This document shows, one piece after another, positions 1-64,000 of a stretch of 64,000 bases of DNA. The stretch's first letter is position 1, and the number at the start of each line of letters is the position of its first letter. This stretch comes from Ignavibacteriota bacterium (lineage in GTDB: Bacteria; Bacteroidota; Ignavibacteria; UBA10030; UBA6906), in NCBI GenBank assembly GCA_963801355.1, contig CAWDEM010000008.1:32001-96000 (forward strand), read 5' to 3'. The notes beneath the pieces are model-generated. The model ran no database searches, had not been told where the DNA came from, and saw nothing but the letters and a program-made list of their open reading frames with translations. A program made the translations under genes and the position numbers.

Positions 1-1
1 C

Positions 2-3000
2 CTTCACAATGCCATCACAACACTGAATTCCGAATCTGCCATAAGCCTCTTCGCAGTTACTGGAAGCGGACGTATGCTCACAGGCTCCCTTCTTCGCACT
101 CTCTTCGGCGATGAAAACGTCTATATCGTAAATGAGATTATCGCGCATGCCAGCGGCGCCCTTTATTATGATAAGTCCGTCGATACAATCATCGAAATCG
201 GCGGGCAGGATTCCAAGTTTATCCGGCTCTCTGACGGTATCATCACCGACTTTGCCCTCAACGAAGCCTGCTCCGCCGGCACCGGCTCCTTCCTTGAGGA
301 ATTGTGCGAAAGGTTCGCCGGTTTCAATGACTTTCACAATCTCAGCTCGACCGCACTCAACAGCTCCGGGGGAGTTTCACTCGGCCAGCATTGCTCAGTC
401 TTTATCTCCGATGTTATTGAAAAAGCTGTCGCCTCCGGGTGCGGCACAGGCGCCATCGCGGTTGGATTGTTCGATTCCATAATCGCCAATTACATGAACC
501 GGGTTAAGAAAAACCGGCCGGTGGGGAAAAGAATATTTTGCCAGGGAATGCCATTCGCTATGGACGCCCTTGCTTGCGCGGCCGCACGCTATACAGGCAG
601 GGAGGTCACAATTCCCGCCAGCCCCGGTACGGTTGGGGCTCTCGGCGCCTCACTCCTGGCCAAAAAGAAACTGACGCTGAACAAAACAATATCTCTCGAT
701 ATCAATTCAGTGTTTAGTATAACCCAGTCAGGTAAAGATAACTTTATCTGCAAATCAAATGAGGGATGCTCTCAGAAAGGGAACAGATGCTCAATCGAAA
801 AAGTCATATTTCAGGATCGGCAAAAGTCGAATGAATATTACTGGGGGGGGGCATGCTCGCTATGGGAGAAGCAGAAGAAGGAAAGACTGCCCGCCGGCTT
901 TCCGAATCCATTCCTGGAAAGAGCCCTGCTAGTCGAAAGCACAAAAAAGAATCTTCCGTATCATAAGGGGGGGAAGTCCATAGCCCTTACCGACAAATTT
1001 CACCTTGTGGAATTGTTTCCTTTCTTTGCTTCATTCTTCTCTCGCCTTGGCTTCAATGTGGTTACCGAAGATGATGATTATGAATCCTTCCTCCGGAAAG
1101 GGAAGCAGAATGCCAATGTCACTCTCTGCTCCCCGGCTCTAATGTATACAGGGGAAATGCACTCCCTGTCTGAAAAGAATCCCGGCTATCTCTTTAATCC
1201 TGTATTTATCAATTCCCTCCATTGCTTCAATGATAAAGCAACTTCCGCGTGCCCCCTCATCCAGGGAAGCTCATATTTCATAAAGAACTCCCTCACAGGA
1301 AATACTGAGTGCAAAACACTCTCCCCTCTCTTCAGGATCGGCAGGGAGAATATCCATTCAAAGGAATTTTATGAAAGCTGTCTTGCGGTTTCTCAGTCGC
1401 TCGGAGTCGACAATACCCGCATGAGAAATGCTTTTGATTCCGCTATCAGAGCGCAGGAGGAATTTGCATCCCGGTGCCTCGAAGTCGGAAGATCCGCTCT
1501 GAAAGTCTGCAGGGATAGTCATATTCCCCCCGTCATCGTTCTCGGCAAAGTATACTCCATACATAATCCCTGGCTCAACTCAAACGTTCCAGCGTATCTC
1601 CGCGAACTCGGCGTCATTCCCATTCCAATGGACTGTATCGCATTTGAGAACAACTCCTCCGGCTTCTCCGGTGTCTATTGGGGCTATGCCCAGAGCGTTC
1701 TCAATGCTGCTGATCACATACGTAAGGATCCCGGCATCTACTCCGTTTTCTGCTCAAACTATTCCTGCGGCCCCGACAGTTTCCTCGAAAGCTACTACAA
1801 TTATATGATGAATGGCAAACCCTCCCTCATAATTGAAAATGACGGCGATCCCGGAAATATCGGAACAAAAATGAGACTCGAAATATTTCTGCACTGCGTA
1901 AGTGAATTCAGAAAATCATCCCGCGACAATATCCCTCCCGAGATGTCATCTGTCTTCGCAAAGGCGCGTGTTACGCTGAAGAGCATTGTGAAGACAAATG
2001 ATAAGATTCTACTGCCTTACATCGGCCACTCCTCCGGAATGGTTGCGGCCGCTCTACGAGGAAGCGGTATCGGGTGCGAAGCCCTCCCTCAACCCGATCA
2101 TGAAGCGTTTGCATATGGAAAAAGATTTACAAGCGGAAAGGAATGCATGCCGATGTCAGTTACACTTGGCAGCCTCCTCCGCTATATCTATGAGACCCCC
2201 TTCCTTCAGGAGAATTTCAAGATATACTATTTTATGCCAGGCAGCGAAGGCCCCTGCCGCTTCGGCAATTATAGCGTTCTCGATAAGCTAATCATCAACA
2301 ATCTGGGACTGCAGAGGCGCGTCTTTATCCTCTCAACCGCAGATAATGAGCTCTTTGATGGAATGCCCTCCGCCCTCGACGTACTTATTTATCTGGCGAT
2401 GATCAGCATCGACAATCTTGTCGCGTGTACCGACTATGTCCGCCCGGTGGAAAATGCAAAGGGTGAAACGGATAGGCTTTTTGATCACTACCACTCTCTT
2501 ATGATTAACAAACTTGAAAGCATTAATTGCTTTGATGTAAGTGATATGAAGCTGATGTATGAGATAGTCTCCGGTCATCTCTTCGGCTTTTCAACACTGT
2601 TCAGAGAAGTTGCCCGTGATCTTGCCCCCCTGATCAGTGGCAGAAAAGTAAAAACAGTCTCTCTTGACGGCGCCCTCTATGTCAGGCTCGATCCCTTTTC
2701 AAATCAGAATATTGCCCGGAAACTGGAAGAGAAGGGACTCAGAATCAAACGCGTTCCCTTTACCGAATGGATCGACTTCCTTAACCTTGCGAGGGAATCA
2801 GAATTGCCGTCAAGCCTGAAGAATATCCTGAAACAATATCTGAGGCACAGAATACGAACAGTTCCAACTTCAATACTCCATAAGAATGCGGGAGTTCCCA
2901 TATTTCCTGATCTGAGGAGTGAGATTAAAGAGATCTCTCCGTATATCGGATTTGATTCAATCGGCGAGGCGGTATTATCCGTTGGTGGTTCAATGGTTCA

Positions 3001-3220
3001 GCATAAGAAGAATGAAGTTGATGCTTTGCTCACTATCGGACCCTCGGAATGCCTCCAGTGCAAAGTTGCCGATTCAGTTACAAAGATCATGTCCGGTGAG
3101 AATAATATGATCAGTCGGTCGGTAGAGTATAACGGCGACCCTATGGACCAATCAGTAATCGATGAGTTTGTTTATGACCTCGAAAACTCTTCTGTCTGGC
3201 ATTCTGAAGGAACGAAATGA
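2..3220 (+). CDS. Acyl-CoA dehydratase activase-related protein (BadF/BadG/BcrA/BcrD ATPase domain plus DUF2229-like regions), 5'-partial
   Basis: The frame is open from base 2 (...FAVTGSGR-M). Motifs EIGGQDSK, NEACSAGTGSFLEE, QHCSVF, CGPDSF, GKECMP and GPCRFG are typical of these multidomain CoA-activase proteins. Confidence 0.85.
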   Translation, partial: LHNAITTLNSESAISLFAVTGSGRMLTGSLLRTLFGDENVYIVNEIIAHASGALYYDKSVDTIIEIGGQDSKFIRLSDGIITDFALNEACSAGTGSFLEELCERFAGFNDFHNLSSTALNSSGGVSLGQHCSVFISDVIEKAVASGCGTGAIAVGLFDSIIANYMNRVKKNRPVGKRIFCQGMPFAMDALACAAARYTGREVTIPASPGTVGALGASLLAKKKLTLNKTISLDINSVFSITQSGKDNFICKSNEGCSQKGNRCSIEKVIFQDRQKSNEYYWGGACSLWEKQKKERLPAGFPNPFLERALLVESTKKNLPYHKGGKSIALTDKFHLVELFPFFASFFSRLGFNVVTEDDDYESFLRKGKQNANVTLCSPALMYTGEMHSLSEKNPGYLFNPVFINSLHCFNDKATSACPLIQGSSYFIKNSLTGNTECKTLSPLFRIGRENIHSKEFYESCLAVSQSLGVDNTRMRNAFDSAIRAQEEFASRCLEVGRSALKVCRDSHIPPVIVLGKVYSIHNPWLNSNVPAYLRELGVIPIPMDCIAFENNSSGFSGVYWGYAQSVLNAADHIRKDPGIYSVFCSNYSCGPDSFLESYYNYMMNGKPSLIIENDGDPGNIGTKMRLEIFLHCVSEFRKSSRDNIPPEMSSVFAKARVTLKSIVKTNDKILLPYIGHSSGMVAAALRGSGIGCEALPQPDHEAFAYGKRFTSGKECMPMSVTLGSLLRYIYETPFLQENFKIYYFMPGSEGPCRFGNYSVLDKLIINNLGLQRRVFILSTADNELFDGMPSALDVLIYLAMISIDNLVACTDYVRPVENAKGETDRLFDHYHSLMINKLESINCFDVSDMKLMYEIVSGHLFGFSTLFREVARDLAPLISGRKVKTVSLDGALYVRLDPFSNQNIARKLEEKGLRIKRVPFTEWIDFLNLARESELPSSLKNILKQYLRHRIRTVPTSILHKNAGVPIFPDLRSEIKEISPYIGFDSIGEAVLSVGGSMVQHKKNEVDALLTIGPSECLQCKVADSVTKIMSGENNMISRSVEYNGDPMDQSVIDEFVYDLENSSVWHSEGTK

Positions 3221-3227
3221 ACGACCC

Positions 3228-3783
3228 CGTGGGGGGAGGTATTCCATCTGACCGTTGAAGTGCCAATATGTCGCTCTGGAAAGCATGGCCCACTTTCAGA
3301 GCAATCAAGATTGCCTTCCTTGCCGCCTTCCTTCGTTTGTTTTTCCTGGCCCTCGGGTCAAAACGAGATGTCCTCTCCAAAAACGCTCTGCTCAAGAAGG
3401 AAAACGAGATTCTGCTGCGGAGAGTTGGGAGGAAACGGGTTCATTTCCATACTGAATGTCTTGCATACAATCCCGTGTAGGTCAGAACAGGAGTGGAAGG
3501 GCCGAACTTGACCAGCATCATGGAACGGTTTGTCAGGACAGTGCGAAGAGAGGCGATGGACAATTTTCTGCTGACTGGCAGGAGTCAGGCTCAGAGGATT
3601 CTGGAGGAGTATGTCGCGTTGTATAATGGTCAGCGACCGCATTAGGGGCTTCAGCAACACATTCCGAAGCCGCGCGAACTGGAGAAGACTGGGGGTGCGG
3701 TCCGCAAGAATGCTGTTCTGGGTGGGCTACATCACCACTATTACAGACAGGCGGCGTAAGGGATGGAAGAAGTCCCCCTTACG
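3228..3783 (+). mobile_element. Degraded, internally deleted IS-like element (integrase core/rve transposase pseudogene) with imperfect terminal inverted repeats
   Basis: 3268-3759 reads ...NALLKKENEILLRR... then, through stops at 3478 and 3643, MERFVRTVRREAMDNF...ILEEYVALYNGQRPH*GLQQHIP...VLGGLHHHYYRQAA. Ends are CGTGGGGGGAGGTATTCCATC (3228-3248) and GATGGAAGAAGTCCCCCTTACG (3762-3783). Confidence 0.8.
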
Positions 3784-3829
3784 CGCTACTTCGTACGCGG
3801 ATGGAGTCTTGAAGAGGCGCAAGCCCGAA

Positions 3830-4108
3830 CTACTCCGTCAATTGGACGCGGATCTTCATGCCAAGAGCGTTGGCATATTTTTCGAGAGTGGATAAGCGAA
3901 TGTCTTCGGCGTGGTTCTCAATTCTCGAGATGGCAGATTTCTTGGTTCGGAGTTTGCGGGCGATGGTCTCTTGAGTCACTCCTGCCTGCTCACGGGCTTG
4001 ACGCAACATGACACTGAACTCAAAGGCGCGATATCCAGACTCAAAGTCTTTCGCGAATCTCGGGTTCTTCTGTTTGCGGCGTTCGATATATTTCTCAACA
4101 TCGCTCAT
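3830..4108 (-). CDS. XRE/HTH_3 antitoxin (HigA-like)
   Basis: LRQAREQAGVTQETIARKLRTKKSAISRIEN helix-turn-helix; its start overlaps the toxin stop (ATGA). Confidence 0.85.
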   Translation of the reverse strand: MSDVEKYIERRKQKNPRFAKDFESGYRAFEFSVMLRQAREQAGVTQETIARKLRTKKSAISRIENHAEDIRLSTLEKYANALGMKIRVQLTE

Positions 4109-4460
4109 GATCTTTCTCTCCTCTGCAAATAATTCAGTCTTCGTGCCTCAGCGAGTGCAATTTCTCGAGGGGGCGTTTTCTGCTGCTTCTTCGTGAAGGC
4201 GTTGGTCACAATCAAAAGTGTAGGACCATCGAAGAATCCTAAGAATCTATAGCTCTTTCCTCCGATCTGTGATCGGATTTCCCAAAGATGCTCAGTTCCA
4301 ACGAGCTTCTTTAAGAACTGTTCGGGGATCCGGTCAAGTCTCTCGACAACACGCATCACCCAAGCGACCTTCTGAGCATGCTTATCAGACAGGGAATCGG
4401 GAAAAATGCCTCAACAGGAGACCTGTTGTTTTCGGTCCGATAGAACTGAATGGATCGCAT
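4105..4460 (-). pseudogene. RelE/HigB-like (Gp49/DUF891) toxin with a frameshift near codon 20
   Basis: MRSIQFYRTENNRSPVEAFF, then a frame change at GCATTTTTCCCGAT (~4398-4409), to DSLSDKHAQKVAWVMRVVERL...LWEIR...YRFLGF...NAFTKKQQKTPPREIALA. Confidence 0.8.
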
Positions 4461-4568
4461 GGAACCAAGTTAACGTATTTGTGAACATGTGTCAAGGTGC
4501 TTCAAGGATGATTGCGGGCGGTCACCAGACCATTTCACGTCCGGATCACCGTAATCTGTGTCTCCCTT

Positions 4569-4662
4569 CGGAACTTACTGTAGACAGATTGTGAGCGATC
4601 TGTGTAATTCAATGCTCTCCATGTAATTCAAATCTGCCCTCATTTCACGCGATTCCGAGATT
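4569..4662 (+). repeat. Dispersed non-coding repeat R1 (att-arm-like)
   Basis: CTGTAGACAGATTGT...ATGCTCTCCATGTAATTCAAAT...CTGCCCTCATT...ATTCCGAGATT recurs at 30748-30843 and partially at 40535-40597. Confidence 0.8.
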
Positions 4663-4671
4663 ACCCCAATC

Positions 4672-4712
4672 TTCGGGATCAAGAGATCCCGGGTTCAAAT
4701 CCCGGCGCCCCA
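4672..4712 (+). other. 3' half of a tRNA-Pro(CGG); probable attachment-site (attR-like) duplicate
   Basis: TTCGGGA anticodon loop, TCAAG, AGATC, T-arm CCGGG-TTCAAAT-CCCGG and acceptor strand CGCCCC. There is no 5' acceptor strand or D-arm upstream. Confidence 0.75.
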
Positions 4713-4989
4713 GCGAAAAACGCCCCTATTTGGGTTCTGCAAATACGAATGTACCCGATTTGTGCGGTTTTCTTGCACTTCGTGCAGAATAATCGGTCAA
4801 TGATGACCTGTTTTCGCTGGGTATGACATGACGCTTGGCCCGGAACCAAGAGGTGCCGAGGCCAATTCCCGGGTCCCTGCCGAAGAGAGACAGTTTCAAA
4901 AGACTAATCGTCACAACTCTCAAACACGGAAAAGCAGCTTCCACAAAAGGAAGCCGCTTTTTTTTCTTCTTGACTTCCTGGTCGGTCCC

Positions 4990-5025
4990 TGTGCCTCTTC
5001 AATATTCCATCCGGTGCAAAATGCC
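4990..5025 (-). repeat. Transposon-end-like repeat (type B)
   Basis: The reverse complement GGCATTTTGCACCGGATGGAATATTGAAGAGGCACA matches copies at 3784, 17672, 27280 and 30914. Confidence 0.7.
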
Positions 5026-5161
5026 ATCGTGGATCATGAGTTGAGTGCGATGTTCTGTGCGATCATGGAATGATTCTTCCTCTGTCTCGAGAGAGGGCGG
5101 GCAGTCCGCGATGTTACCTATTGTCAACCGGCCATTCGAAGCCCTGGTGAAAGTGCGGCAT

Positions 5162-7840
5162 TCACCGGCGTGAATACACTTTGATGTCCAACCCTCCGGA
5201 TAGCACCTCCGCCGGGATAAGCAAGGAGCCATCCCGGCGTGGGGATATTTTCTTGCCATTGATCAGCGCGTAGTTCACCTCACCTGCTCTGTCGATCTCG
5301 AGCCTGATCCTGGACGAACGGAAACGCAGATCAGCTCTGCATCCGCCCTCGCCAGGAAACAATGCAGGGCGAACAACCAGGTCGCTCCCTTCAAAGGAGA
5401 GGCCGAGCCAGTGTCTCACCGCAAACAACGCCACCTCGGCCGATGCCCAGGGGACGATGCCCGCACCAGGGACCTGTGATCGTATCAGAGGAATCTCCTC
5501 GAACCAGGCTCCGGCACTTCCGCCCTCGACGTGCAGAAGCCAATCGAGTGAACGGCGGCTCCTGTCGTAGAGGCCGGCATCGTGTTGTGCACGGGCGATG
5601 GAAGCCGTTGCAAAACTCCATGGTCCGGGTTGATCCTGCTGGGAGCTGGAATGATACCGTTCATACCCGCCGAACTCCCAACGTGCATTCCAGATTTCTT
5701 CCAGCCGGTCAAGGGTCTTACGAGCCAATGCGGATTTAGGGTCTACAACCTGAAGCACGATCGGAAGAACAGAGCTCGCATCGGGATTCAGCCGGTGGAA
5801 CGCTTCAGTGGCGGCAGGATCGTCTCTCCTGAGATCGGACAGCTGACCTGGGATGAAGTCCGCGACCGAGCCGTCGATATTCCTCCGCTTTATGAGACTT
5901 CCCCGGTCCACCAGTGATCGTGACGGATGATCAAGCATCGCGTGTTGAAACACGTCTGCCTCTGATCTCCAGAAGGCTGCTTTTTCCGGTACTCCCAGGT
6001 GACGCGACAGTTCGGCAGCGTCTCTCAGACCGCGTACCATGAACGTCTGGTACGCCAACTCATACCCGTCCTCGAAGGTGCGTTCCCAGTACTCACGCCG
6101 GTTGTGCACCATCCCCGTCGAATCGCGGAATCGGGCCTGAAGAGGCCGTTCGATCATGGCAATGATTCTTGCGCGGTGTTCTGAGATGAGCAGGCTATCG
6201 CCGGTCCAATCGCGGTAGGCCTTCAGAGCGTGTATCAGTTCGCCCATTTGATCGAATTCTTCGCGATCCGGGTTGTCGAACGCGCCTGAAGAAATCAACG
6301 TACCCTGGATTGAGACAAGATCGGTGAGAATGAGGGCCAGTAGTGCCCGGGCCGATTCGAAGTGGCCGGCATGGATCAATCCGAGAGCAACGTTTGAGCC
6401 ATCGCGTACCCATTGATCGCCGTATTCGAAATTGCCTGCGTCCATCTTCCCATCCGACCCGACCATTCCGGGGAGCGCGAATCGTGCATGGTCGAACAGA
6501 TCCTTGACGAGGGAGTCTCGTGTGGCAATGGAGCCCGTCTGGTCCCAGTACCTGCGTGTTTTCTCGATCTCGCGCCCAATCTGGGAAACCTTCATCTCCG
6601 CAAGCGCGTCAAAGAGCTTCTGCACTCCCGTTTTCACTTCAGGCTCCTCAGGCGCCGGGCCAGGCAAAAAACACCGTACCCGAACTCCCGCCCAACCCAG
6701 GAGCTCGGCGAACTCGATCCGTATGTTGTAGGTTTTGCCTGACTCAAGCACAATATCTCCTGTTCGCCGTACGTTTCGGGAATTCTCCCAGCAGTTGATA
6801 AGAAGCGTGTCGCCGACATACAGGCGGGCTCTCTCGTCAGCCACCAGGGAGAATCGATGCCGGCCGCTCCTCAAAGGGAGGAGTGACCCCGTCCATCGGA
6901 CCGAAAAGGAATCAGCGCGGACTCCTTCTGCTGGCGAGGCGGTACCCCAGGATGGACAGAAGTTGGTGTCTACGCGAACGACTACCGGGGTACCATGGAG
7001 ATCGGGATTGTTAAAGTATTCTCCCTTCAAACCTATGAGTCCACTCGTCTGCCTCTCCGGACGCAGAAGACCAGGTGCCAGCGGCCGGTCGTCACCGCAC
7101 TCCTGCTCGTAGGAGTACCCCGCGGCAGGGATGCGCGTAGCAAGAAGTGTCGTCTCGGCGACCTGGCTGCCAGGAGCAATGCAGATCGGAAGCGATTCTA
7201 TATACCCATGTCTTTCGTCGACAATCGCAGAGGCCTGTCCAACGAATCCAATTCCAAAAGCGACGTTCTCAGCGATCCCGACAAGCATGGACTCATGCGC
7301 AAAAAAGCGGCCTGGCGGGAGGGAGAGTCGGAGTCGAACTGTATCCGGCCCCGCAAGGTCTTTCCCTGTCAGGGTAATGTTCCGGACAAATGTATTCGAG
7401 CCTTCCAACGCTGTAAACGATTCCGTGACCTTGATGCCTCCAGCCCACCAGTGGGCCTCCACCGAAGGGATACCATCGTGATATCTCCAATGCACGTTGG
7501 TGGTACGTCCGAGTGCGGTGAAGGGAACTCCCCGTAGGACGACTTCAAGCGCGCTTGCTGAACAGGCCTTTCCCGGAGTGTAGTTAAAGGCCCTTCCTTT
7601 CCTGAGCGTCTGGCAGGGTTTGTTCGCGTCAAAGAGCATGTATGTGACTGCGGGTTGCAGACCGGATTTGTCAGACTGGAGTATGAGCTTTGCATTGCCG
7701 CTTCGGAGCATGAAATACTCTCGTCCAGTTACGAACGAATTCAGGAAATCATCATTGACCTGACCTGACCCTCGAGCAGCCATGGTCAGCAAGAGGATGA
7801 CACAGAGCGATAGGCCACGTAAAGCAGAGAAAGGATGCAT
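5162..7840 (-). CDS. Secreted (alpha/alpha)6 glycoside hydrolase (GH15/debranching-like) with an inserted PA14 domain
   Basis: Signal peptide; PA14 motif GLKGEYFNN...DSFSVRWTG...ADERARLYV; YGDQWVRDGS and six-hairpin-like C-terminal half. Confidence 0.75.
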   Translation of the reverse strand: MHPFSALRGLSLCVILLLTMAARGSGQVNDDFLNSFVTGREYFMLRSGNAKLILQSDKSGLQPAVTYMLFDANKPCQTLRKGRAFNYTPGKACSASALEVVLRGVPFTALGRTTNVHWRYHDGIPSVEAHWWAGGIKVTESFTALEGSNTFVRNITLTGKDLAGPDTVRLRLSLPPGRFFAHESMLVGIAENVAFGIGFVGQASAIVDERHGYIESLPICIAPGSQVAETTLLATRIPAAGYSYEQECGDDRPLAPGLLRPERQTSGLIGLKGEYFNNPDLHGTPVVVRVDTNFCPSWGTASPAEGVRADSFSVRWTGSLLPLRSGRHRFSLVADERARLYVGDTLLINCWENSRNVRRTGDIVLESGKTYNIRIEFAELLGWAGVRVRCFLPGPAPEEPEVKTGVQKLFDALAEMKVSQIGREIEKTRRYWDQTGSIATRDSLVKDLFDHARFALPGMVGSDGKMDAGNFEYGDQWVRDGSNVALGLIHAGHFESARALLALILTDLVSIQGTLISSGAFDNPDREEFDQMGELIHALKAYRDWTGDSLLISEHRARIIAMIERPLQARFRDSTGMVHNRREYWERTFEDGYELAYQTFMVRGLRDAAELSRHLGVPEKAAFWRSEADVFQHAMLDHPSRSLVDRGSLIKRRNIDGSVADFIPGQLSDLRRDDPAATEAFHRLNPDASSVLPIVLQVVDPKSALARKTLDRLEEIWNARWEFGGYERYHSSSQQDQPGPWSFATASIARAQHDAGLYDRSRRSLDWLLHVEGGSAGAWFEEIPLIRSQVPGAGIVPWASAEVALFAVRHWLGLSFEGSDLVVRPALFPGEGGCRADLRFRSSRIRLEIDRAGEVNYALINGKKISPRRDGSLLIPAEVLSGGLDIKVYSRR

Positions 7841-7953
7841 TGTCTCTCACCTTCCTGGAGATTGTATCTCGTCACATCACCGTTTTGGCGGGATCGGTAG
7901 AAGAAGTTCTATAAATGTACACAATGTCTTTGTCAGATTCTACGGCTGGGAGG

Positions 7954-7975
7954 GATGGAATGAGTCCCCCTTGCG
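7954..7975 (+). repeat. Orphan transposon-end-like repeat (type A)
   Basis: GATGGAATGAGTCCCCCTTGCG compared with GATGGAAGAAGTCCCCCTTACG at 3762 and 17710. Confidence 0.65.
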
Positions 7976-8050
7976 GGACAATTCCTACACGATCTTTCAG
8001 TATTTGTCCTACAGATATTTGACAATTCTTAGCGTATATTGCAGTAAAGG

Positions 8051-8137
8051 TTACAGAGGTCGGATGTGGGACTCACGCGCCGGATCTGGAAGCGCACCTG
8101 ATCTTTGCCTCCATCTGCACTCCCTCCTCAAGCGCGG
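8051..8137 (+). ncRNA. Candidate structured 5' leader element, copy A, upstream of the hybrid sensor kinase
   Basis: 73 of 88 aligned positions are identical to the reverse complement of 39933-40020. It begins 10 nt after TATATT (8035-8040). Confidence 0.55.
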
Positions 8138-8197
8138 CATCAGTTCTCCACACAGCCAAGCAAAGCCTCGCATGTGCCAACTCCGAGGAGGGGGGGC

Positions 8198-11100
8198 ATG
8201 TCTGAAAGTATGTCTGCCATTAAGAGCTTCCTCGTGCTATCGCTTATCCTTGCCTTTATCCGCGCCCCCGTCCATCCGCAACAAGACAACCTGGTATTCG
8301 AACCGCTCTCTGTTGATCAGGGCATGCCGACCGCCGTGAGGTACATCCTTCAAGATAGAACCGGCTATTTATGGTTTGGTACGTATAGTGGCCTTCACCG
8401 GTTTGACGGGTACAGCTTCGTGTCTTACAGACACGATGCTGGTGATACTTCGAGTATAGTTGACAACAACGCCTCCACCCTGTATGAAGACAAAGCGGGA
8501 GTGCTGTGGATAGGGAGCCCGCTTGGGCTTGACAAATTCGATCGCACAATCGGTACGTTCTCGCATTATGTACCTGATCCAGCCGGCAGAGGAGAAGACC
8601 CAGGCAATAAGGTTTTGGCGATTCGTGAAGATAGAAATGGTGCTCTCTGGGTTGGGACTGAGGGAGGGCTATATCAATTCGATAGAGCAACAGGGAAATT
8701 CACGGCGCTGAGAATTGGTACCACTGATTCCGTTGGCATGTCTCATAACCCTGTGAACGCAATCCACGAGGATGAAGAAGGATCGCTATGGTTTGCGACT
8801 CGTGAAGGGCTTGACAAGTATGACATTGAAGCGGGGGAGCTTATTCGTTGTTGGAATGACTCAGGCAATCGGCAAGGGCGGTGGGTAGATACTTCAATGT
8901 ACTGTGTCAACGCACTCTGTGCCGATGAGACCGGGGTACTGTGGCTGGGGACGAATGGAGGATTGGTGGAGTTCAACCCCAGGACGGGGACCACTTCCCG
9001 TTATCGCTACAACCCCCCGAAAGGATACAATCAGGTCCACCAGATCTGCCAGGATGCCACAACCGGTTCCTTCTGGCTGGCGACCGGCAGATTGCTTCTC
9101 TCTTATGATAGACAGTCAGAAGCATTCACCAAATATGAGTATCGAACAAACGCCGTTTGTAACGAGCGATCCGGAACACTCTGGGCTGGGACAGATACCT
9201 ACATACAAAAGCTCAACCGGGCAAAACAGCCCTTCAAGAAATATCCAATGGATATCACGGCCCAGGTGATCAAGAGCGGAAAGGAAGGAACACTCTGGAT
9301 CAAAATACCTAACGGATATAGGAAGTTTGACATACGAAGAGAAGAATTCGTTCCGTTTTCGTTTGGCAAGAATATCGTGAAGTTTGTGTACAATTCGGGA
9401 GGTGAGGTGTTGCTCTACTGGGAAAACGATTTGCTGTCCACGGTAGATAGTTCTGGCGCAAGACATGACTGGGAGCCGTGCTCGCGATCGTTCGCGAATT
9501 CAGTTTCGGCCAGCTGGAAAGGGAGCAAAGGATACTGGTTCGGTACTCGCTTCGGCGGTCTCTTTCTTGTCGATTTCAAGAAGCCACGCTTCAGAGAAAT
9601 CAGGAATGTGAGGCTACATATAGATCGCATCTATGAAGATACCGGCGGTGCAGTTTGGGTTGCCACCGCAATGGGCAAGTTGTTCTGCTGTGACCAGGCA
9701 GAGGATACAATCATCGAATTCATCCCCGAGTCCGGAAAACCTTCAGCGGTAAGTGGGAGAAGGTTTAATGACGTTCTTGAGGATAGCAAGGGGGGGCTAT
9801 GGTTCGCTGCAAATGATGGCTTGTTAAAGCTCGACCGTTCAGCAAAGAAGTTCGTTCGCTATTTCGAAAAAGACGGTTTGCCCAGCAATGACGTACGAGG
9901 TGTTCTCGAAGATGATCATGGTTGTTTGTGGATTGCCACTAACAAGGGCATCTCGAAGTTCGATCCTGAGACAAATCACATCAAGAATTATGATGCTTCC
10001 TACGGTCTGGAACCGACAGCGGATGTGTTCCTTGGCAAAGGGTGCAAAACAAGAAACGGTGAAATGTATTTTGGAGGAGCGGGGGGGTTCACGCGTTTTC
10101 ATCCCGACAGTGTGAAGGACAATCCGTTTGTGCCGCCGGTTGTGATAACATCCTTCAGAAAATTCGACAAAGCGTATCCACTCCCGCATGATGTCCGCCT
10201 CTCGTACGATGAGAACTTCATTGCATTTGAGTTTGCAGCGCTGAGCTACATAAGTCCGGAAAGGAACCAGTATACCTACAAGATGGAGGGACTAGACAAG
10301 GATTGGGTGCATTCAGGGACACGGCGTTATGCGTCCTATCCGGGCCTGGAGCCCGGTGAATACACGTTCAGAGTAAGGGGGTCGAACAACGACGGGGTAT
10401 GGAATGAAGCCGGAACGTCGGTTTCGATCGTCATTTCTCCCCCCTGGTGGAAAACCACGTGGGCATATGCTCTCTACGCGCTGATGGTTCTTGGCACCCT
10501 CTATGTCACCTGGAAAATGCAGGTGAAGAGAATAGGAGAGAGGCAGGAATATGAGATGAGCAGGTTCGAAGCAGAGAAGCTGCGCGAGATGGATGGGATG
10601 AAATCGCGCTTCTTTGCGAACATTTCCCATGAGTTCAGAACGCCCCTCACGTTGATCCTGGGACCTGTCAAACAGATTATTGAGAGGACAGAGGAGGAAG
10701 ACACCAGAAGCGGTTTGCAGGCTGTTCACCGGAATGCGGACAGGCTTCTTGGGCTTGTGAACCAGCTGCTTGATCTCTCCAAGCTGGAGTCGGGCGCCAT
10801 GAAGCTGCGGACAGTCCGTCTGAATATCGTTCCACTGTTGAAAGCCCTGGTGCTGTCGTTCGCTTCGTATGCAGAACGGAAGCGAATCACGCTGACGTTC
10901 AACGTAAACGAAATGGAAATATCCACCTACGTAGACAGGGACAAGATCGAGAAGATCACCACCAACATACTTTCCAACGCGTTCAAATTCACTCCTGAAA
11001 GTGGAAGGATTGACGTGTCGGTGACGAGAACTGAAGACCGCGTGACCGTAGCTGTGGCCGATACGGGGATCGGTATTCCGGCCGACAAGATCTCCAGGAT

Positions 11101-12181
11101 CTTCGATCGATTCTATCAGGTGGATGGAAGCCATACAAGAGAACAGGAAGGTACCGGGATCGGCCTGTCATTGACAAAGGAACTGGTGGAGCTACACAAA
11201 GGGACAATTGAAGTCGAGAGCGCAGCAGGAAAGGGAACAACAGTTGTGATTCACCTTCCTCTGGGGAAAGAACACTTGAAGCCGGAAGAGATATGCGACG
11301 TTGAGGAGGAGGGGAAGAGCGAACTGATTGCCAGGCCGACTTCCTCTGTTCCGGAGGAGCTGCTCAACCATGGAGTGACGAAGGCCGCGAAGCCTGAGAT
11401 TGGCGTGTTCACGGAAACAGAAAAGCCACTGCTGCTCATCGTAGAAGACAATGCCGATGTCAGAGATTACATACAGAATGATCTCAAACGGGAGTATGGA
11501 ATTCTGGAGGCTGTGGATGGAGAGGACGGCTGGAGGAAATCCCTTGAGCATATGCCTGATGTCGTTGTCAGCGATGTCATGATGCCGAAAATGGATGGGT
11601 TCAGCCTCTGTGATCAAATCAAAAAGGACGAACGAACAAGCCACATACCTGTCATCCTGCTAACGGCGAAGGCGTCGCAGCAGGACAAGATCGAAGGGCT
11701 TGAGACAGGCGCAGATGATTACATCATGAAACCATTTGAACCGGCAGAACTCAATGCAAGAATACATAATCTCATCGAACAGAGGAAGAGAATTCATGAG
11801 CATTTCAGAAGGCACGGATTGTATGACATAGAGGATAAAAGCATCACGCCTGTTGATCAGAAATTCCTGCAGAACGCTCTCGCAGTCATCACCAGGCATA
11901 TGTCGGATCCCACATTCGGGGTGGAGTCACTGGCAGCGGAGTTGGCTGTGAGCAGATCGGTGCTTCTCAAGAAGATCGAGGCGTTGGTCGGCGAGCCGCC
12001 GAATGACCTGATCAAGAGGACTCGATTGACCACAGCTGCGAAGCTCATCGAACGCAGATTTGGCAATATGTCCGAAATCGCACTGGAAGTGGGCTTCAAT
12101 AACCCGTCCTATTTCGCCAAATCCTTCAAGAAGCAATTCGGCATCAACCCCTCGCGCTACCTCCGCAATCCCATCTCGTAG
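8198..12181 (+). CDS. Hybrid two-component system sensor-regulator (Reg_prop beta-propellers, Y_Y_Y, HisKA, HATPase, receiver, AraC HTH)
   Basis: QDRTGYLWFGT repeats; YASYPGLEPGEYTFRVRGSNNDG; NISHEFRTPLTLI; GTGIGLSL; SDVMMPKMDG; EVGFNNPSYFAKSFKKQFG. ATG 8198 follows GAGGAGG. Confidence 0.93.
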   Translation: MSESMSAIKSFLVLSLILAFIRAPVHPQQDNLVFEPLSVDQGMPTAVRYILQDRTGYLWFGTYSGLHRFDGYSFVSYRHDAGDTSSIVDNNASTLYEDKAGVLWIGSPLGLDKFDRTIGTFSHYVPDPAGRGEDPGNKVLAIREDRNGALWVGTEGGLYQFDRATGKFTALRIGTTDSVGMSHNPVNAIHEDEEGSLWFATREGLDKYDIEAGELIRCWNDSGNRQGRWVDTSMYCVNALCADETGVLWLGTNGGLVEFNPRTGTTSRYRYNPPKGYNQVHQICQDATTGSFWLATGRLLLSYDRQSEAFTKYEYRTNAVCNERSGTLWAGTDTYIQKLNRAKQPFKKYPMDITAQVIKSGKEGTLWIKIPNGYRKFDIRREEFVPFSFGKNIVKFVYNSGGEVLLYWENDLLSTVDSSGARHDWEPCSRSFANSVSASWKGSKGYWFGTRFGGLFLVDFKKPRFREIRNVRLHIDRIYEDTGGAVWVATAMGKLFCCDQAEDTIIEFIPESGKPSAVSGRRFNDVLEDSKGGLWFAANDGLLKLDRSAKKFVRYFEKDGLPSNDVRGVLEDDHGCLWIATNKGISKFDPETNHIKNYDASYGLEPTADVFLGKGCKTRNGEMYFGGAGGFTRFHPDSVKDNPFVPPVVITSFRKFDKAYPLPHDVRLSYDENFIAFEFAALSYISPERNQYTYKMEGLDKDWVHSGTRRYASYPGLEPGEYTFRVRGSNNDGVWNEAGTSVSIVISPPWWKTTWAYALYALMVLGTLYVTWKMQVKRIGERQEYEMSRFEAEKLREMDGMKSRFFANISHEFRTPLTLILGPVKQIIERTEEEDTRSGLQAVHRNADRLLGLVNQLLDLSKLESGAMKLRTVRLNIVPLLKALVLSFASYAERKRITLTFNVNEMEISTYVDRDKIEKITTNILSNAFKFTPESGRIDVSVTRTEDRVTVAVADTGIGIPADKISRIFDRFYQVDGSHTREQEGTGIGLSLTKELVELHKGTIEVESAAGKGTTVVIHLPLGKEHLKPEEICDVEEEGKSELIARPTSSVPEELLNHGVTKAAKPEIGVFTETEKPLLLIVEDNADVRDYIQNDLKREYGILEAVDGEDGWRKSLEHMPDVVVSDVMMPKMDGFSLCDQIKKDERTSHIPVILLTAKASQQDKIEGLETGADDYIMKPFEPAELNARIHNLIEQRKRIHEHFRRHGLYDIEDKSITPVDQKFLQNALAVITRHMSDPTFGVESLAAELAVSRSVLLKKIEALVGEPPNDLIKRTRLTTAAKLIERRFGNMSEIALEVGFNNPSYFAKSFKKQFGINPSRYLRNPIS

Positions 12182-12383
12182 TTGAAGGTGCGTATTCCCC
12201 CGGCAAGTCGTGAGACTTCGACGCAGCGCTTAACCCGCTCTCATCGAAGGAGTTATGGAAAATCGTCTTCCGTGAGAAATGCAAGATTGTCAGCATTTGA
12301 CGCGTCGTTGCTAGAAAACATCTGTTTCGGCCACTAATATTGCTTGGTTGACCCTACACACCTCAAGACAGATAGGAGGCCAT

Positions 12384-13601
12384 ATGTCAGGCGCAATCAG
12401 ATGTTGTCTCATTCTTGTCTCCTCAGTCCTGATCCTTCCTGACGCCCAGGCACAAAGTGGAGCCTGGACAAGGAAGAAAGATATGCCAACAGGACGGGCG
12501 GCGTCCTGTGCCGCTGTGGTCAATAACAAGATTTATGTGATCGGAGGAGTGGACAGAAATATTGTTGATTTGGCTGACTACGAAGTCTATGATCCTTCGG
12601 CGGACACCTGGGAGGTGAAAAAGCCACTACCGACACCCAGGGGTTTTGTTTCCGCGGCGGCAGTGAATGGCATCATCTATGCGATTGGCGGGCATTATAT
12701 GGGTGCTGGTACCTCAGAAGTCCTCGCATACGATCCCGTCGCCGACACCGGCTGGACTCCAAAAGCACAGTTGCTGTCGCCCAGGTTCGGTGCAGCCGCA
12801 GGCGTGGTTGATGGAATAATCTATAATGTTGGGGGGAATCATACGGAGCACAATTGCGAAGCGTACAGTCCGGCAACAGACACATGGACGAGGAAAACCG
12901 ATATCCCGGAGACCTTCGGAGGGATAGCGGTGGCTCCATGTGGTGGACTACTCTATGCAATTGGTGGAGGATTTAAGATAGTATTCCAAACAGTCTTCGC
13001 TTATGACGCGAAGACAGACGAATGGACAAAGAAGACAGACATGCCCACGCCACGAGGTTGGTCACACCCCGCCCCCGTGGTTGACGGGAGGATATATGTC
13101 GTGGGGGGGTATAAAAGCGTTTACGGTGAAGTGCTATCAAACGTGGAAGCGTATGATACGGTTTGGGGCTGGACAAAGGAACCGGACATGCCATTCATAC
13201 GCACCATGTTTGCAGCCGCCGTAGTGAACGGCAAGATCTACGTCATAGGTGGGACGACTGACTTCGGTTCGGTCGAGAAGGATGTCTGGGAGTACGATCC
13301 GTTGTTCACGTCGGTGGGGAGGTTTTCTGAATTGCCGGGGCATTTCGTTCTTGGACAGAACTACCCCAACCCCTTCAACCCGAGCACGACCATCAAGTAC
13401 GAGTTGCCCAAATCCTCTGAAGTGAGGTTGAGTGTGTACGACATGCTCTGCCGCGAGGTGTCCGTGTTGGTGAATGAGAGGAAGGATGCGGGAATACACG
13501 AAGTCAGGTTCGACGGTCACGGGCTTTCTAGTGGAGTGTATTTCTACCGGATGCATGCAGGGGATTTCGTGCAGACGCGCAAGTTGGTTCTTCTCCAATA
13601 G
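12384..13601 (+). CDS. Kelch-repeat beta-propeller protein with T9SS C-terminal domain
   Basis: Six IY(V/A)IGG...YDP...W Kelch repeats, a signal peptide and QNYPNPFNPSTTIKYELP. AGGAGG precedes ATG 12384. Confidence 0.9.
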   Translation: MSGAIRCCLILVSSVLILPDAQAQSGAWTRKKDMPTGRAASCAAVVNNKIYVIGGVDRNIVDLADYEVYDPSADTWEVKKPLPTPRGFVSAAAVNGIIYAIGGHYMGAGTSEVLAYDPVADTGWTPKAQLLSPRFGAAAGVVDGIIYNVGGNHTEHNCEAYSPATDTWTRKTDIPETFGGIAVAPCGGLLYAIGGGFKIVFQTVFAYDAKTDEWTKKTDMPTPRGWSHPAPVVDGRIYVVGGYKSVYGEVLSNVEAYDTVWGWTKEPDMPFIRTMFAAAVVNGKIYVIGGTTDFGSVEKDVWEYDPLFTSVGRFSELPGHFVLGQNYPNPFNPSTTIKYELPKSSEVRLSVYDMLCREVSVLVNERKDAGIHEVRFDGHGLSSGVYFYRMHAGDFVQTRKLVLLQ

Positions 13602-14430
13602 TAGCTGATTTTCCCGGGTTCATGTTGGCGTTTCTCTTGATGTGGAGTGTGCATTCTATCGCCTGTGGCGGCAACGCATCAACACTACAGGACGTAGGGC
13701 ATGGAGCACCCTGCCTCAAGGGTGGTATGGTGCCGGGGGCGGCCTCTACAAGATCCAAGAGACTGAAAGGAGGGATTTGAAATGAAGAATCTATGCTGGT
13801 TGATGCTCGTGCTCACATTGCCAACAACCTTATGGAGCCAGGAACGCATTGGAAGACATACGGTTGCTGAATGGCGCGACATCATTGACACGACTTGGGG
13901 AGCCGGCGAAACAACGGATGAGAAGCTTCGGATATTCGATCTCTTCTGGGATGCTGTTGATCAGCAATATGCGGGTTTCGGGGGGATAGAAGACAAATGG
14001 CAACAGATGAGAAGCTATCAGGACACCGTAGCCCTGGGAGTCAGCAGAGGGAGGTTTGCTGGGATTTGCGGCCATCTTGTGCAGTCTTTGCAGGACATCC
14101 ATGTGAACATGTGTGACGTTGGCGTTTCTTCAACACCGCTGAGCGCTGGTGCGCCGTTGCTCTATCCTATCGGGTTTGACATGCCGTCCCAGAACTGGGG
14201 AGCCATTCGCCACTTTGGGGCCTGCCTTACTCCGCTGCCGGACAGCACACTGCTCATCTATGCGGCGGTTGACAACCATCTGCTGGGTCTGGTTCGGGGC
14301 GATGTCGTACTGGGTTATGATGGGAGGTTGTGGAAAGATCTGATCCGGGAGTTGCTGAAGATTCAATTCCCACCCGCCTTGCATCCCACTATGTCAGGGT
14401 AAGCCAGGGCAGGTACGCACCAATTACTAG

Positions 14431-15768
14431 GGGCTAGGTTTGCAATAGAACCGTACACCTGTTAAAGAGTTGTGAGCCGTTCTTTTCTGTGGTAGTTTCA
14501 TGAGTCGCCACAGAAAACAAACCATACAAGATGAGGACGGCTCACCGGTGAAACAACAAGAAGCACAACAACTCTTTGCTGAAGTCCATCGGCTACACAA
14601 AGTCGGTCAGAACAACAGTCAGATTGCCGAGGCCCTTCGTTTGCGTCGGGCCACGGTAATCGAGTGGCTCGGTCGTGAAGCGTACATAGACAACCGCGGG
14701 TGGAAGCAAGGTCGAGCTCGTAAGCACACCGACCCCGCGATGGTCAAACGGATCTGCCGGCTCAAGCAGCGACGCGTGCATGACAACTATCTCGTCGGCA
14801 GCGAGTATGTGCAGATGGACTATTGTAAAAGCTACCCGAGTCAGGAAGTACCGTCGGTCTGGTTCATTGACAGCGTCGTGCGCAAAGCCGGCCTCCAGAC
14901 CAGGAAGCCGAAAACGAAACGACGGGGAGGCTCGGCCTATTTACTGTACCCAGTGGTGTCCATGCACCGCCTGGGACTGATCCAAGAGTCAGCGGACTTC
15001 ATCGGCAAAAAGGATTTGGACGGCTCTCCGCGTCCCGTGACGATTTTCTCCAGTTGCTATTACAGGCCGTTCAAAATGTATCAGATCCAGCGAACAGAGG
15101 CAGAAAAGGCCACTTTGGCAATCGAGATCCTCTGCCAACAGTGGACAGACTTTCCTGTTCCACACGTCCTGCGCATGGATAACGCGGGACCGTTCCGGGG
15201 CACGGGTACCTCACCTCGGCGTTTGGGAACCTTTGTCGTCTTCCTGCTGAACCTGGGCGTTGTCCCCTTGTTTGGATCGCCTTCCCGGCCATGGACTAAT
15301 GGTGCGGTCGAAGGTCACAACCGCGTGTTCACCGAGAAGGTCTGGCTGAGGAATCGCTTCAGCTCTCTGGAAGAAGTCGATCGAGAGACCAAGCGCTTCA
15401 ACGATGAAGGCCGTGAGTTCTTCCGCTTCCGATACCAATCGCTCGTCGATCGGTTCCGTGCGCGGCGTCTGGGACCAAAGCGGACAATCGACATCGAGCA
15501 CTTACGCACGCGGCGCAACAAGAAAATCAACTTCGTACGCTTCGTGGAACCGTCGCTCGACGAACCAAGACCACACATCGTAGTTATGAATGAGCGGGTC
15601 TTTCTGCCGGACCCATACGTCAACCAATTTGTCTTTGCAACATGGGATCTGGAGCAAGAACAGCTCTCTGTTGTCTCTGAATATCAAGGAACTTGTAGAC
15701 CTATCCTTCGTCGTTCCTTCAAAATCAATGAATAGAAGGGGTGTACGGTTTTATTGCAAAGTTAGCAA
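14431..15768 (+). mobile_element. Intact IS element with a CTAG target duplication and ~26-bp imperfect inverted repeats
   Basis: CTAG at 14427-14430 and 15769-15772. CTAGGTTTGCAATAGAACCGTACACC pairs with GGTGTACGGTTTTATTGCAAAGTTAG (3 mismatches). Confidence 0.9.
14500..15735 (+). CDS. DDE (rve/integrase core) transposase
   Basis: N-terminal HTH (SQIAEALRLRRATVIEWL); putative catalytic D (SADFIG), D (RMDNAGPF) and E (NGAVEGHNRVF). Confidence 0.88.
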   Translation: MSRHRKQTIQDEDGSPVKQQEAQQLFAEVHRLHKVGQNNSQIAEALRLRRATVIEWLGREAYIDNRGWKQGRARKHTDPAMVKRICRLKQRRVHDNYLVGSEYVQMDYCKSYPSQEVPSVWFIDSVVRKAGLQTRKPKTKRRGGSAYLLYPVVSMHRLGLIQESADFIGKKDLDGSPRPVTIFSSCYYRPFKMYQIQRTEAEKATLAIEILCQQWTDFPVPHVLRMDNAGPFRGTGTSPRRLGTFVVFLLNLGVVPLFGSPSRPWTNGAVEGHNRVFTEKVWLRNRFSSLEEVDRETKRFNDEGREFFRFRYQSLVDRFRARRLGPKRTIDIEHLRTRRNKKINFVRFVEPSLDEPRPHIVVMNERVFLPDPYVNQFVFATWDLEQEQLSVVSEYQGTCRPILRRSFKINE

Positions 15769-17564
15769 CTAGGCAGTGCCGGAATGAACTGGCATCTCTT
15801 TGACACCATTGACGTCGTCAGGAACGCAACCGGAGACACGGTCCATCTTCCGACCAATCTTCTGTCCGATCCAATGCCAGAGATCCATGTCACAGAACAG
15901 CTGCCGGTTGACGGAGTCCCTTTCCCGGACGTGGCGAGCGGTCGCCTGGTGGGCTGGGGCTACGTCCGCGGAACGAAGATAGGGTATATCTACTCCTGGG
16001 GGTGGGGCGAAGGATCCTTCGACAGTTTTGTGCTAGCAGTGAATGCGCTGATGCCCGACAGTGCCTCCGATGGTCTCATCATTGATCTGCGGCTCAACCA
16101 AGGCGGAGCAACAGGTTTCATTGGAGGTTTTCAAAGATTGTTCAATCAGGACATAGAGCCGATGCGTGTCTGTGTTCGCGCCAGCCCTGCAGACCATTTT
16201 GCGATGCGTGATGACGGACCCGATCATTCTTTGACGGAAACTGACCGTCAGATCTACGATCGACCGATTGCTGTCTTATGCGGGCCGTTCGCACTGTCAG
16301 GTGGAGACAAGTCGACCCACCTGTTGCGGCACCATCCCATGGTCAGGACCTTCGGACTGCCGACGAACGGGAGCTTCAGCAAAGTGGCCATCAATAGCAT
16401 AGCCGGAATCCCCTCACCGTGGCTAACATGGATGAGCTGGGGCGCTGACTACACGCCCCCGGACATGAATGACATTCTTCTCCACAGGAGCGTTCCCGTG
16501 GACGAAGAGGTCTGGCTTACCCGAGCTGGAGTGGCGGTGGGAGAGGATGATGTGGTCAAGCGCGCGTGTGCATGGATTTCAAGCCTTGCACATGCGCACG
16601 ACGTTCACGTCAGCAGAAACGTGGTCGCGAAAACGGGCGATACTGTGGCGGTAAGGGCAAAGGTCGAAAATCCCGAGGGTCATGCGCTTTCAGTCTCGGC
16701 AATCATTGCAGACGCGAACAATCTTCCCGCCGACTCCGTCATTCTCATGAACGATGGAATGCACGGCGACGGTGCCGCGGGGGACTGCATCTGGGGTGCT
16801 ACGTTGACGATCCCGTCAGAAGAGGGGTTCTTCGGCATTTCCGTCCAGACGGTTGATCAGACTCGAGGCACATCTCGAAGACTCCCCAACGTGCGGGCTG
16901 TGACTTCCGCCGGCCCGATTCGCTTCAACGGTTATGCGTTTTCATCCGCTGACACTGCCGCGAGCCCCGGGAAGATCATGACCTACCGCATTTCGCTGGT
17001 GAATTCCGGAACGAACGTGCCGGTGCCAAAGGTCACGGCGAGGGTGCGGTCGCTGGATACGACCGTAGTGATCCAGAAGGCGGAACTGCTGTACGGGGAC
17101 CTCGCGCCGGGACAATCGTCTTTCGGGACAGGCACTCAGAGGATTCGATATTCCCCGTCCCGCCCGGGGGGCTATGTGGTCAAGTTTTCGATCGACATTT
17201 TGAGCGATGGAATGATCTACTGGGAGGATACGTTTGCAGATGCGGTGACCGGGGTCGAGGAAGACGATTTGCCATTGCCGAACACTGTGGCGCTGGAGCA
17301 GAACTATCCCAACCCATTCAACCCATCGACGACGATCCGCTACGGCCTCCCCAATCGTTCGAGCGTAATCTTGACCGTCTTCAACACCCTCGGCCAGCAG
17401 GTCGCGACTCTTGTCCAGGGAGAACAGGAAGCCGGCTACCACGAGGTCAAGTTCGACGGGAGCGGGCTATCGAGCGGCGTGTACTTCTACCGGTTGAGGG
17501 CGGGAAGTTTCGTCCAAACGCGCAAGCTGGCTATTGTCCGATAGTTTCGGCTGATTGTCCCAAT

Positions 17565-17592
17565 AATGCCCGCTGATGAATCAACGGGCATT
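17565..17592 (+). terminator. Stem-loop after the S41 gene (possible terminator)
   Basis: AATGCCCG...CGGGCATT stem; no clear U-tract. Confidence 0.4.
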
Positions 17593-17671
17593 GCCATCTC
17601 GACACGCACATGCGTGCAGCGAAAGCCGTGAGGCGAAGTCACCAGACTGGATATTGAATTCCCTTTGGATT

Positions 17672-17730
17672 CGCTGTTATCTACGCGGATGGAATTGTGA
17701 AGAGCTGCAATGGAAGAAGTCCCCCTTACG
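17672..17730 (+). repeat. Abutting type B and type A transposon-end-like repeats
   Basis: CGCTGTTATCTACGCGGATGGAATTGTGAAGAGCTGCA is directly followed by ATGGAAGAAGTCCCCCTTACG. Confidence 0.7.
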
Positions 17731-18009
17731 GGGTAAACCAAACACGAGCCGCGATGCCGCCACGGTGTCGCGGCTTTCGTATGTATGCATGTACGTCTTG
17801 GTCCTCTCCGGATACCTGTGCCCAGGAATGCCAGCAGCACATTCCAGGGATTACCCGCTGACGTTCTCAATCTGGCGCAGGCGTGTCAGCACAGGGAAGC
17901 AATAATTGCTGTCATGGGCCACGAGACGATTCACAATTCAGAACAAGACCTTACGCCCACCAGCTTGTAGACATGCCGCTGCCATTTCATACTCCGGTTG
18001 GTTTGTCTT

Positions 18010-18167
18010 CGGGCTCCGGGAATGGAGAAAATACTACAACACGATCAGGCCGCACAGCTCACTGGGATTCAAACCACCGGCACTAGAACCAGACATCTTC
18101 CCTCAGGTCGCCAATGCCTGAAGATAGACAAAAGCAGAATATTGTCATCGACACCGGGGTCTGGTCA
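18010..18167 (+). pseudogene. IS3-family (IS407-like) transposase C-terminal remnant and right end
   Basis: EWRKYYNTIRPHSSLGFKPPA, with a terminal ...CCGGGGTCTGGTCA. Confidence 0.8.
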
Positions 18168-18174
18168 ACAACCC

Positions 18175-18203
18175 TTGACATGCCAGTGTAAATGTTCTAA
18201 ATT
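18175..18203 (+). promoter_or_regulatory. Sigma70-type promoter for the OmpA gene
   Basis: TTGACA-17 bp-TAAATT. Confidence 0.6.
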
Positions 18204-18304
18204 CTGTTCATCAAAAAGTGCGTCCCAACTAACTGGTCAATTCAACTTCACGTCTCTTATGTCCGTTAGAAGAATTTTCTATCAAATAGATTGAGAGGGA
18301 TTCC

Positions 18305-19516
18305 ATGAAAAAATACTGGCTGGCCGGTTTTGGTCTATTATTCGCAACCATTTCTTCGGTTTCTATTGCGACGGATGAGCAACTAACCAATTTGCTTTCC
18401 CTGGAAGAAGGGACTCTTCCGGTAGTGGTACCAAAATCGTACGGCGGCTGGAATGCCGAGAATATGCTGGATAACGGTACAAAGTCGGGATGGGCCTGTG
18501 CGAAGGGAAATGTAAAGGATAATGTGTTTGTTTTTGAAATGACAGAGCCGGCGGTCTTGGAACGTTTTGAATTTGACAACTTCTCAGTGGACACTCAAGG
18601 CGCCGGCGCCAAAGATATTCTGGTGGAAGTTTCCAATACCTCCGAAACGGCCGGCTTTGCAAAAGTCTTAGAGACTGCCCTTGCGGATAAACGCGACGGC
18701 CAGAGCTTTCCGTCAGCCAAGGGACCGGCCTCGCGCTGGGTGCGGCTGACCATCAAGACCAATCAGGGAAGCACGACATACAGCGAGTTGTTTTCCTTCC
18801 GGGGATACGGCAAAAGGCCGTCTTTTTCCACTCCCGAAAATGTCTCGGGAACCTACTCCACCAACTATCGCAATTTTCATTTAAGGCAGCAGGGAACTGG
18901 CCTTACAGGATGCTATGAATTCAAGGAGGGGCTCCTGAACGGCGCTATCGAAGGCAGGGTCATGAAGCTCACCTGGCAGCAGAACAACGGAAACGGACCT
19001 GCTGTCATGGTCTTTTCCAAAGACGGCAAAACCTTTAAAGGATTCTGGTGGCACTCCGCCAGTGCAAAAAGCGCTCCGTCCGGCACCTGGACCGGCACGA
19101 AGATGTCGAATGATGTTGGAGGCTGCCCCCACTGGTCCGGTTCAGTAGGCAGTGAACTGAAAAAGAAGCTTCTGGACGAGAAAAGGGCCAGGGTCTATGG
19201 CATTCTCTTCGATACGGATTCTGACGTGATCAGGTCCGAATCCAGGCCAGTGCTGGAGGAAGTCTTGTCTGTTTTAAAGGGCGAGCCGGAATGGAAGCTT
19301 ACCATCGAAGGACATACGGACGCTGCAGGATCGGACACCCACAACCAGGCTCTTTCGCAGAAGCGGGCTGAGTCTGTTGCAGCTTATTTGAGATCAGGAG
19401 GTATCGATTCCGGAAGGCTCAATACCGTAGGCTTTGGGGAATCAAAACCCGTGGCCGACAATGACACCGAATTGGGGCGCGCACAGAACCGGCGTGTGGA
19501 ACTTGTCCGTAAATAG
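18305..19516 (+). CDS. OmpA-family peptidoglycan-binding protein with N-terminal discoidin/F5/8-like domain
   Basis: Signal peptide; C-terminal IEGHTD...NQALSQKRAESV...GFGESKP...NRRVE; N-terminal AENMLDNG...SGW...RWVRLTI. Confidence 0.88.
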   Translation: MKKYWLAGFGLLFATISSVSIATDEQLTNLLSLEEGTLPVVVPKSYGGWNAENMLDNGTKSGWACAKGNVKDNVFVFEMTEPAVLERFEFDNFSVDTQGAGAKDILVEVSNTSETAGFAKVLETALADKRDGQSFPSAKGPASRWVRLTIKTNQGSTTYSELFSFRGYGKRPSFSTPENVSGTYSTNYRNFHLRQQGTGLTGCYEFKEGLLNGAIEGRVMKLTWQQNNGNGPAVMVFSKDGKTFKGFWWHSASAKSAPSGTWTGTKMSNDVGGCPHWSGSVGSELKKKLLDEKRARVYGILFDTDSDVIRSESRPVLEEVLSVLKGEPEWKLTIEGHTDAAGSDTHNQALSQKRAESVAAYLRSGGIDSGRLNTVGFGESKPVADNDTELGRAQNRRVELVRK

Positions 19517-19617
19517 ATAGCCCTAATCGTGCTAAAGAATTAGATATGTTACATGTTCCCAAATTGTCCTTTGCAGGAGGATGAATCATTGCGATATTAT
19601 CCCTCCCAGGAGGACAA

Positions 19618-19824
19618 ATGAAGGAACGCGTGCTTCAGAAAATCGTGGATTCGCTTTCTGCGCCGATTCACGCCTTTACACGCCGGATGCCCCTCGCAAA
19701 ACCCCCTCTGGGCCAGAATGCCATCATGGGTCATCAGATGCGTGAGATGTTCTGTGCAAGGGAAGAAATAGTGGGGGAGAGTTCTCTACTCAACAAGAGA
19801 ATCCCGCACAGATATGTGACCTGA
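19618..19824 (+). CDS. Hypothetical small protein or gene remnant
   Basis: Strong AGGAGGA ribosome-binding site before the ATG; no recognisable motif. Confidence 0.3.
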   Translation: MKERVLQKIVDSLSAPIHAFTRRMPLAKPPLGQNAIMGHQMREMFCAREEIVGESSLLNKRIPHRYVT

Positions 19825-19838
19825 ATAGCCACAAGAGT

Positions 19839-19873
19839 TTGACATTCCTGAAAATCCGGGGTATCTTTTCAGG
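19839..19873 (+). promoter_or_regulatory. Sigma70-type promoter with an overlapping inverted-repeat operator, upstream of the M6 protease
   Basis: TTGACA-17 bp-TATCTT; CCTGAAAA (19847) and TTTTCAGG (19866) form an inverted repeat. Confidence 0.6.
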
Positions 19874-20210
19874 TAGGGGGGGATTTCTGTCCCCAGCCAC
19901 ACCCCTTCTCCAATTCCGATTGGTGTTTTCTGTCGCTGCCCAGTCCATGTGTCTTCGGCGGGGGATACATGTACGCCCACCAACAAATAGAGATCTACGA
20001 GTACGTTTCAGTCTCCGACCGGGGGTGACCCATGCCAACAGGTAGAGTAATCTGATTTGCAGGACTCCTCATAGAGGGAATCACCTCCCGGCCGGGATGC
20101 TTTGGATGGTCGAGTTGAATGGCTCAAGGCAGTGATCTGATTTATGGAGATAGTCATTGGATGCCATCCTCGGATACCGGGCTATTGTGTCAATCGAACG
20201 AAATCATTCG

Positions 20211-23200
20211 ATGAAACGCTTGCACTGCGCAATCACATCCTGCCTGCTGCTGTTGTGTGTATACACATGTCATGCTGTTTACCTAAGCAGGGTTCCAGTG
20301 ACTGTGCGGCAACCCGACGGCACAATCATACACTGCCTTGCTACAGGCGATGAGTTCCACAACTGGCTTCATGATGAGAACGACTACACCATCATGCAGG
20401 ATCACGCCACAGGTTACTATGTCTTTGCCACTCTTAAGCTCGGTCAACTCCGCCCTACCTCATTCTTGCCCGGCAGGGATGATCCCGCACGTGCAGGTTT
20501 GATGCCCGGCGTTAACATCTCATCCGACCAATGGGCACAGAAGCGAGCATCGATCCTCTCCGGGACTCCCCTGGATATTGGCATCGCCCCCACGACGGGC
20601 ACAATCAACAACATCGTGATCTTTGTCCGGTTCAGCGATGATGAAGAGTTTACCGGATCACCAGCTGTCTACAGTGACATGTTTAATGCTTCCGGGCAGG
20701 GCGTCAGTTCTCTGTACAACTACTTTCGTGAAGTGTCGTACGGGGCCCTGGAGGTGTTTTCGACGTTCTATCCGGCGTCGACCGGTGCCACTGTCCTGTC
20801 GTACCAGGATAGCGAGCCCCGCGCGTACTACGTGCCGTACAGCGCCACAAATACCCTCGGCTACACCAATGAACAGTGTTCCACTCGCCTACGAACGCTG
20901 TTGGCCCGGGCTGTCGGGGCGGTTGCCGCACAGGTTCCCAACAATCTCACAATCGATGCTGATAACAACGGGTACGTAGACAATGTCTGCTTCATCGTGA
21001 AGGGATCCCCCACCGCATGGGCGACGCTCCTCTGGCCACACACGGGTTGGCTGGGATCCTCGGGACTCGAGCTCGCGGGAAAGACGATTGCAGTCTACAA
21101 CTTGCAGATCGAATCAATGATGCGGGTCAGCGTTTTGTGTCATGAGATGATGCACACCCTCGGAGCGCCTGACCTCTATCACTACCATGCAGGCCTTGAC
21201 CCTGTGGGAGTCTGGGATATCATGGCGTCACCTGTCGACCCGCCACAACATCCCGCCACATTTCTGAAGTACGGCTATTTGAAGTGGATCTCCTCAATCC
21301 CAGAAATCACCACAAGTGGGCAGTATTCCCTTCGTCCCACCTCGAGCGCGTCGAACAACTGTTATCGTATTGCATCGCCAAACTCAGCGCGGGAGTATTT
21401 CGTTCTCGAATACAGACGCAAATCAGGCACGTTCGATCGCACTCTGCCCGGCGAAGGACTCATCGTGTATCGCATCAATCCCGTCACCATGGGAAACGCT
21501 TCAGGTCCACCGGATGAAGTCTACATTTACCGTCCTAACGGGACGTCTGCGAGCAATGGAGACCTTTCTCAGGCAAACTTCTCGTTCGAAACGGGGAGGA
21601 CCATCTTCAGCGATTCCACAAATCCAAGACCGTTTCTTGCAGACGGCGGAGAGGGGGGTCTATCTCTTTCAGGCATTGGCAATGCAGTGAGTACCATCTC
21701 ATTCAAATACCAGAAACCGGGCATTGCCACCATCACATCCGACAATATCGTTCTTGGTCAGCAAGGTACTCTCACTGTTACAGTTGTCTCCCCCCAAAGT
21801 GCCGAGTATGAAGTCGAGGTCCGAGACGAGAATGGGACAGCTGCCCCACCGTGGACATGGAATACCACAGTGACTCCTCCGGTCCAGGTGAGTGCAGGAA
21901 GACGCCAGGTGTTTACGTTTCTGGTGGAGCCAACATACAGCAGCGAAACATTTCAAATCTCGCTCCTGAAGCGCAACGTTGGTGGCGCTTGGGGAACGTT
22001 TGCAACACAACAAGTAACGCTTAGCGCAACTGGAGGAGGGAAAGCGAGCATCGTCATTGCCACCGCAAATGCCGAAGGTTGGTCCGACCCTTCAGACGGG
22101 GCAACAGTGAACCTTTTTGACAGCGCGGGAGCACAGATTGCCTCGGCAAAAACAAACAGTTCAGGGGTCGCAGGCTTTGCAGATATCCCCTCCGGTGCCG
22201 AGTATTCATACAATGTCGTCTGTCAGAGCCTGCTCTTTGGTGATCAGTACTGGGGTTCAAAAGGAGGGGTCAGCACTGTGGCAAATACGACGACATATAT
22301 ATCCTTTGTCCGCAATGCACCGTATGCCCCTCTGATCAACGTCTACGATGACAGTACCAACGCGGAGGTCACCGGCGACAGTGTCCTCGCGGGGACGAAA
22401 ATCCGCGTAGAACTGACTGTGAAGAATCCAAACAACCCTGGAGCCATTTCAGCAAGTTCCCGGGCACGTCTCATTGTCGATCGATACAAAAGCCCCCCCT
22501 ATGATTTTGAAGACATAAGCTCCTATCAATCATATGATGTCGGGCAGATCCGCAAAATCAGCTTCACTGTGAAACCTACAATCGAGGGTCAGTACTATTA
22601 CGCCGAAGAGGTGTTCTCTGAAATCGGTGGCATCGAAACGAAAACGGACGGCAGTTACTGGGGGTATCTCCTGTGGGTACAGGGCAAAGGCCCCGGGACT
22701 GGTGATTTGAGCATCACAGTCTCCAATGCAGAGGGATGGGGTGATTTTGGCAGCGGAGCAGTTGTGGAGCTGTACGATGCGGCTGGCGCCCTGATTGCCA
22801 CCCAGACGACTGATGCTTCGAGCATGGTCATGTTTTCTGGCATTCCTTCAACGACAATGTATTGTTACAAGGTTGCGGTTCCCGCGGTTTCCGGTACCCC
22901 CTGGACAACGTACCACTACTGGGGTACGAAGTCTGGCATCGCTGTTACGGCGGGAGAGACGACCATGGATTACTTCACGCGCAATGCGCCATATGCTCCT
23001 GAGATCACTGCCTACAATAATGCAACGAATGTCGTGCTCGAGAATGGCACCGTGTTCACTGGTACCACGATTCGCGTCGAACTTGCCATAAAGAATCCGA
23101 CCTATGAAGGGGCAACCGCACAAATGGCAGCGGGGCGGGTGATTCTGGACCGCGATAGATCCTCTGGGTACGATTTTGACCAGACAGCCGAGAACCAGTC

Positions 23201-24848
23201 ATACGCGATTGGCGAATCGCGCAATGTTCCATTTTACTATACACCATCTGATACCGGAACATATTATTACACCGAGTGTGTGATCGGGCTCGAAGCGCTC
23301 ACAGACGGTAGCGGTTGGGGTAGACCACTTTTCACAGCTGTCCTTGGGGATGTTGTGGCACCTGGTGTGCCGGCTAACATTGCGGCAACTCCCTCGGGGT
23401 GGCAGAATAGCTCGAGTTTCTCTCTTGATTGGACGAGTCCAACTGACCCGAGCGGCATTGCAGCAGCATGGTACAAAGTTGGTTCTGCGCCCGCGACTTC
23501 GGCGGACGGTATCCGGTCAACAAGCAAACCCATGCCTGTCGCGGCGACTGCCGAGGGGGGACAGCCGGTGTATGTCTGGTTGGAAGATGGCGTGGGCAAC
23601 AAGGACCATACGGCCAGGGGAATGACGACGATGTACTATGATGCAACCGCACCCACGGGTGGCACGATCGCAGTCAATTCTGGTGCGGCCACGACATCAT
23701 CACTGGCGGTGACACTGAATACGTTAGGGGCGACTGATGCCGGCGGAAGCGGGGTCTCGCATATGCGATTAAGTAATGACAACAGTACATGGTCTACCTG
23801 GGAAGTACTAGCGTCAACAAGGACAGGCTGGAATCTGTCATTGTACGGGGGTACGTCAAATGAGGGGATGAAGACAGTACATGTACAGTACCGCGACAAC
23901 GCGGGGAATACTTCAGTCAGTTACAGTGACGGGATAACCTACCAAGGCGCAGACCTATCGGCGCCGGGAGTGCCCGCGAGCATGACAGCGACTCCTTCCA
24001 GCTGGACGAATGTCAATCAGTTCTCCATCAATTGGGTGAATCCGAGTGATCCATCGGGGATTGCCGCTGCGTGGTACAAGCAGGGGATGGCGCCGACATC
24101 CAGCACTGACGGAATCCGAAAGACTGAGAAGCCCTTGGTCGTACCCGCGACCGCACAGGGAGGTCAACAGCTACACCTGTGGCTAGAGGATGGTTCCAGC
24201 AACAAAGACCACGCAAACAAGGCAACAGTCCAGCTATTCTTTGACGAGACTCCTCCCAGCGAAGGGACAATATCCATTAACAGCGGAGCAATGACAACCT
24301 CATCGCCGATTGTCAGTCTCAACGGCTTGGGAGCGTCTGACGCTGGTGGGAGCGGTGTGTTCCAGATGCGATTCAGCAACGATACATTCGCTTGGTCTTC
24401 ATGGGCAGACTATGCAGTCTCAAAAAGCGGGTGGGATCTCACAGCTGACGGTGGGGGGACTGCAGGCGGGGAAAAGAGAGTGTATGCACAATACCGGGAT
24501 GCAGCAGGCAATGCGTCTGTCGCCGCAAATGACAAGATCGTGTACGTGACGACCTCGGTAGAACTCTGGGGGACTGGAGTGCCTGATCAGTTTGCGCTCC
24601 ACCAGAACTTTCCCAACCCCTTCAATCCGACGACAGTGATCCGTCTTGACATTCCGGTAATAACGGAGGTGTCACTCATAGTAGTGAATATGCTCGGGCA
24701 GGAAGTTGCGGTTTTGGCATCCGGACAGATGCAGCCGGGTTCGTACGGCCTGCAGTTTGATGCAGGTGATCTCCCGAGTGGAATCTACCTCTATCGTTTG
24801 CGTGCGGGAGATTTTGTCGAGACGCGCAGGCTTGTCTTGCTGCGATAG
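20211..24848 (+). CDS. M6-family (immune inhibitor A-like) metalloprotease with repeated beta-domains and T9SS C-terminal domain
   Basis: QPDG...GDEFHNWL prodomain; HEMMHTLGAPDLY; WDIMA; two pairs of internal repeats; QNFPNPFNP CTD. Confidence 0.9.
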   Translation: MKRLHCAITSCLLLLCVYTCHAVYLSRVPVTVRQPDGTIIHCLATGDEFHNWLHDENDYTIMQDHATGYYVFATLKLGQLRPTSFLPGRDDPARAGLMPGVNISSDQWAQKRASILSGTPLDIGIAPTTGTINNIVIFVRFSDDEEFTGSPAVYSDMFNASGQGVSSLYNYFREVSYGALEVFSTFYPASTGATVLSYQDSEPRAYYVPYSATNTLGYTNEQCSTRLRTLLARAVGAVAAQVPNNLTIDADNNGYVDNVCFIVKGSPTAWATLLWPHTGWLGSSGLELAGKTIAVYNLQIESMMRVSVLCHEMMHTLGAPDLYHYHAGLDPVGVWDIMASPVDPPQHPATFLKYGYLKWISSIPEITTSGQYSLRPTSSASNNCYRIASPNSAREYFVLEYRRKSGTFDRTLPGEGLIVYRINPVTMGNASGPPDEVYIYRPNGTSASNGDLSQANFSFETGRTIFSDSTNPRPFLADGGEGGLSLSGIGNAVSTISFKYQKPGIATITSDNIVLGQQGTLTVTVVSPQSAEYEVEVRDENGTAAPPWTWNTTVTPPVQVSAGRRQVFTFLVEPTYSSETFQISLLKRNVGGAWGTFATQQVTLSATGGGKASIVIATANAEGWSDPSDGATVNLFDSAGAQIASAKTNSSGVAGFADIPSGAEYSYNVVCQSLLFGDQYWGSKGGVSTVANTTTYISFVRNAPYAPLINVYDDSTNAEVTGDSVLAGTKIRVELTVKNPNNPGAISASSRARLIVDRYKSPPYDFEDISSYQSYDVGQIRKISFTVKPTIEGQYYYAEEVFSEIGGIETKTDGSYWGYLLWVQGKGPGTGDLSITVSNAEGWGDFGSGAVVELYDAAGALIATQTTDASSMVMFSGIPSTTMYCYKVAVPAVSGTPWTTYHYWGTKSGIAVTAGETTMDYFTRNAPYAPEITAYNNATNVVLENGTVFTGTTIRVELAIKNPTYEGATAQMAAGRVILDRDRSSGYDFDQTAENQSYAIGESRNVPFYYTPSDTGTYYYTECVIGLEALTDGSGWGRPLFTAVLGDVVAPGVPANIAATPSGWQNSSSFSLDWTSPTDPSGIAAAWYKVGSAPATSADGIRSTSKPMPVAATAEGGQPVYVWLEDGVGNKDHTARGMTTMYYDATAPTGGTIAVNSGAATTSSLAVTLNTLGATDAGGSGVSHMRLSNDNSTWSTWEVLASTRTGWNLSLYGGTSNEGMKTVHVQYRDNAGNTSVSYSDGITYQGADLSAPGVPASMTATPSSWTNVNQFSINWVNPSDPSGIAAAWYKQGMAPTSSTDGIRKTEKPLVVPATAQGGQQLHLWLEDGSSNKDHANKATVQLFFDETPPSEGTISINSGAMTTSSPIVSLNGLGASDAGGSGVFQMRFSNDTFAWSSWADYAVSKSGWDLTADGGGTAGGEKRVYAQYRDAAGNASVAANDKIVYVTTSVELWGTGVPDQFALHQNFPNPFNPTTVIRLDIPVITEVSLIVVNMLGQEVAVLASGQMQPGSYGLQFDAGDLPSGIYLYRLRAGDFVETRRLVLLR

Positions 24849-24920
24849 TCGGGATAGGTCGGGAGATGAAGGATCAAAGGCAAGGTTGGTTGTGCCACCA
24901 TTAAAGAGGAGACTCCGGAA

Positions 24921-26807
24921 ATGGTTGATAGACGCTCCTTCTTGAAATCGCTTGCTGCAGGCGGGGCAGTACTCGCGCTTGACCCGGCTGAACTGCTTGC
25001 CTCCGGGCGGAATCTCCTCTCGACGTATTTTGGCGTCCATGCGTTTGTGGAATCCCATCCGGACGCGGTTTTCATCATGCGCACGAACGTGGACGCCAAG
25101 ACGAATTCCGCGGCCGTGCTCCAGGCCGGTCTTGCATTCGGCTCCTCGGTGTTTGTGCCAATGGATACTCCCGGAGTTCCGATTGCGCATCGTGTCGCGA
25201 TTAAGCCAAACATCGTCATGATGCCGGCCGAGGAGGTGCAGTACATGGGGATTGTCACCGACCCCTATTTTGTCGAAGGAGTGATCCAGAGTCTCAAACT
25301 CGTCGGGATTCAATCGAATCAGTTCTACATTCGCGAGGTGAATAACCCGGATGCATTCGCCAAGAGCGGCTACTCGCAGATGGCCGCACGCACGGGTGCT
25401 GATTTGCGCGACCTGGACGATCCGGTGGGTGTAATCTCGGAGAGCGACCTTCAATGGGTGGATGTGCCAAACGGGAAATGGTTCAAGAGGATTCCATTTC
25501 TCTGGCCCGTCAATGATCCCAATACGTGGCTGCTGAACATCAGCAAGTTCAAGACACATTTGATGGGGATGAGCCTCTGTGCGAAGAACATTCAGGGTGC
25601 AATTGCGGCCCCTTATCAGGCGCACTGCACGGCATACAACTCCGCCTGGGCTATCGATCCTGCAAATGTTCAACCGGACGCAAAAGCCCATATCTGGGAT
25701 GACTATCAACGCCACGTGGCTGCCGGCATCCCGCGATGGGACAGGCCGGGCGAAGAGGGTGGAGTCTGGCAGGAGATCTGGGCGGCGCGCTGTCTTGACA
25801 ACAACTCCATCACGCATCCCGGGCTCCATGTCATCGAGGGCGTGTATGGTCGCGAGGGTGCTTTCTGGTACGGGCCGGGGCCGGATGGTGAGGGGATTGA
25901 CCACCTGACAAACATGATCATCTTCGGCAAAAACCCGTTCCATGTCGACAATATCGGCATTTGGCTCGGTGGTCACGAACCAGGGAACTTTGGATTCCTC
26001 CACCTGGCAATTGAACGAGGACAGGCATCCATTCTGAATCCGCATGACATTCAACTATACGAATGGTTTCCGGATGGAACATATTTGTCTACACATTTGG
26101 ACAATTTCACCCGCGCAAGTCTCCGCACAAATTACCTCCGGCGCGATTACGGTGGTCAAGTCGAAGACGAGTGGCACCTCGTGAATGAGCCGTATACTTA
26201 CGAGCCTGTCCCGGTGCAGCTTATCAGTTTCGCCGGGTCGATTGACCAACAGACGGGGTATGTCACGCTGAGATGGTCCACGGCCTCGGAAACGAACAAC
26301 TACGGCTTTGAAGTCCAGAAAGCTGCCACAAATAACGGACCGGCGTATGAGACTATTGCGAACAGTTTCGTCGCCGGACACGGAACTACGATTAAGCCTC
26401 ACGTCTATTCATTCACGGATGTAACCGCAGTCCAGGGGTCATGGTACTATCGTCTGAAGCAAATCGACCTGGACGGGATAGTACACTTCACTGAAGGGGT
26501 CCGTCCGACCTACGCAATGTCAGTTGACGGCCAACCGCTTCCGGCGGCGTACTCCCTGGACCAGAATTACCCAAACCCCTACAACCCGTCGACGACGATC
26601 CGATATGGCTTGCCTGAGCGATCGAAGGTAACCCTGACCGTCTACGGCGCTCTGGGTCAACAGGTGGCGGTTCTCCAAAACGGAGAACAGGAAGCGGGGT
26701 ATCACGAGGTGAAGTTCGACGGCAAGAATCTCTCTAGCGGACTGTACTTCTATCGATTGCAGGCGGGGGACTTCGTGGAGACCAAGCGGCTTCTGCTTCT
26801 CCGCTAG
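24921..26807 (+). CDS. DUF362-like protein with a Tat signal and T9SS C-terminal domain
   Basis: DRRSFLK twin-arginine motif; VAIKPNIV, ISKFKTH, SLCAKNIQG; WSTASETNNYGFEV...YYRLKQIDLDG domain; QNYPNPYNP. Confidence 0.82.
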   Translation: MVDRRSFLKSLAAGGAVLALDPAELLASGRNLLSTYFGVHAFVESHPDAVFIMRTNVDAKTNSAAVLQAGLAFGSSVFVPMDTPGVPIAHRVAIKPNIVMMPAEEVQYMGIVTDPYFVEGVIQSLKLVGIQSNQFYIREVNNPDAFAKSGYSQMAARTGADLRDLDDPVGVISESDLQWVDVPNGKWFKRIPFLWPVNDPNTWLLNISKFKTHLMGMSLCAKNIQGAIAAPYQAHCTAYNSAWAIDPANVQPDAKAHIWDDYQRHVAAGIPRWDRPGEEGGVWQEIWAARCLDNNSITHPGLHVIEGVYGREGAFWYGPGPDGEGIDHLTNMIIFGKNPFHVDNIGIWLGGHEPGNFGFLHLAIERGQASILNPHDIQLYEWFPDGTYLSTHLDNFTRASLRTNYLRRDYGGQVEDEWHLVNEPYTYEPVPVQLISFAGSIDQQTGYVTLRWSTASETNNYGFEVQKAATNNGPAYETIANSFVAGHGTTIKPHVYSFTDVTAVQGSWYYRLKQIDLDGIVHFTEGVRPTYAMSVDGQPLPAAYSLDQNYPNPYNPSTTIRYGLPERSKVTLTVYGALGQQVAVLQNGEQEAGYHEVKFDGKNLSSGLYFYRLQAGDFVETKRLLLLR

Positions 26808-26852
26808 AGATAAGCAACACGACATCAAGGTTCGGCTTCATCTGCAAGATCG

Positions 26853-27316
26853 AGAGTGATTTGTGAAAAATGTCTTCCATTGCTGACGGATTGTCGTTTG
26901 TCATGGGTCTGATGAAGTTTTGTTGCGCCAGCGAGATCCTCGGTCTGCCGGGTTCTGATCGGCTCTTCCACCTCTAGCACAATCTGAATCCTTGTCGGTG
27001 CCACCGGATGACTGTTTAGGGCTTGAGGACGAGAACTGTCTCTTTTCAAGAGTTGAATGACTCGGTCATGACCCTGAAGAAGAACCTATCGGAAGACCGC
27101 AGTCGGAATGTCGAGGCCGTGCGAGCGAGTATCTCCAACTGCTCTCGGAGAAAGATGTCTCGAGTCGGACTTGAGATGTTGATGTGAATAGCGAAGGACA
27201 AAGAGAGGAAGGATCTGATCATCGAGGCTGCTTGTCCTGTCCACTGAACCAGAACAAAGTAGCGATTCGAGTTTGGATTCGCTATCTTGCTCGCGGATGG
27301 AATTTTGAAGAGGACA
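26853..27316 (-). pseudogene. Degraded integrase-core element: terminus plus N-terminal coding fragments
   Basis: TGTCCTCTTCAAAATTCCATCC end, then LREQLEILAR...RSSDRFFF...LVLKP*TVIRWHRQGFRLC*RWKSRSEPGRP and QQWKTFFTNH. Confidence 0.78.
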
Positions 27317-27352
27317 ACCAGACCGATAGACGCATTTTCAAAAAGGGATACT

Positions 27353-28075
27353 ATGAAGAAGGTTTGTATCATTGGTGCGTCCGGGAAACTCGGACAGTAT
27401 ATGGTGCAGCACTCGCTGGATCTGGGCTACGAAGTTGTTGGAGTGTGTCGGGAGCGCAGCGTAGGCAAGCTTGAAAGGTTCAAGGGACGTATCACCGTCA
27501 ATCCTGGCGCAACGAACGACCGCGAGGTTATCAAGAAAGCGGTTGCAGGGTGCGAGGGGGTACTCACCGTGCTGTTCCCGTGGGGGGTACAACAGTATTC
27601 GACCGGAACAGCGCAGGCTGTGCTCGACTACGCGCCCCCGGGTGCGCGCCTTGTGTTCTCGTGCGGCTGGCATATCACGCGCGACGGCAAGGATGTGTAC
27701 TCGCGGACGTTCAAGGCGGCCGTGAAGGCCTTCGGCTGGTTCGTGCGACTCGCTCGCTTTGCGGACCTTGACGACCAGGTGGAAGCATGCCGGCGGGTGT
27801 TTGCCAGCAACACACGGTGGACTGTCGTGCGCGGAAGCGGCTTAGAAGAGGGCGAGAGTCAGGGCTTGCCCGTTTGGAGTCGGCACGTCGGTGACCCCAT
27901 CCTCAAAAGCAATATCACGCGCCGTGTAGACTTTGCCCTGTTCATGGTAAAGGCCCTCGAGAATGACAAGCTAATCCACGAGGCCCCGGCAATTGTCGGC
28001 TGCCGAACGCCCTCGGCACTTGCGCACGCAGCTGCTGTCGAGCCAAAGGGTTGCGAACAGCGTATGCAGCGCTGA
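27353..28075 (+). CDS. NAD(P)-binding oxidoreductase (atypical SDR / biliverdin reductase B-like)
   Basis: MKKVCIIGASGKLG Rossmann motif; WTVVR and ITRRVDFA. Confidence 0.85.
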   Translation: MKKVCIIGASGKLGQYMVQHSLDLGYEVVGVCRERSVGKLERFKGRITVNPGATNDREVIKKAVAGCEGVLTVLFPWGVQQYSTGTAQAVLDYAPPGARLVFSCGWHITRDGKDVYSRTFKAAVKAFGWFVRLARFADLDDQVEACRRVFASNTRWTVVRGSGLEEGESQGLPVWSRHVGDPILKSNITRRVDFALFMVKALENDKLIHEAPAIVGCRTPSALAHAAAVEPKGCEQRMQR

Positions 28076-28272
28076 AAGTAAAATCCACAAAGGGTACCTG
28101 CAGCTAACAATTGAGCGTACCATTGCGTGCCTGCCCATGAAGTAGAAGGAATCTGCGCATGTGATACCTGGATGACGGGCAGCGGGACGACGGGGTCTGC
28201 GACACATCGCTGGATTGGCAAAGGTTTGTTACTGCATCACTCACAATCTATCCGTATAGAAGGAGGCTCCCA

Positions 28273-28962
28273 ATGAAACCCCTTGTTGCCGAATTCGTGG
28301 GGACGTTTTGGCTTGTGCTGGGAGGATGCGGTAGTGCGGTGCTGGCAGCAGCATTTCCGGAACTGGGTATCGGGTTCGTCGGCGTTGCCCTGGCATTCGG
28401 GCTGACAGTGCTCACCATGGCCTACGCCATCGGCCACATCTCTGGATGCCATCTGAATCCCGCAGTCTCCTTCGGTCTCTGGGCTGGAAAGCGTTTCCCC
28501 GCGAAAAGTCTGGCTGGCTACATCATTGCACAGGTTCTTGGGGGGATCCTTGCCGGAGGAGTCCTGTATCTCATAGCAAGCGGCAGGGCCGGATTTGATG
28601 TCAGCGCCGGGTTCGCGTCAAACGGATACGCTGAGCACTCCCCAGGAGGGTATTCATTGGGTGCCGCTTTTCTCTCGGAAGTTGTCATGACCATGATGTT
28701 CCTCGTCGTCATTATGGGCGCGACTGACAAACGCGCGCCACAGGGTTTTGCGCCTCTTGCCATCGGGTTGTGTCTCACGTTGATTCACCTCATCAGCATC
28801 CCGGTGACAAATACTTCGGTGAACCCTGCGCGTAGCACGGGCGTGGCGCTTTTTGTCGGTGACTGGGCTCTGTTTCAGTTATGGCTTTTCTGGGTGGCGC
28901 CCATCGTGGGAGGCATCCTCGGTGGCATGGTCTATCGCTATCTCGGGAAGGCAGACGACTGA
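28273..28962 (+). CDS. aqpZ: Aquaporin Z
   Basis: [18 protein letters not shown]; two NPA motifs ([17 protein letters not shown]). Confidence 0.96.
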
Positions 28963-29185
28963 CATATCGTCTGGGCTCGGATCAGTCCCCCGGTCGATTG
29001 GAGTAGGTCACGTTTGCCGAACTCCGCCCGAAGATAGACACATCGAATCTGTGTCCCGCTCAGCCGGAACAGTGAGTGAGATGTTGATTTGAATACCGAA
29101 AGACAATACGATCGGACGCAAAACAGCAATCAGTCTTTCTGCGACAATGATATTATGCCCTGCGTCGAGAACAAACAGGACGGCA

Positions 29186-29977
29186 CTACTTGAATCTGTT
29201 CACCTGCCTCGCGAGAAGCTTTCGTATCTTGTCGCGCGAAGGAGGGGGGCCTGTTCGCACCTCCTTCCGGTTGATGAACAATGCATCTGAAATGCCCCAC
29301 CGGCGGAACTCGTCACGATCGAATGTATCGGTCTCCCGAAAGACCACCTTGTCCACGAATTGCGGCTCGCTCGTCACGAGCTTTGCTCGCTCAAAGACCA
29401 TATTTTGCGCCGTGCACCACCCGTTGCAGAACGCCGTCACGGTGACCTTGTTCGGCTCGACTGGAGGTTTCGCCTTCTGCCGGACCCATTTTGGAGGAAT
29501 GCCATCGGCGCTGAATGGTTTCCACAGCAGAACCATAATCCCTTCCCGGTCAGCGACCCGGTATCCGTGCCTTTTGAACCAGGAGGCTCGCATCCAGAAG
29601 GGGAGAGCGATACCCCAGGCAGCGATTCCTTTTGCGCCGAGCGATCGCGCATCTGCTTCAGCCGCCAGGAGAAGTGCGCTTCCCATTCCCCTCCGCTGGA
29701 AGTTCCCCCTTCCCTGTTTGTGGCCGTGTACCCAAATGCAATTGATGATGTACAGGTCGACACCTTCCGCAGATGAGTATTCGATGGGGACGTATTGAAT
29801 CATCCCTCCCACGGTGCCTTGATCATCGAGTGCCAGTTTCACGCGGAGTCCCTTGTCTTTCATCCTGTTATACCAGACTTCCTTACGGCAGCCCGCCTCC
29901 TTGACTTCGTCCGACCAATCCTCAAGGCAGACGAGATAAAGAGGTAGATGCTCTTCGTCCAGGTCAATAATTCTCAT
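29186..29977 (-). CDS. GNAT acetyltransferase (YoaP-like) with a C-terminal thioredoxin-like region
   Basis: GMIQYVPIE, INCIWV and QRRGMGSALL acetyl-CoA motif. Confidence 0.82.
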   Translation of the reverse strand: MRIIDLDEEHLPLYLVCLEDWSDEVKEAGCRKEVWYNRMKDKGLRVKLALDDQGTVGGMIQYVPIEYSSAEGVDLYIINCIWVHGHKQGRGNFQRRGMGSALLLAAEADARSLGAKGIAAWGIALPFWMRASWFKRHGYRVADREGIMVLLWKPFSADGIPPKWVRQKAKPPVEPNKVTVTAFCNGWCTAQNMVFERAKLVTSEPQFVDKVVFRETDTFDRDEFRRWGISDALFINRKEVRTGPPPSRDKIRKLLARQVNRFK

Positions 29978-30076
29978 TTCGAAACTCCTTCACAACCCAC
30001 GGTCCACGGATCATCGAACGATTGGACAATTCCTGATCTCCACGTCGAGTTCGACATCTGTACTCTCGTCATTCGC

Positions 30077-30535
30077 TCAACGAGACACGGTGTCTGCTGA
30101 CGCGAGGAAATGCTGTCTCAAATTGGAGAGCGAATTCTGTACAATCTTCTCCCACTGCGGTTTGAGGAACAGGGAATCACACAGCGGACCCAGCAACGGG
30201 ACTGGCAAGCGGCCTTCGACGACATAAGTGAATTCGGTGGCTGAACCAACTGGTGCGAAGATCCACTTGGTTCTATGGGGAATGCCCTTAGTAGCAATTC
30301 CGGTCCAACCTTGGTTTGGCACAAAATCATGGATTTCGGTCTCGACGGTTGTGAAGGTGGTCATGATACTGACCCTGTATGCGTATCGGGCGCCGTTGCC
30401 CTGGACAGTAACAGTGGTGTTCCTGACATCCGAGACACCCTGGAACCACTCGTGCCATTTCCGGAAGTCAGCTGCGTAGTTGAACACTTGTTCAACTGGA
30501 GCCTCTATCGTAATGGTATGTTCGACGCGGATCAT
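30077..30535 (-). CDS. SRPBCC/polyketide cyclase-like protein
   Basis: VEHTITIEAPVEQVFNYAADF...EWF start and amphipathic C-terminal helix. Confidence 0.82.
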   Translation of the reverse strand: MIRVEHTITIEAPVEQVFNYAADFRKWHEWFQGVSDVRNTTVTVQGNGARYAYRVSIMTTFTTVETEIHDFVPNQGWTGIATKGIPHRTKWIFAPVGSATEFTYVVEGRLPVPLLGPLCDSLFLKPQWEKIVQNSLSNLRQHFLASADTVSR

Positions 30536-30747
30536 GAGATGGCCTCCAAAAGAATCAACATAAACAAGACGACTCCAGGCGTCAGCGTTGTCGTCAAAGA
30601 CTTTCGGTTCAAGTAGTTGCTACGTGCCGCTGCCTGCCCCTGTCTCCTTCCCCCCCCCTTCTGGCGCAAGATAACATTTCTTTCTGCAAAAACATCAGCC
30701 GACTTCCGGCGGTCACGTCACGAAGCAGTGAGTTTGGGTTCTTCTTC

Positions 30748-30843
30748 CTCACCGTCGGCAGATTGTAGGCGATGTGTGTCACTCGATGCTCTCCATGTAA
30801 TTCAAATCAGCAAAACTGCCCTCATTCGCGCAATTCCGAGATT
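30748..30843 (+). repeat. Dispersed non-coding repeat R2 (att-arm-like)
   Basis: Aligns to 4569-4662 with a short insertion. Confidence 0.8.
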
Positions 30844-30913
30844 GACTCGATCTTTCGATCTTTGACAATCCGATCTTTGACACAGAACTTGGGTATCGAT
30901 TTCAATTGAAATT

Positions 30914-30951
30914 GGTTATTTTGCACACGGATGGAGTTATGAAGAGTGACG
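30914..30951 (+). repeat. Type B transposon-end-like repeat just upstream of the GH127-like gene
   Basis: GGTTATTTTGCACACGGATGGAGTTATGAAGAGTGACG. Confidence 0.65.
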
Positions 30952-30983
30952 CTTAAAACTGTGGCGATTCGGAGAGCCAAACT

Positions 30984-32798
30984 ATGAGCCTTTCGAGACG
31001 CGATTTCATCAAGGGCGCTTCATCAGTTGTCCTTTCCGGCACCGTGGCGCCGCTCTGGTCTAAAAATCACTCTCGCCCACAGCCACAGGAGAGCGGGGGA
31101 AAACTCGCGGCCAGGCCGGCTTCTTTTTCTCTCGAGAGTTATGCCGCAAACTCCCTCAACTACCTTGAACGTCTTGTCGATGCGGATGGACTTCCATATT
31201 TCAACGTGTTTTGGACTCAGCCCGCTGAAGCCGTCCACGACTGGCCGGATTTCGGCGACGTGATGACTCGGCAATGGCAGGGCGCCGTCATGCTCCGCCG
31301 GATGACCGGCCGGGAAGCCGCCACCGAAAAAGTCTGGCGGCGTAAGGTCCTATCTTTGATTGACCCCTCCGACGCACTCCTCCATCGCCCCACGACCACT
31401 TACAGCAAGCCGGTCGCGGATTGGGGAGACGCCTCCTTGACCCTTTATGCACTGGTTACGGCCGCCGTCGAGAGCGGCGATGATATCCTGCGGCAGGCGG
31501 CACAGAAGATGGCCGAGGGGATGTTGGATGGGCTGCGCTCCGGCCGCTTTTCTGGGAATGGCTTCGCGATCAAGAGTTTCATGGTCGCAGCGCGGCTGCT
31601 CGGATGCGAAGCGGGTTTGGAGGCGGCCCGGATTCTTGTCGACCGCTCGATCGTCCACGGCCACACTTTCACTCTGGACAACACGTTTGGCCTGTCTGGT
31701 CACATGCACAGCAACCTGAGGACAATGGTCGGGGCCGCCGACTATGCTTTGACAACCGGAGACCCCGTCCTGTACAGCCGTATCGACGCCCTTTATCGGT
31801 ACGTCAAGACGACCGGCACGAGCTTCGGCTTCCTGCCCGAGGTCATCGGACGACAGGGCGACATTATTGCCTGCGAGACGTGCGCCCTGATGGATTTCGC
31901 GGGCGTGGGTGTCACTCTCGCCAATCATGGACATCCTGAGTATTGGGGCGACATGGAGCGTCTGGTGCGGAACCATTATGTGGAGAGTCAGGTTCGGGAC
32001 GCCTCGTGGTTGGAGTCCGACACCGCTCGCCCTGACACGGCGCAGTTTACCTACCGCGGCATCGGCCAACGCATCCTGGGCGCCTGGGCCGGATGGAGCT
32101 CGCCGAATCATATCCTGGCCTGCCGCGAAACACTGAACGCGCACTGGGGCGGCCCGGAGCTGAAGAACAAGGTGCGGGTTCTCCAGAACTGCTGCGGGGG
32201 CTCTGGCCTGCATGGGCTTTTCATTTTATGGAAGAACGCCGCACGGTTCGAGGCCGGAACCCTGTCTGTCAATATGCATATTGACAAGAAACTGCCCCAG
32301 GCGGAGATTCGCAGCGAACAGCCATACCGCGGCCTCCTGCGAATCACCCTGAAAGAGGACAGCGGAGTGAGAGTTCGCGTCCCCGAGTTCACCAGTGCTG
32401 CCGAGATGAGAGTCCGTGTGAACGGGGCGGATGTGACAAACGCCGCGCCGGCGTTCGGGAATTATCGCGAACTGAGACAGCTTCGCGCCGGAGATCGGAT
32501 CGAAGTGGCATACCCTCTGCCGATCAGGACGGAAGATATCGTGGTCGGCAACCCGGGGTTTAGGCAATGGCGGTATCGAGCCACATGGAAGGGCGACACT
32601 GTGGTCCGCATGGAGCCGGTCGATAACGACGTAGAAACGGCTTACTCCGATTTTGACAAGGCTCAAGTGGGGGTTTTCTATGGCCGGAACGGCCCCGGCC
32701 AACTCTACCAGCGCGATCAAATGCTTCAGGAGGTTGAACCTTCCGAAGCGGAACTCCAGCTGGACGATGGCGGGCCAGATTTCTGGAAAATCAAGTAG
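30984..32798 (+). CDS. Tat-exported GH127/GH146-like (beta-L-arabinofuranosidase-like) protein
   Basis: SRRDFIK signal; ACETCA and QNCCGGSG Cys/Glu motifs; C-terminal VRVPE...GDRIEV beta domain. Confidence 0.75.
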   Translation: MSLSRRDFIKGASSVVLSGTVAPLWSKNHSRPQPQESGGKLAARPASFSLESYAANSLNYLERLVDADGLPYFNVFWTQPAEAVHDWPDFGDVMTRQWQGAVMLRRMTGREAATEKVWRRKVLSLIDPSDALLHRPTTTYSKPVADWGDASLTLYALVTAAVESGDDILRQAAQKMAEGMLDGLRSGRFSGNGFAIKSFMVAARLLGCEAGLEAARILVDRSIVHGHTFTLDNTFGLSGHMHSNLRTMVGAADYALTTGDPVLYSRIDALYRYVKTTGTSFGFLPEVIGRQGDIIACETCALMDFAGVGVTLANHGHPEYWGDMERLVRNHYVESQVRDASWLESDTARPDTAQFTYRGIGQRILGAWAGWSSPNHILACRETLNAHWGGPELKNKVRVLQNCCGGSGLHGLFILWKNAARFEAGTLSVNMHIDKKLPQAEIRSEQPYRGLLRITLKEDSGVRVRVPEFTSAAEMRVRVNGADVTNAAPAFGNYRELRQLRAGDRIEVAYPLPIRTEDIVVGNPGFRQWRYRATWKGDTVVRMEPVDNDVETAYSDFDKAQVGVFYGRNGPGQLYQRDQMLQEVEPSEAELQLDDGGPDFWKIK

Positions 32799-32810
32799 TC
32801 CGAGACGCTA

Positions 32811-32836
32811 CGGCCCGATGGATTTCCACCGGGCCG
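32811..32836. terminator. Hairpin between convergent genes
   Basis: CGGCCCGATGG-ATTT-CCACCGGGCCG. Confidence 0.45.
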
Positions 32837-32858
32837 CAGCGCTGATTGTCCTCAAGCC

Positions 32859-35066
32859 TCAGCGCAGCAAGATCAACTTCTTCGTATCCACAAAGGCGCC
32901 TGCTGTCATGCGGCACAGATACACGCCGCTCGCGAGGCCTGTTGCGTCAAACGTCACTTGATGGGTCCCTGGTTCTTTCCTCTCATCGACCAGCACCGCT
33001 ACTTCCCGGCCGAGAAGGTCGTAGACGGCAAGCCGCACCTCGCTGACCACTGGTAACAGGTAGCCGACAACTGTTTTCGGATTAAACGGATTGGGATAGT
33101 TTTGCGAAAGTGCGTATTCTGACGGTACAACTGTTCCCCCGGGTTCTACCCCCACGCTTGTTGTCTGGAGGGTATATTCCTCCACCGTTGAACAAGGCAC
33201 CCAAGGGTAGCCCTGCGCCACCGACCCCCCAATGGCATAGACCTTACCGTTCACCACGCTGGTGGAAAGCAAGCCCCGTGCCGTCGGCATGTCGGCTAGC
33301 CCAGTCCAGAAGTCCGTCGTCGGGCTATACACTTCAACGGTCGAAAGAACAGGGGCGCTCACTCCACTCCCTGAATAGCCCCCAAAGGCATAGATCTTCC
33401 CGTTTACCACGCTGGTGGATAATCCTTTTCTTGCTGTTGGCATGGGGGCTTTCGCAGTCCATTTATCCGTGGCCGGGTCGTACGCTTCCACGACGCCAAT
33501 GCCTGCCACATCCATAGTACCAGAGCCACCCCCGAGTGCATAGATCTTCCCGTCCAGCACGCTGGTGGAAAGCCCGCCTCTTACTGTCGGCATCGGGGCT
33601 TTCGTGGTCCATTTATCCGTGGTCGGGTCGAATTCTTCCACGGTTGACACGTCCCACGTACCAACGCGACCACCCCCAATGGCATAGATCCTTCCATTCA
33701 CCACGCTGCTGGATAAACTGTGTCTTGCGGTTGCCATGGGGGCTTTCGTGGTCCACGTATTCGTCGCCGGGTCGTACGCTTCTACAGTCGCAACTTGTTG
33801 GTTCGCCTGTGGTGCACCCCCGATGGCATAAATCTTCCCATCAACCACGCTAGTGGAATGAAAGAACCTGGCGGTTGGCATCGGGGCTTTCGTGGTCCAT
33901 ACATCCCTGGCCGGGTCGTACTCTTCCACCGTAGAAAGAGTCGTCATACTCGTACCAGCTGCACCGCCGATGGCATAAATCTTCCCATTCACCTCGCTGG
34001 TGGATAAACCGTATCTTGCGGTAGGCATTTTGGTCTTCGTTGTCCAGAAGTCTTCTTTGACCAAATATTCCTCCACCGTGGAAAACATCGTAGGCTGAGG
34101 GTATGGATTCGACCCACCTATCGCATAGATCTTATTATGGATCGAACCCACAAAGAGCCCAAGCCGTTCCTTCCGCATTGGAGATTTTGTGGTCCATGTA
34201 TTTTTGGCTGGATCGTAGACTTCATTGATTGTACACGCACCCGTAGTTGAACAACCGCCAATGGCATAGATTGTTCCATCCACCACACAGGTACCTAGAC
34301 CGAAGCGCTGCGTCGGCATGTCAGATACGGCTCTCCAAGAATTCGTTACCGGATTGTACATCTCAACGACTTTGTAGGGCTGATAGCTGGCATCACATCC
34401 TCCAATGGCATAGATCTTCCCATTCACGACGGAGGCAGACAAGCCAAATCGAGCTGTCGGCATGCTGGCCTTCGACGTCCACGATTGCGTATAAGGGTTA
34501 TAGGCCATTACCGTTTGACTCGGTGGACCTGGCGCTACGGTACATCCACCAATGAGATAGATCTGGCTATCGACAACTGCTATGCCACACCACGCATTGA
34601 TATATGGCATATCAGCTTTCTGCGTCCAAGTGCCCATCGTTGGATCATATACATAGACCCTCTTCGTAGCCGTCGACTGCACAGTGGGGTTGATACCTCC
34701 AAATACGTACATCTTGCCGTTGAATGTGCAGGCTGCAGGAATACAGAGTCTGGATGGCAGAGTATCTTTCTTGGTCCACGTATCACCCGTTGGATCATAC
34801 ATTTCCAAAGCTGGTGTCAGGTCTGTTTCATTCAGAGCTCCGCCGACAACGTATATTTTTCCATCAATGACACATCCACCAGGCAGTGTTCTTGCGGTTG
34901 GCATGCTGGCTTTCGTTGTCCAGGTGTCGACTGTGGTAATCATGTGCGACAACGGCCGTCTCCAATTGTCGCCGGTAGGAGTCCCGGCATAGAGATACGG
35001 GCCGAGGACGGCGAGAGTGCACAGCAGAATAACGGCAACTGCGAGACATACGAACCAGGTTCTCAT
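32859..35066 (-). CDS. Double Kelch beta-propeller protein (about 12 repeats) with T9SS C-terminal domain
   Basis: Repeated MPTAR...VVNGKIYAIGG...YDP...WT; QNYPNPFNPKT. Confidence 0.92.
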   Translation of the reverse strand: MRTWFVCLAVAVILLCTLAVLGPYLYAGTPTGDNWRRPLSHMITTVDTWTTKASMPTARTLPGGCVIDGKIYVVGGALNETDLTPALEMYDPTGDTWTKKDTLPSRLCIPAACTFNGKMYVFGGINPTVQSTATKRVYVYDPTMGTWTQKADMPYINAWCGIAVVDSQIYLIGGCTVAPGPPSQTVMAYNPYTQSWTSKASMPTARFGLSASVVNGKIYAIGGCDASYQPYKVVEMYNPVTNSWRAVSDMPTQRFGLGTCVVDGTIYAIGGCSTTGACTINEVYDPAKNTWTTKSPMRKERLGLFVGSIHNKIYAIGGSNPYPQPTMFSTVEEYLVKEDFWTTKTKMPTARYGLSTSEVNGKIYAIGGAAGTSMTTLSTVEEYDPARDVWTTKAPMPTARFFHSTSVVDGKIYAIGGAPQANQQVATVEAYDPATNTWTTKAPMATARHSLSSSVVNGRIYAIGGGRVGTWDVSTVEEFDPTTDKWTTKAPMPTVRGGLSTSVLDGKIYALGGGSGTMDVAGIGVVEAYDPATDKWTAKAPMPTARKGLSTSVVNGKIYAFGGYSGSGVSAPVLSTVEVYSPTTDFWTGLADMPTARGLLSTSVVNGKVYAIGGSVAQGYPWVPCSTVEEYTLQTTSVGVEPGGTVVPSEYALSQNYPNPFNPKTVVGYLLPVVSEVRLAVYDLLGREVAVLVDERKEPGTHQVTFDATGLASGVYLCRMTAGAFVDTKKLILLR

Positions 35067-35198
35067 CTTGCCCTCCTCTCAATGCGACGACTGTAGGAAT
35101 TTCGGTGGCTCTTCGGCTCCCACATCGAGCCATTGAGTTTGATGCCGACAAAAAATTAGCGTACTTCGAGGCTCGCCAGCCAAGAGGGCAAGTCCGGG

Positions 35199-35768
35199 CT
35201 AGTGAGATTGTATGTATCCTTCGTATTCGCCATAGGGCGGATCTGCTGACGCATGATATATCCCCGTCATGACGAACTTCATTCCGTCAATTGTTCCGCC
35301 AGTCCCATGACCAATTATCTTCAAATTGTGCGTGAACTCTTCCGGACCCGTCATGGTCCTGTATCCTTCCCACGAGCCCGCCCATACTCCGCCGATGGCC
35401 GGCCTCAACGTGAATTTCCCATGCAGCGGGCCTTCCCCCGTAGTGAGACTCCATGAACAATCGCAAATGTTGTGCAATAAGCCCGCCATGCGTGGGTCGC
35501 TAGCTAACTCCTCGACTTCAACCTCCATCCCGCTGATAATCAACCTGTTCCCCACAAACTTCCAATCGCCGGGGCTAATTTCAACGGCCGTGACCTTATT
35601 ATCAATTGCTGTGAAGTCTGTCCGCTCCACCTTTTCCAGGGGAGCAGGCGCGCTTTGAAGTCCGGCCTGGTCAGTCGGCCCAGCAACAGGAGCCGAACTA
35701 TCCGAACATCCCAACATCACAAACGCCATACTTGCCATCAGGAAGAAAGCAATAGACAGAGCTTTCAT
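35199..35768 (-). CDS. Hypothetical lipoprotein
   Basis: MKALSIAFFLMASMAFVMLGC lipobox; AGGG-type ribosome-binding site upstream. Confidence 0.75.
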   Translation of the reverse strand: MKALSIAFFLMASMAFVMLGCSDSSAPVAGPTDQAGLQSAPAPLEKVERTDFTAIDNKVTAVEISPGDWKFVGNRLIISGMEVEVEELASDPRMAGLLHNICDCSWSLTTGEGPLHGKFTLRPAIGGVWAGSWEGYRTMTGPEEFTHNLKIIGHGTGGTIDGMKFVMTGIYHASADPPYGEYEGYIQSH

Positions 35769-36017
35769 GATTTTGCCCTTTCTGATAATGAGTGAGTAGA
35801 AGTACAAGCAACACGTGGACGTGAGACTTCGCCGTGGCTCCATGCTGTGCGATTGGTGGAGCCCAATATAATGGCAAAGATCAACTAGGGAAATCGGTCT
35901 TTTTCGGTAATCTCTTGGAGAAACGCACGCGTAGGGGGAGAAAGATCAGCAGAAGTGCGTACAGTAGCAGCTGAATTAATCGCTCACGTGCTGGAGCAAT
36001 GGAGCAGAGAGAGCAGC

Positions 36018-36644
36018 CTATTTCCGTAAGAACTTCAGCACAGCCTGGGTGCGGGACCGGACGTGAAGCTTCTGGTAAATGTTTCTGAGGTGGGTTCGAA
36101 CTGTCTTGACACTGATGAAGAACTGGTCGGCAATTTCCTGGTCTTGGTATCCCTTGGCAAGGAACGAGAGAATCTCCATCTCCCGCTCGGTGAGATTCTC
36201 CGTCTCTTTGGAAGACTTACCCATCTCCTGAAAAGCCTGCACCACTTTGCGGGCGATTTGGTCAGACATCGGGGAACCGCCTTCATGGATATCCTTGATC
36301 GCCCCGAGCAATTCTGCCGCCGGTGTCCTTTTGAGGATATACCCTGTAGCTCCGGCAACAATGGACTTGAACACCTTCTCATCATCCTCAAAGACGGTCA
36401 GCATCATGACCTGAAGATTCGGGTTTTTCTCCTTGAGTTTCTCTACACACTCGATGCCAGACATCCTTGGGAGCTGGATGTCCATCAACACGACATCGGG
36501 GCTGTATGACGGGAGATGACGCAGGGCTTCCTCCGCGCTCTCGTAGGCCGCCGTGCATTGAAATCCCTCCGAGCCGTCAATGAGTATTGCCAGACCCTCC
36601 CGAATCTTCTTGTTGTCTTCAACGATTGCGACTTTAATAGGCAT
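36018..36644 (-). CDS. NarL/LuxR-family response regulator
   Basis: IVEDN, LMDIQLP, GATGYILK; LTEREMEIL...TVRTHLRNIYQKL. Confidence 0.95.
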   Translation of the reverse strand: MPIKVAIVEDNKKIREGLAILIDGSEGFQCTAAYESAEEALRHLPSYSPDVVLMDIQLPRMSGIECVEKLKEKNPNLQVMMLTVFEDDEKVFKSIVAGATGYILKRTPAAELLGAIKDIHEGGSPMSDQIARKVVQAFQEMGKSSKETENLTEREMEILSFLAKGYQDQEIADQFFISVKTVRTHLRNIYQKLHVRSRTQAVLKFLRK

Positions 36645-36675
36645 GGATTGAGTGTACCTACGTACACTGTCAGAT

Positions 36676-39600
36676 TCAATACTTAGAATTAGGTAAATCG
36701 GTCGGCCTATGGCTCCTCAGTGTCGCCTGAATTGCAAGCAGCGTTCCACAACCGGGCGTGGAATCTATCCTGAGAGTCGCTCCCACATCTGCGATCCGCT
36801 TGTTCATGCTCCTCAAGCCGTTTCCTGTCCCGAGTCGATCATTGAGAACAAACCCTTTCCCATTATCGGAGACAAGAATTTCCAGGTTGTCTTCCATACA
36901 CTTCACAGCGATCGAGACTTCCGTGGCCGCAGAGTGTTTGACGATATTGTGAAGAGCTTCCTTGACTGCAAGGAAGAGATTCCGGCGTAGCTCAGCGCGG
37001 AGTGGGAGGTCGGGAACAACGTCAGGGGCTGCAAACCTGCAGGATATGTTGGCCAGGCCCAGGTATTTGACCGCATCCCTTCGCACGCGAGCGACGAAGC
37101 TGTCGAGTGTGTCGTTGCTCGGATTCAGTGCCCAGACAATCTCGCTGACGCTGTCGATCACCTCCGCTGCGCGTTCGGAGATCTGCTGAATATACATTTC
37201 CGCTTCCTCGGGCTTCTTTCTCGCCAACTCACCCAGTATGGAAATCTCTGATAAACTGGACCCAACCTCATCGTGCATGTCTTGAGAAATGCGGGCACGT
37301 TCGTTCTCCAACGCTCGCGCCAACTCCAACCGTTCGATTCTTCTCATCAGCTTTCTCTTCTCAACGTACCGGACTGTTTCAGCGGCAATGCCAAGCAGAA
37401 GCATCATCGCAGGTATCCGGAACCACCATGTTACCCAGAACGGCGGCGAGATAATGACAGCAATGGAAGCCCCTTCTTCGTTCCAGACACCATCGTTGTT
37501 GGATCCCTTAACGCGAAAAACATATTCTCCGCCATCGAGGTTTGTGTACGTTGCCGATCGGCGCGTACCGCAGTACACCCACTCTCTGTCAAATCCCTCA
37601 AGCATGTAAGCATACTCGTTCTTTTCGGGGCGTAAAAAGTCCAATGCAGCAAACTCAAAGGAGAAGACGTTTTCCTTGTACGATACTTCGATCGCACCGG
37701 ACCGGCCGATGGCTTGACGGATGTCCACCGGATTGTCGAATTTCCTGAAGCCTGTGATGACAATCGGTGGAACGTGAGTGTTCTCCTTGACGCTATCAGG
37801 GTGGAACATGGTGAAACCACTGGTGCCGCCGAAGCAAAGTTCGCCACTTCTGAGTTTGGCATGGCAACCATAAGAGAACCGGATTCCCAGCAAACCGTCT
37901 CCGGCATCATAATTGTTGAAATGTTTTGTTCGAGGATCAAATCGGGAAAGACCCATGCCGGTGGCGATCCAAAACCGTCCATGGTCGTCTTCTTCCATAC
38001 ACCAAACAAGATCATTCGCCAGGCCGTCCCTGGTCGTGAAGTGAACGAATGTTCTGGTTTTCGGCTCAAAGCTCCAGAGACCGCCCTGAGTTGCCAGCCA
38101 GACTGTGCCGGAGTGATCTTGGTGGGTCTGCATGATATTATTGCTTCGACTCGTGTATTGCGTGTCGGGGAAGAATTGTTGGAATTCCCCACGCTTCATG
38201 TCAAATCTCGTGAACCCATGATCAGTTGCGATCCATAGGAGTTCTTCGTCCCGACGGGAAGTATTTACCTCGAAATCCCAGACTACATTACCGATCATGC
38301 CATTAGGATTATCGGGATCCCGAAAGAAATGTGTAAGCTGATCCGTTCGGGGATTGAATCTCTTCAATCCCGCACTATATGTGCCAAACCACAACATTCC
38401 TGATCCATCCTCATAGATTGTGCGGATGCGTGTGTCACTTATGGTCTTCGGATAGTGCTGAAATGTCTGACTTCCAGGGGGAAGCTTGTCAAGACTTCCT
38501 CCCAACGTGCCGATCCACAGCGAACCCGATCCACTCTCACAGAGACCAGTGACGTAATCACTGCTAATGCTATTAAGGTCTCTCGGACTATGCAGGAAAT
38601 GTTCGAACACTGCGGTCGCTGGATCGAAGCGGTTAAGTCCACCGCCTAAAGTGGCGACCCATAGATTCCCCTTGCGATCCTCCTTGATCGATCCAATATA
38701 ATTGTTACTCAGGCTCCGCCGATCGTCAGGGTCATGAGAGAAGTTTCGAAAGATGTTCATTTCCGCAACATACCTGTCAAGGCCAACTGCAGTTCCGACC
38801 CACACCGTCCCGGATTGATCTTCACAAAGAGAAGTGACGTTATCACTGCTCAGGGTTACGGGGTCCTTAGGGTTGTTCACATGATGCTCGAACTTCCTTT
38901 CCTGCGAGCGCCGTCTATCGAGGCCTCCGTTAAATGTCGCGATCCACAGATCGCCTGATCGATCAACAAGCAGCTGATTCACGGCGTTGTTGCTCAGGCT
39001 TGTGGGATCCCATGGCCGGTGGACGAATGTCTCGAATGTCTTCGTCATCGGATCGAACTTCTTGACGCCGGCAACGAACGTGCCAACCCAGATATTCCCG
39101 GAATGATCTTCACAAAGAGTCCTCACTCCGTCGGGATCAAGAATGCTTGTATCTGTGCGAGCACTTTGATAGCAATCCCATTCGTTCGTGACAGGATCAA
39201 TCCTGTGCAACCAACCACCTCGTGTGCCAATCCAGAGAACCCCTTTGTGATCCCGAATAATGGCGCGCACCCTGTTGTCGCGCAACGTCTTTTTCCTTAC
39301 CGTCAGCCGACTCGTATCAAGCACGAGCCGCGTGAAAGTATTGTCATGTGCGTTGAACTTGTTCAGGCCAGCACTCCTCGTTCCAACCCACAACTCACCC
39401 TTGCCATCCTCACCTATGGCAGTGATGGAATCGGAACTGATGCTGTGCTCGTCATGAGCACTGTGGACATATCGCGTGAACTTCTCCGTCTTCGAATCGA
39501 ATCTGTTCAACCCCGCATATGTCCCGACCCACAAATCCCCATAGTGATCCTCAAAGAGGGCTCTCACGTCGTTGTTAATCAAACTCGCTTCATCTTCGGG

Positions 39601-39858
39601 GTCGTTACGATACACCTGGAAGCGGTATCCGTCATAGCGGCCAAGACCATCGACTGTGGCAACCCAGAGATACCCGTCGGTGTCCAGGAGAATCCGATTC
39701 ACAGCACTGTTCGGAAGTCCCTGCTCGATGCCAATATGCTGAAATCGAATTGTCTCTTTGGGGGCTGAGAATACAACGCAATGCAGACTGAACAGAAGGA
39801 CACAAACATATTGGAGCGAGTTGAGCTTCAACCAGCCTATTGACGGAGGAAACAACAT
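36676..39858 (-). CDS. Sensor histidine kinase with Reg_prop beta-propellers, Y_Y_Y and HisKA_3/HATPase domains
   Basis: ED..G.LWVGT repeats; ATYTNLDGGEYVFRVKGSNNDG; ERARISQDMHDEVG; KEALHNIVKHS; GNGLRSM. The start is taken at ATG 39858 because the ORF's 5' extension overlaps the promoter and IS remnant. Confidence 0.9.
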   Translation of the reverse strand: MLFPPSIGWLKLNSLQYVCVLLFSLHCVVFSAPKETIRFQHIGIEQGLPNSAVNRILLDTDGYLWVATVDGLGRYDGYRFQVYRNDPEDEASLINNDVRALFEDHYGDLWVGTYAGLNRFDSKTEKFTRYVHSAHDEHSISSDSITAIGEDGKGELWVGTRSAGLNKFNAHDNTFTRLVLDTSRLTVRKKTLRDNRVRAIIRDHKGVLWIGTRGGWLHRIDPVTNEWDCYQSARTDTSILDPDGVRTLCEDHSGNIWVGTFVAGVKKFDPMTKTFETFVHRPWDPTSLSNNAVNQLLVDRSGDLWIATFNGGLDRRRSQERKFEHHVNNPKDPVTLSSDNVTSLCEDQSGTVWVGTAVGLDRYVAEMNIFRNFSHDPDDRRSLSNNYIGSIKEDRKGNLWVATLGGGLNRFDPATAVFEHFLHSPRDLNSISSDYVTGLCESGSGSLWIGTLGGSLDKLPPGSQTFQHYPKTISDTRIRTIYEDGSGMLWFGTYSAGLKRFNPRTDQLTHFFRDPDNPNGMIGNVVWDFEVNTSRRDEELLWIATDHGFTRFDMKRGEFQQFFPDTQYTSRSNNIMQTHQDHSGTVWLATQGGLWSFEPKTRTFVHFTTRDGLANDLVWCMEEDDHGRFWIATGMGLSRFDPRTKHFNNYDAGDGLLGIRFSYGCHAKLRSGELCFGGTSGFTMFHPDSVKENTHVPPIVITGFRKFDNPVDIRQAIGRSGAIEVSYKENVFSFEFAALDFLRPEKNEYAYMLEGFDREWVYCGTRRSATYTNLDGGEYVFRVKGSNNDGVWNEEGASIAVIISPPFWVTWWFRIPAMMLLLGIAAETVRYVEKRKLMRRIERLELARALENERARISQDMHDEVGSSLSEISILGELARKKPEEAEMYIQQISERAAEVIDSVSEIVWALNPSNDTLDSFVARVRRDAVKYLGLANISCRFAAPDVVPDLPLRAELRRNLFLAVKEALHNIVKHSAATEVSIAVKCMEDNLEILVSDNGKGFVLNDRLGTGNGLRSMNKRIADVGATLRIDSTPGCGTLLAIQATLRSHRPTDLPNSKY

Positions 39859-39932
39859 GATGTGCCTTCTTCCGGAAACCGGGATGTCGCAGACAAGGAG
39901 AGCAAGGGATTCAATCCAGCCGACAACTGTAC

Positions 39933-40020
39933 CCGCGTTCGAAGAGGGAGTGCAGATGGAGTCAAAGTGCAGGTGCGCTTCCAGGCCTGACGCGGGAGAC
40001 CCCGCATTCGACCTCTGTAA
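39933..40020 (-). ncRNA. Candidate structured 5' leader element, copy B
   Basis: About 83% identical to 8051-8137; GUCGAA/UUUGAC and UGCGGG/CCUGCA pairings. Confidence 0.55.
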
Positions 40021-40030
40021 GCTTGGCGGA

Positions 40031-40059
40031 AATATACGGCAGGCACTGCTAAATGTCCA
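40031..40059 (-). promoter_or_regulatory. Sigma70-type promoter for the kinase-regulator operon
   Basis: TGGACA-17 bp-TATATT on the minus strand. Confidence 0.65.
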
Positions 40060-40071
40060 TAGACGGTATGT

Positions 40072-40118
40072 TAAAAAGGCAAGCCAGTTAAAAAGGTAAG
40101 CCATAAAAAAGGTAAGCC
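40072..40118. repeat. Three direct repeats AAAAAGG(C/T)AAGCC
   Basis: Copies at 40073, 40090 and 40106, with a 16-17 bp period. Confidence 0.85.
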
Positions 40119-40189
40119 TCGATTTCAGTGTCTCTATTGGTGTGTTGACCAACAATGTACCACAACCGTAGAGAGGCCTACCATGTCTG

Positions 40190-40390
40190 TGACCTGGCCC
40201 CCCGCTCGTGATCCAAGAATTAGTTCGTGGAATTATATCTTGGATCAGAAGGAGGGGTATATGGGAAAGCCATGGCTTACGGCAGCAGATTATCGGCAAG
40301 CTGCGAGAGGCAGAGGTGCTTCAGAGCAAAGGGATGCCGATCGAGGAGGTTTTGCAGCAGTTGGGGACCAGCGATGCGACGTACTCGTAG
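40190..40390 (+). pseudogene. IS3-family (IS407-like) left end and orfA remnant
   Basis: TGACCTGGCCCCCC end; QQIIGKLREAEVLQSKGMPIEEVLQQLGTSDATY. Confidence 0.85.
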
Positions 40391-40534
40391 CTATCGATTC
40401 CCCCTAAAGTGCCAAACCAGAGCAATCCGCGGGAATCCTGAAACACCTTTCGCACGTATATCATCTCCACGGCCGATGCTGTAGGTCCCTGGCGAATCGT
40501 TGCATCTTGAGCATCAACCTCAAGTGCTCCACAT

Positions 40535-40597
40535 CGGAACTCACTGTAGACAGGTTGTAAGTAGTTTTGGTAATTCGATGCACTCCATGTAATTCAA
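40535..40597 (+). repeat. Dispersed non-coding repeat R3 (partial)
   Basis: CGGAACTCACTGTAGACAGGTTGT...ATGCACTCCATGTAATTCAA matches R1. Confidence 0.75.
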
Positions 40598-40930
40598 GCC
40601 CAGGGAAACGCTGCTTGAGGGGAACAAATACGATGTGCTAGTGGTTTTATTATGGTACGCTTTAGCCGTCATTTTTCTTTACTGTTCCCTTCATGGCGAT
40701 TGCGGATGCGCCTCTCCCATACCACCAGGGAGATCATCATCGGCAGTCTCGGGAGCTCCTGTGTGCAGCGGGTTATTGTGCTCGACGAATCGTCGCTCCT
40801 CAGGGAGTAGACGAAATCAAGGACTCTCACGCTGGCAATTCCCTCACCTCAGCACTCCGTCAACAACACATTCTTCACCCCTATTCTATTCATTGACCGG
40901 TTCAAAGAATCCTAGTTCCGGGAGGACTCC

Positions 40931-43555
40931 ATGAAATTCAGCTCCATTGCGACGGCCATCCTTCTTTTGCTCACCATCACCGTCCCTACCCGGTCTCAGG
41001 ACGTTCACCTTAACAGCATCATCAATGTCACCTTCAACGCCAACGCGCCAACTCTCATCGGCATTGACCGGGGGAGACTCTTGTGGTCAGATTCGGACCC
41101 CAATACCGGCAAACTCAGTCTGACATACTACTCCGGAGCAGGAATTACCCCCCTGGATTCAAATCTTGTTGCCCTGACGGCGGCCATTGGCACTGACTAC
41201 ATCGTCTGGAATTCAGCCGGCGAGCAGGTGAAGGCCTTTGATATGCATGCGTGGCGCGTACTCTCCCTGGGACCATCATACAATCCTGATTTCGCCCAGC
41301 CGGTGGCAGTCTCCGGAGATCTTGCCGGATATGCCCGTCGCGGAGCCGGACCGTCAACGCAAATCGTTCTTCACCGCTTCGCGTCAGGCACGGACACCCT
41401 GCTTTCAGCGGGAACGTGGAATACCGCACCCAGCATCAACCATGGACAGGTAGTCTGGGTGGCAGCAGACTCCGAATTGCTGACGACCCCATCCAATGTC
41501 TTCGTGTTCGATGGGCGGGCGACAACCGACATCTCCAAAACAACTAACGCCTGCAACCGCGCCCCGATTCTTCGGGACGGGCAGACCGTCTGGCTCCAGA
41601 CAGCTGGGAGCACACAGCGCGTGAAGTTCTATACTGGGGACTCAGTGCTGACCATCGCTGAATCCCCGGGAGGATCTTCCGTTGTCACAGGCTACGATGT
41701 GAGCGACGGGATAGCTGTTGCTTTGCTGCGCGACACCATCTCGAACAGCAGCTCCATCAAGATCTACAACTCGGAGACTCAACTGACGACAACGATTGGG
41801 GATTCTCTTGGAGCGTACAGTGTCCACATCAGCAATGATCTCGTAGTGTGGCAGTCAGGAACCGGGGCCGCCAAGCACCTCAAATCTTACTCCGTTCAGC
41901 ACGCGGAAATCCGGGATCTGGGAGCCGGAGAGAATCCAGTTGTCGATCATGATTTGATTGCATGGACGCTGGGAGATGCCGTGGAACTGAGTCGACCCAT
42001 CACGTACCGGCAGCTTACCACGGACGCACTCAATGGTTGGGAGCAGACGAAATTCAAGACGACCGACAGCTCTCATGTGGTGTGGGGCAACTACGCGAAC
42101 TCATCGAATATGCGGCTGTTCGCATGGAATGGGACGACGACGACTCAGCTCACCGATTCTATGTCAGTTCAAGATTTCGTGATGGTCAATGACGGCTATG
42201 TTCTCTGGCGGAAGAATTTCGATTCCCTGTTCTATTACGACGGCGTTCATTCTCCGGTGAAATTCCTGGATACGGTTCAGGCAGAAAATCCGTACGTCGC
42301 AGGGGGTTCGGCGGCCTTTTTCGGCCCTCGGACGACTGTCCCCGATAACATCAAGCACGCATGGCTCTATGACCTGGCCGCGAAAAGACTTACGCTGCTC
42401 TCCTCGGACAGCGGGATCACGGGCAACGTGTTGTGTTCTGCAAACACGGCGTGTTGGTTGAGCGGCAAGACCCTGCGGCTCATGTACTTTGATGGATCCA
42501 CGACAATTGCATTGAGCGATTCGGCGGCTGGATACGACTACAGCTACAGGAACGGAAAGGTCGTATGGACGGAGCAACGAAGCGGCATGTCACAGGTGAT
42601 GATGTACGACACGAAAAACCACATCAGAACACAGCTCACGAATGGCGGAACATCGAAGTACAATCCTATCACGGACGGCAATGCCGTTGTGTGGTATGAC
42701 AACGCCTCACAGCTCGCCACCACGGTGACCGCTGACCTGTGGTACTATGACGTCGGGCGCGGCCGCCGTTCCTTCGTCGCACGGACGACATATTCCGTTT
42801 TGTATTGGAACTGGATGAGCAACGGCAAAATCGCCTGGCTGCATGCTGGGAATATCGTGGCCTTCGATGGCGATGTGATTACCCAGCTGACGTCCAACGA
42901 TGGGTTCAGAGCCTATTCTGGCCTCTATTTGGATCATGAGATGCTCGTCTGGAAGAGAGGCCTTGCCCCCACTTCCCCTCAGACGGGAGACGTCTTCAGG
43001 CAAACGCTGCTCCCCCATGCTGCATTCGAGGCGACAACGATCTCGGGGAGCGCACCTCTGGCCGTCTCTTTCCTCAACAAATCGTGGGAGGGAAGCCGGT
43101 CGTTCCTCTGGGATTTCGGGGACGGGAGCACCGGCAATGAAATCAACCCCGCACACACGTATGTCACACCGGGGAACTATTCGGTGACGTTGACCGTCAG
43201 CGGACCCGGCGGATCAGCGACAGAAAGAAAATTCAGTCTTGTGCGCGTGCGATCGGTCACCAGTGCTTCTCTGCTTGAAGGGGTGATCCCCGACCGATGT
43301 GTCCTGCATCAAAACTATCCAAACCCCTTCAATCCTTCTACGACGATTCAGTTCGATCTTCCGGCACGTTCCTACGTTTCGCTAAACGTCTACGACGTGC
43401 TGGGCCGCTTGGTTGGCACGCTTGTCCGTAACCAACAAGCGGCAGGTTCGCACCGGGTGACATGGAATGCCGCGGGCTATGCATCAGGCGTATATGTGTA
43501 CTGCCTTCAGGCCGACGGCGTCATTCAAACACGTAAACTCCTGATCGTGAAATAG
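40931..43555 (+). CDS. Secreted beta-propeller-repeat protein with PKD domain and T9SS C-terminal domain
   Basis: Repeated G.VVW blades; GSAPLAVSF...WDFGDG...PAHTY..PGNYSVTLTV PKD motif; QNYPNPFNP. Confidence 0.87.
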   Translation: MKFSSIATAILLLLTITVPTRSQDVHLNSIINVTFNANAPTLIGIDRGRLLWSDSDPNTGKLSLTYYSGAGITPLDSNLVALTAAIGTDYIVWNSAGEQVKAFDMHAWRVLSLGPSYNPDFAQPVAVSGDLAGYARRGAGPSTQIVLHRFASGTDTLLSAGTWNTAPSINHGQVVWVAADSELLTTPSNVFVFDGRATTDISKTTNACNRAPILRDGQTVWLQTAGSTQRVKFYTGDSVLTIAESPGGSSVVTGYDVSDGIAVALLRDTISNSSSIKIYNSETQLTTTIGDSLGAYSVHISNDLVVWQSGTGAAKHLKSYSVQHAEIRDLGAGENPVVDHDLIAWTLGDAVELSRPITYRQLTTDALNGWEQTKFKTTDSSHVVWGNYANSSNMRLFAWNGTTTTQLTDSMSVQDFVMVNDGYVLWRKNFDSLFYYDGVHSPVKFLDTVQAENPYVAGGSAAFFGPRTTVPDNIKHAWLYDLAAKRLTLLSSDSGITGNVLCSANTACWLSGKTLRLMYFDGSTTIALSDSAAGYDYSYRNGKVVWTEQRSGMSQVMMYDTKNHIRTQLTNGGTSKYNPITDGNAVVWYDNASQLATTVTADLWYYDVGRGRRSFVARTTYSVLYWNWMSNGKIAWLHAGNIVAFDGDVITQLTSNDGFRAYSGLYLDHEMLVWKRGLAPTSPQTGDVFRQTLLPHAAFEATTISGSAPLAVSFLNKSWEGSRSFLWDFGDGSTGNEINPAHTYVTPGNYSVTLTVSGPGGSATERKFSLVRVRSVTSASLLEGVIPDRCVLHQNYPNPFNPSTTIQFDLPARSYVSLNVYDVLGRLVGTLVRNQQAAGSHRVTWNAAGYASGVYVYCLQADGVIQTRKLLIVK

Positions 43556-43586
43556 GGGGGGATCAACAGATAAAAGGCATCTGGAT

Positions 43587-46500
43587 ATGCGCTGCTTTAC
43601 ACTTCTGCTGCTGAGTGTTTTCATCCTGGGGATACCGTTCGAAGGTGCAGGACAAACCCACGGGTTTGCTCCTGAATCGATACCGGTCCCGGGTACTGCC
43701 ATTTCTGAGGCAGAAAAGGGATTTTCTCCGGATTCTCTGCCTCCTTCATTGATCGCGGCTTCACACGTCGCACCTCACCTCCAGCAAGACAAGAACGCTG
43801 CGGTATTTCTTGTGACGACGACCAATGACACCGGAGACGGATCCTTGCGAAAAGCCATCAGCGACGCGAATAACAGTCCCGGCTTAGATCTGATTGGTTT
43901 CGACATTCCCGGCCCGGGTGTACACACAATCATTCCTCTCTCTAAGCTTCCGAATATCACCGATCCGGTGACCATCGACGCATCCACACAGCCAGGGTTT
44001 ATCGCGACCCCCCTCATTGAAATTAACGGAAGTCTCCTCGGCCCGTACCAGGTATTCGACGTCTTCGCAGGAAATACCACCATCAGAGGGTTCGCGATCA
44101 ACCGAGCCCTGGGCGGCACAGCAATCATTCTCTGGACGAACGGCGGAAACGTTATCGAAGGCGACTTCATCGGGACGGACGCATCGGGGACCGTGGCAGT
44201 GGGAAACAAATATAATGGCGTCATCGTCTATTCCGCGAACAACCGGATTGGGGGGAGAAATATATTCTCCCGGAACATCTTTTCCGGAAACGGATATTCA
44301 GCCGTCGCGTTGGTCGGAACCGGGGCGCAGGGGAATGTCATTCGGGGTAACTATTTTGGAACGGACATCTCCGGCACGGTGAAGCTGGGCAACTCACAGG
44401 AAGGGATTCTCGTCATCGGTGGGGCTTCAAATGATACCATCGGGGGTACGGAATCCAGTGCCCGAAATGTGATTGCAGGGTCGGCGAGCGGATCCGGTAT
44501 CGCCATCATTGACAGCACCGTGACAGGCATACAGGTCCTCGGAAACTATATCGGTACCGATGCAACGGGGATGAATGCGATGGGGAGCGCAGGCAATGGG
44601 GTGTTCCTGCGCGATGCAATCGCGAACACGATTGGAGGTCCTGCCTTCGGCTCACGCAATATCATCGCCGGGAACCTGTCACCTGGTATATTCCTCGTCG
44701 GCACTGCACGGAAGAACGAGGTGCTCAACAACTACATCGGCGTCGGCGAATTGGGGATCATCGCGATCCCTAACAACAAGGGTGTGGTTGTCGACGGGGC
44801 TCCGGACAACCTCATTGAAGGGAATATGATCTCGGGCAACACTCTCAATGGAATTGAAATCCGGAACGAGGGCGCGTCGGGAAATCGAGTGAGGGGAAAC
44901 AGGATTGGAATTTCCGTTTCCTACGCAATTCCCATGGGAAATGGGCTCCATGGCGTGCTCATCAATAATGCATCATCCGACACCGTCGGCGGAGCCGCTT
45001 CAGACGACGGCAACATTATCGCATTCAACGGAGGGGCAGGCGTGTCCGTTACCGGAGGACGCAAGAATCTCCTCAGAAACAATTCCATCTTCGGCAACAC
45101 GGGGCTCGGCATCGATCTCTTCCCTCCCGGCGTGAATGCGAACGATACGCTTGATGCCGACCTCGGGGCAAATGGTCTGCAAAACTATCCCGTACTGGAT
45201 TCACTGAAACGCCACCCCACTTCGACAGATGTGTACGGGCATCTTATCAGCTCGCCGTCGGGTACGTACGCGATTGATTTCTTTGCCGATTCGCTTGGAA
45301 ATTCCACAGGGTTCGGCGAAGGGGAGAGGTCACTCGGGTCGATTACCACTCAAACCGGACCTTCGGGAACGGTCACGTTCTTTGCGACGCTTTCTGGTGT
45401 GGTTTCGACAAACGAACACTTTACGGCGATTGCAACGGACGATTCCAGTAACACCTCGGAATTCTCGAAGGGGATAGGCAGAAGCTATGTGATTACTGCA
45501 CCAGTCAGGAGTCAGTTCTGGGTTTCCGATGAGATGGACACGATACGCTGGGAGAGCCCTGACACGGGGCATGTGCGCATCGAGTTCAGCGCGGATAGCG
45601 GCAAGAGCTATAGGGTGATTACTCCGGATACAACCGGAAAGGAGAGGATGCATCCCTGGAAGGTGACAAAGGCGGTTTCGACCCGGTGCCGCATTCGCAT
45701 CACTTCACGAGATGATCCTTCGCGTTTCGGCGAGAGCGAGTTGTTCAAGGTGAAGGGAACTCTGCTGACGAGGTACCGCCCCGACAGCACCTACGAGGCG
45801 TTCACGCCCGATACGCATGGCTGGAGCTTTGCGAATGCCGCCGTGAACATGTGGCCGCCGGCCTGGTTCCAGAGATTCAATTACGCGACCGGCATTGACC
45901 CCTACACGGGCGTAAATTATCCCGCAGCGTGGATCTCACCGGCTGATACCGCGCGATCAAGTGACTTCCCTGATTGGCCCCTCTTTGTCGAAACATTTGG
46001 CTGGCCCCAGTGTTATGTTGGCACTATCACGCAAATTCTCTCGTATCGGCCATTAGCCGTTGCCCGATGGAGAACGCTCAAAAGAAACTGGGCCGGCTCA
46101 TGCTTTGGCTTTTCGGCTTCCAGCCTGCTGGCTTTTGACAATGCGGCCGCGTTCAGAACTGCCTATCCTTCACTTCCTCCTTTCAATACACTGAATCAGC
46201 TCGGTATAACTGATACAACCCGAAAGATCATCAACCGCCTCTTTCTCTACCAGTTTGGACAATCTTTTTCGGCGTACCGCGCGGGGGTCAATGGCACATC
46301 ACCGAATACGTCTTTGGCCGAGTTGAAGAAAATCTTCCTCTCGGATGAACGGGATGACCGGTTCATCTTCTTCTTTGGCGCAACCGGCGGCCATGCCGTG
46401 ACCCCATACCGGGTGGAGACGGATTCATTGGTTCCCGAGATTTCGTACATCTATGTGTATGACAATAACCTCCCGGGAAACACCAGCGTGCGATTCTCCG

Positions 46501-47648
46501 TTGCCACTGACAACCAGCGCTGGCTCTATGCTCCGCTGGGATGGGCAAACAGCACGGGACTGTATCTTTCCGAGCCCGTGAGTCATTTCCTGTATCCTGC
46601 CATCCTCAGCAAGCAACTCGACATGCCTACCGTGAATGCTCCCTCGATCTACAGCGCTCCGGGTCGTGTGGAAGTGTTCGGCCCACTCGGAGCCATCACG
46701 CAATTCCGCGACGAGGCAGGCCACAGGCTGGCATACGCGGATTCGGTTGTCGCTGACAGCATCCCCGGAGCAATTCCCATCATCCCTATTACGGGGTTTC
46801 CTCATTCACCGATCGGATCCTCTCTCCCGGCGGGTAGCTACACGATGGAGCTTGGTGGATTCGTGAATGCACTTGCTCTCACGGCCGTCTTCGCAGATTC
46901 AACATACTACGCTTTCTACAGGACCGACGCCCGTCCCTCCCAACACGATCGGATAAGTCTGTCGGACGGCATGACTATCAGCAGCGCAGACTCCGAGCGA
47001 AAGGCCGGTTCAATCGAAGCGATTATCGCGGGGGCTGACAGGGAACAACAGTTGCAGATTGATCATGTGGCTCTGAATCCGGATGATTCCCTGACATTCA
47101 CCATCGTGAACCATCAGGCCATCGATATTACCGGGAGGGGGTCGCCACAGCTTTATGATCTTGCGCTTTCAGATGTGTCAAAGTCGGGAACTGTGCACTT
47201 CGAACACGGGGGCATTGCCCTGACGGCCAACAGCCGGCAGCGCATCATTCCTGTGTGGGACTCTTTGAGTACGGCACCCGTGAGAATTCTCATCGACCTA
47301 GGGAATAAGGGCATCTTCCACGATACCATCATGGTCAACAACCAGGCAACGAATGTCTCCCGGCTTCCGGACCAGGCCCCCGTTACGTACTCATTGCTCC
47401 AGAATTATCCGAATCCGTTCAATCCGTCAACAATAATAGAATATGCCATTCCCGATCGTCAACCGGTACAATTGGAGATCCTCAACATCCTTGGTCAGCA
47501 CGTTGTCACTCTGGTTGATGAAATACAGTCATCGGGCCTTCACCGGGTAACGTGGGTACCGGGAAGGGGTGTGGCAAGTGGAATATACTTCTACCGGCTG
47601 AACAGCGGAACGTTTACGCAAACAAAATCAATGATCTTTGTGAGATAA
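43587..47648 (+). CDS. Large secreted parallel beta-helix protein with T9SS C-terminal domain
   Basis: VTTTNDTGDGSLRKAI start; repeated GNYIGTD/N.IGG...RNII; GLGIDL...NGLQNYP; NTSEFS; CTD. Confidence 0.85.
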   Translation: MRCFTLLLLSVFILGIPFEGAGQTHGFAPESIPVPGTAISEAEKGFSPDSLPPSLIAASHVAPHLQQDKNAAVFLVTTTNDTGDGSLRKAISDANNSPGLDLIGFDIPGPGVHTIIPLSKLPNITDPVTIDASTQPGFIATPLIEINGSLLGPYQVFDVFAGNTTIRGFAINRALGGTAIILWTNGGNVIEGDFIGTDASGTVAVGNKYNGVIVYSANNRIGGRNIFSRNIFSGNGYSAVALVGTGAQGNVIRGNYFGTDISGTVKLGNSQEGILVIGGASNDTIGGTESSARNVIAGSASGSGIAIIDSTVTGIQVLGNYIGTDATGMNAMGSAGNGVFLRDAIANTIGGPAFGSRNIIAGNLSPGIFLVGTARKNEVLNNYIGVGELGIIAIPNNKGVVVDGAPDNLIEGNMISGNTLNGIEIRNEGASGNRVRGNRIGISVSYAIPMGNGLHGVLINNASSDTVGGAASDDGNIIAFNGGAGVSVTGGRKNLLRNNSIFGNTGLGIDLFPPGVNANDTLDADLGANGLQNYPVLDSLKRHPTSTDVYGHLISSPSGTYAIDFFADSLGNSTGFGEGERSLGSITTQTGPSGTVTFFATLSGVVSTNEHFTAIATDDSSNTSEFSKGIGRSYVITAPVRSQFWVSDEMDTIRWESPDTGHVRIEFSADSGKSYRVITPDTTGKERMHPWKVTKAVSTRCRIRITSRDDPSRFGESELFKVKGTLLTRYRPDSTYEAFTPDTHGWSFANAAVNMWPPAWFQRFNYATGIDPYTGVNYPAAWISPADTARSSDFPDWPLFVETFGWPQCYVGTITQILSYRPLAVARWRTLKRNWAGSCFGFSASSLLAFDNAAAFRTAYPSLPPFNTLNQLGITDTTRKIINRLFLYQFGQSFSAYRAGVNGTSPNTSLAELKKIFLSDERDDRFIFFFGATGGHAVTPYRVETDSLVPEISYIYVYDNNLPGNTSVRFSVATDNQRWLYAPLGWANSTGLYLSEPVSHFLYPAILSKQLDMPTVNAPSIYSAPGRVEVFGPLGAITQFRDEAGHRLAYADSVVADSIPGAIPIIPITGFPHSPIGSSLPAGSYTMELGGFVNALALTAVFADSTYYAFYRTDARPSQHDRISLSDGMTISSADSERKAGSIEAIIAGADREQQLQIDHVALNPDDSLTFTIVNHQAIDITGRGSPQLYDLALSDVSKSGTVHFEHGGIALTANSRQRIIPVWDSLSTAPVRILIDLGNKGIFHDTIMVNNQATNVSRLPDQAPVTYSLLQNYPNPFNPSTIIEYAIPDRQPVQLEILNILGQHVVTLVDEIQSSGLHRVTWVPGRGVASGIYFYRLNSGTFTQTKSMIFVR

Positions 47649-47650
47649 AC

Positions 47651-49831
47651 ATGTTCATCGATGTGCGTCCCAAATTGAGACGAAGTCTGTTCTTGATCCT
47701 GACGGTTTCCACCGTCGCGTACTCCCAGAATGGAACATGGCAGCAGACCAACGGTCCATACGGCGGCACCATTCTTGCGCTCGCGGCGTCCGCACGTGGC
47801 GTGCTTCTTGCGGAGGCAGATGGGGCCGGACCATTTAAGGATGCATACCTCTCCACCAATCGTGGTGATACCTGGTCCCGTATCCAGTTTCCCCCCGGTA
47901 TCCATTGCACCGGCCCGGTCTTCGCAGATCCGCGCGGAGACCTTTTGGCTGTGACGACAGATGACAGCACCCACTACGGACTCTCCCGTTCTGCCGACGG
48001 GCGGGCGAAGTGGACATTCGTCCGGACGGATTTTGGCGTGAGGGCTGTCATCCGGGATACATCCGGTGCCTTGGTTGTATCAGCGAACCCCGGGGGCATC
48101 ATGCGTTCAACAGACGACGGGATGCACTGGGCGGCATGCAATGTCGGGCTCAGCTATCTCAACGCTGCTACGCTCGCCATTGACCAAGCCGGGCGACTGT
48201 TCGTTGGGATTGAAGGGTACAATGGCCAGGGCATGGGAGTCTACCGATCTACCGACAACGGCGGATCATGGGTACAGGTTTTCAGTTACAGCTATGCCTA
48301 TGCCAAAGCGCTCCTGGTTACGCCCGGGGGCACAGTCATCCTGGCCACAGCAGGCGGAGGAGTATTCCGCTCGACCGATGCCGGACTGTCATGGCGGGCT
48401 GGGAACGACGGACTGCAGAGCCTCTTCGTTTCCAGTATCGCACAAGATTCGGGTCGGACGATTCTCGCTGGAACGATTGGTGGTGCATTCCGATCGACCG
48501 ACGACGGCAAGACCTGGGATCGGACAATCAATGGACTCACCAGTCTGGATATTCTTTCCCTCGTGAGTTGCGGATCTGGGACGTTTGTCGCCGGGACGTT
48601 TGGGAGTGCTTTTCGGTCCACCAATTCAGGGTTTTCGTGGACGGAGGGCAACAGTGGACTTCTCAGCACCCACGTGCTCGCTCTGGCTGCGGATTTCTCC
48701 GGAACGCTGTTCGCCGCCACGGAGGGGATGTCAAGAGTATGCGGGTCGACGGACCGGGGCGTTACGTGGACAACTATGAATAACGGACTTGACAGTGTTT
48801 ACGTCAGGACGCTTATCGCCGATTCCACCGGGCGCCTGTTCGCAGGAACCGGAACGGGTGTTTTCCGTTCGACAGATCGCGGGAATTCATGGGCCCCGGT
48901 GGCCACCGGATTGACCAATCGCGACGTGCGCTGCTTTGCCCTGGGACCGAATGGCAGAATCTATGCAGGGACGTTTGCGGGGAATGATGGGAAAGGCGTC
49001 TTCCGATCCACCGACGGTGGGTTGACCTGGGATGCTCTGAACACTTCCTGGTCGAATGAGACCGTTCAGACCCTCGGGGTTGACGCAATCGGTAATCTCT
49101 TTGCCGGCCTCAGCCCTGCCGGCATCCTCCGCTCGACCGATGACGGGGATTCGTGGACGGAATTCTCGAATGATAATCTGCCGTACGCCCCCGTGCAATC
49201 TCTCATTATCGATTCAGTAGGTAGAATGTATGCGACGATCGGCTTCACATTCGGCGTTTATACTTCTTTTGACAACGGCCAACACTGGGTTTACAATCCC
49301 GGAACTGAAGATCCTGGCATCAGCTGCTTCACAAGCGGACCAGGTAACGCGATCTACGGGGGAGGGATGGGAGTGTTCAGACTCCACTTTGTGCATAACT
49401 ATCTTCTCCAACTGATGGATCTCGGCCTCGGCGGCCTTCCCGTCCGAGCTCTCCAGAGCTCTCGAGATGGTTATCTCTTTGCTGGGGTGTATGGAGAGGG
49501 AGTGTGGCGCTGTCCGCTTTCAGACAACGTTCAGACGACGACGCCTCCGCTCCTCCAGGGGTTCCCTGTCGAGTTCATTCTTTTGCAGAACTTCCCAAAC
49601 CCCTTCAATCCATCGACCACGATCCGCTACGGTCTCCCCGAAAGATTGAATGTGTCCCTGATAGTCTTCAACACCATCGGTCAGCAGGTCGCTGTTCTCC
49701 AGAATGGGGAACAGGGGGCTGGATATCATGAGGTGAAGTTTGATGGGAACAGGCTAACGAGCGGGGTGTACTTCTACAGACTCCAGGCGGGCACATTTGT
49801 GGAGACGGAGCGGCTATTATTGATCCGGTGA
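47651..49831 (+). CDS. BNR/Asp-box (YCF48/VPS10-like) beta-propeller protein with T9SS C-terminal domain
   Basis: About 12 (F/Y)RSTD.G.(S/T)W Asp-box repeats; WQQTNGPYGG; QNFPNPFNP. Confidence 0.88.
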   Translation: MFIDVRPKLRRSLFLILTVSTVAYSQNGTWQQTNGPYGGTILALAASARGVLLAEADGAGPFKDAYLSTNRGDTWSRIQFPPGIHCTGPVFADPRGDLLAVTTDDSTHYGLSRSADGRAKWTFVRTDFGVRAVIRDTSGALVVSANPGGIMRSTDDGMHWAACNVGLSYLNAATLAIDQAGRLFVGIEGYNGQGMGVYRSTDNGGSWVQVFSYSYAYAKALLVTPGGTVILATAGGGVFRSTDAGLSWRAGNDGLQSLFVSSIAQDSGRTILAGTIGGAFRSTDDGKTWDRTINGLTSLDILSLVSCGSGTFVAGTFGSAFRSTNSGFSWTEGNSGLLSTHVLALAADFSGTLFAATEGMSRVCGSTDRGVTWTTMNNGLDSVYVRTLIADSTGRLFAGTGTGVFRSTDRGNSWAPVATGLTNRDVRCFALGPNGRIYAGTFAGNDGKGVFRSTDGGLTWDALNTSWSNETVQTLGVDAIGNLFAGLSPAGILRSTDDGDSWTEFSNDNLPYAPVQSLIIDSVGRMYATIGFTFGVYTSFDNGQHWVYNPGTEDPGISCFTSGPGNAIYGGGMGVFRLHFVHNYLLQLMDLGLGGLPVRALQSSRDGYLFAGVYGEGVWRCPLSDNVQTTTPPLLQGFPVEFILLQNFPNPFNPSTTIRYGLPERLNVSLIVFNTIGQQVAVLQNGEQGAGYHEVKFDGNRLTSGVYFYRLQAGTFVETERLLLIR

Positions 49832-49860
49832 GCCGAGCCCGTGGGATCTCTGGTCTGCCG

Positions 49861-50553
49861 CTAGCAGGCCAATCTGTACCCCACACCGGATTCAGTAAGA
49901 AGAATGCGTGGTGTGGTGGGATCTTGCTCGATCTTCTTCCGCAACTGGCCAACGAAGACCCTGAGGTACTGCGTTTCCTCGGCGTAGGCCGGGCCCCACA
50001 CTTCCCGGAGAAGATAACTGTGGGTGAGGACCTTCCCGGCGTTCTTCACGAACAAGGCGAGAAGTGTGTATTCGGTAGGAGTAAGTCTCACCGCTTGGCC
50101 ACGAACAGCCACTGTTCGGGCCGAAAGGTCGACGGTGAGACTCTCTGACGTAAAGACCTGGTCTTCCTGTCCGGAGACCCGATGACGGAGGAGCGCGCGA
50201 ATTCTGGCCAGCAGTTCTCCCGTGCGGAACGGCTTTGTGAGGTAGTCATCGGCACCCCCATCGAGCGCATTCACAATCGTCTCTTCTGCCTCGCGCACGG
50301 AGAGAATAAGGATGGGAACCGAAGACCGAGAGCGCAGCTCTTTGAGTACTTCCAGACCATCCATATCCGGGAGACCGAGGTCCAGAACGACAACATCAGG
50401 CCTGTCGGTGCCCGCGTGCGCCAGACCCTCTCTGCCGCTCTCGACCAGCAACACCTTGTATCCTTCCTGTTCGAGGGTACGCCGGAGCAGTCGGCGCATC
50501 TGGACCTCATCATCGATGATGAGGACGGTTGCCGGATGAGTCTGTGCGCTCAT
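49861..50553 (-). CDS. kdpE: KDP operon response regulator
   Basis: OmpR family with LDLGLPDMDG and VWGP...YLRVFVGQLRKKIE; overlaps the kdpD stop. Confidence 0.93.
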   Translation of the reverse strand: MSAQTHPATVLIIDDEVQMRRLLRRTLEQEGYKVLLVESGREGLAHAGTDRPDVVVLDLGLPDMDGLEVLKELRSRSSVPILILSVREAEETIVNALDGGADDYLTKPFRTGELLARIRALLRHRVSGQEDQVFTSESLTVDLSARTVAVRGQAVRLTPTEYTLLALFVKNAGKVLTHSYLLREVWGPAYAEETQYLRVFVGQLRKKIEQDPTTPRILLTESGVGYRLAC

Positions 50554-53243
50554 GTCATTACCACGGAGGGAGGAGGCGAGCCGAGAGGGAGACGAAGGAT
50601 AAACTGTGCTCCACCCCCCAACCGGTTCGCGCAGGATATGGTACCCTCGTGTGCGACAACGATTCCTCGAGCGATGGAAAGTCCAAGACCGGTGCCGCCG
50701 CTTCGGGTACCCTGGCTGCGATAGAATTTTCCGAACACTTTCTCGACATCCTCAGGGGGTATGCCCTGGCCGTTGTCTGACACGCTAATGATGCAGTCGT
50801 TCTGTTCGATGTGCGCGGCGATCGCAATATCTGTCGCACCAATGGCGTGAACCGTCGCATTGTGAAGAATGTTGACCAGGGCCTGTTCGAGCAATCCCTG
50901 GTCTGCCTGAATGAGGGGCATCGACTCAGACACATCAATCGTGACCTTGTAGTTCTGGAGGAGATCTTCCACTTTGCGAACAGCCGTTCCGATAAGATCG
51001 GAGACATCGCACCAGTCGCGCTTGATTTTTAGCAGTCCCGACTCCAATCTCGTCATATCCAGGAGATTTTGGACCAGGTGGTTCAAGCGGTCGGCGGCAT
51101 CGTGCATATCTTTCACAATCTCCGCGTGGGGGCCCACGGAGAACTGTGGCTCCTGCTGAAGCTGGTCCGTCGTTCCCAGAATCGTTGCGACCGGCGTCCG
51201 GAACTCGTGTGAGAGTGAATCGAACAGAGTCTTGTAGAGCCGCTCCGACTCAGCGACCACGAGTGTCTTCCGCGTAAGATCGTGCAGTTGTTCCCGTTCG
51301 ATGGCTGACGAGATCTGCCGCAGGAAGTTTCCGAGGAGCGCTTCCTGGTCTATGGTCAATCGCTCGTCCTTAGGCACTTGCACCCCGACGACCCCGAGGG
51401 GATAGCGGGGGCCGGAAAGGGGGTAATATGTGGCGCGGGCCGAAGGCAGTGTGTCCGTGAACCGGCCCGCATTCTTCTCATTCCAGTAGACCCATGCGGC
51501 CACACCGAAGTCCCGCTTGTCTATCGCAAATGTACTAGCTGGATGTGCCTCGGTGAAGATGTCGCCATCGGCCTGGCTCAACAGCACCACTGCCTCGGCT
51601 TCGAAATACTTCCGGATGTTCTCTACCGCCGCGCGCACGACGTCGTCCTGTGAGCGCGCGACGGAGAGATCCTTGGTGAGCCCATACAGTGCCGAAGCGT
51701 GTTGTTCCCGCGCCCTTACCGCCCTCTCTCTCGCACGGATGCGTGCGGTAAGCACTCCCGTGACTGTTGCAACGCCGAAGTAGAGGCCGAACATCAGGAC
51801 ATCCTGCGGATGACCGATCGCGAACGTGAATTGCGGCGGGATGAAAAAAAAGTCCCATACGGTCGCACTCAGGGCCGCTGCCAGTAGAACCGGGCCTGCG
51901 CCGAGCTTGAGCGGCAGCAAAACAACTGTCAACAGGAGAATCAGGGAGATGGTCTGGTATCCGAGTGCAGACCTCATCGGATACAGTGCAAGGGAGACCG
52001 CCAGGACGACACCGGTTGCGATCAGATACTGCTGGATCCCTGAGCGAATGTCAGGGAGCCGCAATCGACGGCGGGAGGCCGGTGCCGACTCGTCACCTCC
52101 GACAACGTAGATATCGAGCTCGCCGCTTTTTTCGATCAGCCTATCGAGGAGGCTTGGAGAGAACGGAAGGCGGCGGCTCGTTTTGCCAACGAGAATCTGT
52201 GTAGCATTCTGCTCCCGTGCGACGCGCAGGATGCCCTCGACGATGTCCTCGTCGGCAGTCGTCACGATCTCCGCCCCGAGTTCGCGCGCAAGCTTGATGT
52301 TTCTCGCCAGGCGATCCTTGGCGGCCCCGGACAGGGAGTGGGAGCGTTCCACGTACACGGCGACCCAGGAAGCATCCATGGTATAGGCTGTGCGGCGAGC
52401 CCAGCGGATCAATTTGATGGTGCTCGGGCTGGAACTGATGCCGACCAGAAGTCGCTGGCCGGACTTCCACGGCCCGGCAATCCGCTGGCTCTTCATCAGG
52501 TCTCGGAGCTGATGATCGACCCGTTCGGCCACGAGCCGCAATGCCATCTCCCGCAGGGCGGTCAGGTTGCCGGCACGGAAAAAGTTCCGGATGGCTTCCT
52601 GTGACCGCTCAGCAGTGTATACCTTCCCCTCGGCGAGGCGCTTCAACAACTCATTGGGTGGAAGGTCGACAATCTCCACCGAATCCGCATTCTCAAAAAC
52701 GGTGTCGGGGACTGTCTCGCGAATGGTGGAACCGGTTATCTGGGCAACCGTGTCGGCCCTGCTTTCGAGATGCTGGACGTTCAACGTGGTGTAGACATCG
52801 ATCCCGCTGTCGAGGAGTTCGATGACATCCTGATATCGCTTGGTGTGGCGGCTTCCCGGTACATTAGTGTGGGCGAGCTCGTCGACAAGTACAAGAGAAG
52901 GTTTGCGTGCGAGAACCGCATCGGTGTCCATCTCCTGCAGGATGGTGCCCCGGTAGTCTACGGTTTTGCGGGGGAGGATTTCAAGTCCAGTAAGCAGTTT
53001 CTCCGTTTCGCTCCTACCGTGTGTTTCCACGTAGCCGACGAGCAGAGAAATCCCCTTTGACCTTTCCTCGTGTGCGGCCTTGAGCATGTCGTAGGTCTTC
53101 CCCACGCCTGCGCACATGCCGAAATAGATCTTCAGTTTCCCCTTTGTCTCCCGCAATTCTTGCCGTTTCAGAGATTGGAGAAGGTCGTCGGGGTCTGGCC
53201 GCCGTTCGTCAACCGGTGCCATCAAGTCCTTTGCGTGCTCCAC
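50550..53243 (-). CDS. kdpD: Osmosensitive K+ channel sensor histidine kinase
   Basis: GKLKIYFGMCAGVGKT, VDELAHTN, NVQHLES, USP domain, DFFFIPP TM region, SHEFRTP. Confidence 0.96.
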   Translation of the reverse strand: MEHAKDLMAPVDERRPDPDDLLQSLKRQELRETKGKLKIYFGMCAGVGKTYDMLKAAHEERSKGISLLVGYVETHGRSETEKLLTGLEILPRKTVDYRGTILQEMDTDAVLARKPSLVLVDELAHTNVPGSRHTKRYQDVIELLDSGIDVYTTLNVQHLESRADTVAQITGSTIRETVPDTVFENADSVEIVDLPPNELLKRLAEGKVYTAERSQEAIRNFFRAGNLTALREMALRLVAERVDHQLRDLMKSQRIAGPWKSGQRLLVGISSSPSTIKLIRWARRTAYTMDASWVAVYVERSHSLSGAAKDRLARNIKLARELGAEIVTTADEDIVEGILRVAREQNATQILVGKTSRRLPFSPSLLDRLIEKSGELDIYVVGGDESAPASRRRLRLPDIRSGIQQYLIATGVVLAVSLALYPMRSALGYQTISLILLLTVVLLPLKLGAGPVLLAAALSATVWDFFFIPPQFTFAIGHPQDVLMFGLYFGVATVTGVLTARIRARERAVRAREQHASALYGLTKDLSVARSQDDVVRAAVENIRKYFEAEAVVLLSQADGDIFTEAHPASTFAIDKRDFGVAAWVYWNEKNAGRFTDTLPSARATYYPLSGPRYPLGVVGVQVPKDERLTIDQEALLGNFLRQISSAIEREQLHDLTRKTLVVAESERLYKTLFDSLSHEFRTPVATILGTTDQLQQEPQFSVGPHAEIVKDMHDAADRLNHLVQNLLDMTRLESGLLKIKRDWCDVSDLIGTAVRKVEDLLQNYKVTIDVSESMPLIQADQGLLEQALVNILHNATVHAIGATDIAIAAHIEQNDCIISVSDNGQGIPPEDVEKVFGKFYRSQGTRSGGTGLGLSIARGIVVAHEGTISCANRLGGGAQFILRLPLGSPPPSVVMT

Positions 53244-53315
53244 GCGGGTTGAGTAAATGAACCTCTTGCGTCAGATTGACACTTAATGCAAGATACGCAT
53301 CAGCGGCCCCAGAAT

Positions 53316-53450
53316 CTACCGCTTCAGCCGGGGGGATTCAAGACTGTCGTGTTTTCCCTTGTCCCCGCGGCTCAATCGTCGCCACTGGTGTATGCATGTG
53401 GCAACATAGACGAATATCACGAGGCATAGTATGATCTGTGTGGTGTTCAT
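53316..53450 (-). CDS. Putative 44-aa single-TM peptide between kdpB and kdpD
   Basis: MNTTQIILCLVIFVYVATCIHQWRRL: a hydrophobic N-terminus followed by a basic tail. Confidence 0.45.
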   Translation of the reverse strand: MNTTQIILCLVIFVYVATCIHQWRRLSRGDKGKHDSLESPRLKR

Positions 53451-53535
53451 AGTTCCCGTGTGTACTCTTTTGGTGAAGTGTGATTCCGAAAGTGAGCGGC
53501 CCCTTTCGTGAGCCGCAGCAGTGACATGTTGTCGT

Positions 53536-55629
53536 TCATACCCAACCCAGCGTAGTGAGAAATAGGTCAATCATCTTGATCCCGATGAATGGCGCAATCA
53601 CGCCGCCGACGCCGTAGATCAACAGATGCCGTCGCAGGAGGTGGATGGCGCTCACTGGGCTGTAGGTCACACCGCGGAGGGCCAGCGGTACAAGGGCCAC
53701 GATGATCAGAGCATTGAAAATCACCGCAGAGAGGATGGCGCTCTCCGGCGACGAGAGCCGCATGAGATTCAATGCGCTGAGAGCCGGATACGTAGTGGCA
53801 AAGGCCGCGGGGATAATGGCGAAGTACTTTGCCACGTCATTGGCGATGCTGAACGTGGTGAGCGTGCCACGCGTCATCAGCAGCTGCTTCCCGATCTCGA
53901 CGATCTCCATCAGCTTGGTGGGATTACTGTCGAGATCGATCATGTTGGCCGCTTCGCGGGCAGACTGAGTACCGGTATTCATTGCCACAGCAACGTCTGC
54001 CTGAGCGAGAGCCGGGGCATCGTTGGTGCCATCGCCGGTCATCGCGACCAACCGGCCCCCCTTCTGATATTCTCGTATCAACCGAAGTTTGTCCTCCGGC
54101 TTCGCTTCCGCCAGAAAGTCGTCGACACCCGCCTCCGCCGCGATAGCCGCTGCGGTAACGGGGTTGTCCCCGGTGATCATCACGGTTTTGATACCCATTG
54201 CCCGCAGGTGGATGAAACGGTCTTTGATTCCACCTTTGACGATGTCTTTCAAGCGTATCACGCCGAGCACTTCTCTGTTCTCAGCAACGATGATCGGAGT
54301 CCCGCCCTGGCGGCTGATCTCCCGAACCGTCTGCGTTGTTTCGTACGGCAAGGCGCCACCCTGCTGTTCCACAAAGACGGTGATTGCGTCGACCGCGCCT
54401 TTTCTGATGAGCCTTCTCGGGGATCCCCCGGTACCGGGGATATCGGTGCCACTCATACGGGTCTGAGCGCTGAACGGAATGAAATGTGCGGCGAGGTCAT
54501 GCAGATCCCTGCCCCTAAGGCCGTATTTGTCCTTCGCAAGAACGACGATCGACCGCCCCTCTGGCGTCTCATCGGCAAGTGAGGCGAGCTGCGCGGAGTC
54601 TGCCAATCGCTCTGCGGAGACACCTGGCGCCGGCAAGAATTCGGTTGCCATCCTGTTTCCGAGTGTCACCGTTCCGGTCTTATCGAGCAGCAGGATGTCT
54701 ACGTCCCCAGCTGCTTCAATAGCGCGGCCAGATGTGGCAATGACGTTGTGCCGTATCATCCGATCCATTCCTGCGATCCCAATGGCGGAGAGAAGCCCAC
54801 CGATCGTTGTAGGGATCAGACAGACAAGGAGGGCGACGAGGACAGTTATTGAAACCGACGTTCCCCGGCCTGCTGCCGCAACGCTGTAGAGAGAGAACGG
54901 CAGAAGGGTAGCGCATACAGCCAAGAAGATGATCGTAAACGCCGCAAGCAGGATGTTCAGTGCAATCTCGTTGGGTGTTTTCTGTCTCCTGGCCCCTTCG
55001 ATCAGCCGGATCATCCTGTCGAGGAATCCCCCACCCGGATCGGCAGTCACACGAATGACCAACCAGTCAGACAGCACGCGTGTCCCCCCGGTCACCGCAC
55101 TTCGATCCCCCCCCGATTCCCTGATGACGGGAGCACTTTCCCCCGTGATTGCGCTCTCGTCCACTGATGCGATTCCCTCGATCACCTCGCCGTCACACGC
55201 TATGACGTCTCCTGGTTCCGCAAGGAACACGTCTCCGCGCAGGAGCGCCGTCGAGGGGATCGTTGTGAAGTGACTGCCATAGTGCGGCTGACGCAGTCGT
55301 TTGGCGGACGTATCGCGGCGAGCCCTGCGCAGAGCCTCAGCCTGGGCCTTTCCCCGACCCTCTGCAAGGGCTTCAGAGAAGTTGGCAATGAGGACGGTGA
55401 GCCACAGCCAGAGGGAGACCATGCCTATGAACCACGCCGGCGCCTCACCCTCCCCGGTTAGGGCCTGAAGCCACAGGGCGGTGGTCGTGGCACTGCCAAT
55501 TTCAACGATGAACATAACCGGATTCCGGACCATCCAGCGCGGGTTCAATTTCAGGATTGATTCCCACAGGGCGTGACGATACAGCCCTAGAGGAAACGAA
55601 AGTGGCGGTGTGTGGGTGAGTGCTGTCAC
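53536..55629 (-). CDS. kdpB: K+-transporting ATPase subunit B
   Basis: [36 protein letters not shown]. Confidence 0.98.
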
Positions 55630-55659
55630 GTGTGAGGGCTCATGGGACGTGTTGTGGAA

Positions 55660-57402
55660 TCATCGGGGGAGCATGAAATGTTCGACGATCGGGCCCAGGG
55701 CAAGTGCCGGAAAGAAACTAAGCGCGCCAACGAGAAGAACGATGGCAATCAACCAAACAATAAATAGCGGCGTGTGCGTGGGAAGAGTCCCGTCACTGGC
55801 CGGGATAAGCTTCTTACGTGCCAACGAGCCCGCCAACGCAAGCGTCGGGACGGCGAGCCAATATCGCCCGATCAGCATAGCGATGCCGCCAGCGACATTA
55901 TAGAAGGGCATATTGGCGTTCAGCCCCGCGAAGGCACTCCCGTTGTTGTTACCCTGGGAAGTGAATGCGTACAGCACTTCGCTGAAGCCACGGGGGCCGG
56001 GGTTTAGCACCGGGTGCGTTCCGGCGTCGAGCATCACGGCAAGCGCTGTCAGACCGAGAACCGTGAGGGGCATAATCAGAATGAGCAACGATGCCATCTT
56101 CATCTCGTATGCCTCGAGCTTGTGGCCAAGGTATTCTGGGGTTCGGCCAACCAGCAGACCCGCCACAAAAACGGCGACGATCACGAAAACGAGCATGCCG
56201 TACAAGCCGGAGCCGACACCGCCAAAAACAACCTCCCCGATCTGCATCATGACCAGCGTTACGGTAGCTCCGAGCGGTGTATATGACGCGTGCATGGAGT
56301 TGACGGAACCGTTCGAGGCAGCCGTGGTGGCTGTTGCCCAGATGGCGGAGTTGGCAATCCCGAAGCGCACTTCTTTGCCTTCCATGTTCCCGCCCGGTTG
56401 CAGGTCACTTGCCCTCTGGTCAATCCCCATCATGCTCAAAGCAGAGTTGCCTTCCTGCTCGCTCCAGGCGGCAACGCCAAGGAACACAACGAAGATGATC
56501 AGCATCGCTCCGAGGAGAGCCCAGCCTTGCCGGTTGTCCTTGACCATCACACCGAACGTGTAGCACAGCGCGGCGGGCAGGAGGAGAATCGCGAGCATCT
56601 CCAGCAAGTTGGAGAGTGGGGTGGGGTTCTCAAATGGGTGTGCGGAATTTGCGCTAAAGAACCCACCGCCATTCGTACCCAGTTGCTTAATGGCAACCTG
56701 CGATGCTGCCGGACCCATAGGGAGGAGCTGTTCGGTGACTTGTGTGCCTCCCGCATCAGTCGTTGGCTGGAAAAGGTGCGCCGCCGTGTACGGCTTGAAA
56801 TTCTGCACAACTCCCTGGGAGACCAGCAGAAGCGACAGGATTACTGCTACCGGCAACAGGATATACAGCGTGCTCCGGGTCATGTCAACCCAGAAGTTCC
56901 CCAATGTCCGGACAGAGTGGCGAGAGACTCCCCGGATGAAGAGTGCGAGCACAGCCATGCCCGTCGCAGCAGACACGAAATTCTGGACTGTGAAACCCGC
57001 CATCTGAGTAAGGTAGCTCATGGTGGTCTCACCCCCATATGCCTGCCAGTTGGTGTTGCTCGTGAAACTCACGGCAGTGTTGAATGCAGTGTCGGGCGAG
57101 ACTGCCGGGAACCCCTGCGGATTTAGTGGGAGAACACCTTGCAGGCGCTGGAGCGTGTACACCGCTACAAATCCGACAAAGTTGAACAGGATCATGGCGA
57201 CAGCATTTGCTTTCCAGTTCATCTCCTCGTCGGGCCTGACGGCCGCAAACCGATAGATGAGCCGTTCCACCGGGCCGAGGATGGGGTCAAGCATCGTTCG
57301 CTCACCTTGGAACACCCGTGCCATGTATCCGCCGAACGGCTTGGCGGCCAGCAGAATCACCGCCGCATACCCTACGATCTGGAGTATGCCGAAGGACGTC
57401 AT
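55660..57402 (-). CDS. kdpA: K+-transporting ATPase subunit A
   Basis: NTNWQ, QLGTNGGG, SNGSVN, NNGSAFAG selectivity-filter motifs. Confidence 0.98.
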   Translation of the reverse strand: MTSFGILQIVGYAAVILLAAKPFGGYMARVFQGERTMLDPILGPVERLIYRFAAVRPDEEMNWKANAVAMILFNFVGFVAVYTLQRLQGVLPLNPQGFPAVSPDTAFNTAVSFTSNTNWQAYGGETTMSYLTQMAGFTVQNFVSAATGMAVLALFIRGVSRHSVRTLGNFWVDMTRSTLYILLPVAVILSLLLVSQGVVQNFKPYTAAHLFQPTTDAGGTQVTEQLLPMGPAASQVAIKQLGTNGGGFFSANSAHPFENPTPLSNLLEMLAILLLPAALCYTFGVMVKDNRQGWALLGAMLIIFVVFLGVAAWSEQEGNSALSMMGIDQRASDLQPGGNMEGKEVRFGIANSAIWATATTAASNGSVNSMHASYTPLGATVTLVMMQIGEVVFGGVGSGLYGMLVFVIVAVFVAGLLVGRTPEYLGHKLEAYEMKMASLLILIMPLTVLGLTALAVMLDAGTHPVLNPGPRGFSEVLYAFTSQGNNNGSAFAGLNANMPFYNVAGGIAMLIGRYWLAVPTLALAGSLARKKLIPASDGTLPTHTPLFIVWLIAIVLLVGALSFFPALALGPIVEHFMLPR

Positions 57403-57491
57403 TCGAAAAGCTCCGGTTTCAGGAGAGCAACAAAAAGGTAAACAAAGAGAGCGACGACGATCACACCCGCGACGATATACATAGGGTTCAT
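57399..57491 (-). CDS. kdpF: K+-transporting ATPase subunit F
   Basis: MNPMYIVAGVIVVALFVYLFVALLKPELFE; ATGA overlap with kdpA. Confidence 0.92.
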   Translation of the reverse strand: MNPMYIVAGVIVVALFVYLFVALLKPELFE

Positions 57492-57595
57492 GAATGTTCT
57501 CCCGATTCGTCTGTTTGGAGAGTCTCGCACAGCCGCAAGAGGCCCCACGTTAAGAGGAAAAAGCCAACACCAATACCGATATAGAGCAGATCCAT
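57488..57595 (-). CDS. 35-aa hydrophobic peptide upstream of kdpF
   Basis: MDLLYIGIGVGFFLLTWGLLRLCETLQTDESGEHS; AGGAGG ribosome-binding site; ATGA overlap with kdpF. It is absent from the ORF track. Confidence 0.8.
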   Translation of the reverse strand: MDLLYIGIGVGFFLLTWGLLRLCETLQTDESGEHS

Positions 57596-57597
57596 GA

Positions 57598-58191
57598 TTA
57601 CCTCCTTGTCGCACCGTGGGGTGCTGCATCTAAATCAATGTTCAGGAGAAGCACGTTGACGCGAGGCTCGCCCAGAACTCCGAATTGTCGCCCCTCGGTG
57701 TGCTGCTGCACAACGGTTCGGATCGAATCTTCGGATAGGCCTCGTACACGGGCAACTCTTGGGACCTGAAAGAGGGCTGCAGCTATGCTGATGTGGGGGT
57801 CGAGTCCGCTTCCTGACGCAGTCACGAGATCAACCGGAACGGGTTGTGTATTCAGCGAATCGAACGCCTTGAGGTCGCGAACCCTTTGGCGCACGGCATG
57901 GAGGAGCGCCGGGTTCAGCGGCCCTAGATTTGATCCCGACGAGGTACTGGCGTTGTATGGAAATGCCGTTGTTGCGGAAGGGCGGCTCCAGAAATACCGT
58001 GGTTCGTTGAACGGCTGACCGATAAGTTCGGAGCCGACGGTGTTTCCATCCCTCTCAATAAGGCTCCCGTTTGCCTGAGAGGGGAAGAGAATCTGCGCTA
58101 TCCCCGTGACGAGAAGAGGATAGATGACACCGCAGATCGCCGTAAGGACCAGGAGGAGAACTACCGATGTCTGAAATTGCTTGAGAATCAT
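57598..58191 (-). CDS. kdpC: K+-transporting ATPase subunit C
   Basis: GVIYPL...QANGSLI...GSELIGQ...YFWSRPSA...[11 protein letters not shown]...EPRVNVL. Confidence 0.96.
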
Positions 58192-58255
58192 GGTGAAAGG
58201 TCCGAAGTACTCTCCTTGGAGTCTATTCACGGGACATAAATGGTCGTGTGGAATG

Positions 58256-58274
58256 CATAAGGAATCCATAAGGA
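58256..58274 (-). promoter_or_regulatory. Probable KdpE-binding direct repeat
   Basis: TCCTTATG-GAT-TCCTTATG with an 11-bp period (OmpR-type), about 65 bp upstream of kdpC. Confidence 0.65.
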
Positions 58275-58501
58275 TTGCATGGGAGGGTTGTACCTGAAGG
58301 GCTTTGTCTGGGCCAGAACCCAGTCTTGACAAATCCCCTCGATTCGGGGTGAATCTCCCGAAATATCCCGTATTTGCGGTATTGTCGTTCTCCTGAGGGG
58401 AATGTAGCTTTCGAGCGTAGCGTCGAATAGGCTGTGGTTTGCTCGGGTCGGCGGTTCTGCCCCGGCCGCTTCACGTCGACCTCCAGGATGAAAGGTGAAC
58501 T

Positions 58502-60700
58502 ATGAAATACTTGATTGGTCTGTTCCCCGTGCTCCTTCTGCTTCTCTCGCCGGTCGACAGCTCCGCGCAATACCACTTCAACCAGGCAGGTGCATTCTCC
58601 GGCAGCAGCTATATCGCTGTCAAACACTCCCCCTCGCTCGCACCGACCTCGGGGATCACCATTGAGGCCTGGATTTTCCCGATGGCCGTTCCGAGTGACG
58701 CGATCATTGTGGAGAAGAATTACCGCACCAGCTACTCCCTCCACTTGCGCCGCAGGATCACGATGGCTGTCCTTGAGATGGGACTGGACAGTACACGATA
58801 CATCACGGGGGGGATCAGGATCGCCCCAAACGCCTGGACCCACATTGCTGCCACATATGACAGCGCCTCAAGGTTTGCGAGGTTGTACGTCAATGGCGTC
58901 ATGGACACGATGAGGGAGATGTCTGGTAACGGGATCTCAGCCAACACCGACTCGCTGTACATCGGCGCGGGGATCGGGGGTGGCAGCATCGGAAACTATT
59001 TTACCGGATATATCGATGAACTCCGTATCTGGAATGTTACACGGTCGGGCGGCGAGATCAACGAAACCAATCACATGCCTCTCGCTATCTGGCACCCCCT
59101 CTCGGGGCCATACGCTGGATTAGTGTCTGCCTACCGGATGAACGGAAACGCACTCGATGAAGCCGGCCAGACATACGAGGACGGCACGGAAAGGAATATG
59201 TCGTATCTGGACCTCAGCCAGAAGGCGCTGAATCATCTCGACTACAACAACAACCTGGTACTGGACGGGACGGGGTACTGCATCGCGCCACGATCCGGGT
59301 CAACGGACGCCACCACGGCGATTACCGTGGAGGCGTGGGTGAAACGTGATACAACTCGCGGAGCGGATTTCCAGGCGATTGCAGGGAAGACGAGCGGCAG
59401 CGCGATCGACTACTTGCTCTACATCCACAAGCCGTCACACCGTGTGTTTTTCAATATCAATACCAACGCTCTCTCCCTGGCTTCACCCGCCGGCGGGTTC
59501 CGCCACACGCGGTGGACCCATGTCGCGGCTACGTACAACAGCGTGACGGGGGCCATGATTCTGTATATCAATGGGGATTCAGTCGGCGCGAAGAGCACAG
59601 CCCCGGGGTCGACAATCACGACCACCGCCGACAGCATTGCAATCGGGAACGCCACCGGCAGCAGGTCGGACTTCTGGTTTGCGGGACAGATCGATGAGGT
59701 ACGGGTATGGACGAACAAGGTCAGGACAGAGGAGGAGATCCGGCTGTCGATGTTCAGAGGGGTTACATGGAACAGCACTCCCAAACCCACAGGCGCGACA
59801 GTCTGGAATTTCGACGGCCAGAATTTCGACGCCGTTCGAAACCCGGGAAGTGTCCCCTCGCAGGAGATGCATTTTCGGGGCGGGGCGCACATGACGTCGG
59901 TTCACCGGTACTTCGACAACGAACCGGTGTCACCTCTCCTACGGGATGATGCGGGTGGGTTCTATGGTGTCTCCTATGTCGTCAGCCGCCGGCAATGGGT
60001 AATCCCTGATGCTTCCGGCGGTCTCCTCCTTGATTCTGTCTTTGTCCCGGCTGCGGGCGGCCTCTCCGGAGTGCGGGCATTCGTCCTGGTCAACCATGAA
60101 ATCAGTTCTGATCTGAGGATAACACTGGTGCATCCCGGCGGCACAACCGTTCCGCTCTTCACTCGCCGCGGCTCCGACGAGAATGACATCATGTGCGTGT
60201 TCTCTGACGATGCCGACTCAGTGGCCGGCACTACGGACCACACCATCGGGCTGCATGCTCCGTTCAGCCCACTCGTGAAGCCTTACGATCCCCTCAGTGC
60301 CTTCGCAGGACTCAATGCGCACGGGTGGTGGAAACTGCAGGTTGAGGATGTCGCCAGCGGAAGAACAGGAGTACTCTACGGGTGGGGAGTCCAAACACCT
60401 CTGGGTACAAGGGTTTCTGATCAAGGTACTCTGCCGAAGATGTTCGCCCTCGACCAGAACTTCCCGAATCCTTTCAACCCGAGCACGACCATCAGGTATG
60501 AGTTACCACGAGCGACGTACGTGACGCTCAGCGTATTTGATATGCTGGGGCGCGAAGTGTCGCTGCTGGTGAATAACGGGATGGACGCGGGCTACCACGA
60601 AGTCCAGTTCGACGCATCTCAACTGTCAACTGGAGTGTATTTCTATCGAGTGCGAGCCGGGAATTTCGTATCCACGAAGAAGATGTTGATTTTGCGATAG
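58502..60700 (+). CDS. Tandem LamG/ConA-like lectin domains, proprotein-convertase P-like domain and T9SS C-terminal domain
   Basis: ITIEAWI...WTHIAATYD...GYIDELRIW occurs twice; SDLRITLVHP.G...GWWKLQVED...G.LYGW; QNFPNPFNP. Confidence 0.88.
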   Translation: MKYLIGLFPVLLLLLSPVDSSAQYHFNQAGAFSGSSYIAVKHSPSLAPTSGITIEAWIFPMAVPSDAIIVEKNYRTSYSLHLRRRITMAVLEMGLDSTRYITGGIRIAPNAWTHIAATYDSASRFARLYVNGVMDTMREMSGNGISANTDSLYIGAGIGGGSIGNYFTGYIDELRIWNVTRSGGEINETNHMPLAIWHPLSGPYAGLVSAYRMNGNALDEAGQTYEDGTERNMSYLDLSQKALNHLDYNNNLVLDGTGYCIAPRSGSTDATTAITVEAWVKRDTTRGADFQAIAGKTSGSAIDYLLYIHKPSHRVFFNINTNALSLASPAGGFRHTRWTHVAATYNSVTGAMILYINGDSVGAKSTAPGSTITTTADSIAIGNATGSRSDFWFAGQIDEVRVWTNKVRTEEEIRLSMFRGVTWNSTPKPTGATVWNFDGQNFDAVRNPGSVPSQEMHFRGGAHMTSVHRYFDNEPVSPLLRDDAGGFYGVSYVVSRRQWVIPDASGGLLLDSVFVPAAGGLSGVRAFVLVNHEISSDLRITLVHPGGTTVPLFTRRGSDENDIMCVFSDDADSVAGTTDHTIGLHAPFSPLVKPYDPLSAFAGLNAHGWWKLQVEDVASGRTGVLYGWGVQTPLGTRVSDQGTLPKMFALDQNFPNPFNPSTTIRYELPRATYVTLSVFDMLGREVSLLVNNGMDAGYHEVQFDASQLSTGVYFYRVRAGNFVSTKKMLILR

Positions 60701-60711
60701 TGCGAACCAGA

Positions 60712-60840
60712 CATTTTGAGACGTCAACCCCGAGCTTCCGCATCTCGCCGTGAATCCTTGGAACTCCCCGTAGAGTGTTTGGATTGGCCCTCTGTTTGAT
60801 TAGATTGATCTGCACGTGGGCGATCGCTGCCCTGCCAAGG
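60712..60840 (-). pseudogene. Integrase-core element coding remnant
   Basis: GRAAIAHVQINLIKQRANPNTLRGVPRIHGEMRKLGVDVS resembles the family motif NP.WGAPRIHGEL.KLG. Confidence 0.7.
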
Positions 60841-60897
60841 GTATCGATTTCAAAGGGAATTCGCTATTTTATTGCGGACGGAAAAGGAGCAAACAAA

Positions 60898-61998
60898 ATG
60901 GATCTATCGGTGGCGCAAGAAAAAGCACATAGGGTTTACGAATACATGAAGAGGGGAACTGCAGGATTGAAACGGGAGACTGCAAATGCGGTTGACCATG
61001 ATCCTGCCAGTTGGGGTATGGATATTGATGATTGGGACTGGAATGCTGGAGTGGGCATGACTGCAATTTCCGACTACTATGAAAAACTGCAAGATCCCGA
61101 AATACTGCACTACATGGTGGATTGGGTGGGCAAGAACAAACACCAGTGTGCAAAAAAGGACCATGTCAACTACTTGACGCCGCTTGCCATCTATCCGGAC
61201 ATGTATTTGAGAACCCAAGAGCCGTATTATCGGGACATCGCGGTCGAGTACGCGGACTGGGTAATGGCAAATGCCGGCAGATCCAAGGATAGTGTTTTCT
61301 TCCACGGCGCATCTGTTTCGGGAGAGGTGTGGGCAGATACCGTGTTTATGGCATTGGTCTTCTTGTCACGCACGGCGAAGCTCACGGCAAATATCACAAT
61401 GGCTGAACAAGTTCTCAAACAGCTGCTTTCACATCTGCAACTTCTGCAGGATGAGAAAACAGGGATCCTCTATCATGGATATCATTGTGTGGGAAATCAT
61501 CATATGTCGGGCGCCCTCTGGACCAGAGGCAATTCATGGGTGGTGATTGGATCTCCAATCATCATCGAGACTCTACGTGACCTGGTGGAAGTACCGAAAG
61601 ACATCAATTTCCGATACAAGAAGCTGGTGGATGGTATCCTGCAGTACCAGGCAGAAAATGGTCTCTGGCACACCGTCATGGACAGACCTGATTTCTATCA
61701 AGAGACATCAGGCAGTGCAGGCAATGCAGCGGGTATTATGAAAGCGGTTCGTCTCCATTTGCTGGAGCCCGACAAAATGGCGAGTGCCCTCAAAGCGATG
61801 GAGGGAGTGATCACACAAATCAATCCAGAAGGCGCAGTCGAGGGCGTATCGGGAGGTACGCCAATCATGCCGACGATTGACGCATATGGCAAACTAACCC
61901 GCTATCCGACGCTGTACGGCCAGGGTTTGACACTTCTGATGCTTAGTGAATACCTCTTTCAAGAGAAGGCGCGCGCAGAACCGAATCAGCCGGCATAA
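60898..61998 (+). CDS. GH105/GH88 unsaturated glycuronyl hydrolase
   Basis: WDWNAGVG, VWADTVFM, WTRGNSW, ETSGSAG, YGQGL. AGGAG precedes ATG 60898; no signal peptide. Confidence 0.9.
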   Translation: MDLSVAQEKAHRVYEYMKRGTAGLKRETANAVDHDPASWGMDIDDWDWNAGVGMTAISDYYEKLQDPEILHYMVDWVGKNKHQCAKKDHVNYLTPLAIYPDMYLRTQEPYYRDIAVEYADWVMANAGRSKDSVFFHGASVSGEVWADTVFMALVFLSRTAKLTANITMAEQVLKQLLSHLQLLQDEKTGILYHGYHCVGNHHMSGALWTRGNSWVVIGSPIIIETLRDLVEVPKDINFRYKKLVDGILQYQAENGLWHTVMDRPDFYQETSGSAGNAAGIMKAVRLHLLEPDKMASALKAMEGVITQINPEGAVEGVSGGTPIMPTIDAYGKLTRYPTLYGQGLTLLMLSEYLFQEKARAEPNQPA

Positions 61999-62101
61999 AG
62001 CTGAACACAATGTCAGTCATCGTTCCGAACACAACTGCGATGACACGGTCCGGAATGATTGACGCCCTCCCACTCACACATAAGACGATTGAGGCGGCAC
62101 C

Positions 62102-62959
62102 TTGAGCTCCTCTCAACCCGTTCGCATCGGCGTTCGTGCTCACGATTTCGGCTGCCTGTCAGCCGGTGAACTCGCTGCGAAGATCGCGGCAAAACATCTG
62201 GTCTGCACGCAGCTCGCACCCGGCAAGGCCATCGCCGGACTCACTATGAAACCCGGCGCTTTGAATCCCGGTCTCGCGTTTGAAATCGGAAGGGCGTTTC
62301 ACACGCATGGTGTCCAAATCGCGGTGCTCGGCTGCTACGTGAATCCGATTCACCCCGATCCTACGGCGCGAAAATCGCTGCTCGGACTCTTTAAGGAACA
62401 CCTGCGCTACGCCCGCGATTTCGGCAATGGCCTCGTCGCGCTTGAAACCGGCTCGGTCAATGCGGACTATTCGCCTCATCCCGATAACCACGGTGAGACC
62501 GCTTTTCAACAATCGCTCGCGAGCATCGCAGAGCTTGTCGCGGAGGCTGAAAACTTCGGCGTCATCGTCGGCATCGAGGCCGTCGCATCGCACGTCGTTT
62601 CAACGCCGCAAAAGATGAGGCGGATGCTGGATACCGTTGCATCGAACAATCTCCAAGTTGTCTTCGATCCGGTGAATTTGCTTTCGCTCGAAAACCATCT
62701 CGAGCAGGAGCGTATCATCGGCGAATCGCTCGAACTATTCGGCGACCGGATTGCGATCATTCATGCGAAGGATTTCGTTGTCGAGAACGGCCGGTTCAAG
62801 TGTGCAAGCGCGGGTCTCGGGGCGCTGCGGCACGATCTGGTGATAAAATTTGCCATTGAAGAAAAACCAGGCATCAGCATTCTGTTGGAAGATACAAATG
62901 AGCAGACGGCTCAGGATAGCCGGCAATTCTTGCTCCAGGTTGCAAAACGATGCGGATAA
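62102..62959 (+). CDS. Sugar phosphate isomerase/epimerase (xylose isomerase-like TIM barrel)
   Basis: IGVRAHDFG, GCYVNPIHPD, GIEAV, VFDPVNLL, HAKDF; TTG start. Confidence 0.87.
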   Translation: MSSSQPVRIGVRAHDFGCLSAGELAAKIAAKHLVCTQLAPGKAIAGLTMKPGALNPGLAFEIGRAFHTHGVQIAVLGCYVNPIHPDPTARKSLLGLFKEHLRYARDFGNGLVALETGSVNADYSPHPDNHGETAFQQSLASIAELVAEAENFGVIVGIEAVASHVVSTPQKMRRMLDTVASNNLQVVFDPVNLLSLENHLEQERIIGESLELFGDRIAIIHAKDFVVENGRFKCASAGLGALRHDLVIKFAIEEKPGISILLEDTNEQTAQDSRQFLLQVAKRCG

Positions 62960-63023
62960 GTTCTCAATTTGTGCAACTCCAACATCAGCGGGATTCTCTC
63001 TGATTTAGCCGGAGGCATTTCAA

Positions 63024-64000
63024 ATGAAACGACACATCGTTTCCTTTTCGTTGGTGGCGATGTTCCTTGCCGCGCCTCTCCTTCAGGCACAGAACGATTC
63101 GGCCTTCCAGGCATGGCAACAGGCCGAGCAGAAGAAATTACAGGCATTCCGTGATGCCAATGACCGCGCCTTCTACGATTTCCTCACAAAGGAGTGGCGC
63201 GGAGTTGAGCTGGCGAAGGGAATGGTGAAGGATCCGATTCCCGACCTACCCAAGCTCCCGGTGTATGAGCCGCCGGCGGCCAAACTGCCCGCTCCAGAAG
63301 CGCCGCCTGTCGTCCTCCCGCCGCCTCCCCAAAGAGAATCTATTGCGGTTCCGCCAACTCTGCCTGCTCCCGCGGGGGGGGGGTGAAGTGAAGTTCTTCG
63401 GAACACCACTCTCCCTCCCGATACAAGAAGCGCTGAGGCTACGCGTGAGCGACTCTCCAAGCAAGGAGTCAATAGCGGATTTCTTTGCGGCGATGAGCGG
63501 CTTGCCAACCGATGAGTTGTTGTCGGAGTCGAAAAAGGTTGCTGAGGTACGGCACTTAAACGATTGGGGGTATTGTCTCTTGTTGCACGCTGCGGGAGAA
63601 CGAATTTACGGTCCTTCGGGCGACGGGGCAACCCTCTTCACGTGGTATCTTCTGCTGAAGTCCGGTTTCGATGCGCGCGTTGGTTTTACACCTTCCCGTG
63701 TGATGCTTCTCTTGCCCGTCGAAGAGCAGCTCTATGGCGTGATGTATCTGTCGTTCGGAGCTGACCAGCGTCGCTATTACACCGTTCCCCTCAATGCGCG
63801 CTCCAGGCCTGAGGAATCACAGATCTACTCGTATGAAGGAACACATCCTTCTGCCACCCGATCCCTTCGCTTTGCCGTCTCGCGGGTCCCGGTCCTCAAT
63901 CTGCCCGTCGCGGAGAAGACTCTTGCGTTCACGTTCGGGGGCATCGAGCACCGCGTCCCAGTAAAGTACAGCCGTGACGCCGTCACGTTTTTCGAGCATT
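63024..64000 (+). pseudogene. Secreted hypothetical protein frameshifted at a G10 tract, 3'-partial
   Basis: Signal peptide and Pro-rich linker. Removing one G from 63374-63383 continues into GEVKFFGT...LNDWGY...FTWYLLLKSGFDARVG, open to the window end. Confidence 0.8.

Follow-up and report, generated by a model that had tools for sequence, protein, structure and literature searches.

The locus considered here raises the question of why two different sensor kinases should be preceded by almost the same short stretch of DNA. The window, by which we mean the whole 64,000-nucleotide stretch of Ignavibacteriota DNA that was analysed (G000:C8:32001-96000), contains one copy of this sequence on each strand, referred to here as copies A and B, and the initial annotation suggested that they represent an unrecognised cis-regulatory element which controls a family of beta-propeller sensors and can fold as one long hairpin. 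This lineage is represented almost exclusively by metagenome-assembled genomes and, to our knowledge, nothing is known of the regulation of their genes after the start of transcription.

Pairwise alignment of 8051-8137 (+) with 39933-40020 (-) gave 73 identities over 87 and 88 positions, respectively, with a single gap, which reproduces exactly the 73-of-88 match that had been claimed, and in a blastn comparison copy A matched copy B with E = 3e-22 within the 4.8-Mb genome, far above chance. Both copies start 10 nt 3' of CGTATATT (which ends at 8040 for copy A and at 40031 for copy B) and end a short distance before the start codon of the next gene (60 nt for copy A, with the ATG at 8198, and 74 nt for copy B, with the start at 39858), again in agreement with the initial annotation. 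The surrounding sequence has diverged to background level, with identities in 52 of 109 alignment columns for the 100 nt upstream and in 53 of 111 for the 100 nt downstream, and the proteins encoded behind the two copies are 31% identical. As the flanks are unrelated and the kinases so different, a recent segmental duplication reaching into the kinase genes is excluded, and the far better conservation of the leader (83% identity) therefore points to purifying selection on the leader itself. Copies elsewhere in the genome were found by DNA search, blastn and a covariance model built from ten copies (R1), and a second model was built from 65 homologues (R2); the covariance-model matches indicate that the conserved block is slightly longer than first described, at about 8041-8149 (+) and 39921-40030 (-). 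The two copies and the genes behind them are as follows:

8041-8149, plus strand: leader element, copy A (model positions 1-109; R1 104.9 bits, E = 2.5e-35; R2 94.2 bits)
39921-40030, minus strand: leader element, copy B (model positions 1-109; R1 116.6 bits, E = 9.6e-40)
8185-8200, plus strand: Shine-Dalgarno region GAGGAGGGGGGG and ATG (8198) of the copy A gene
8198-12181, plus strand: hybrid propeller kinase/AraC gene behind copy A (Pfam Reg_prop, Y_Y_Y, HisKA, HATPase_c, Response_reg and HTH_18)
36676-39858, minus strand: propeller sensor kinase behind copy B, followed by a LuxR-type regulator (Pfam Reg_prop, Y_Y_Y, HisKA_3 and HATPase_c; from the ORF list)

The genome holds 17 copies, of which ten are full-length, one is truncated and six are divergent copies added by R2 at 24-30 bits (referred to here as type II). 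The truncated copy at C4:15595 (-) keeps just P1, the first hairpin of the element described below, and a GGAAGYGCAC box before running into a Shine-Dalgarno sequence and ATG, and two of the copies lie within a near-identical duplication of approximately 330 nt. Three of the 17 copies precede Reg_prop/Y_Y_Y sensor kinases (two AraC hybrids and one HisKA_3 protein), one precedes a Ser/Thr kinase with TPR repeats, four precede sortilin/BNR proteins (two of which have a T9SS sorting tail in the stretch scanned), and a further four are found before S41 (with a T9SS tail), M6, M1 and M2-like peptidases; the remaining downstream genes encode a DUF3160 protein, a further protein with a T9SS tail, a PadR regulator and two DUF4440 proteins. 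Among the 55 ORFs downstream of copies in other genomes, 49 were scanned, the exceptions being L106, which nearly duplicates L105, and those of five copies with a short downstream sequence or no ORF, and most of these ORFs end at approximately 450 amino acids because the locus ends there. Eight of the 49 encode Reg_prop proteins, five Sortilin/BNR proteins, two Pkinase proteins and two DUF3160 proteins, with the rest varied, so that across genera the leader precedes the same kinds of gene: propeller kinases, Ser/Thr kinases, sortilin/BNR proteins, and S41 and M6 peptidases. Because the list of genes behind the 17 copies is so mixed, the element is not tied to the sensor family, and the specificity for beta-propeller sensors proposed earlier has to be given up.

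Homologs of the element have a narrow taxonomic distribution. R1 matched 15 of 61 relatives' genomes, all in the GTDB family of the window (14 of 36 besides G000, the genome to which the window belongs), and none of the 24 genomes from eight sister families included in this first scan; when the whole GTDB family was searched at E <= 1e-4, matches were found in 22 of 68 genomes and 10 of 29 genera. Over the order, R2 matched 13 of 151 genomes, including 10 of 31 in the family besides G000 and two of 120 outside it, where both matches are borderline (E of about 3e-4). When one genome per species was scanned for the exact pattern, 27 stretches came up, the great majority in metagenome-assembled genomes titled Ignavibacteriae, Ignavibacteriota or Bacteroidota bacterium, and a pattern scan of metagenomes returned at least 120 stretches, with R1 giving 76 matches in 80 loci among those listed; the same kind of scan found no match in 2.9 million viral contigs. 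After identical cores had been removed, 132 unique sequences were available (65 from genomes and 67 from among the metagenome matches listed), and it should be noted that the pattern used to gather the metagenome set fixes parts of the P1 and P2 hairpins, so that metagenome counts for those parts are biased. The element is a new structured leader motif which, as far as searched, is confined to one family of Ignavibacteria-like Bacteroidota.

No Rfam 15 family matched anywhere in the window at the gathering thresholds, and lowering the threshold to E <= 10 for all 4227 families in the regions around both copies produced chance-level matches at other positions or strands (HCV_SL2531, with 17.5 bits against a threshold of 56, and Gl_U2, with 11.5 against 100), as the initial annotation had anticipated in recognising no known class. 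A literature search on riboswitches, RNA motifs and noncoding RNA of Ignavibacteria and Ignavibacteriota found no description of the element, and neither PMC5317091 nor bioRxiv 10.64898/2026.09.15.751765 deals with it in the passages that matched. It might be listed in the supplements of a large RNA-motif survey under another name, and the Rfam result argues against this for curated motifs.

The position of the element with respect to promoters and genes is constant. Among the 120 copies with at least 60 nt of upstream sequence, 88 are preceded by -35 and -10 boxes of sigma-70-like type (9 or more matches out of 12); of these 88, the -35 is TTGACA or TTGACT in 71, the spacer is 17 nt in 83, and the -10 stops 16-17 nt short of the opening G of P1 in 74. 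As the rrn promoter of this genome is TTGACA-17-TATATT, the leader promoters are of the housekeeping type. Downstream, a same-strand ORF of at least 150 amino acids starts within 400 nt of 96 of 111 copies, compared to 20 of 98 in the divergent direction. This fixed distance to a promoter would place the element at the very 5' end of the mRNA, and we infer from the promoter consensus a start of transcription approximately 9-10 nt before P1. The upstream sites of the two copies in the window are listed below; the consensus promoter scan called none at copy A, the -35 of which is weak.

8012-8040, plus strand: predicted promoter of copy A, with -10 TATATT at 8035-8040 and a weak -35 CAGATA at 8012-8017 (17-nt spacing; read by eye)
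40031-40059, minus strand: predicted promoter of copy B, with TGGACA (40059-40054), 17 nt and TATATT (40036-40031) (consensus scan, 10 of 12 matches)
7983-8013, plus strand: two direct TCCTACA half-sites upstream of copy A, at 7983-7989 and 8007-8013 (read by eye)

The TCCTACA block, often with the palindrome TGTAGGAAnnTTCCTACA, is found upstream of six to seven of the genome's copies and in a genome from the same genus (G003), and there are nine perfect TGTAGGAAnnTTCCTACA palindromes in the genome as a whole. These sites probably represent a transcription-factor (activator) site which is common to the copies of the genus and lies outside the RNA.

Folding of the ten own-genome copies with RNAalifold gave two adjacent hairpins, P1 and P2, with no compensatory pair, and the folding energies of five single sequences were no better than those of shuffled sequences (z = +1.7 to -1.7). 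In the window these hairpins are located as follows:

8057-8087, plus strand: P1 of copy A, with base AGGUC (8057-8061) pairing with GAUCU (8083-8087), a middle stem GUGGG/CACGC with one mismatch, and loop ACU
39983-40014, minus strand: P1 of copy B, with base AGGUC (40014-40010) pairing with GGCCU (39987-39983), internal loop GAA/UCA, stem UGCGGG/CCCGCG and loop GUCU (present in the minimum free energy (MFE) fold)
8088-8124, plus strand: P2 of copy A, with GGAAGCGCA (8088-8096) pairing with UGCACUCCC (8116-8124) and a variable loop between (RNAalifold)
39946-39982, minus strand: P2 of copy B, with GGAAGCGCA (39982-39974) pairing with UGCACUCCC (39954-39946) (RNAalifold and reading)

The P1 of copy A is the weakest among the own-genome copies. 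In its general form, P1 consists of a base (AGGUC/GACCU), a small internal loop (GAA/YCA) which is conserved, a middle stem (UGCGG/CCGCG) and a tip whose length varies, the model segment 29-35 spanning anything from 4 to 49 nt with the stem kept. P2 abuts P1; two A-C mismatches in it are conserved, and its loop measures 2-22 nt (4 nt or less in 10 of 132 copies). In the 65 genome copies, 89.8% of the cells in the P1 and P2 fold are paired, compared to 33-54% in slid-register controls, and nine pairs have changes on both sides against 4.3 in column shuffles which are blind to phylogeny (a value reached in 0 of 500), with all five of the basal P1 pairs covarying. The P1 stems also contain more G-U than A-C combinations (71 vs 21), as would be expected of an RNA read from this strand and not of a DNA palindrome or an antisense transcript. 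The internal loop has been replaced by Watson-Crick pairs in one clade through changes in the 5' strand only, indicating that the 3' strand of P1 is the more constrained of the two, and when we compared the internal loop by eye with consensus motifs, no K-turn, loop E or T-loop could be fitted. As both strands of P2 (GGAAGCGCA and UGCACUCCC) are nearly invariant, covariation speaks neither for nor against this hairpin, which is a prediction only.

The long hairpin drawn in the initial annotation (CAGA/UCUG, GUCGAA/UUUGAC, UGCGGG/CCUGCA and CGC/GCG) did not survive this comparison: in the 65 homologues it is 76.9% paired, a value reached by 336 of 500 shuffles, its covariation is below the shuffle mean, and its 3' arm is absent in 10 of 132 copies. 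The fold which is supported in its place consists of the two adjacent hairpins plus an alternative helix. The latter involves the 5' strand of P1 (segment a), its 3' strand (b, CCCGCG) and a downstream segment (c, CGCGGG) found at the end of a C/U-rich tail, where UCGAACGCGGG repeats the P1 5' strand UCGAAUGCGGG in copy B and in many other copies. Segment b is complementary to both a and c, and two exclusive folds are therefore available, a-b or b-c:

8125-8138, plus strand: C/U-rich tail of copy A and segment c CGCGGC (8133-8138), a possible pairing partner of the P1 3' strand CACGCG (8074-8079)
39932-39945, minus strand: C/U-rich tail of copy B UCUUCGAA and segment c CGCGGG (39937-39932)

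The MFE fold of copy A contains the b-c helix. Across the 65 genome copies b-c is 83.3% paired, which represents no excess (114 of 500 shuffles reach it), whereas the metagenome set has 24 double-change cells against 8.0 in shuffles (0 of 500) with five of six pairs double-changed; 17 of these 24 cells are a single C-G to U-A swap in one clade, where P1 takes G-U or A-U. The type II copies provide independent evidence: their b (CCGUAUG) and c (CGUACGG) pair at seven consecutive positions, two of which have changed in a compensatory manner (C-G to U-A and G-C to A-U), while a stays AUGCGG and pairs with b by way of wobble and a shifted register. A mixed set of 31 sources hand-picked for diversity (35 rows, three of them reverse-strand noise) gave 19 double-change cells for b-c against 11.2 and 22 for a-b against 9.8, with 0 of 500 shuffles reaching either value. 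In duplex permutations of 116 sequences, both helices were more stable with a copy's own strands than with those of others (a-b, -8.56 vs -8.05 kcal/mol; b-c, -9.19 vs -8.40 kcal/mol; 0 of 5000 reach either), and the a-c control showed no such effect (p = 0.10). When 115 sequences were forced into each fold, the two folds proved close in energy on average, with a mean difference of +0.49 kcal/mol (median 0.0) and Fold I lower in 49%, but the scatter was wide (sd 5.5). CGCAAG or CGCAGG variants at c weaken b-c, and clade structure dominated the mutual information calculated over all column pairs (the flagged pair was 38-94). Segment b thus co-varies with both a and c, but the shuffle and permutation controls for b-c ignore phylogeny and most of the double changes come from two clades and hence from few independent events; the b-c helix should be regarded as supported but not proven.

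Judged by its conservation, the element is real and functional, and is best described as a predicted RNA feature of mRNA 5' ends. The absence of Rfam matches, the constant position and orientation, and the covariation in P1 all support the original suggestion of an unrecognised structured cis-regulatory leader, the transcription of which we infer from its promoter. In the reading that we favour and hold to be reasonably probable, it is a family-specific cis-regulatory leader RNA which would constitute the first ~110 nt of the mRNA and act as a two-state switch. Transcription from the sigma-70-type promoter directly upstream would produce an RNA which folds into P1, P2 and the C/U-rich tail ending in segment c, and an effector, either a small molecule or a protein, binding to the conserved P1/P2 core could set the balance between a-b and b-c. 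The fold might in turn determine the exposure of the anti-Shine-Dalgarno-like tail and of the 5' end, and through this could control translation initiation, Rho loading or mRNA decay for the downstream gene.

Several possible outputs of such a switch were considered. No terminator-like sites were found in 7850-8300 or 39780-40230, the 44 nt from segment c onwards have no excess stability (mean z = -0.05 in 125 copies), and a c-d hairpin (CGCGG...CCGCG) occurs in a subset of copies which does not include A and B, so that neither a terminator nor the c-d hairpin can be the general platform. The tail CUCCCUCCUC resembles the anti-Shine-Dalgarno end of the genome's 16S rRNA (CACCUCCUU), and when whole leaders were folded, pairing between this C/U tract and the Shine-Dalgarno region appeared in the MFE structures of four of the seven own-genome leaders, including those of copies A and B. 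Co-evolution of the tract as an anti-Shine-Dalgarno sequence was rejected as duplexes with a copy's own downstream 250 nt are no better than those with others (-16.95 vs -17.09 kcal/mol, p = 0.78), and in one of the carrier genes a Shine-Dalgarno sequence is not evident. The consensus between the P2 loop and c is C-rich and G-poor, and a Rho loading site at this stretch would be equally conceivable. Terminator sites, stability after c and Shine-Dalgarno co-evolution therefore failed to identify an expression platform. A leader peptide or N-terminal extension is suggested by a TTG ORF (8105-12181) running in frame through copy A, and was rejected because the P1 tip and P2 loop vary out of frame and other copies have stops.

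The principal alternative is a static leader in which P1 and P2 are fixed, and which is either bound by an RNA-binding protein common to the regulon or simply shields the 5' end of the mRNA from decay, with no switch and with b-c a mere by-product of repeated G-rich and C-rich segments. The very high conservation of unpaired and mismatched positions (GGAAGCGCAC and UGCACUCCC) resembles a protein footprint, and the greater constancy of the P1 3' strand, the lack of excess b-c pairing in the genome set and the failure to find an expression platform would all be expected of such a leader. It is nonetheless hard to account for the compensatory b-c changes, which are seen in the divergent copies and one metagenome clade, without selection on the helix; the a-c control shows no such effect, and the two candidate partners CsrA and ANTAR do not fit. 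CsrA (PF02599) is encoded by 11 of 22 genomes with the leader and by 23 of 46 without it, and the GGA is lost in GAGAG variants; ANTAR (PF03861) is found in three of 68 family genomes, none of them among the 22 in which R1 matched a leader (G018, which is one of them, gave weak matches with R2), and the P1 tip of 4-49 nt is not a fixed hexaloop. Antitermination by NusB/E at a boxA was also rejected, as the genome's rrn boxA (UGUUCUUUGA) is unlike CUGCACUCCCUCCUC. Protection by a 5' hairpin is usually described closer to the 5' end than the ~9-10 nt predicted here for P1, and overall we consider a static leader unlikely.

An independent or 5'-UTR-derived sRNA of ~110-130 nt, acting in trans through the C/U tract on purine-rich ribosome-binding sites with read-through into the gene being incidental, is in our view improbable. 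Some Gram-positive sRNAs use C/U-rich anti-Shine-Dalgarno-like seeds and CUCCCUCCUC could be one, there are many copies per genome, and the c-d hairpin closes the element in some of them; against this, no terminator-like site follows either copy in the window, the c-d hairpin is not general, a same-strand gene lies within 400 nt of most copies and the truncated copy runs directly into a Shine-Dalgarno sequence and ATG. Among the 43 antisense sites listed with no more than two mismatches to the C/U tract (ten of which are the elements themselves), no trans-acting partner stands out.

We think it very improbable that the element is instead read as double-stranded DNA, as an operator or an extended promoter and initially transcribed region, for example of the sigma-54-like form TGG-N10-TGC. 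Pairing in P1 is kept while the distance between its arms varies, as would be expected of a hairpin rather than of a palindrome bound by a dimer, and the preference for G-U over A-C marks selection on one RNA strand, even though the block directly follows the -10 at a fixed spacing, contains long invariant runs without covariation and, in the TGGAAGCGCACCTGCA of short variants, has the GG-N10-GC spacing of sigma-54 promoters. A sigma-54 promoter was rejected as the putative -24 GG is GA in 54 of 132 copies (50 GAGAG, 3 GAGAA and 1 GAGGG), the would-be GC is GA in CCTGAT and CCTGAA copies, and a sigma-70-like promoter is already present upstream. Finally, a functionless repeat such as a MITE-like mobile element, or a promoter cassette duplicated together with paralogous genes, is scarcely credible in spite of the 17 copies in the genome, the promoter and leader sub-families which travel with paralogous kinases and the near-identical duplication, as the two ends (ACAUAGGUC ... 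CGCGGGU) do not form inverted repeats, the orientation to genes is non-random, viral contigs had no match, and the element has been kept across ten genera before the same kinds of gene.

Returning to the two-state cis-regulatory leader, a more specific proposal can be made, though we regard it as tentative and on balance doubtful. The P1 internal loop and P2, with its two A-C mismatches, may be the aptamer of a new riboswitch class sensing a global signal, either a second messenger or a central metabolite, and through the exchange of a-b for b-c this might co-ordinate T9SS-secreted hydrolases, peptidases and substrate-detecting sensor kinases in Ignavibacteria-like Bacteroidota of sediments and soils. 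A leader common to up to 17 genes per genome would mark a co-ordinated regulon for the use of extracellular polymers, which takes in secreted peptidases, BNR/sortilin surface proteins, hybrid two-component sensors and a Ser/Thr kinase. If the leader binds a ligand it would represent a new riboswitch class, and if it binds a protein, that protein would be a new global regulator, acting post-transcriptionally, in the FCB group; irrespective of the mechanism, the covariance model provides a practical marker for transcription starts and regulon membership. The element is short enough for in-line probing and reporter assays, and the helix exchange is testable.

A number of known systems resemble the element in part. 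The hairpin followed by a conserved pyrimidine-rich single-stranded box near a strong promoter is reminiscent of boxB and boxA in rrn and lambda antitermination, from which it differs in the sequence of the box, UGUUCUUUGA being found in both the leader and the spacer of the genome's rrn. Segments a, b and c, with the middle one able to pair with either neighbour, recall the 1:2, 2:3 and 3:4 pairings of trp-type attenuators, but there is no leader peptide and no general segment 4 or U-tract. Protein-mediated attenuation (PyrR, TRAP, BglG/SacY RAT and ANTAR) also uses a conserved hairpin with an internal loop near the 5' end, the stabilisation of which would choose between competing helices as it might here; it differs in that the element has no competing terminator and, for ANTAR, in the lack of the protein from genomes with an R1 leader match. 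Riboswitches and other structured leaders are alike in their 5' leader position, many invariant internal-loop nucleotides and variable stem tips, and those with a switching helix are alike in having one strand with two alternative partners. The element differs in its simple architecture of two hairpins, with no multi-helix junction or pseudoknot, and in matching none of the Rfam families, yet a conserved 5' UTR domain with covariation, as used to recognise riboswitches, is what we find in P1 (all five basal pairs, unmatched in 500 shuffles) behind the promoters of 88 of 120 copies. In terms of the genes controlled, a parallel is offered by second-messenger classes such as c-di-GMP-I (GEMM), the regulons of which are of mixed functional kind; the element likewise precedes, in several copies per genome, a mixture of signalling, secreted protease and surface protein genes.

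Both leader copies of the window, A (8041-8149, plus strand) and B (39921-40030, minus strand), lie in divergent intergenic regions, and their neighbours, together with related features elsewhere in the same genome (G000, contigs C4 and C8), are listed here.

Window 5162-7840, minus strand: gene for a PA14-domain protein, across from copy A
Window 7983-8013, plus strand: half-site block of two direct TCCTACA repeats, upstream of copy A
Window ~40070-40125, minus strand: GGCTTRCCTTTTT(T)A three times in tandem, immediately 5' of the copy B -35
Window 40931-43555, plus strand: gene for a PKD-domain protein that carries a T9SS sorting tail, across from copy B
C8:382898, C8:1186241, C4:15757 and C4:315840: examples of the palindrome (G)TGTAGGAAnnTTCCTACA(C) or of the half-site block elsewhere in G000
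C4:1573880-1573960, plus strand, outside the window: AGATCCAAGAGAATC repeated four times in tandem, adjoining the promoter of one type II (divergent) leader on its 5' side
C8:24671 (plus strand) and C8:2671450 (minus strand), outside the window: two leader copies inside a near-identical ~330-nt duplication

The kinase gene behind copy A was prolonged by the ORF finder to a TTG at 8105, in frame across the leader (window 8105-12181, plus strand). We rejected this extension, an artefact that the open frame produces; the gene likely starts at the ATG at 8198, which is preceded by GAGGAGGGGGGG.

Several leaders of copy A's genus are preceded by the palindrome and additional TCCTACA half-sites, and the palindrome looks like a transcription factor operator. 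Perfect GTAGGA-N(2-6)-TCCTAC sites number nine in the G000 genome, three of them adjoining type I leaders (the truncated copy included) and one a type II leader, with some of the remainder found at leader-less promoters. The tandem repeats upstream of copy B are a candidate UP-like element or binding site.

The two duplicated copies on C8 have a short P2 loop because 17 nt are missing between the two CTGCAC repeats, and this short form was found in 10 of the 132 homologues. A further conserved module follows the element in about 30 of 126 copies, as counted by eye among 43 regex hits, and is located 20-120 nt 3' of it, outside the window (examples are homologue loci L003, L004, L008, L035, L051, L053, L105, L138, L164 and L176, plus the type II copies); copies A and B are without it. 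This second module consists of a hairpin, GGCUCG...CGAGCC or GAUGGCU...AGCCAUC, followed by GCCGCCGAGUGUU and, farther 3', by ACCCGACGAC. The leaders seem to have a modular make-up.

Follow-up and report, generated by a model that had tools for sequence, protein, structure and literature searches.

Gene content of the two loci

The 64-kb stretch of DNA that we analysed (the window) carries two loci, each opened by a leader of ~115 nt. Locus 1 consists of a hybrid two-component sensor-regulator (8198-12181, forward strand), in which Pfam recognizes Reg_prop propellers, Y_Y_Y, HisKA, HATPase_c, Response_reg and an AraC-type HTH within one protein, followed by K1 (12384-13601, forward strand), with a signal peptide, a six-bladed Kelch propeller and a type A C-terminal sorting domain (CTD) of the secretion system of type IX (T9SS). 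Locus 2, on the reverse strand, comprises a sensor histidine kinase (36676-39858; Reg_prop propellers, Y_Y_Y, HisKA_3 and HATPase_c in Pfam), a response regulator (36018-36644; Response_reg and a GerE/LuxR HTH in Pfam), the lipoprotein p214 (35199-35768) and K2 (32859-35066), which joins a signal peptide and two Kelch propellers to a T9SS CTD. Every gene that the first-pass annotation had named for these loci was recovered with Pfam at its position. That annotation had described 8035-40059 as a module repeated twice; both loci are indeed there, but they are two separate, inverted modules with ~19 kb of unrelated genes between them rather than one unit. Nor is one a simple duplicate of the other, as their sensors fall in different clades and share 31% identity. 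We set aside the longer ORF starts (8105 and 40299); the start codons of the first-pass annotation are sensible because the longer ORFs would traverse the leader and the promoter.

K1 matched Kelch_1 six times and Por_Secre_tail in Pfam, as well as TIGR04183, and by sequence it matches the Kelch domains of KEAP1/KLHL in the PDB (E about 1e-39). K2, with 11 Kelch_1 matches and Por_Secre_tail, is 45% identical to K1; its ortholog in the related genome G068 is 86-89% identical and has the same neighbours, and the locus 2 kinase also has an ortholog there (82% identity). The most likely role of the Kelch proteins is to bind an extracellular polymer or protein at the cell surface. The lipoprotein p214 has an LGC lipobox and is predicted to form an eight-stranded beta-barrel; the best structural match of its AlphaFold2 model (pLDDT 90) was 2q03 (Z 15.0, rmsd 2.1 Å over 125 residues), and the DUF3224 protein 2ooj gave Z 12.4. 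No Pfam family matched p214 or any of the 52 relatives scanned, and p214 recurs adjoining Kelch or sensor genes. The best NCBIfam matches of the locus 2 regulator were MctR, MadR and NarL, all below the cut-offs. The earlier remark that the window is devoid of SusD-family genes can be extended to the whole, 100%-complete genome, in which neither SusD_RagB nor SusD-like_3 had a match; the Bacteroides control was positive.

Sensors and Kelch genes are neighbours in this genome and its relatives

The genome encodes 16 Y_Y_Y sensors and, among 3745 ORF models, 202 proteins with a T9SS CTD. In a permutation of gene labels over models from a simple longest-ORF heuristic, which controls the clumping of T9SS cargo only in part, a CTD gene lay immediately downstream of 4 of the 16 sensors versus 0.53 expected (P = 0.0016), within two genes downstream of seven versus 0.79 expected, and among the next three co-directional genes of eight versus 0.95 expected; each of the last two counts was reached by 0 of 20000 permutations. 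Each of the three Kelch-T9SS genes in this genome is linked to a sensor system. These neighbourhood statistics place the adjacency of sensors and Kelch-T9SS genes far above chance in this genome.

Our sample of relatives contained 23 Kelch-T9SS genes in 21 fetched regions from 14 genomes, annotated by tblastn against our own reference set and not by Pfam. Ten of these genes (three each in G068 and G055 and one each in G013, G004, G057 and G009) come after a Y_Y_Y sensor or its regulator, no more than three genes downstream, two are downstream of a sigma-54 activator with a Ser/Thr kinase, and 11 have no sensor system within the fetched DNA, some of them on contigs of 3-6 kb. Six genera of the family retain the adjacency, which is seen with three regulator types; these genomes are not independent, and the loci perhaps amount to three or four orthologous groups.

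In a tree of periplasmic sensor domains, built as a quick search, the locus 1 sensor grouped with other Kelch-linked sensors. One clade with 100% SH-aLRT unites this K1 sensor, the c7 sensor, a HisKA_3 kinase of G013 and five other AraC-type sensors, the latter five each preceding a Kelch gene or a Kelch remnant. The G013 kinase, which precedes a LuxR-type regulator and a Kelch gene, is nested within the one-protein AraC-type sensors with 100% SH-aLRT, in agreement with the earlier proposal of interchangeable output modules. A third wiring was also found, made of a Ser/Thr kinase and a sigma-54 activator.

Promoter motifs between regulator and Kelch genes

Judging from motifs found by eye and from patterns derived from the same loci, the stretch that separates the regulator gene from the Kelch gene appears to carry a conserved promoter motif particular to each wiring type. 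The candidate regulated promoter of K1 (12312-12340, forward strand) is made of TAGAAAAC, 15 nt and TAATAT, and contains a GTCAG/GCTAG repeat whose halves are 21 nt apart. The pattern TAGAAARC-N14-19-TAnnAT occurs once in the window, upstream of K1, and also fronts the first gene after the sensor in the related loci L135, L137 and L019. Past the LuxR-type regulator gene, a candidate regulated promoter (35865-35913, reverse strand) combines AGATTACC, GACCGATTTCCC and TATATT; by eye, the succession of AGATTACC, GAC(C/T)(G/A)ATTTC and a -10 box was present in all four HK/LuxR loci, namely the window's own, L125, L129 and L130. The motif TGGCAC-N5-TTGG fronts both K3, a third paralog located elsewhere in the genome, and the counterpart of K3 in G055.

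A leader family shared by sensors and other genes

Leader copy 1 (8037-8150, forward strand) and leader copy 2 (39920-40034, reverse strand) are both of type A and scored 99 and 113.8 bits with our covariance model R1. The existence of a shared leader, as first proposed, was confirmed: 7980-8210 (forward strand) and 40080-39850 (reverse strand) align with 78% mean column identity, and each of two invariant blocks, 18 and 15 nt long, has exactly two occurrences in the window, where shuffles expect 0.06 and 0.10. Copy 1 is composed of a helix P1 (GGUC/GACC) and a hairpin P2 (GCGG/CCGC) whose tip is variable, together with an invariant block, CUGGAAGCGCACCUG, and a CU-rich box, CUGCACUCCCUCCUC. 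The covariance model located 17 copies in the genome, 17 of 17 co-directional with the downstream ORF, and 25 of the 61 family genomes also contained matches. No Rfam family matched, even at E up to 5, and we put the leader family forward as a candidate for a new leader RNA.

The leader is not a dedicated part of the sensor-Kelch module, as had been supposed, for the 17 genomic copies precede many gene types, among them sensors, T9SS cargo and kinases. It lies directly upstream of the sensor in all six AraC-type Kelch modules for which upstream DNA was available; among the HK/LuxR-type modules with upstream DNA it was present in one of four, the window's own locus.

As read from the sequence, the upstream control region of locus 1 (7982-8040, forward strand) contains TTCCTACA at 7982-7989, TCCTACAGA at about 8007-8015, which overlaps the -35 position, and a -10-like TATATT at 8035-8040. 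This layout recurs before other type A leaders, and clusters of TTCCTACA sites are found upstream of six leader copies. Copy 2 is preceded by a sigma-70-like promoter (40031-40059, reverse strand; TGGACA, 17 nt, TATATT) that agrees with the consensus at 10 of 12 positions. Just upstream of it, three direct repeats GGCTTRCCTTTTT with a period of 16-17 nt (40070-40119, reverse strand) account for all three genome-wide matches to this pattern and are possibly an operator.

In the leader alignment 95.3% of the cells are paired. Double changes were seen in five pairs (six cells), a level reached by 0 of 500 shuffles, and the covariation is thin because sequence conservation is so high; many one-sided changes lead to G-U, a pattern compatible with the transcribed strand but not with the other. 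In the predicted centroid fold of copy 1, the CU box pairs with the Shine-Dalgarno stretch at 8185-8194 and CUCCCUCCUC pairs with GAGGAGGGGG at the start codon, and in the predicted fold of copy 2, P1 and P2 are formed and the CU box is paired near the ribosome-binding site. Pairing of this kind is expected of any CU-rich stretch (copy 2 ranked 26th among 92 windows), the folding energies of the whole leaders were no better than those of shuffles (z = +1.49 and -0.01), and some of the genes downstream of leaders have no clear Shine-Dalgarno sequence. Our most likely reading is that the leader is a cis-acting RNA whose CU-rich box could, according to the predicted folds, mask the ribosome-binding site. 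Leaders that mask the Shine-Dalgarno sequence are known from riboswitch expression platforms and from ROSE and fourU thermometers. Like these, the present leader would place a conserved structured 5' element ahead of a CU-rich box with complementarity to the ribosome-binding site; it differs from them in its lack of a matching Rfam family and in serving, by a putative mechanism, a regulon that comprises at least 17 genes with diverse functions.

The conserved element could instead act as DNA, as a promoter/operator cassette that one global transcription factor binds and that may have spread through recombination or as a mobile promoter. This would agree with the very high conservation of its primary sequence, the little covariation and the folding energies, and also with its variable upstream parts, where some copies have TTCCTACA arrays and others a plain TTGACA-N17-TATATT. 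Moreover, the locus 2 kinase ortholog of G068 has a different leader before the same proximal untranslated region, so exchange of cassettes does occur. However, the conserved block is situated past the -10 box and would be transcribed, each of the 17 copies points at the downstream ORF, the P2 stem is kept while its tip takes insertions of variable length, and the one-sided changes, mostly to G-U pairs, are strand-specific. With these observations we regard the DNA cassette as unlikely, although it deserves some weight, and favour the cis-acting RNA.

A proposed sensor-to-secretion design and its comparison with known systems

We consider it fairly probable that a family-wide design underlies these loci, of which the window holds two instances: a sensor with a Bacteroides-type head would control the promoter of a T9SS-exported Kelch protein. 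A membrane sensor whose periplasmic head consists of Reg_prop propellers and Y_Y_Y, presumably upon binding a ligand, would act on the promoter directly downstream of its own regulator gene, and this promoter would drive the Kelch beta-propeller protein. In locus 1 the one-protein sensor may activate the K1 promoter through the 21-nt-spaced direct repeats overlapping the -35 region. In locus 2 the HisKA_3 kinase would phosphorylate the separate LuxR-type regulator, which would then turn on the promoter for p214 and for K2, the double-Kelch protein. The wiring of K3 consists of a Ser/Thr kinase with a sigma-54 activator, and its promoter is of the sigma-54 type. Since 8 of the 16 sensors front T9SS cargo in an organism that appears to lack SusC/SusD-type uptake loci, the sensor family in this organism would control parts of the secretome rather than import loci. 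The common leader on sensor genes and many cargo genes may add one further, global control.

Adjacency and motifs are not proof of regulation, and the neighbourhood might be coincidental, with sensors that regulate distant targets or only themselves and Kelch genes that happen to lie in islands dense in T9SS cargo. Such cargo is dense indeed, as Por_Secre_tail was found in 9 of the 30 window ORFs scanned and CTDs in the 202 genomic models mentioned above; 11 of the 23 Kelch-T9SS genes of relatives have no sensor nearby, and the leader is common to many unrelated genes. Against this stand the permutation test, the persistence of the adjacency across six genera and three different regulator types, and the regulator-type-specific conserved motifs located exactly between regulator and Kelch genes, so that we judge coincidence very unlikely. 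Another reading turns the Kelch protein into the input: like the surface glycan-binding proteins of Bacteroides loci, a surface-anchored propeller would capture or process a ligand outside the cell and pass a piece of it to the periplasmic sensor, and the gene pair would be a sensing unit that regulates other genes. It draws on the Kelch modules themselves, which have no enzyme and no transporter and in which nothing is conserved but the sensor, the Kelch protein and, at certain loci, the barrel lipoprotein p214, as well as on the resemblance of the Kelch domains to propellers that bind ligands or proteins, KEAP1 and KLHL among them, and on their scores against NanM mutarotase models, far below the cut-offs. 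That the Kelch gene has a conserved promoter of its own, bearing regulator-type motifs, speaks for regulated rather than constitutive expression, although both roles could coexist in a feed-forward loop. At L019, a paralogous locus, the first 68 residues of K1 (74% identity) are fused to a beta-helix body behind the same promoter as K1, with the sensor kept, and this exchange fits a swappable output better than a co-receptor matched to its sensor. The input role thus seems improbable to us, and we retain the Kelch protein as the probable regulated output of its sensor.

Hybrid two-component systems (HTCS) of Bacteroides, such as BT4663, control polysaccharide utilisation loci. The locus 1 protein has their identical one-protein architecture, from Reg_prop through the AraC HTH, and its gene likewise adjoins the one presumably under its control. 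Unlike the Bacteroides systems, the present loci have no adjacent SusC/SusD pair, the neighbouring target gene encodes one Kelch propeller exported by the T9SS and not a set of enzymes plus an importer, the sensor head is also found on a HisKA_3 kinase with a separate LuxR-type regulator, and the host is an Ignavibacteria-type bacterium. In this bacterium, in which no SusD was found, secreted Kelch genes are fronted by sensors of the kind that Bacteroides uses for sugars. Background on HTCS and polysaccharide utilisation loci is given in PMC3243724 and PMC3404733. The domain types of the locus 2 kinase and regulator (HisKA_3; GerE/LuxR) match those of NarX/NarL-type systems; the input differs, being a propeller/Y_Y_Y head of roughly 950 residues and not a four-helix nitrate sensor, as does the presumed target, a lipoprotein and a secreted Kelch protein. 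In Porphyromonas gingivalis, an excerpt of PMC7712824 describes PorXY-SigP as controlling the genes of the type IX secretion machine. Both there and here type IX secretion is coupled to a two-component system, but, as far as that excerpt goes, the present case differs in that dedicated sensors appear to control single cargo genes and not the secretion machine.

Gene content of the two sensor loci

A Pfam scan of 30 ORFs of the window, which is part of contig C8 of the 4.8 Mb, 100%-complete genome G000, confirmed the gene make-up that the first-pass annotation had assigned to both loci. Locus 1 lies on the + strand and opens with a hybrid sensor-regulator (8198-12181) in which Reg_prop (E 9e-38), Y_Y_Y (2.8e-19), HisKA (9.6e-17), HATPase_c (2.7e-32), receiver (Response_reg, 4.5e-26) and AraC-type HTH (HTH_18, 1.1e-16) domains, all those required of a Bacteroides HTCS, are found in a single polypeptide. 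Next comes the gene for K1 (12384-13601), whose product joins six Kelch repeats to a T9SS sorting domain. Locus 2 lies on the - strand and comprises a Reg_prop/Y_Y_Y kinase with HisKA_3 (39858-36676; HisKA_3 E 2.5e-10, HATPase_c 1.3e-10), a receiver-LuxR regulator (36644-36018; Response_reg 5.7e-27, GerE 2e-20), p214, a lipoprotein without a family (35768-35199), and K2 (35066-32859), which carries two Kelch propellers and a sorting domain. The kinase and its neighbouring receiver-GerE regulator have the composition of a NarL/LuxR-type two-component pair.

Between the loci lie ~19 kb of unrelated genes, including several other T9SS cargo genes and an IS481-like transposase (14500-15735 (+), NCBIfam E 4.5e-15, below cut-off). 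Since the latter stands ~900 nt 3' of K1, the downstream border of locus 1 may no longer be the original one. The 206-aa protein encoded after K1 (13782-14402) was rejected as a p214 relative (BLASTP E 2.2). The periplasmic propellers of the locus 2 kinase (36676-39858 (-), residues 40-165) matched the NCBIfam model of PorZ, a T9SS component, with 121 bits against a cut-off of 260 (E 4.6e-35), a match that reflects the common propeller fold and not membership. Elsewhere in the window, 49861-58332 holds a complete and ordinary kdp locus that encodes KdpA, KdpC and a P-type ATPase, presumably KdpB, and adjoins the genes of a KdpD kinase and its OmpR-type regulator.

Sensors are often neighbours of T9SS cargo genes in the genome

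Genes for sorting-domain proteins are abundant in this organism: 9 of the 30 window ORFs carry the domain according to Pfam, our own profile found 202 such proteins among 3745 ORF models of G000, and a separate genome search gave at least 150 matches among 204 candidates. To place the adjacency of sensor and Kelch-T9SS genes against this abundance we used permutations with the 16 Y_Y_Y sensors of G000. T9SS cargo was the next co-directional gene of 4 of the 16 (0.53 expected, P = 0.0016), was among the next two genes of 7 (0.79 expected) and among the next three genes of 8 (0.95 expected), the last two counts being reached in none of 20000 permutations. The Y_Y_Y sensors of G000 are thus strongly linked to T9SS cargo despite the number of cargo genes, and the adjacency proposed from the window exceeds what gene abundance would give.

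In gut Bacteroides, the textbook role of Reg_prop/Y_Y_Y sensors is the regulation of sugar-import loci. The window had been described as lacking susC and susD, and no SusC/SusD pair was found among the 30 ORFs scanned with Pfam, so that neither locus has the adjacent SusC-like/SusD-like pair of a polysaccharide utilisation locus (PUL). SusD_RagB and SusD-like_3 gave 0 matches in the whole of G000, while a Bacteroides control was positive. Because G000 has no SusD-family gene, its Y_Y_Y sensors cannot serve classical PULs. The sensor-and-locus logic of the window modules resembles that of Bacteroides, yet there is no PUL: sensors that in Bacteroides are placed on sugar import stand, for half of those in G000, beside T9SS cargo.

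The Kelch-T9SS proteins

Both K1 and K2 have the sorting domain of T9SS type A cargo at the very C-terminus (Por_Secre_tail 36.3 and 34.1 bits, respectively, against a cut-off of 27; TIGR04183 38.2 and 39.3 bits against 23) and an N-terminus that is hydrophobic when read by eye. As expected of Kelch beta-propellers, Pfam finds 6 Kelch_1 stretches in K1 and 11 in K2, and PDB sequence matches are to KEAP1 Kelch domains (E about 1e-39). Assignment to the NanM/YjhT sialic-acid mutarotases was rejected for both: K1 scored 58.8 bits with NF010730 (cut-off 416) and 56.1 with TIGR03547 (cut-off 256), and K2 114.8 and 101.5 bits.

Five ORFs of G000 match Kelch_1. Three of them are Kelch-T9SS proteins, and all three stand behind a signalling system; the third, K3 (region L020), follows a Ser/Thr kinase-TPR protein and a GAF-sigma-54 activator. 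The fourth, at a paralogous locus (region L019, G000:C8:1131000-1147000), is a T9SS protein behind a split AraC-type sensor. It starts with the signal peptide and first Kelch blade of K1 (first 68 residues, 74% identity), continues as a beta-helix and ends in a related sorting domain; this chimeric protein and a promoter motif that is the same as at K1 occupy 5300-7177 and 7715-7744 (-) of the region. The cargo body has apparently been swapped. The product of the fifth ORF (L021) is a Kelch protein that lacks a sorting domain, and no sensor lies nearby.

Exchangeable outputs in relatives

To follow the modules in relatives, K2 was used as query against 61 genomes of the family, and we retrieved 19 regions in which its Kelch part had a match, plus four more of which two held a Kelch gene. 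The count rests on 21 regions of 14 genomes; all regions were annotated by tblastn with a reference set from G000. A separate search for related loci was of no use for neighbourhood statistics: full-length K2 returned almost solely sorting-domain matches, and the Kelch part of K1 four loci. Beyond the family, close relatives of the K1 Kelch part are rare and were found in 6 of 196 class genomes. The regions contain 23 Kelch-T9SS genes, 10 of them within three genes 3' of a Y_Y_Y sensor or its regulator. Six of these are AraC-type (two in G068, three in G055, one in G057), three are HK/LuxR-type (G068, an 89% ortholog of K2; G013; G004), and in G009 a LuxR regulator alone is visible, at a contig end. 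A sigma-54 activator with a Ser/Thr kinase precedes two further genes (G055, G057), and 11 show neither sensor nor sigma-54 system, some of which come from contigs of 3-6 kb. Kelch propellers, a single cargo family, stand behind three different signalling outputs. The linked cases span six genera and represent a few orthologous groups, not independent events.

A quick IQ-TREE run placed 22 periplasmic sensor domains in one tree (16 of G000 and 6 of relatives, leaving out three further relatives without an intact ORF). One clade, with 100% SH-aLRT, joins the K1 sensor, the split L019 sensor, another sensor of G000, the third with a leader, whose gene stands ahead of one for a GH130-like T9SS protein, four AraC-type sensors (G055, G068, G057) and a HisKA_3 kinase of G013, which is followed by a LuxR regulator and then a Kelch gene. 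The presence of AraC-type sensors and a HisKA_3 kinase in the same clade indicates one sensor-head lineage with two output types and the Kelch cargo kept, in agreement with the earlier proposal of two interchangeable output modules. The K2 kinase and its G068 ortholog fall in another clade than the K1 sensor, so the window loci are not a recent duplicate of one unit. The two sensors share 31% identity, and K1 and K2 45%.

Candidate promoters and operators

Each wiring type has its own conserved motif between the regulator and the Kelch gene. Those of the AraC-type modules read TAGAAARC-N14-19-TAnnAT with GGTAG-like repeats 21 nt apart; the motif occurs once in the window, before K1 (12312-12340), and recurs directly 3' of the sensor gene in L135, L137 and L019. 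AraC-family activators typically act through directly repeated sites, spaced by two turns of the helix and overlapping the -35 region. The HK/LuxR motif, read by eye, is AGATTACC ... GAC(C/T)(G/A)ATTTC ... -10, and is present at the window's own locus (35913-35865) and in L125, L129 and L130. Ahead of K3, TGGCACTCTTTTTGG lies 66 nt 5' of the start codon, is kept in G055 and has a Sigma54_activat protein encoded upstream; as a candidate -24/-12 promoter it has a -12 element TTGG versus the TTGC of the sigma-54 consensus. These motifs were found by eye and then with patterns built from the same loci, and since they derive from the very loci tested they are leads, not proof. No convincing intrinsic terminator was found between module genes.

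Further upstream, arrays of TTCCTACA spaced ~22-23 nt apart precede several type A copies of the leader, and some of the sites form the palindrome TGTAGGAA-NN-TTCCTACA. Of nine clusters in G000, six adjoin leader copies; the 8-mer is not enriched genome-wide (88 found versus 101 expected), and the clusters alone are informative. Leader copy 2 has a different arrangement: just 5' of the locus 2 promoter stand three direct repeats of GGCTTRCCTTTTT (40070-40119, period 16-17 nt), the only genome matches to that pattern. Both the arrays and the repeats look like candidate operators for further regulators. Arrays of 3-4 TTCCTACA sites, 22-23 nt apart, also occur away from detected leaders (G000:C4:701763-701816, C6:14531-14564 and C8:1203580-1203648).

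The leader is a genome-wide element

The leader, a ~115-nt element, had been proposed as common to the two window loci. It does precede both sensors, but it is not confined to them: BLAST detects 10-11 copies in G000, and a covariance model built from 24 copies finds 17, all oriented toward a downstream ORF, with varied genes behind them. Ten strong copies form type A (E at most 2e-23); they precede three Y_Y_Y sensors (at the K1 locus, the K2 locus and the GH130-like cargo), Ser/Thr kinases, a BNR-T9SS protein, an S41-T9SS protein, two DUF4440 proteins, a peptidase M2 and a protein of no known kind. Six divergent copies form type B (G000:C4:1573987, C4:896588, C4:315647, C4:824591, C8:1118496 and C8:248926), in which P1 is longer (GGUCUC/GAGACC) and a hairpin reads GCAAG/CUUGC; every one has a T9SS cargo gene behind it. 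Together with c11, a truncated copy without a CU box ahead of a peptidase M6 gene, their E values lie between 6e-7 and 6e-4. The model matches 25 of the 61 family genomes. When the first downstream ORF of 28 leader loci of the family was classed by Pfam, three were BNR/Sortilin, two each Reg_prop, protein kinase, WD40, DUF3160, Beta-lactamase-type and TPR, one each FG-GAP and 3-keto-disaccharide hydrolase, and 11 had no Pfam family. The expected co-occurrence with the modules is complete for the AraC type, with a leader directly 5' of the sensor in all six Kelch modules with upstream DNA (own, three of G055, G068, G057), but not for HK/LuxR modules, where one of four, the window's own locus, carries it. 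The G068 ortholog of the locus 2 kinase has another leader, followed by the same proximal untranslated region.

The 5' end of the element lies at the -10 box of a sigma-70-like promoter (TTGACA-N17-TAnnnT in relatives), so the leader is probably transcribed. A sigma-54 reading of its block TGGAAGCGCACCTGCA was dropped, the -12 GC not being kept in most long copies. In the alignment 95.3% of cells are paired, double changes occur in five pairs (reached by none of 500 shuffles), one-sided changes are mostly to G-U, and the P2 hairpin has a tip of variable length. Folding energies of the leader were no better than those of shuffles, and the covarying cells number 6, which weighs against a strong structural claim. 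The CU-rich box, which is invariant (CUGCACUCCCUCCUC), has a sequence complementary to that of Shine-Dalgarno sites, and the centroid fold of copy 1 is exactly such a helix, of CUCCCUCCUC with GAGGAGGGGG. The duplex of the box with the ribosome-binding site was among the best 7 of ~92 windows in 17 of 38 copies, with start codons that were guessed and a result that any CU-rich box would give likewise. Rfam 15 gave 0 leader matches at the gathering score in the window and 0 at E up to 5 in 39800-40120.

Behind some leader copies there is a second conserved 5' element, GATGGCT..AGCCATCGAGCC ... TAGAGCC.ACCC.GACGAC, which is likewise found ahead of the locus 2 kinase's ortholog in G068; it lies at about 360-480 in L016, 12300-12420 (-) in L014, 5990-6080 in L017 and 11540-11700 in L125.

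A proposed dedicated control of secreted Kelch propellers

The model with the best support is one in which single secreted Kelch propellers are each under the control of a dedicated sensor, while signalling outputs and even cargo bodies can be exchanged. On top of sensor control, a leader shared across the regulon would act on sensors and cargo alike. A more far-reaching reading makes the leader a new cis-regulatory RNA family of this Ignavibacteria family that gates the sensors and much of the T9SS secretome in a two-tier system. The conserved P1/P2 fold would bind a global signal, metabolite or protein, and the CU-rich box would mask or free the ribosome-binding site; the global RNA gate would come first and the ligand-specific sensors next, each releasing one Kelch propeller. 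We regard this two-tier system as rather unlikely.

If the wiring of dedicated sensor control is functional, the Reg_prop/Y_Y_Y head would be a general-purpose extracellular-signal input for secretome control, and the modules would offer simple two-gene systems (sensor and secreted protein) for finding sensor ligands and the function of bacterial secreted Kelch proteins. The leader, which has no match in Rfam, may be a new regulatory RNA that connects about 17 genes per genome. In those parts of the literature that our search reached, we found no paper on Reg_prop/Y_Y_Y sensors controlling T9SS Kelch cargo.

The lipoprotein p214

A full profile scan of 1.84 billion representatives detected 395 relatives of p214 (E up to 1e-3), versus 3 proteins with a word-based search, and none of the 52 relatives scanned matched Pfam at E up to 0.01. 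The AlphaFold2 model (pLDDT 90) is an eight-stranded beta-barrel closest to 2q03, an uncharacterised Shewanella protein (Z 15.0, rmsd 2.1 A over 125 residues). It also resembles 2ooj, an uncharacterised Shewanella DUF3224 protein (Z 12.4), a family without a Pfam sequence match in the relatives, and the next structural matches are allene-oxide-cyclase, dirigent and Diels-Alderase barrels. The protein is found in 10 of the 61 family genomes; its genes adjoin K2, lie close to K3 and, in five modules of G055 or G057, stand next to Kelch or sensor genes. The densest example of the module is a 30-kb island of G055 (L127/L128, G055:C22:1-32000), where three Kelch-T9SS genes and three p214 genes accompany two leader-bearing AraC-type sensors and a sigma-54 activator with a Ser/Thr kinase.
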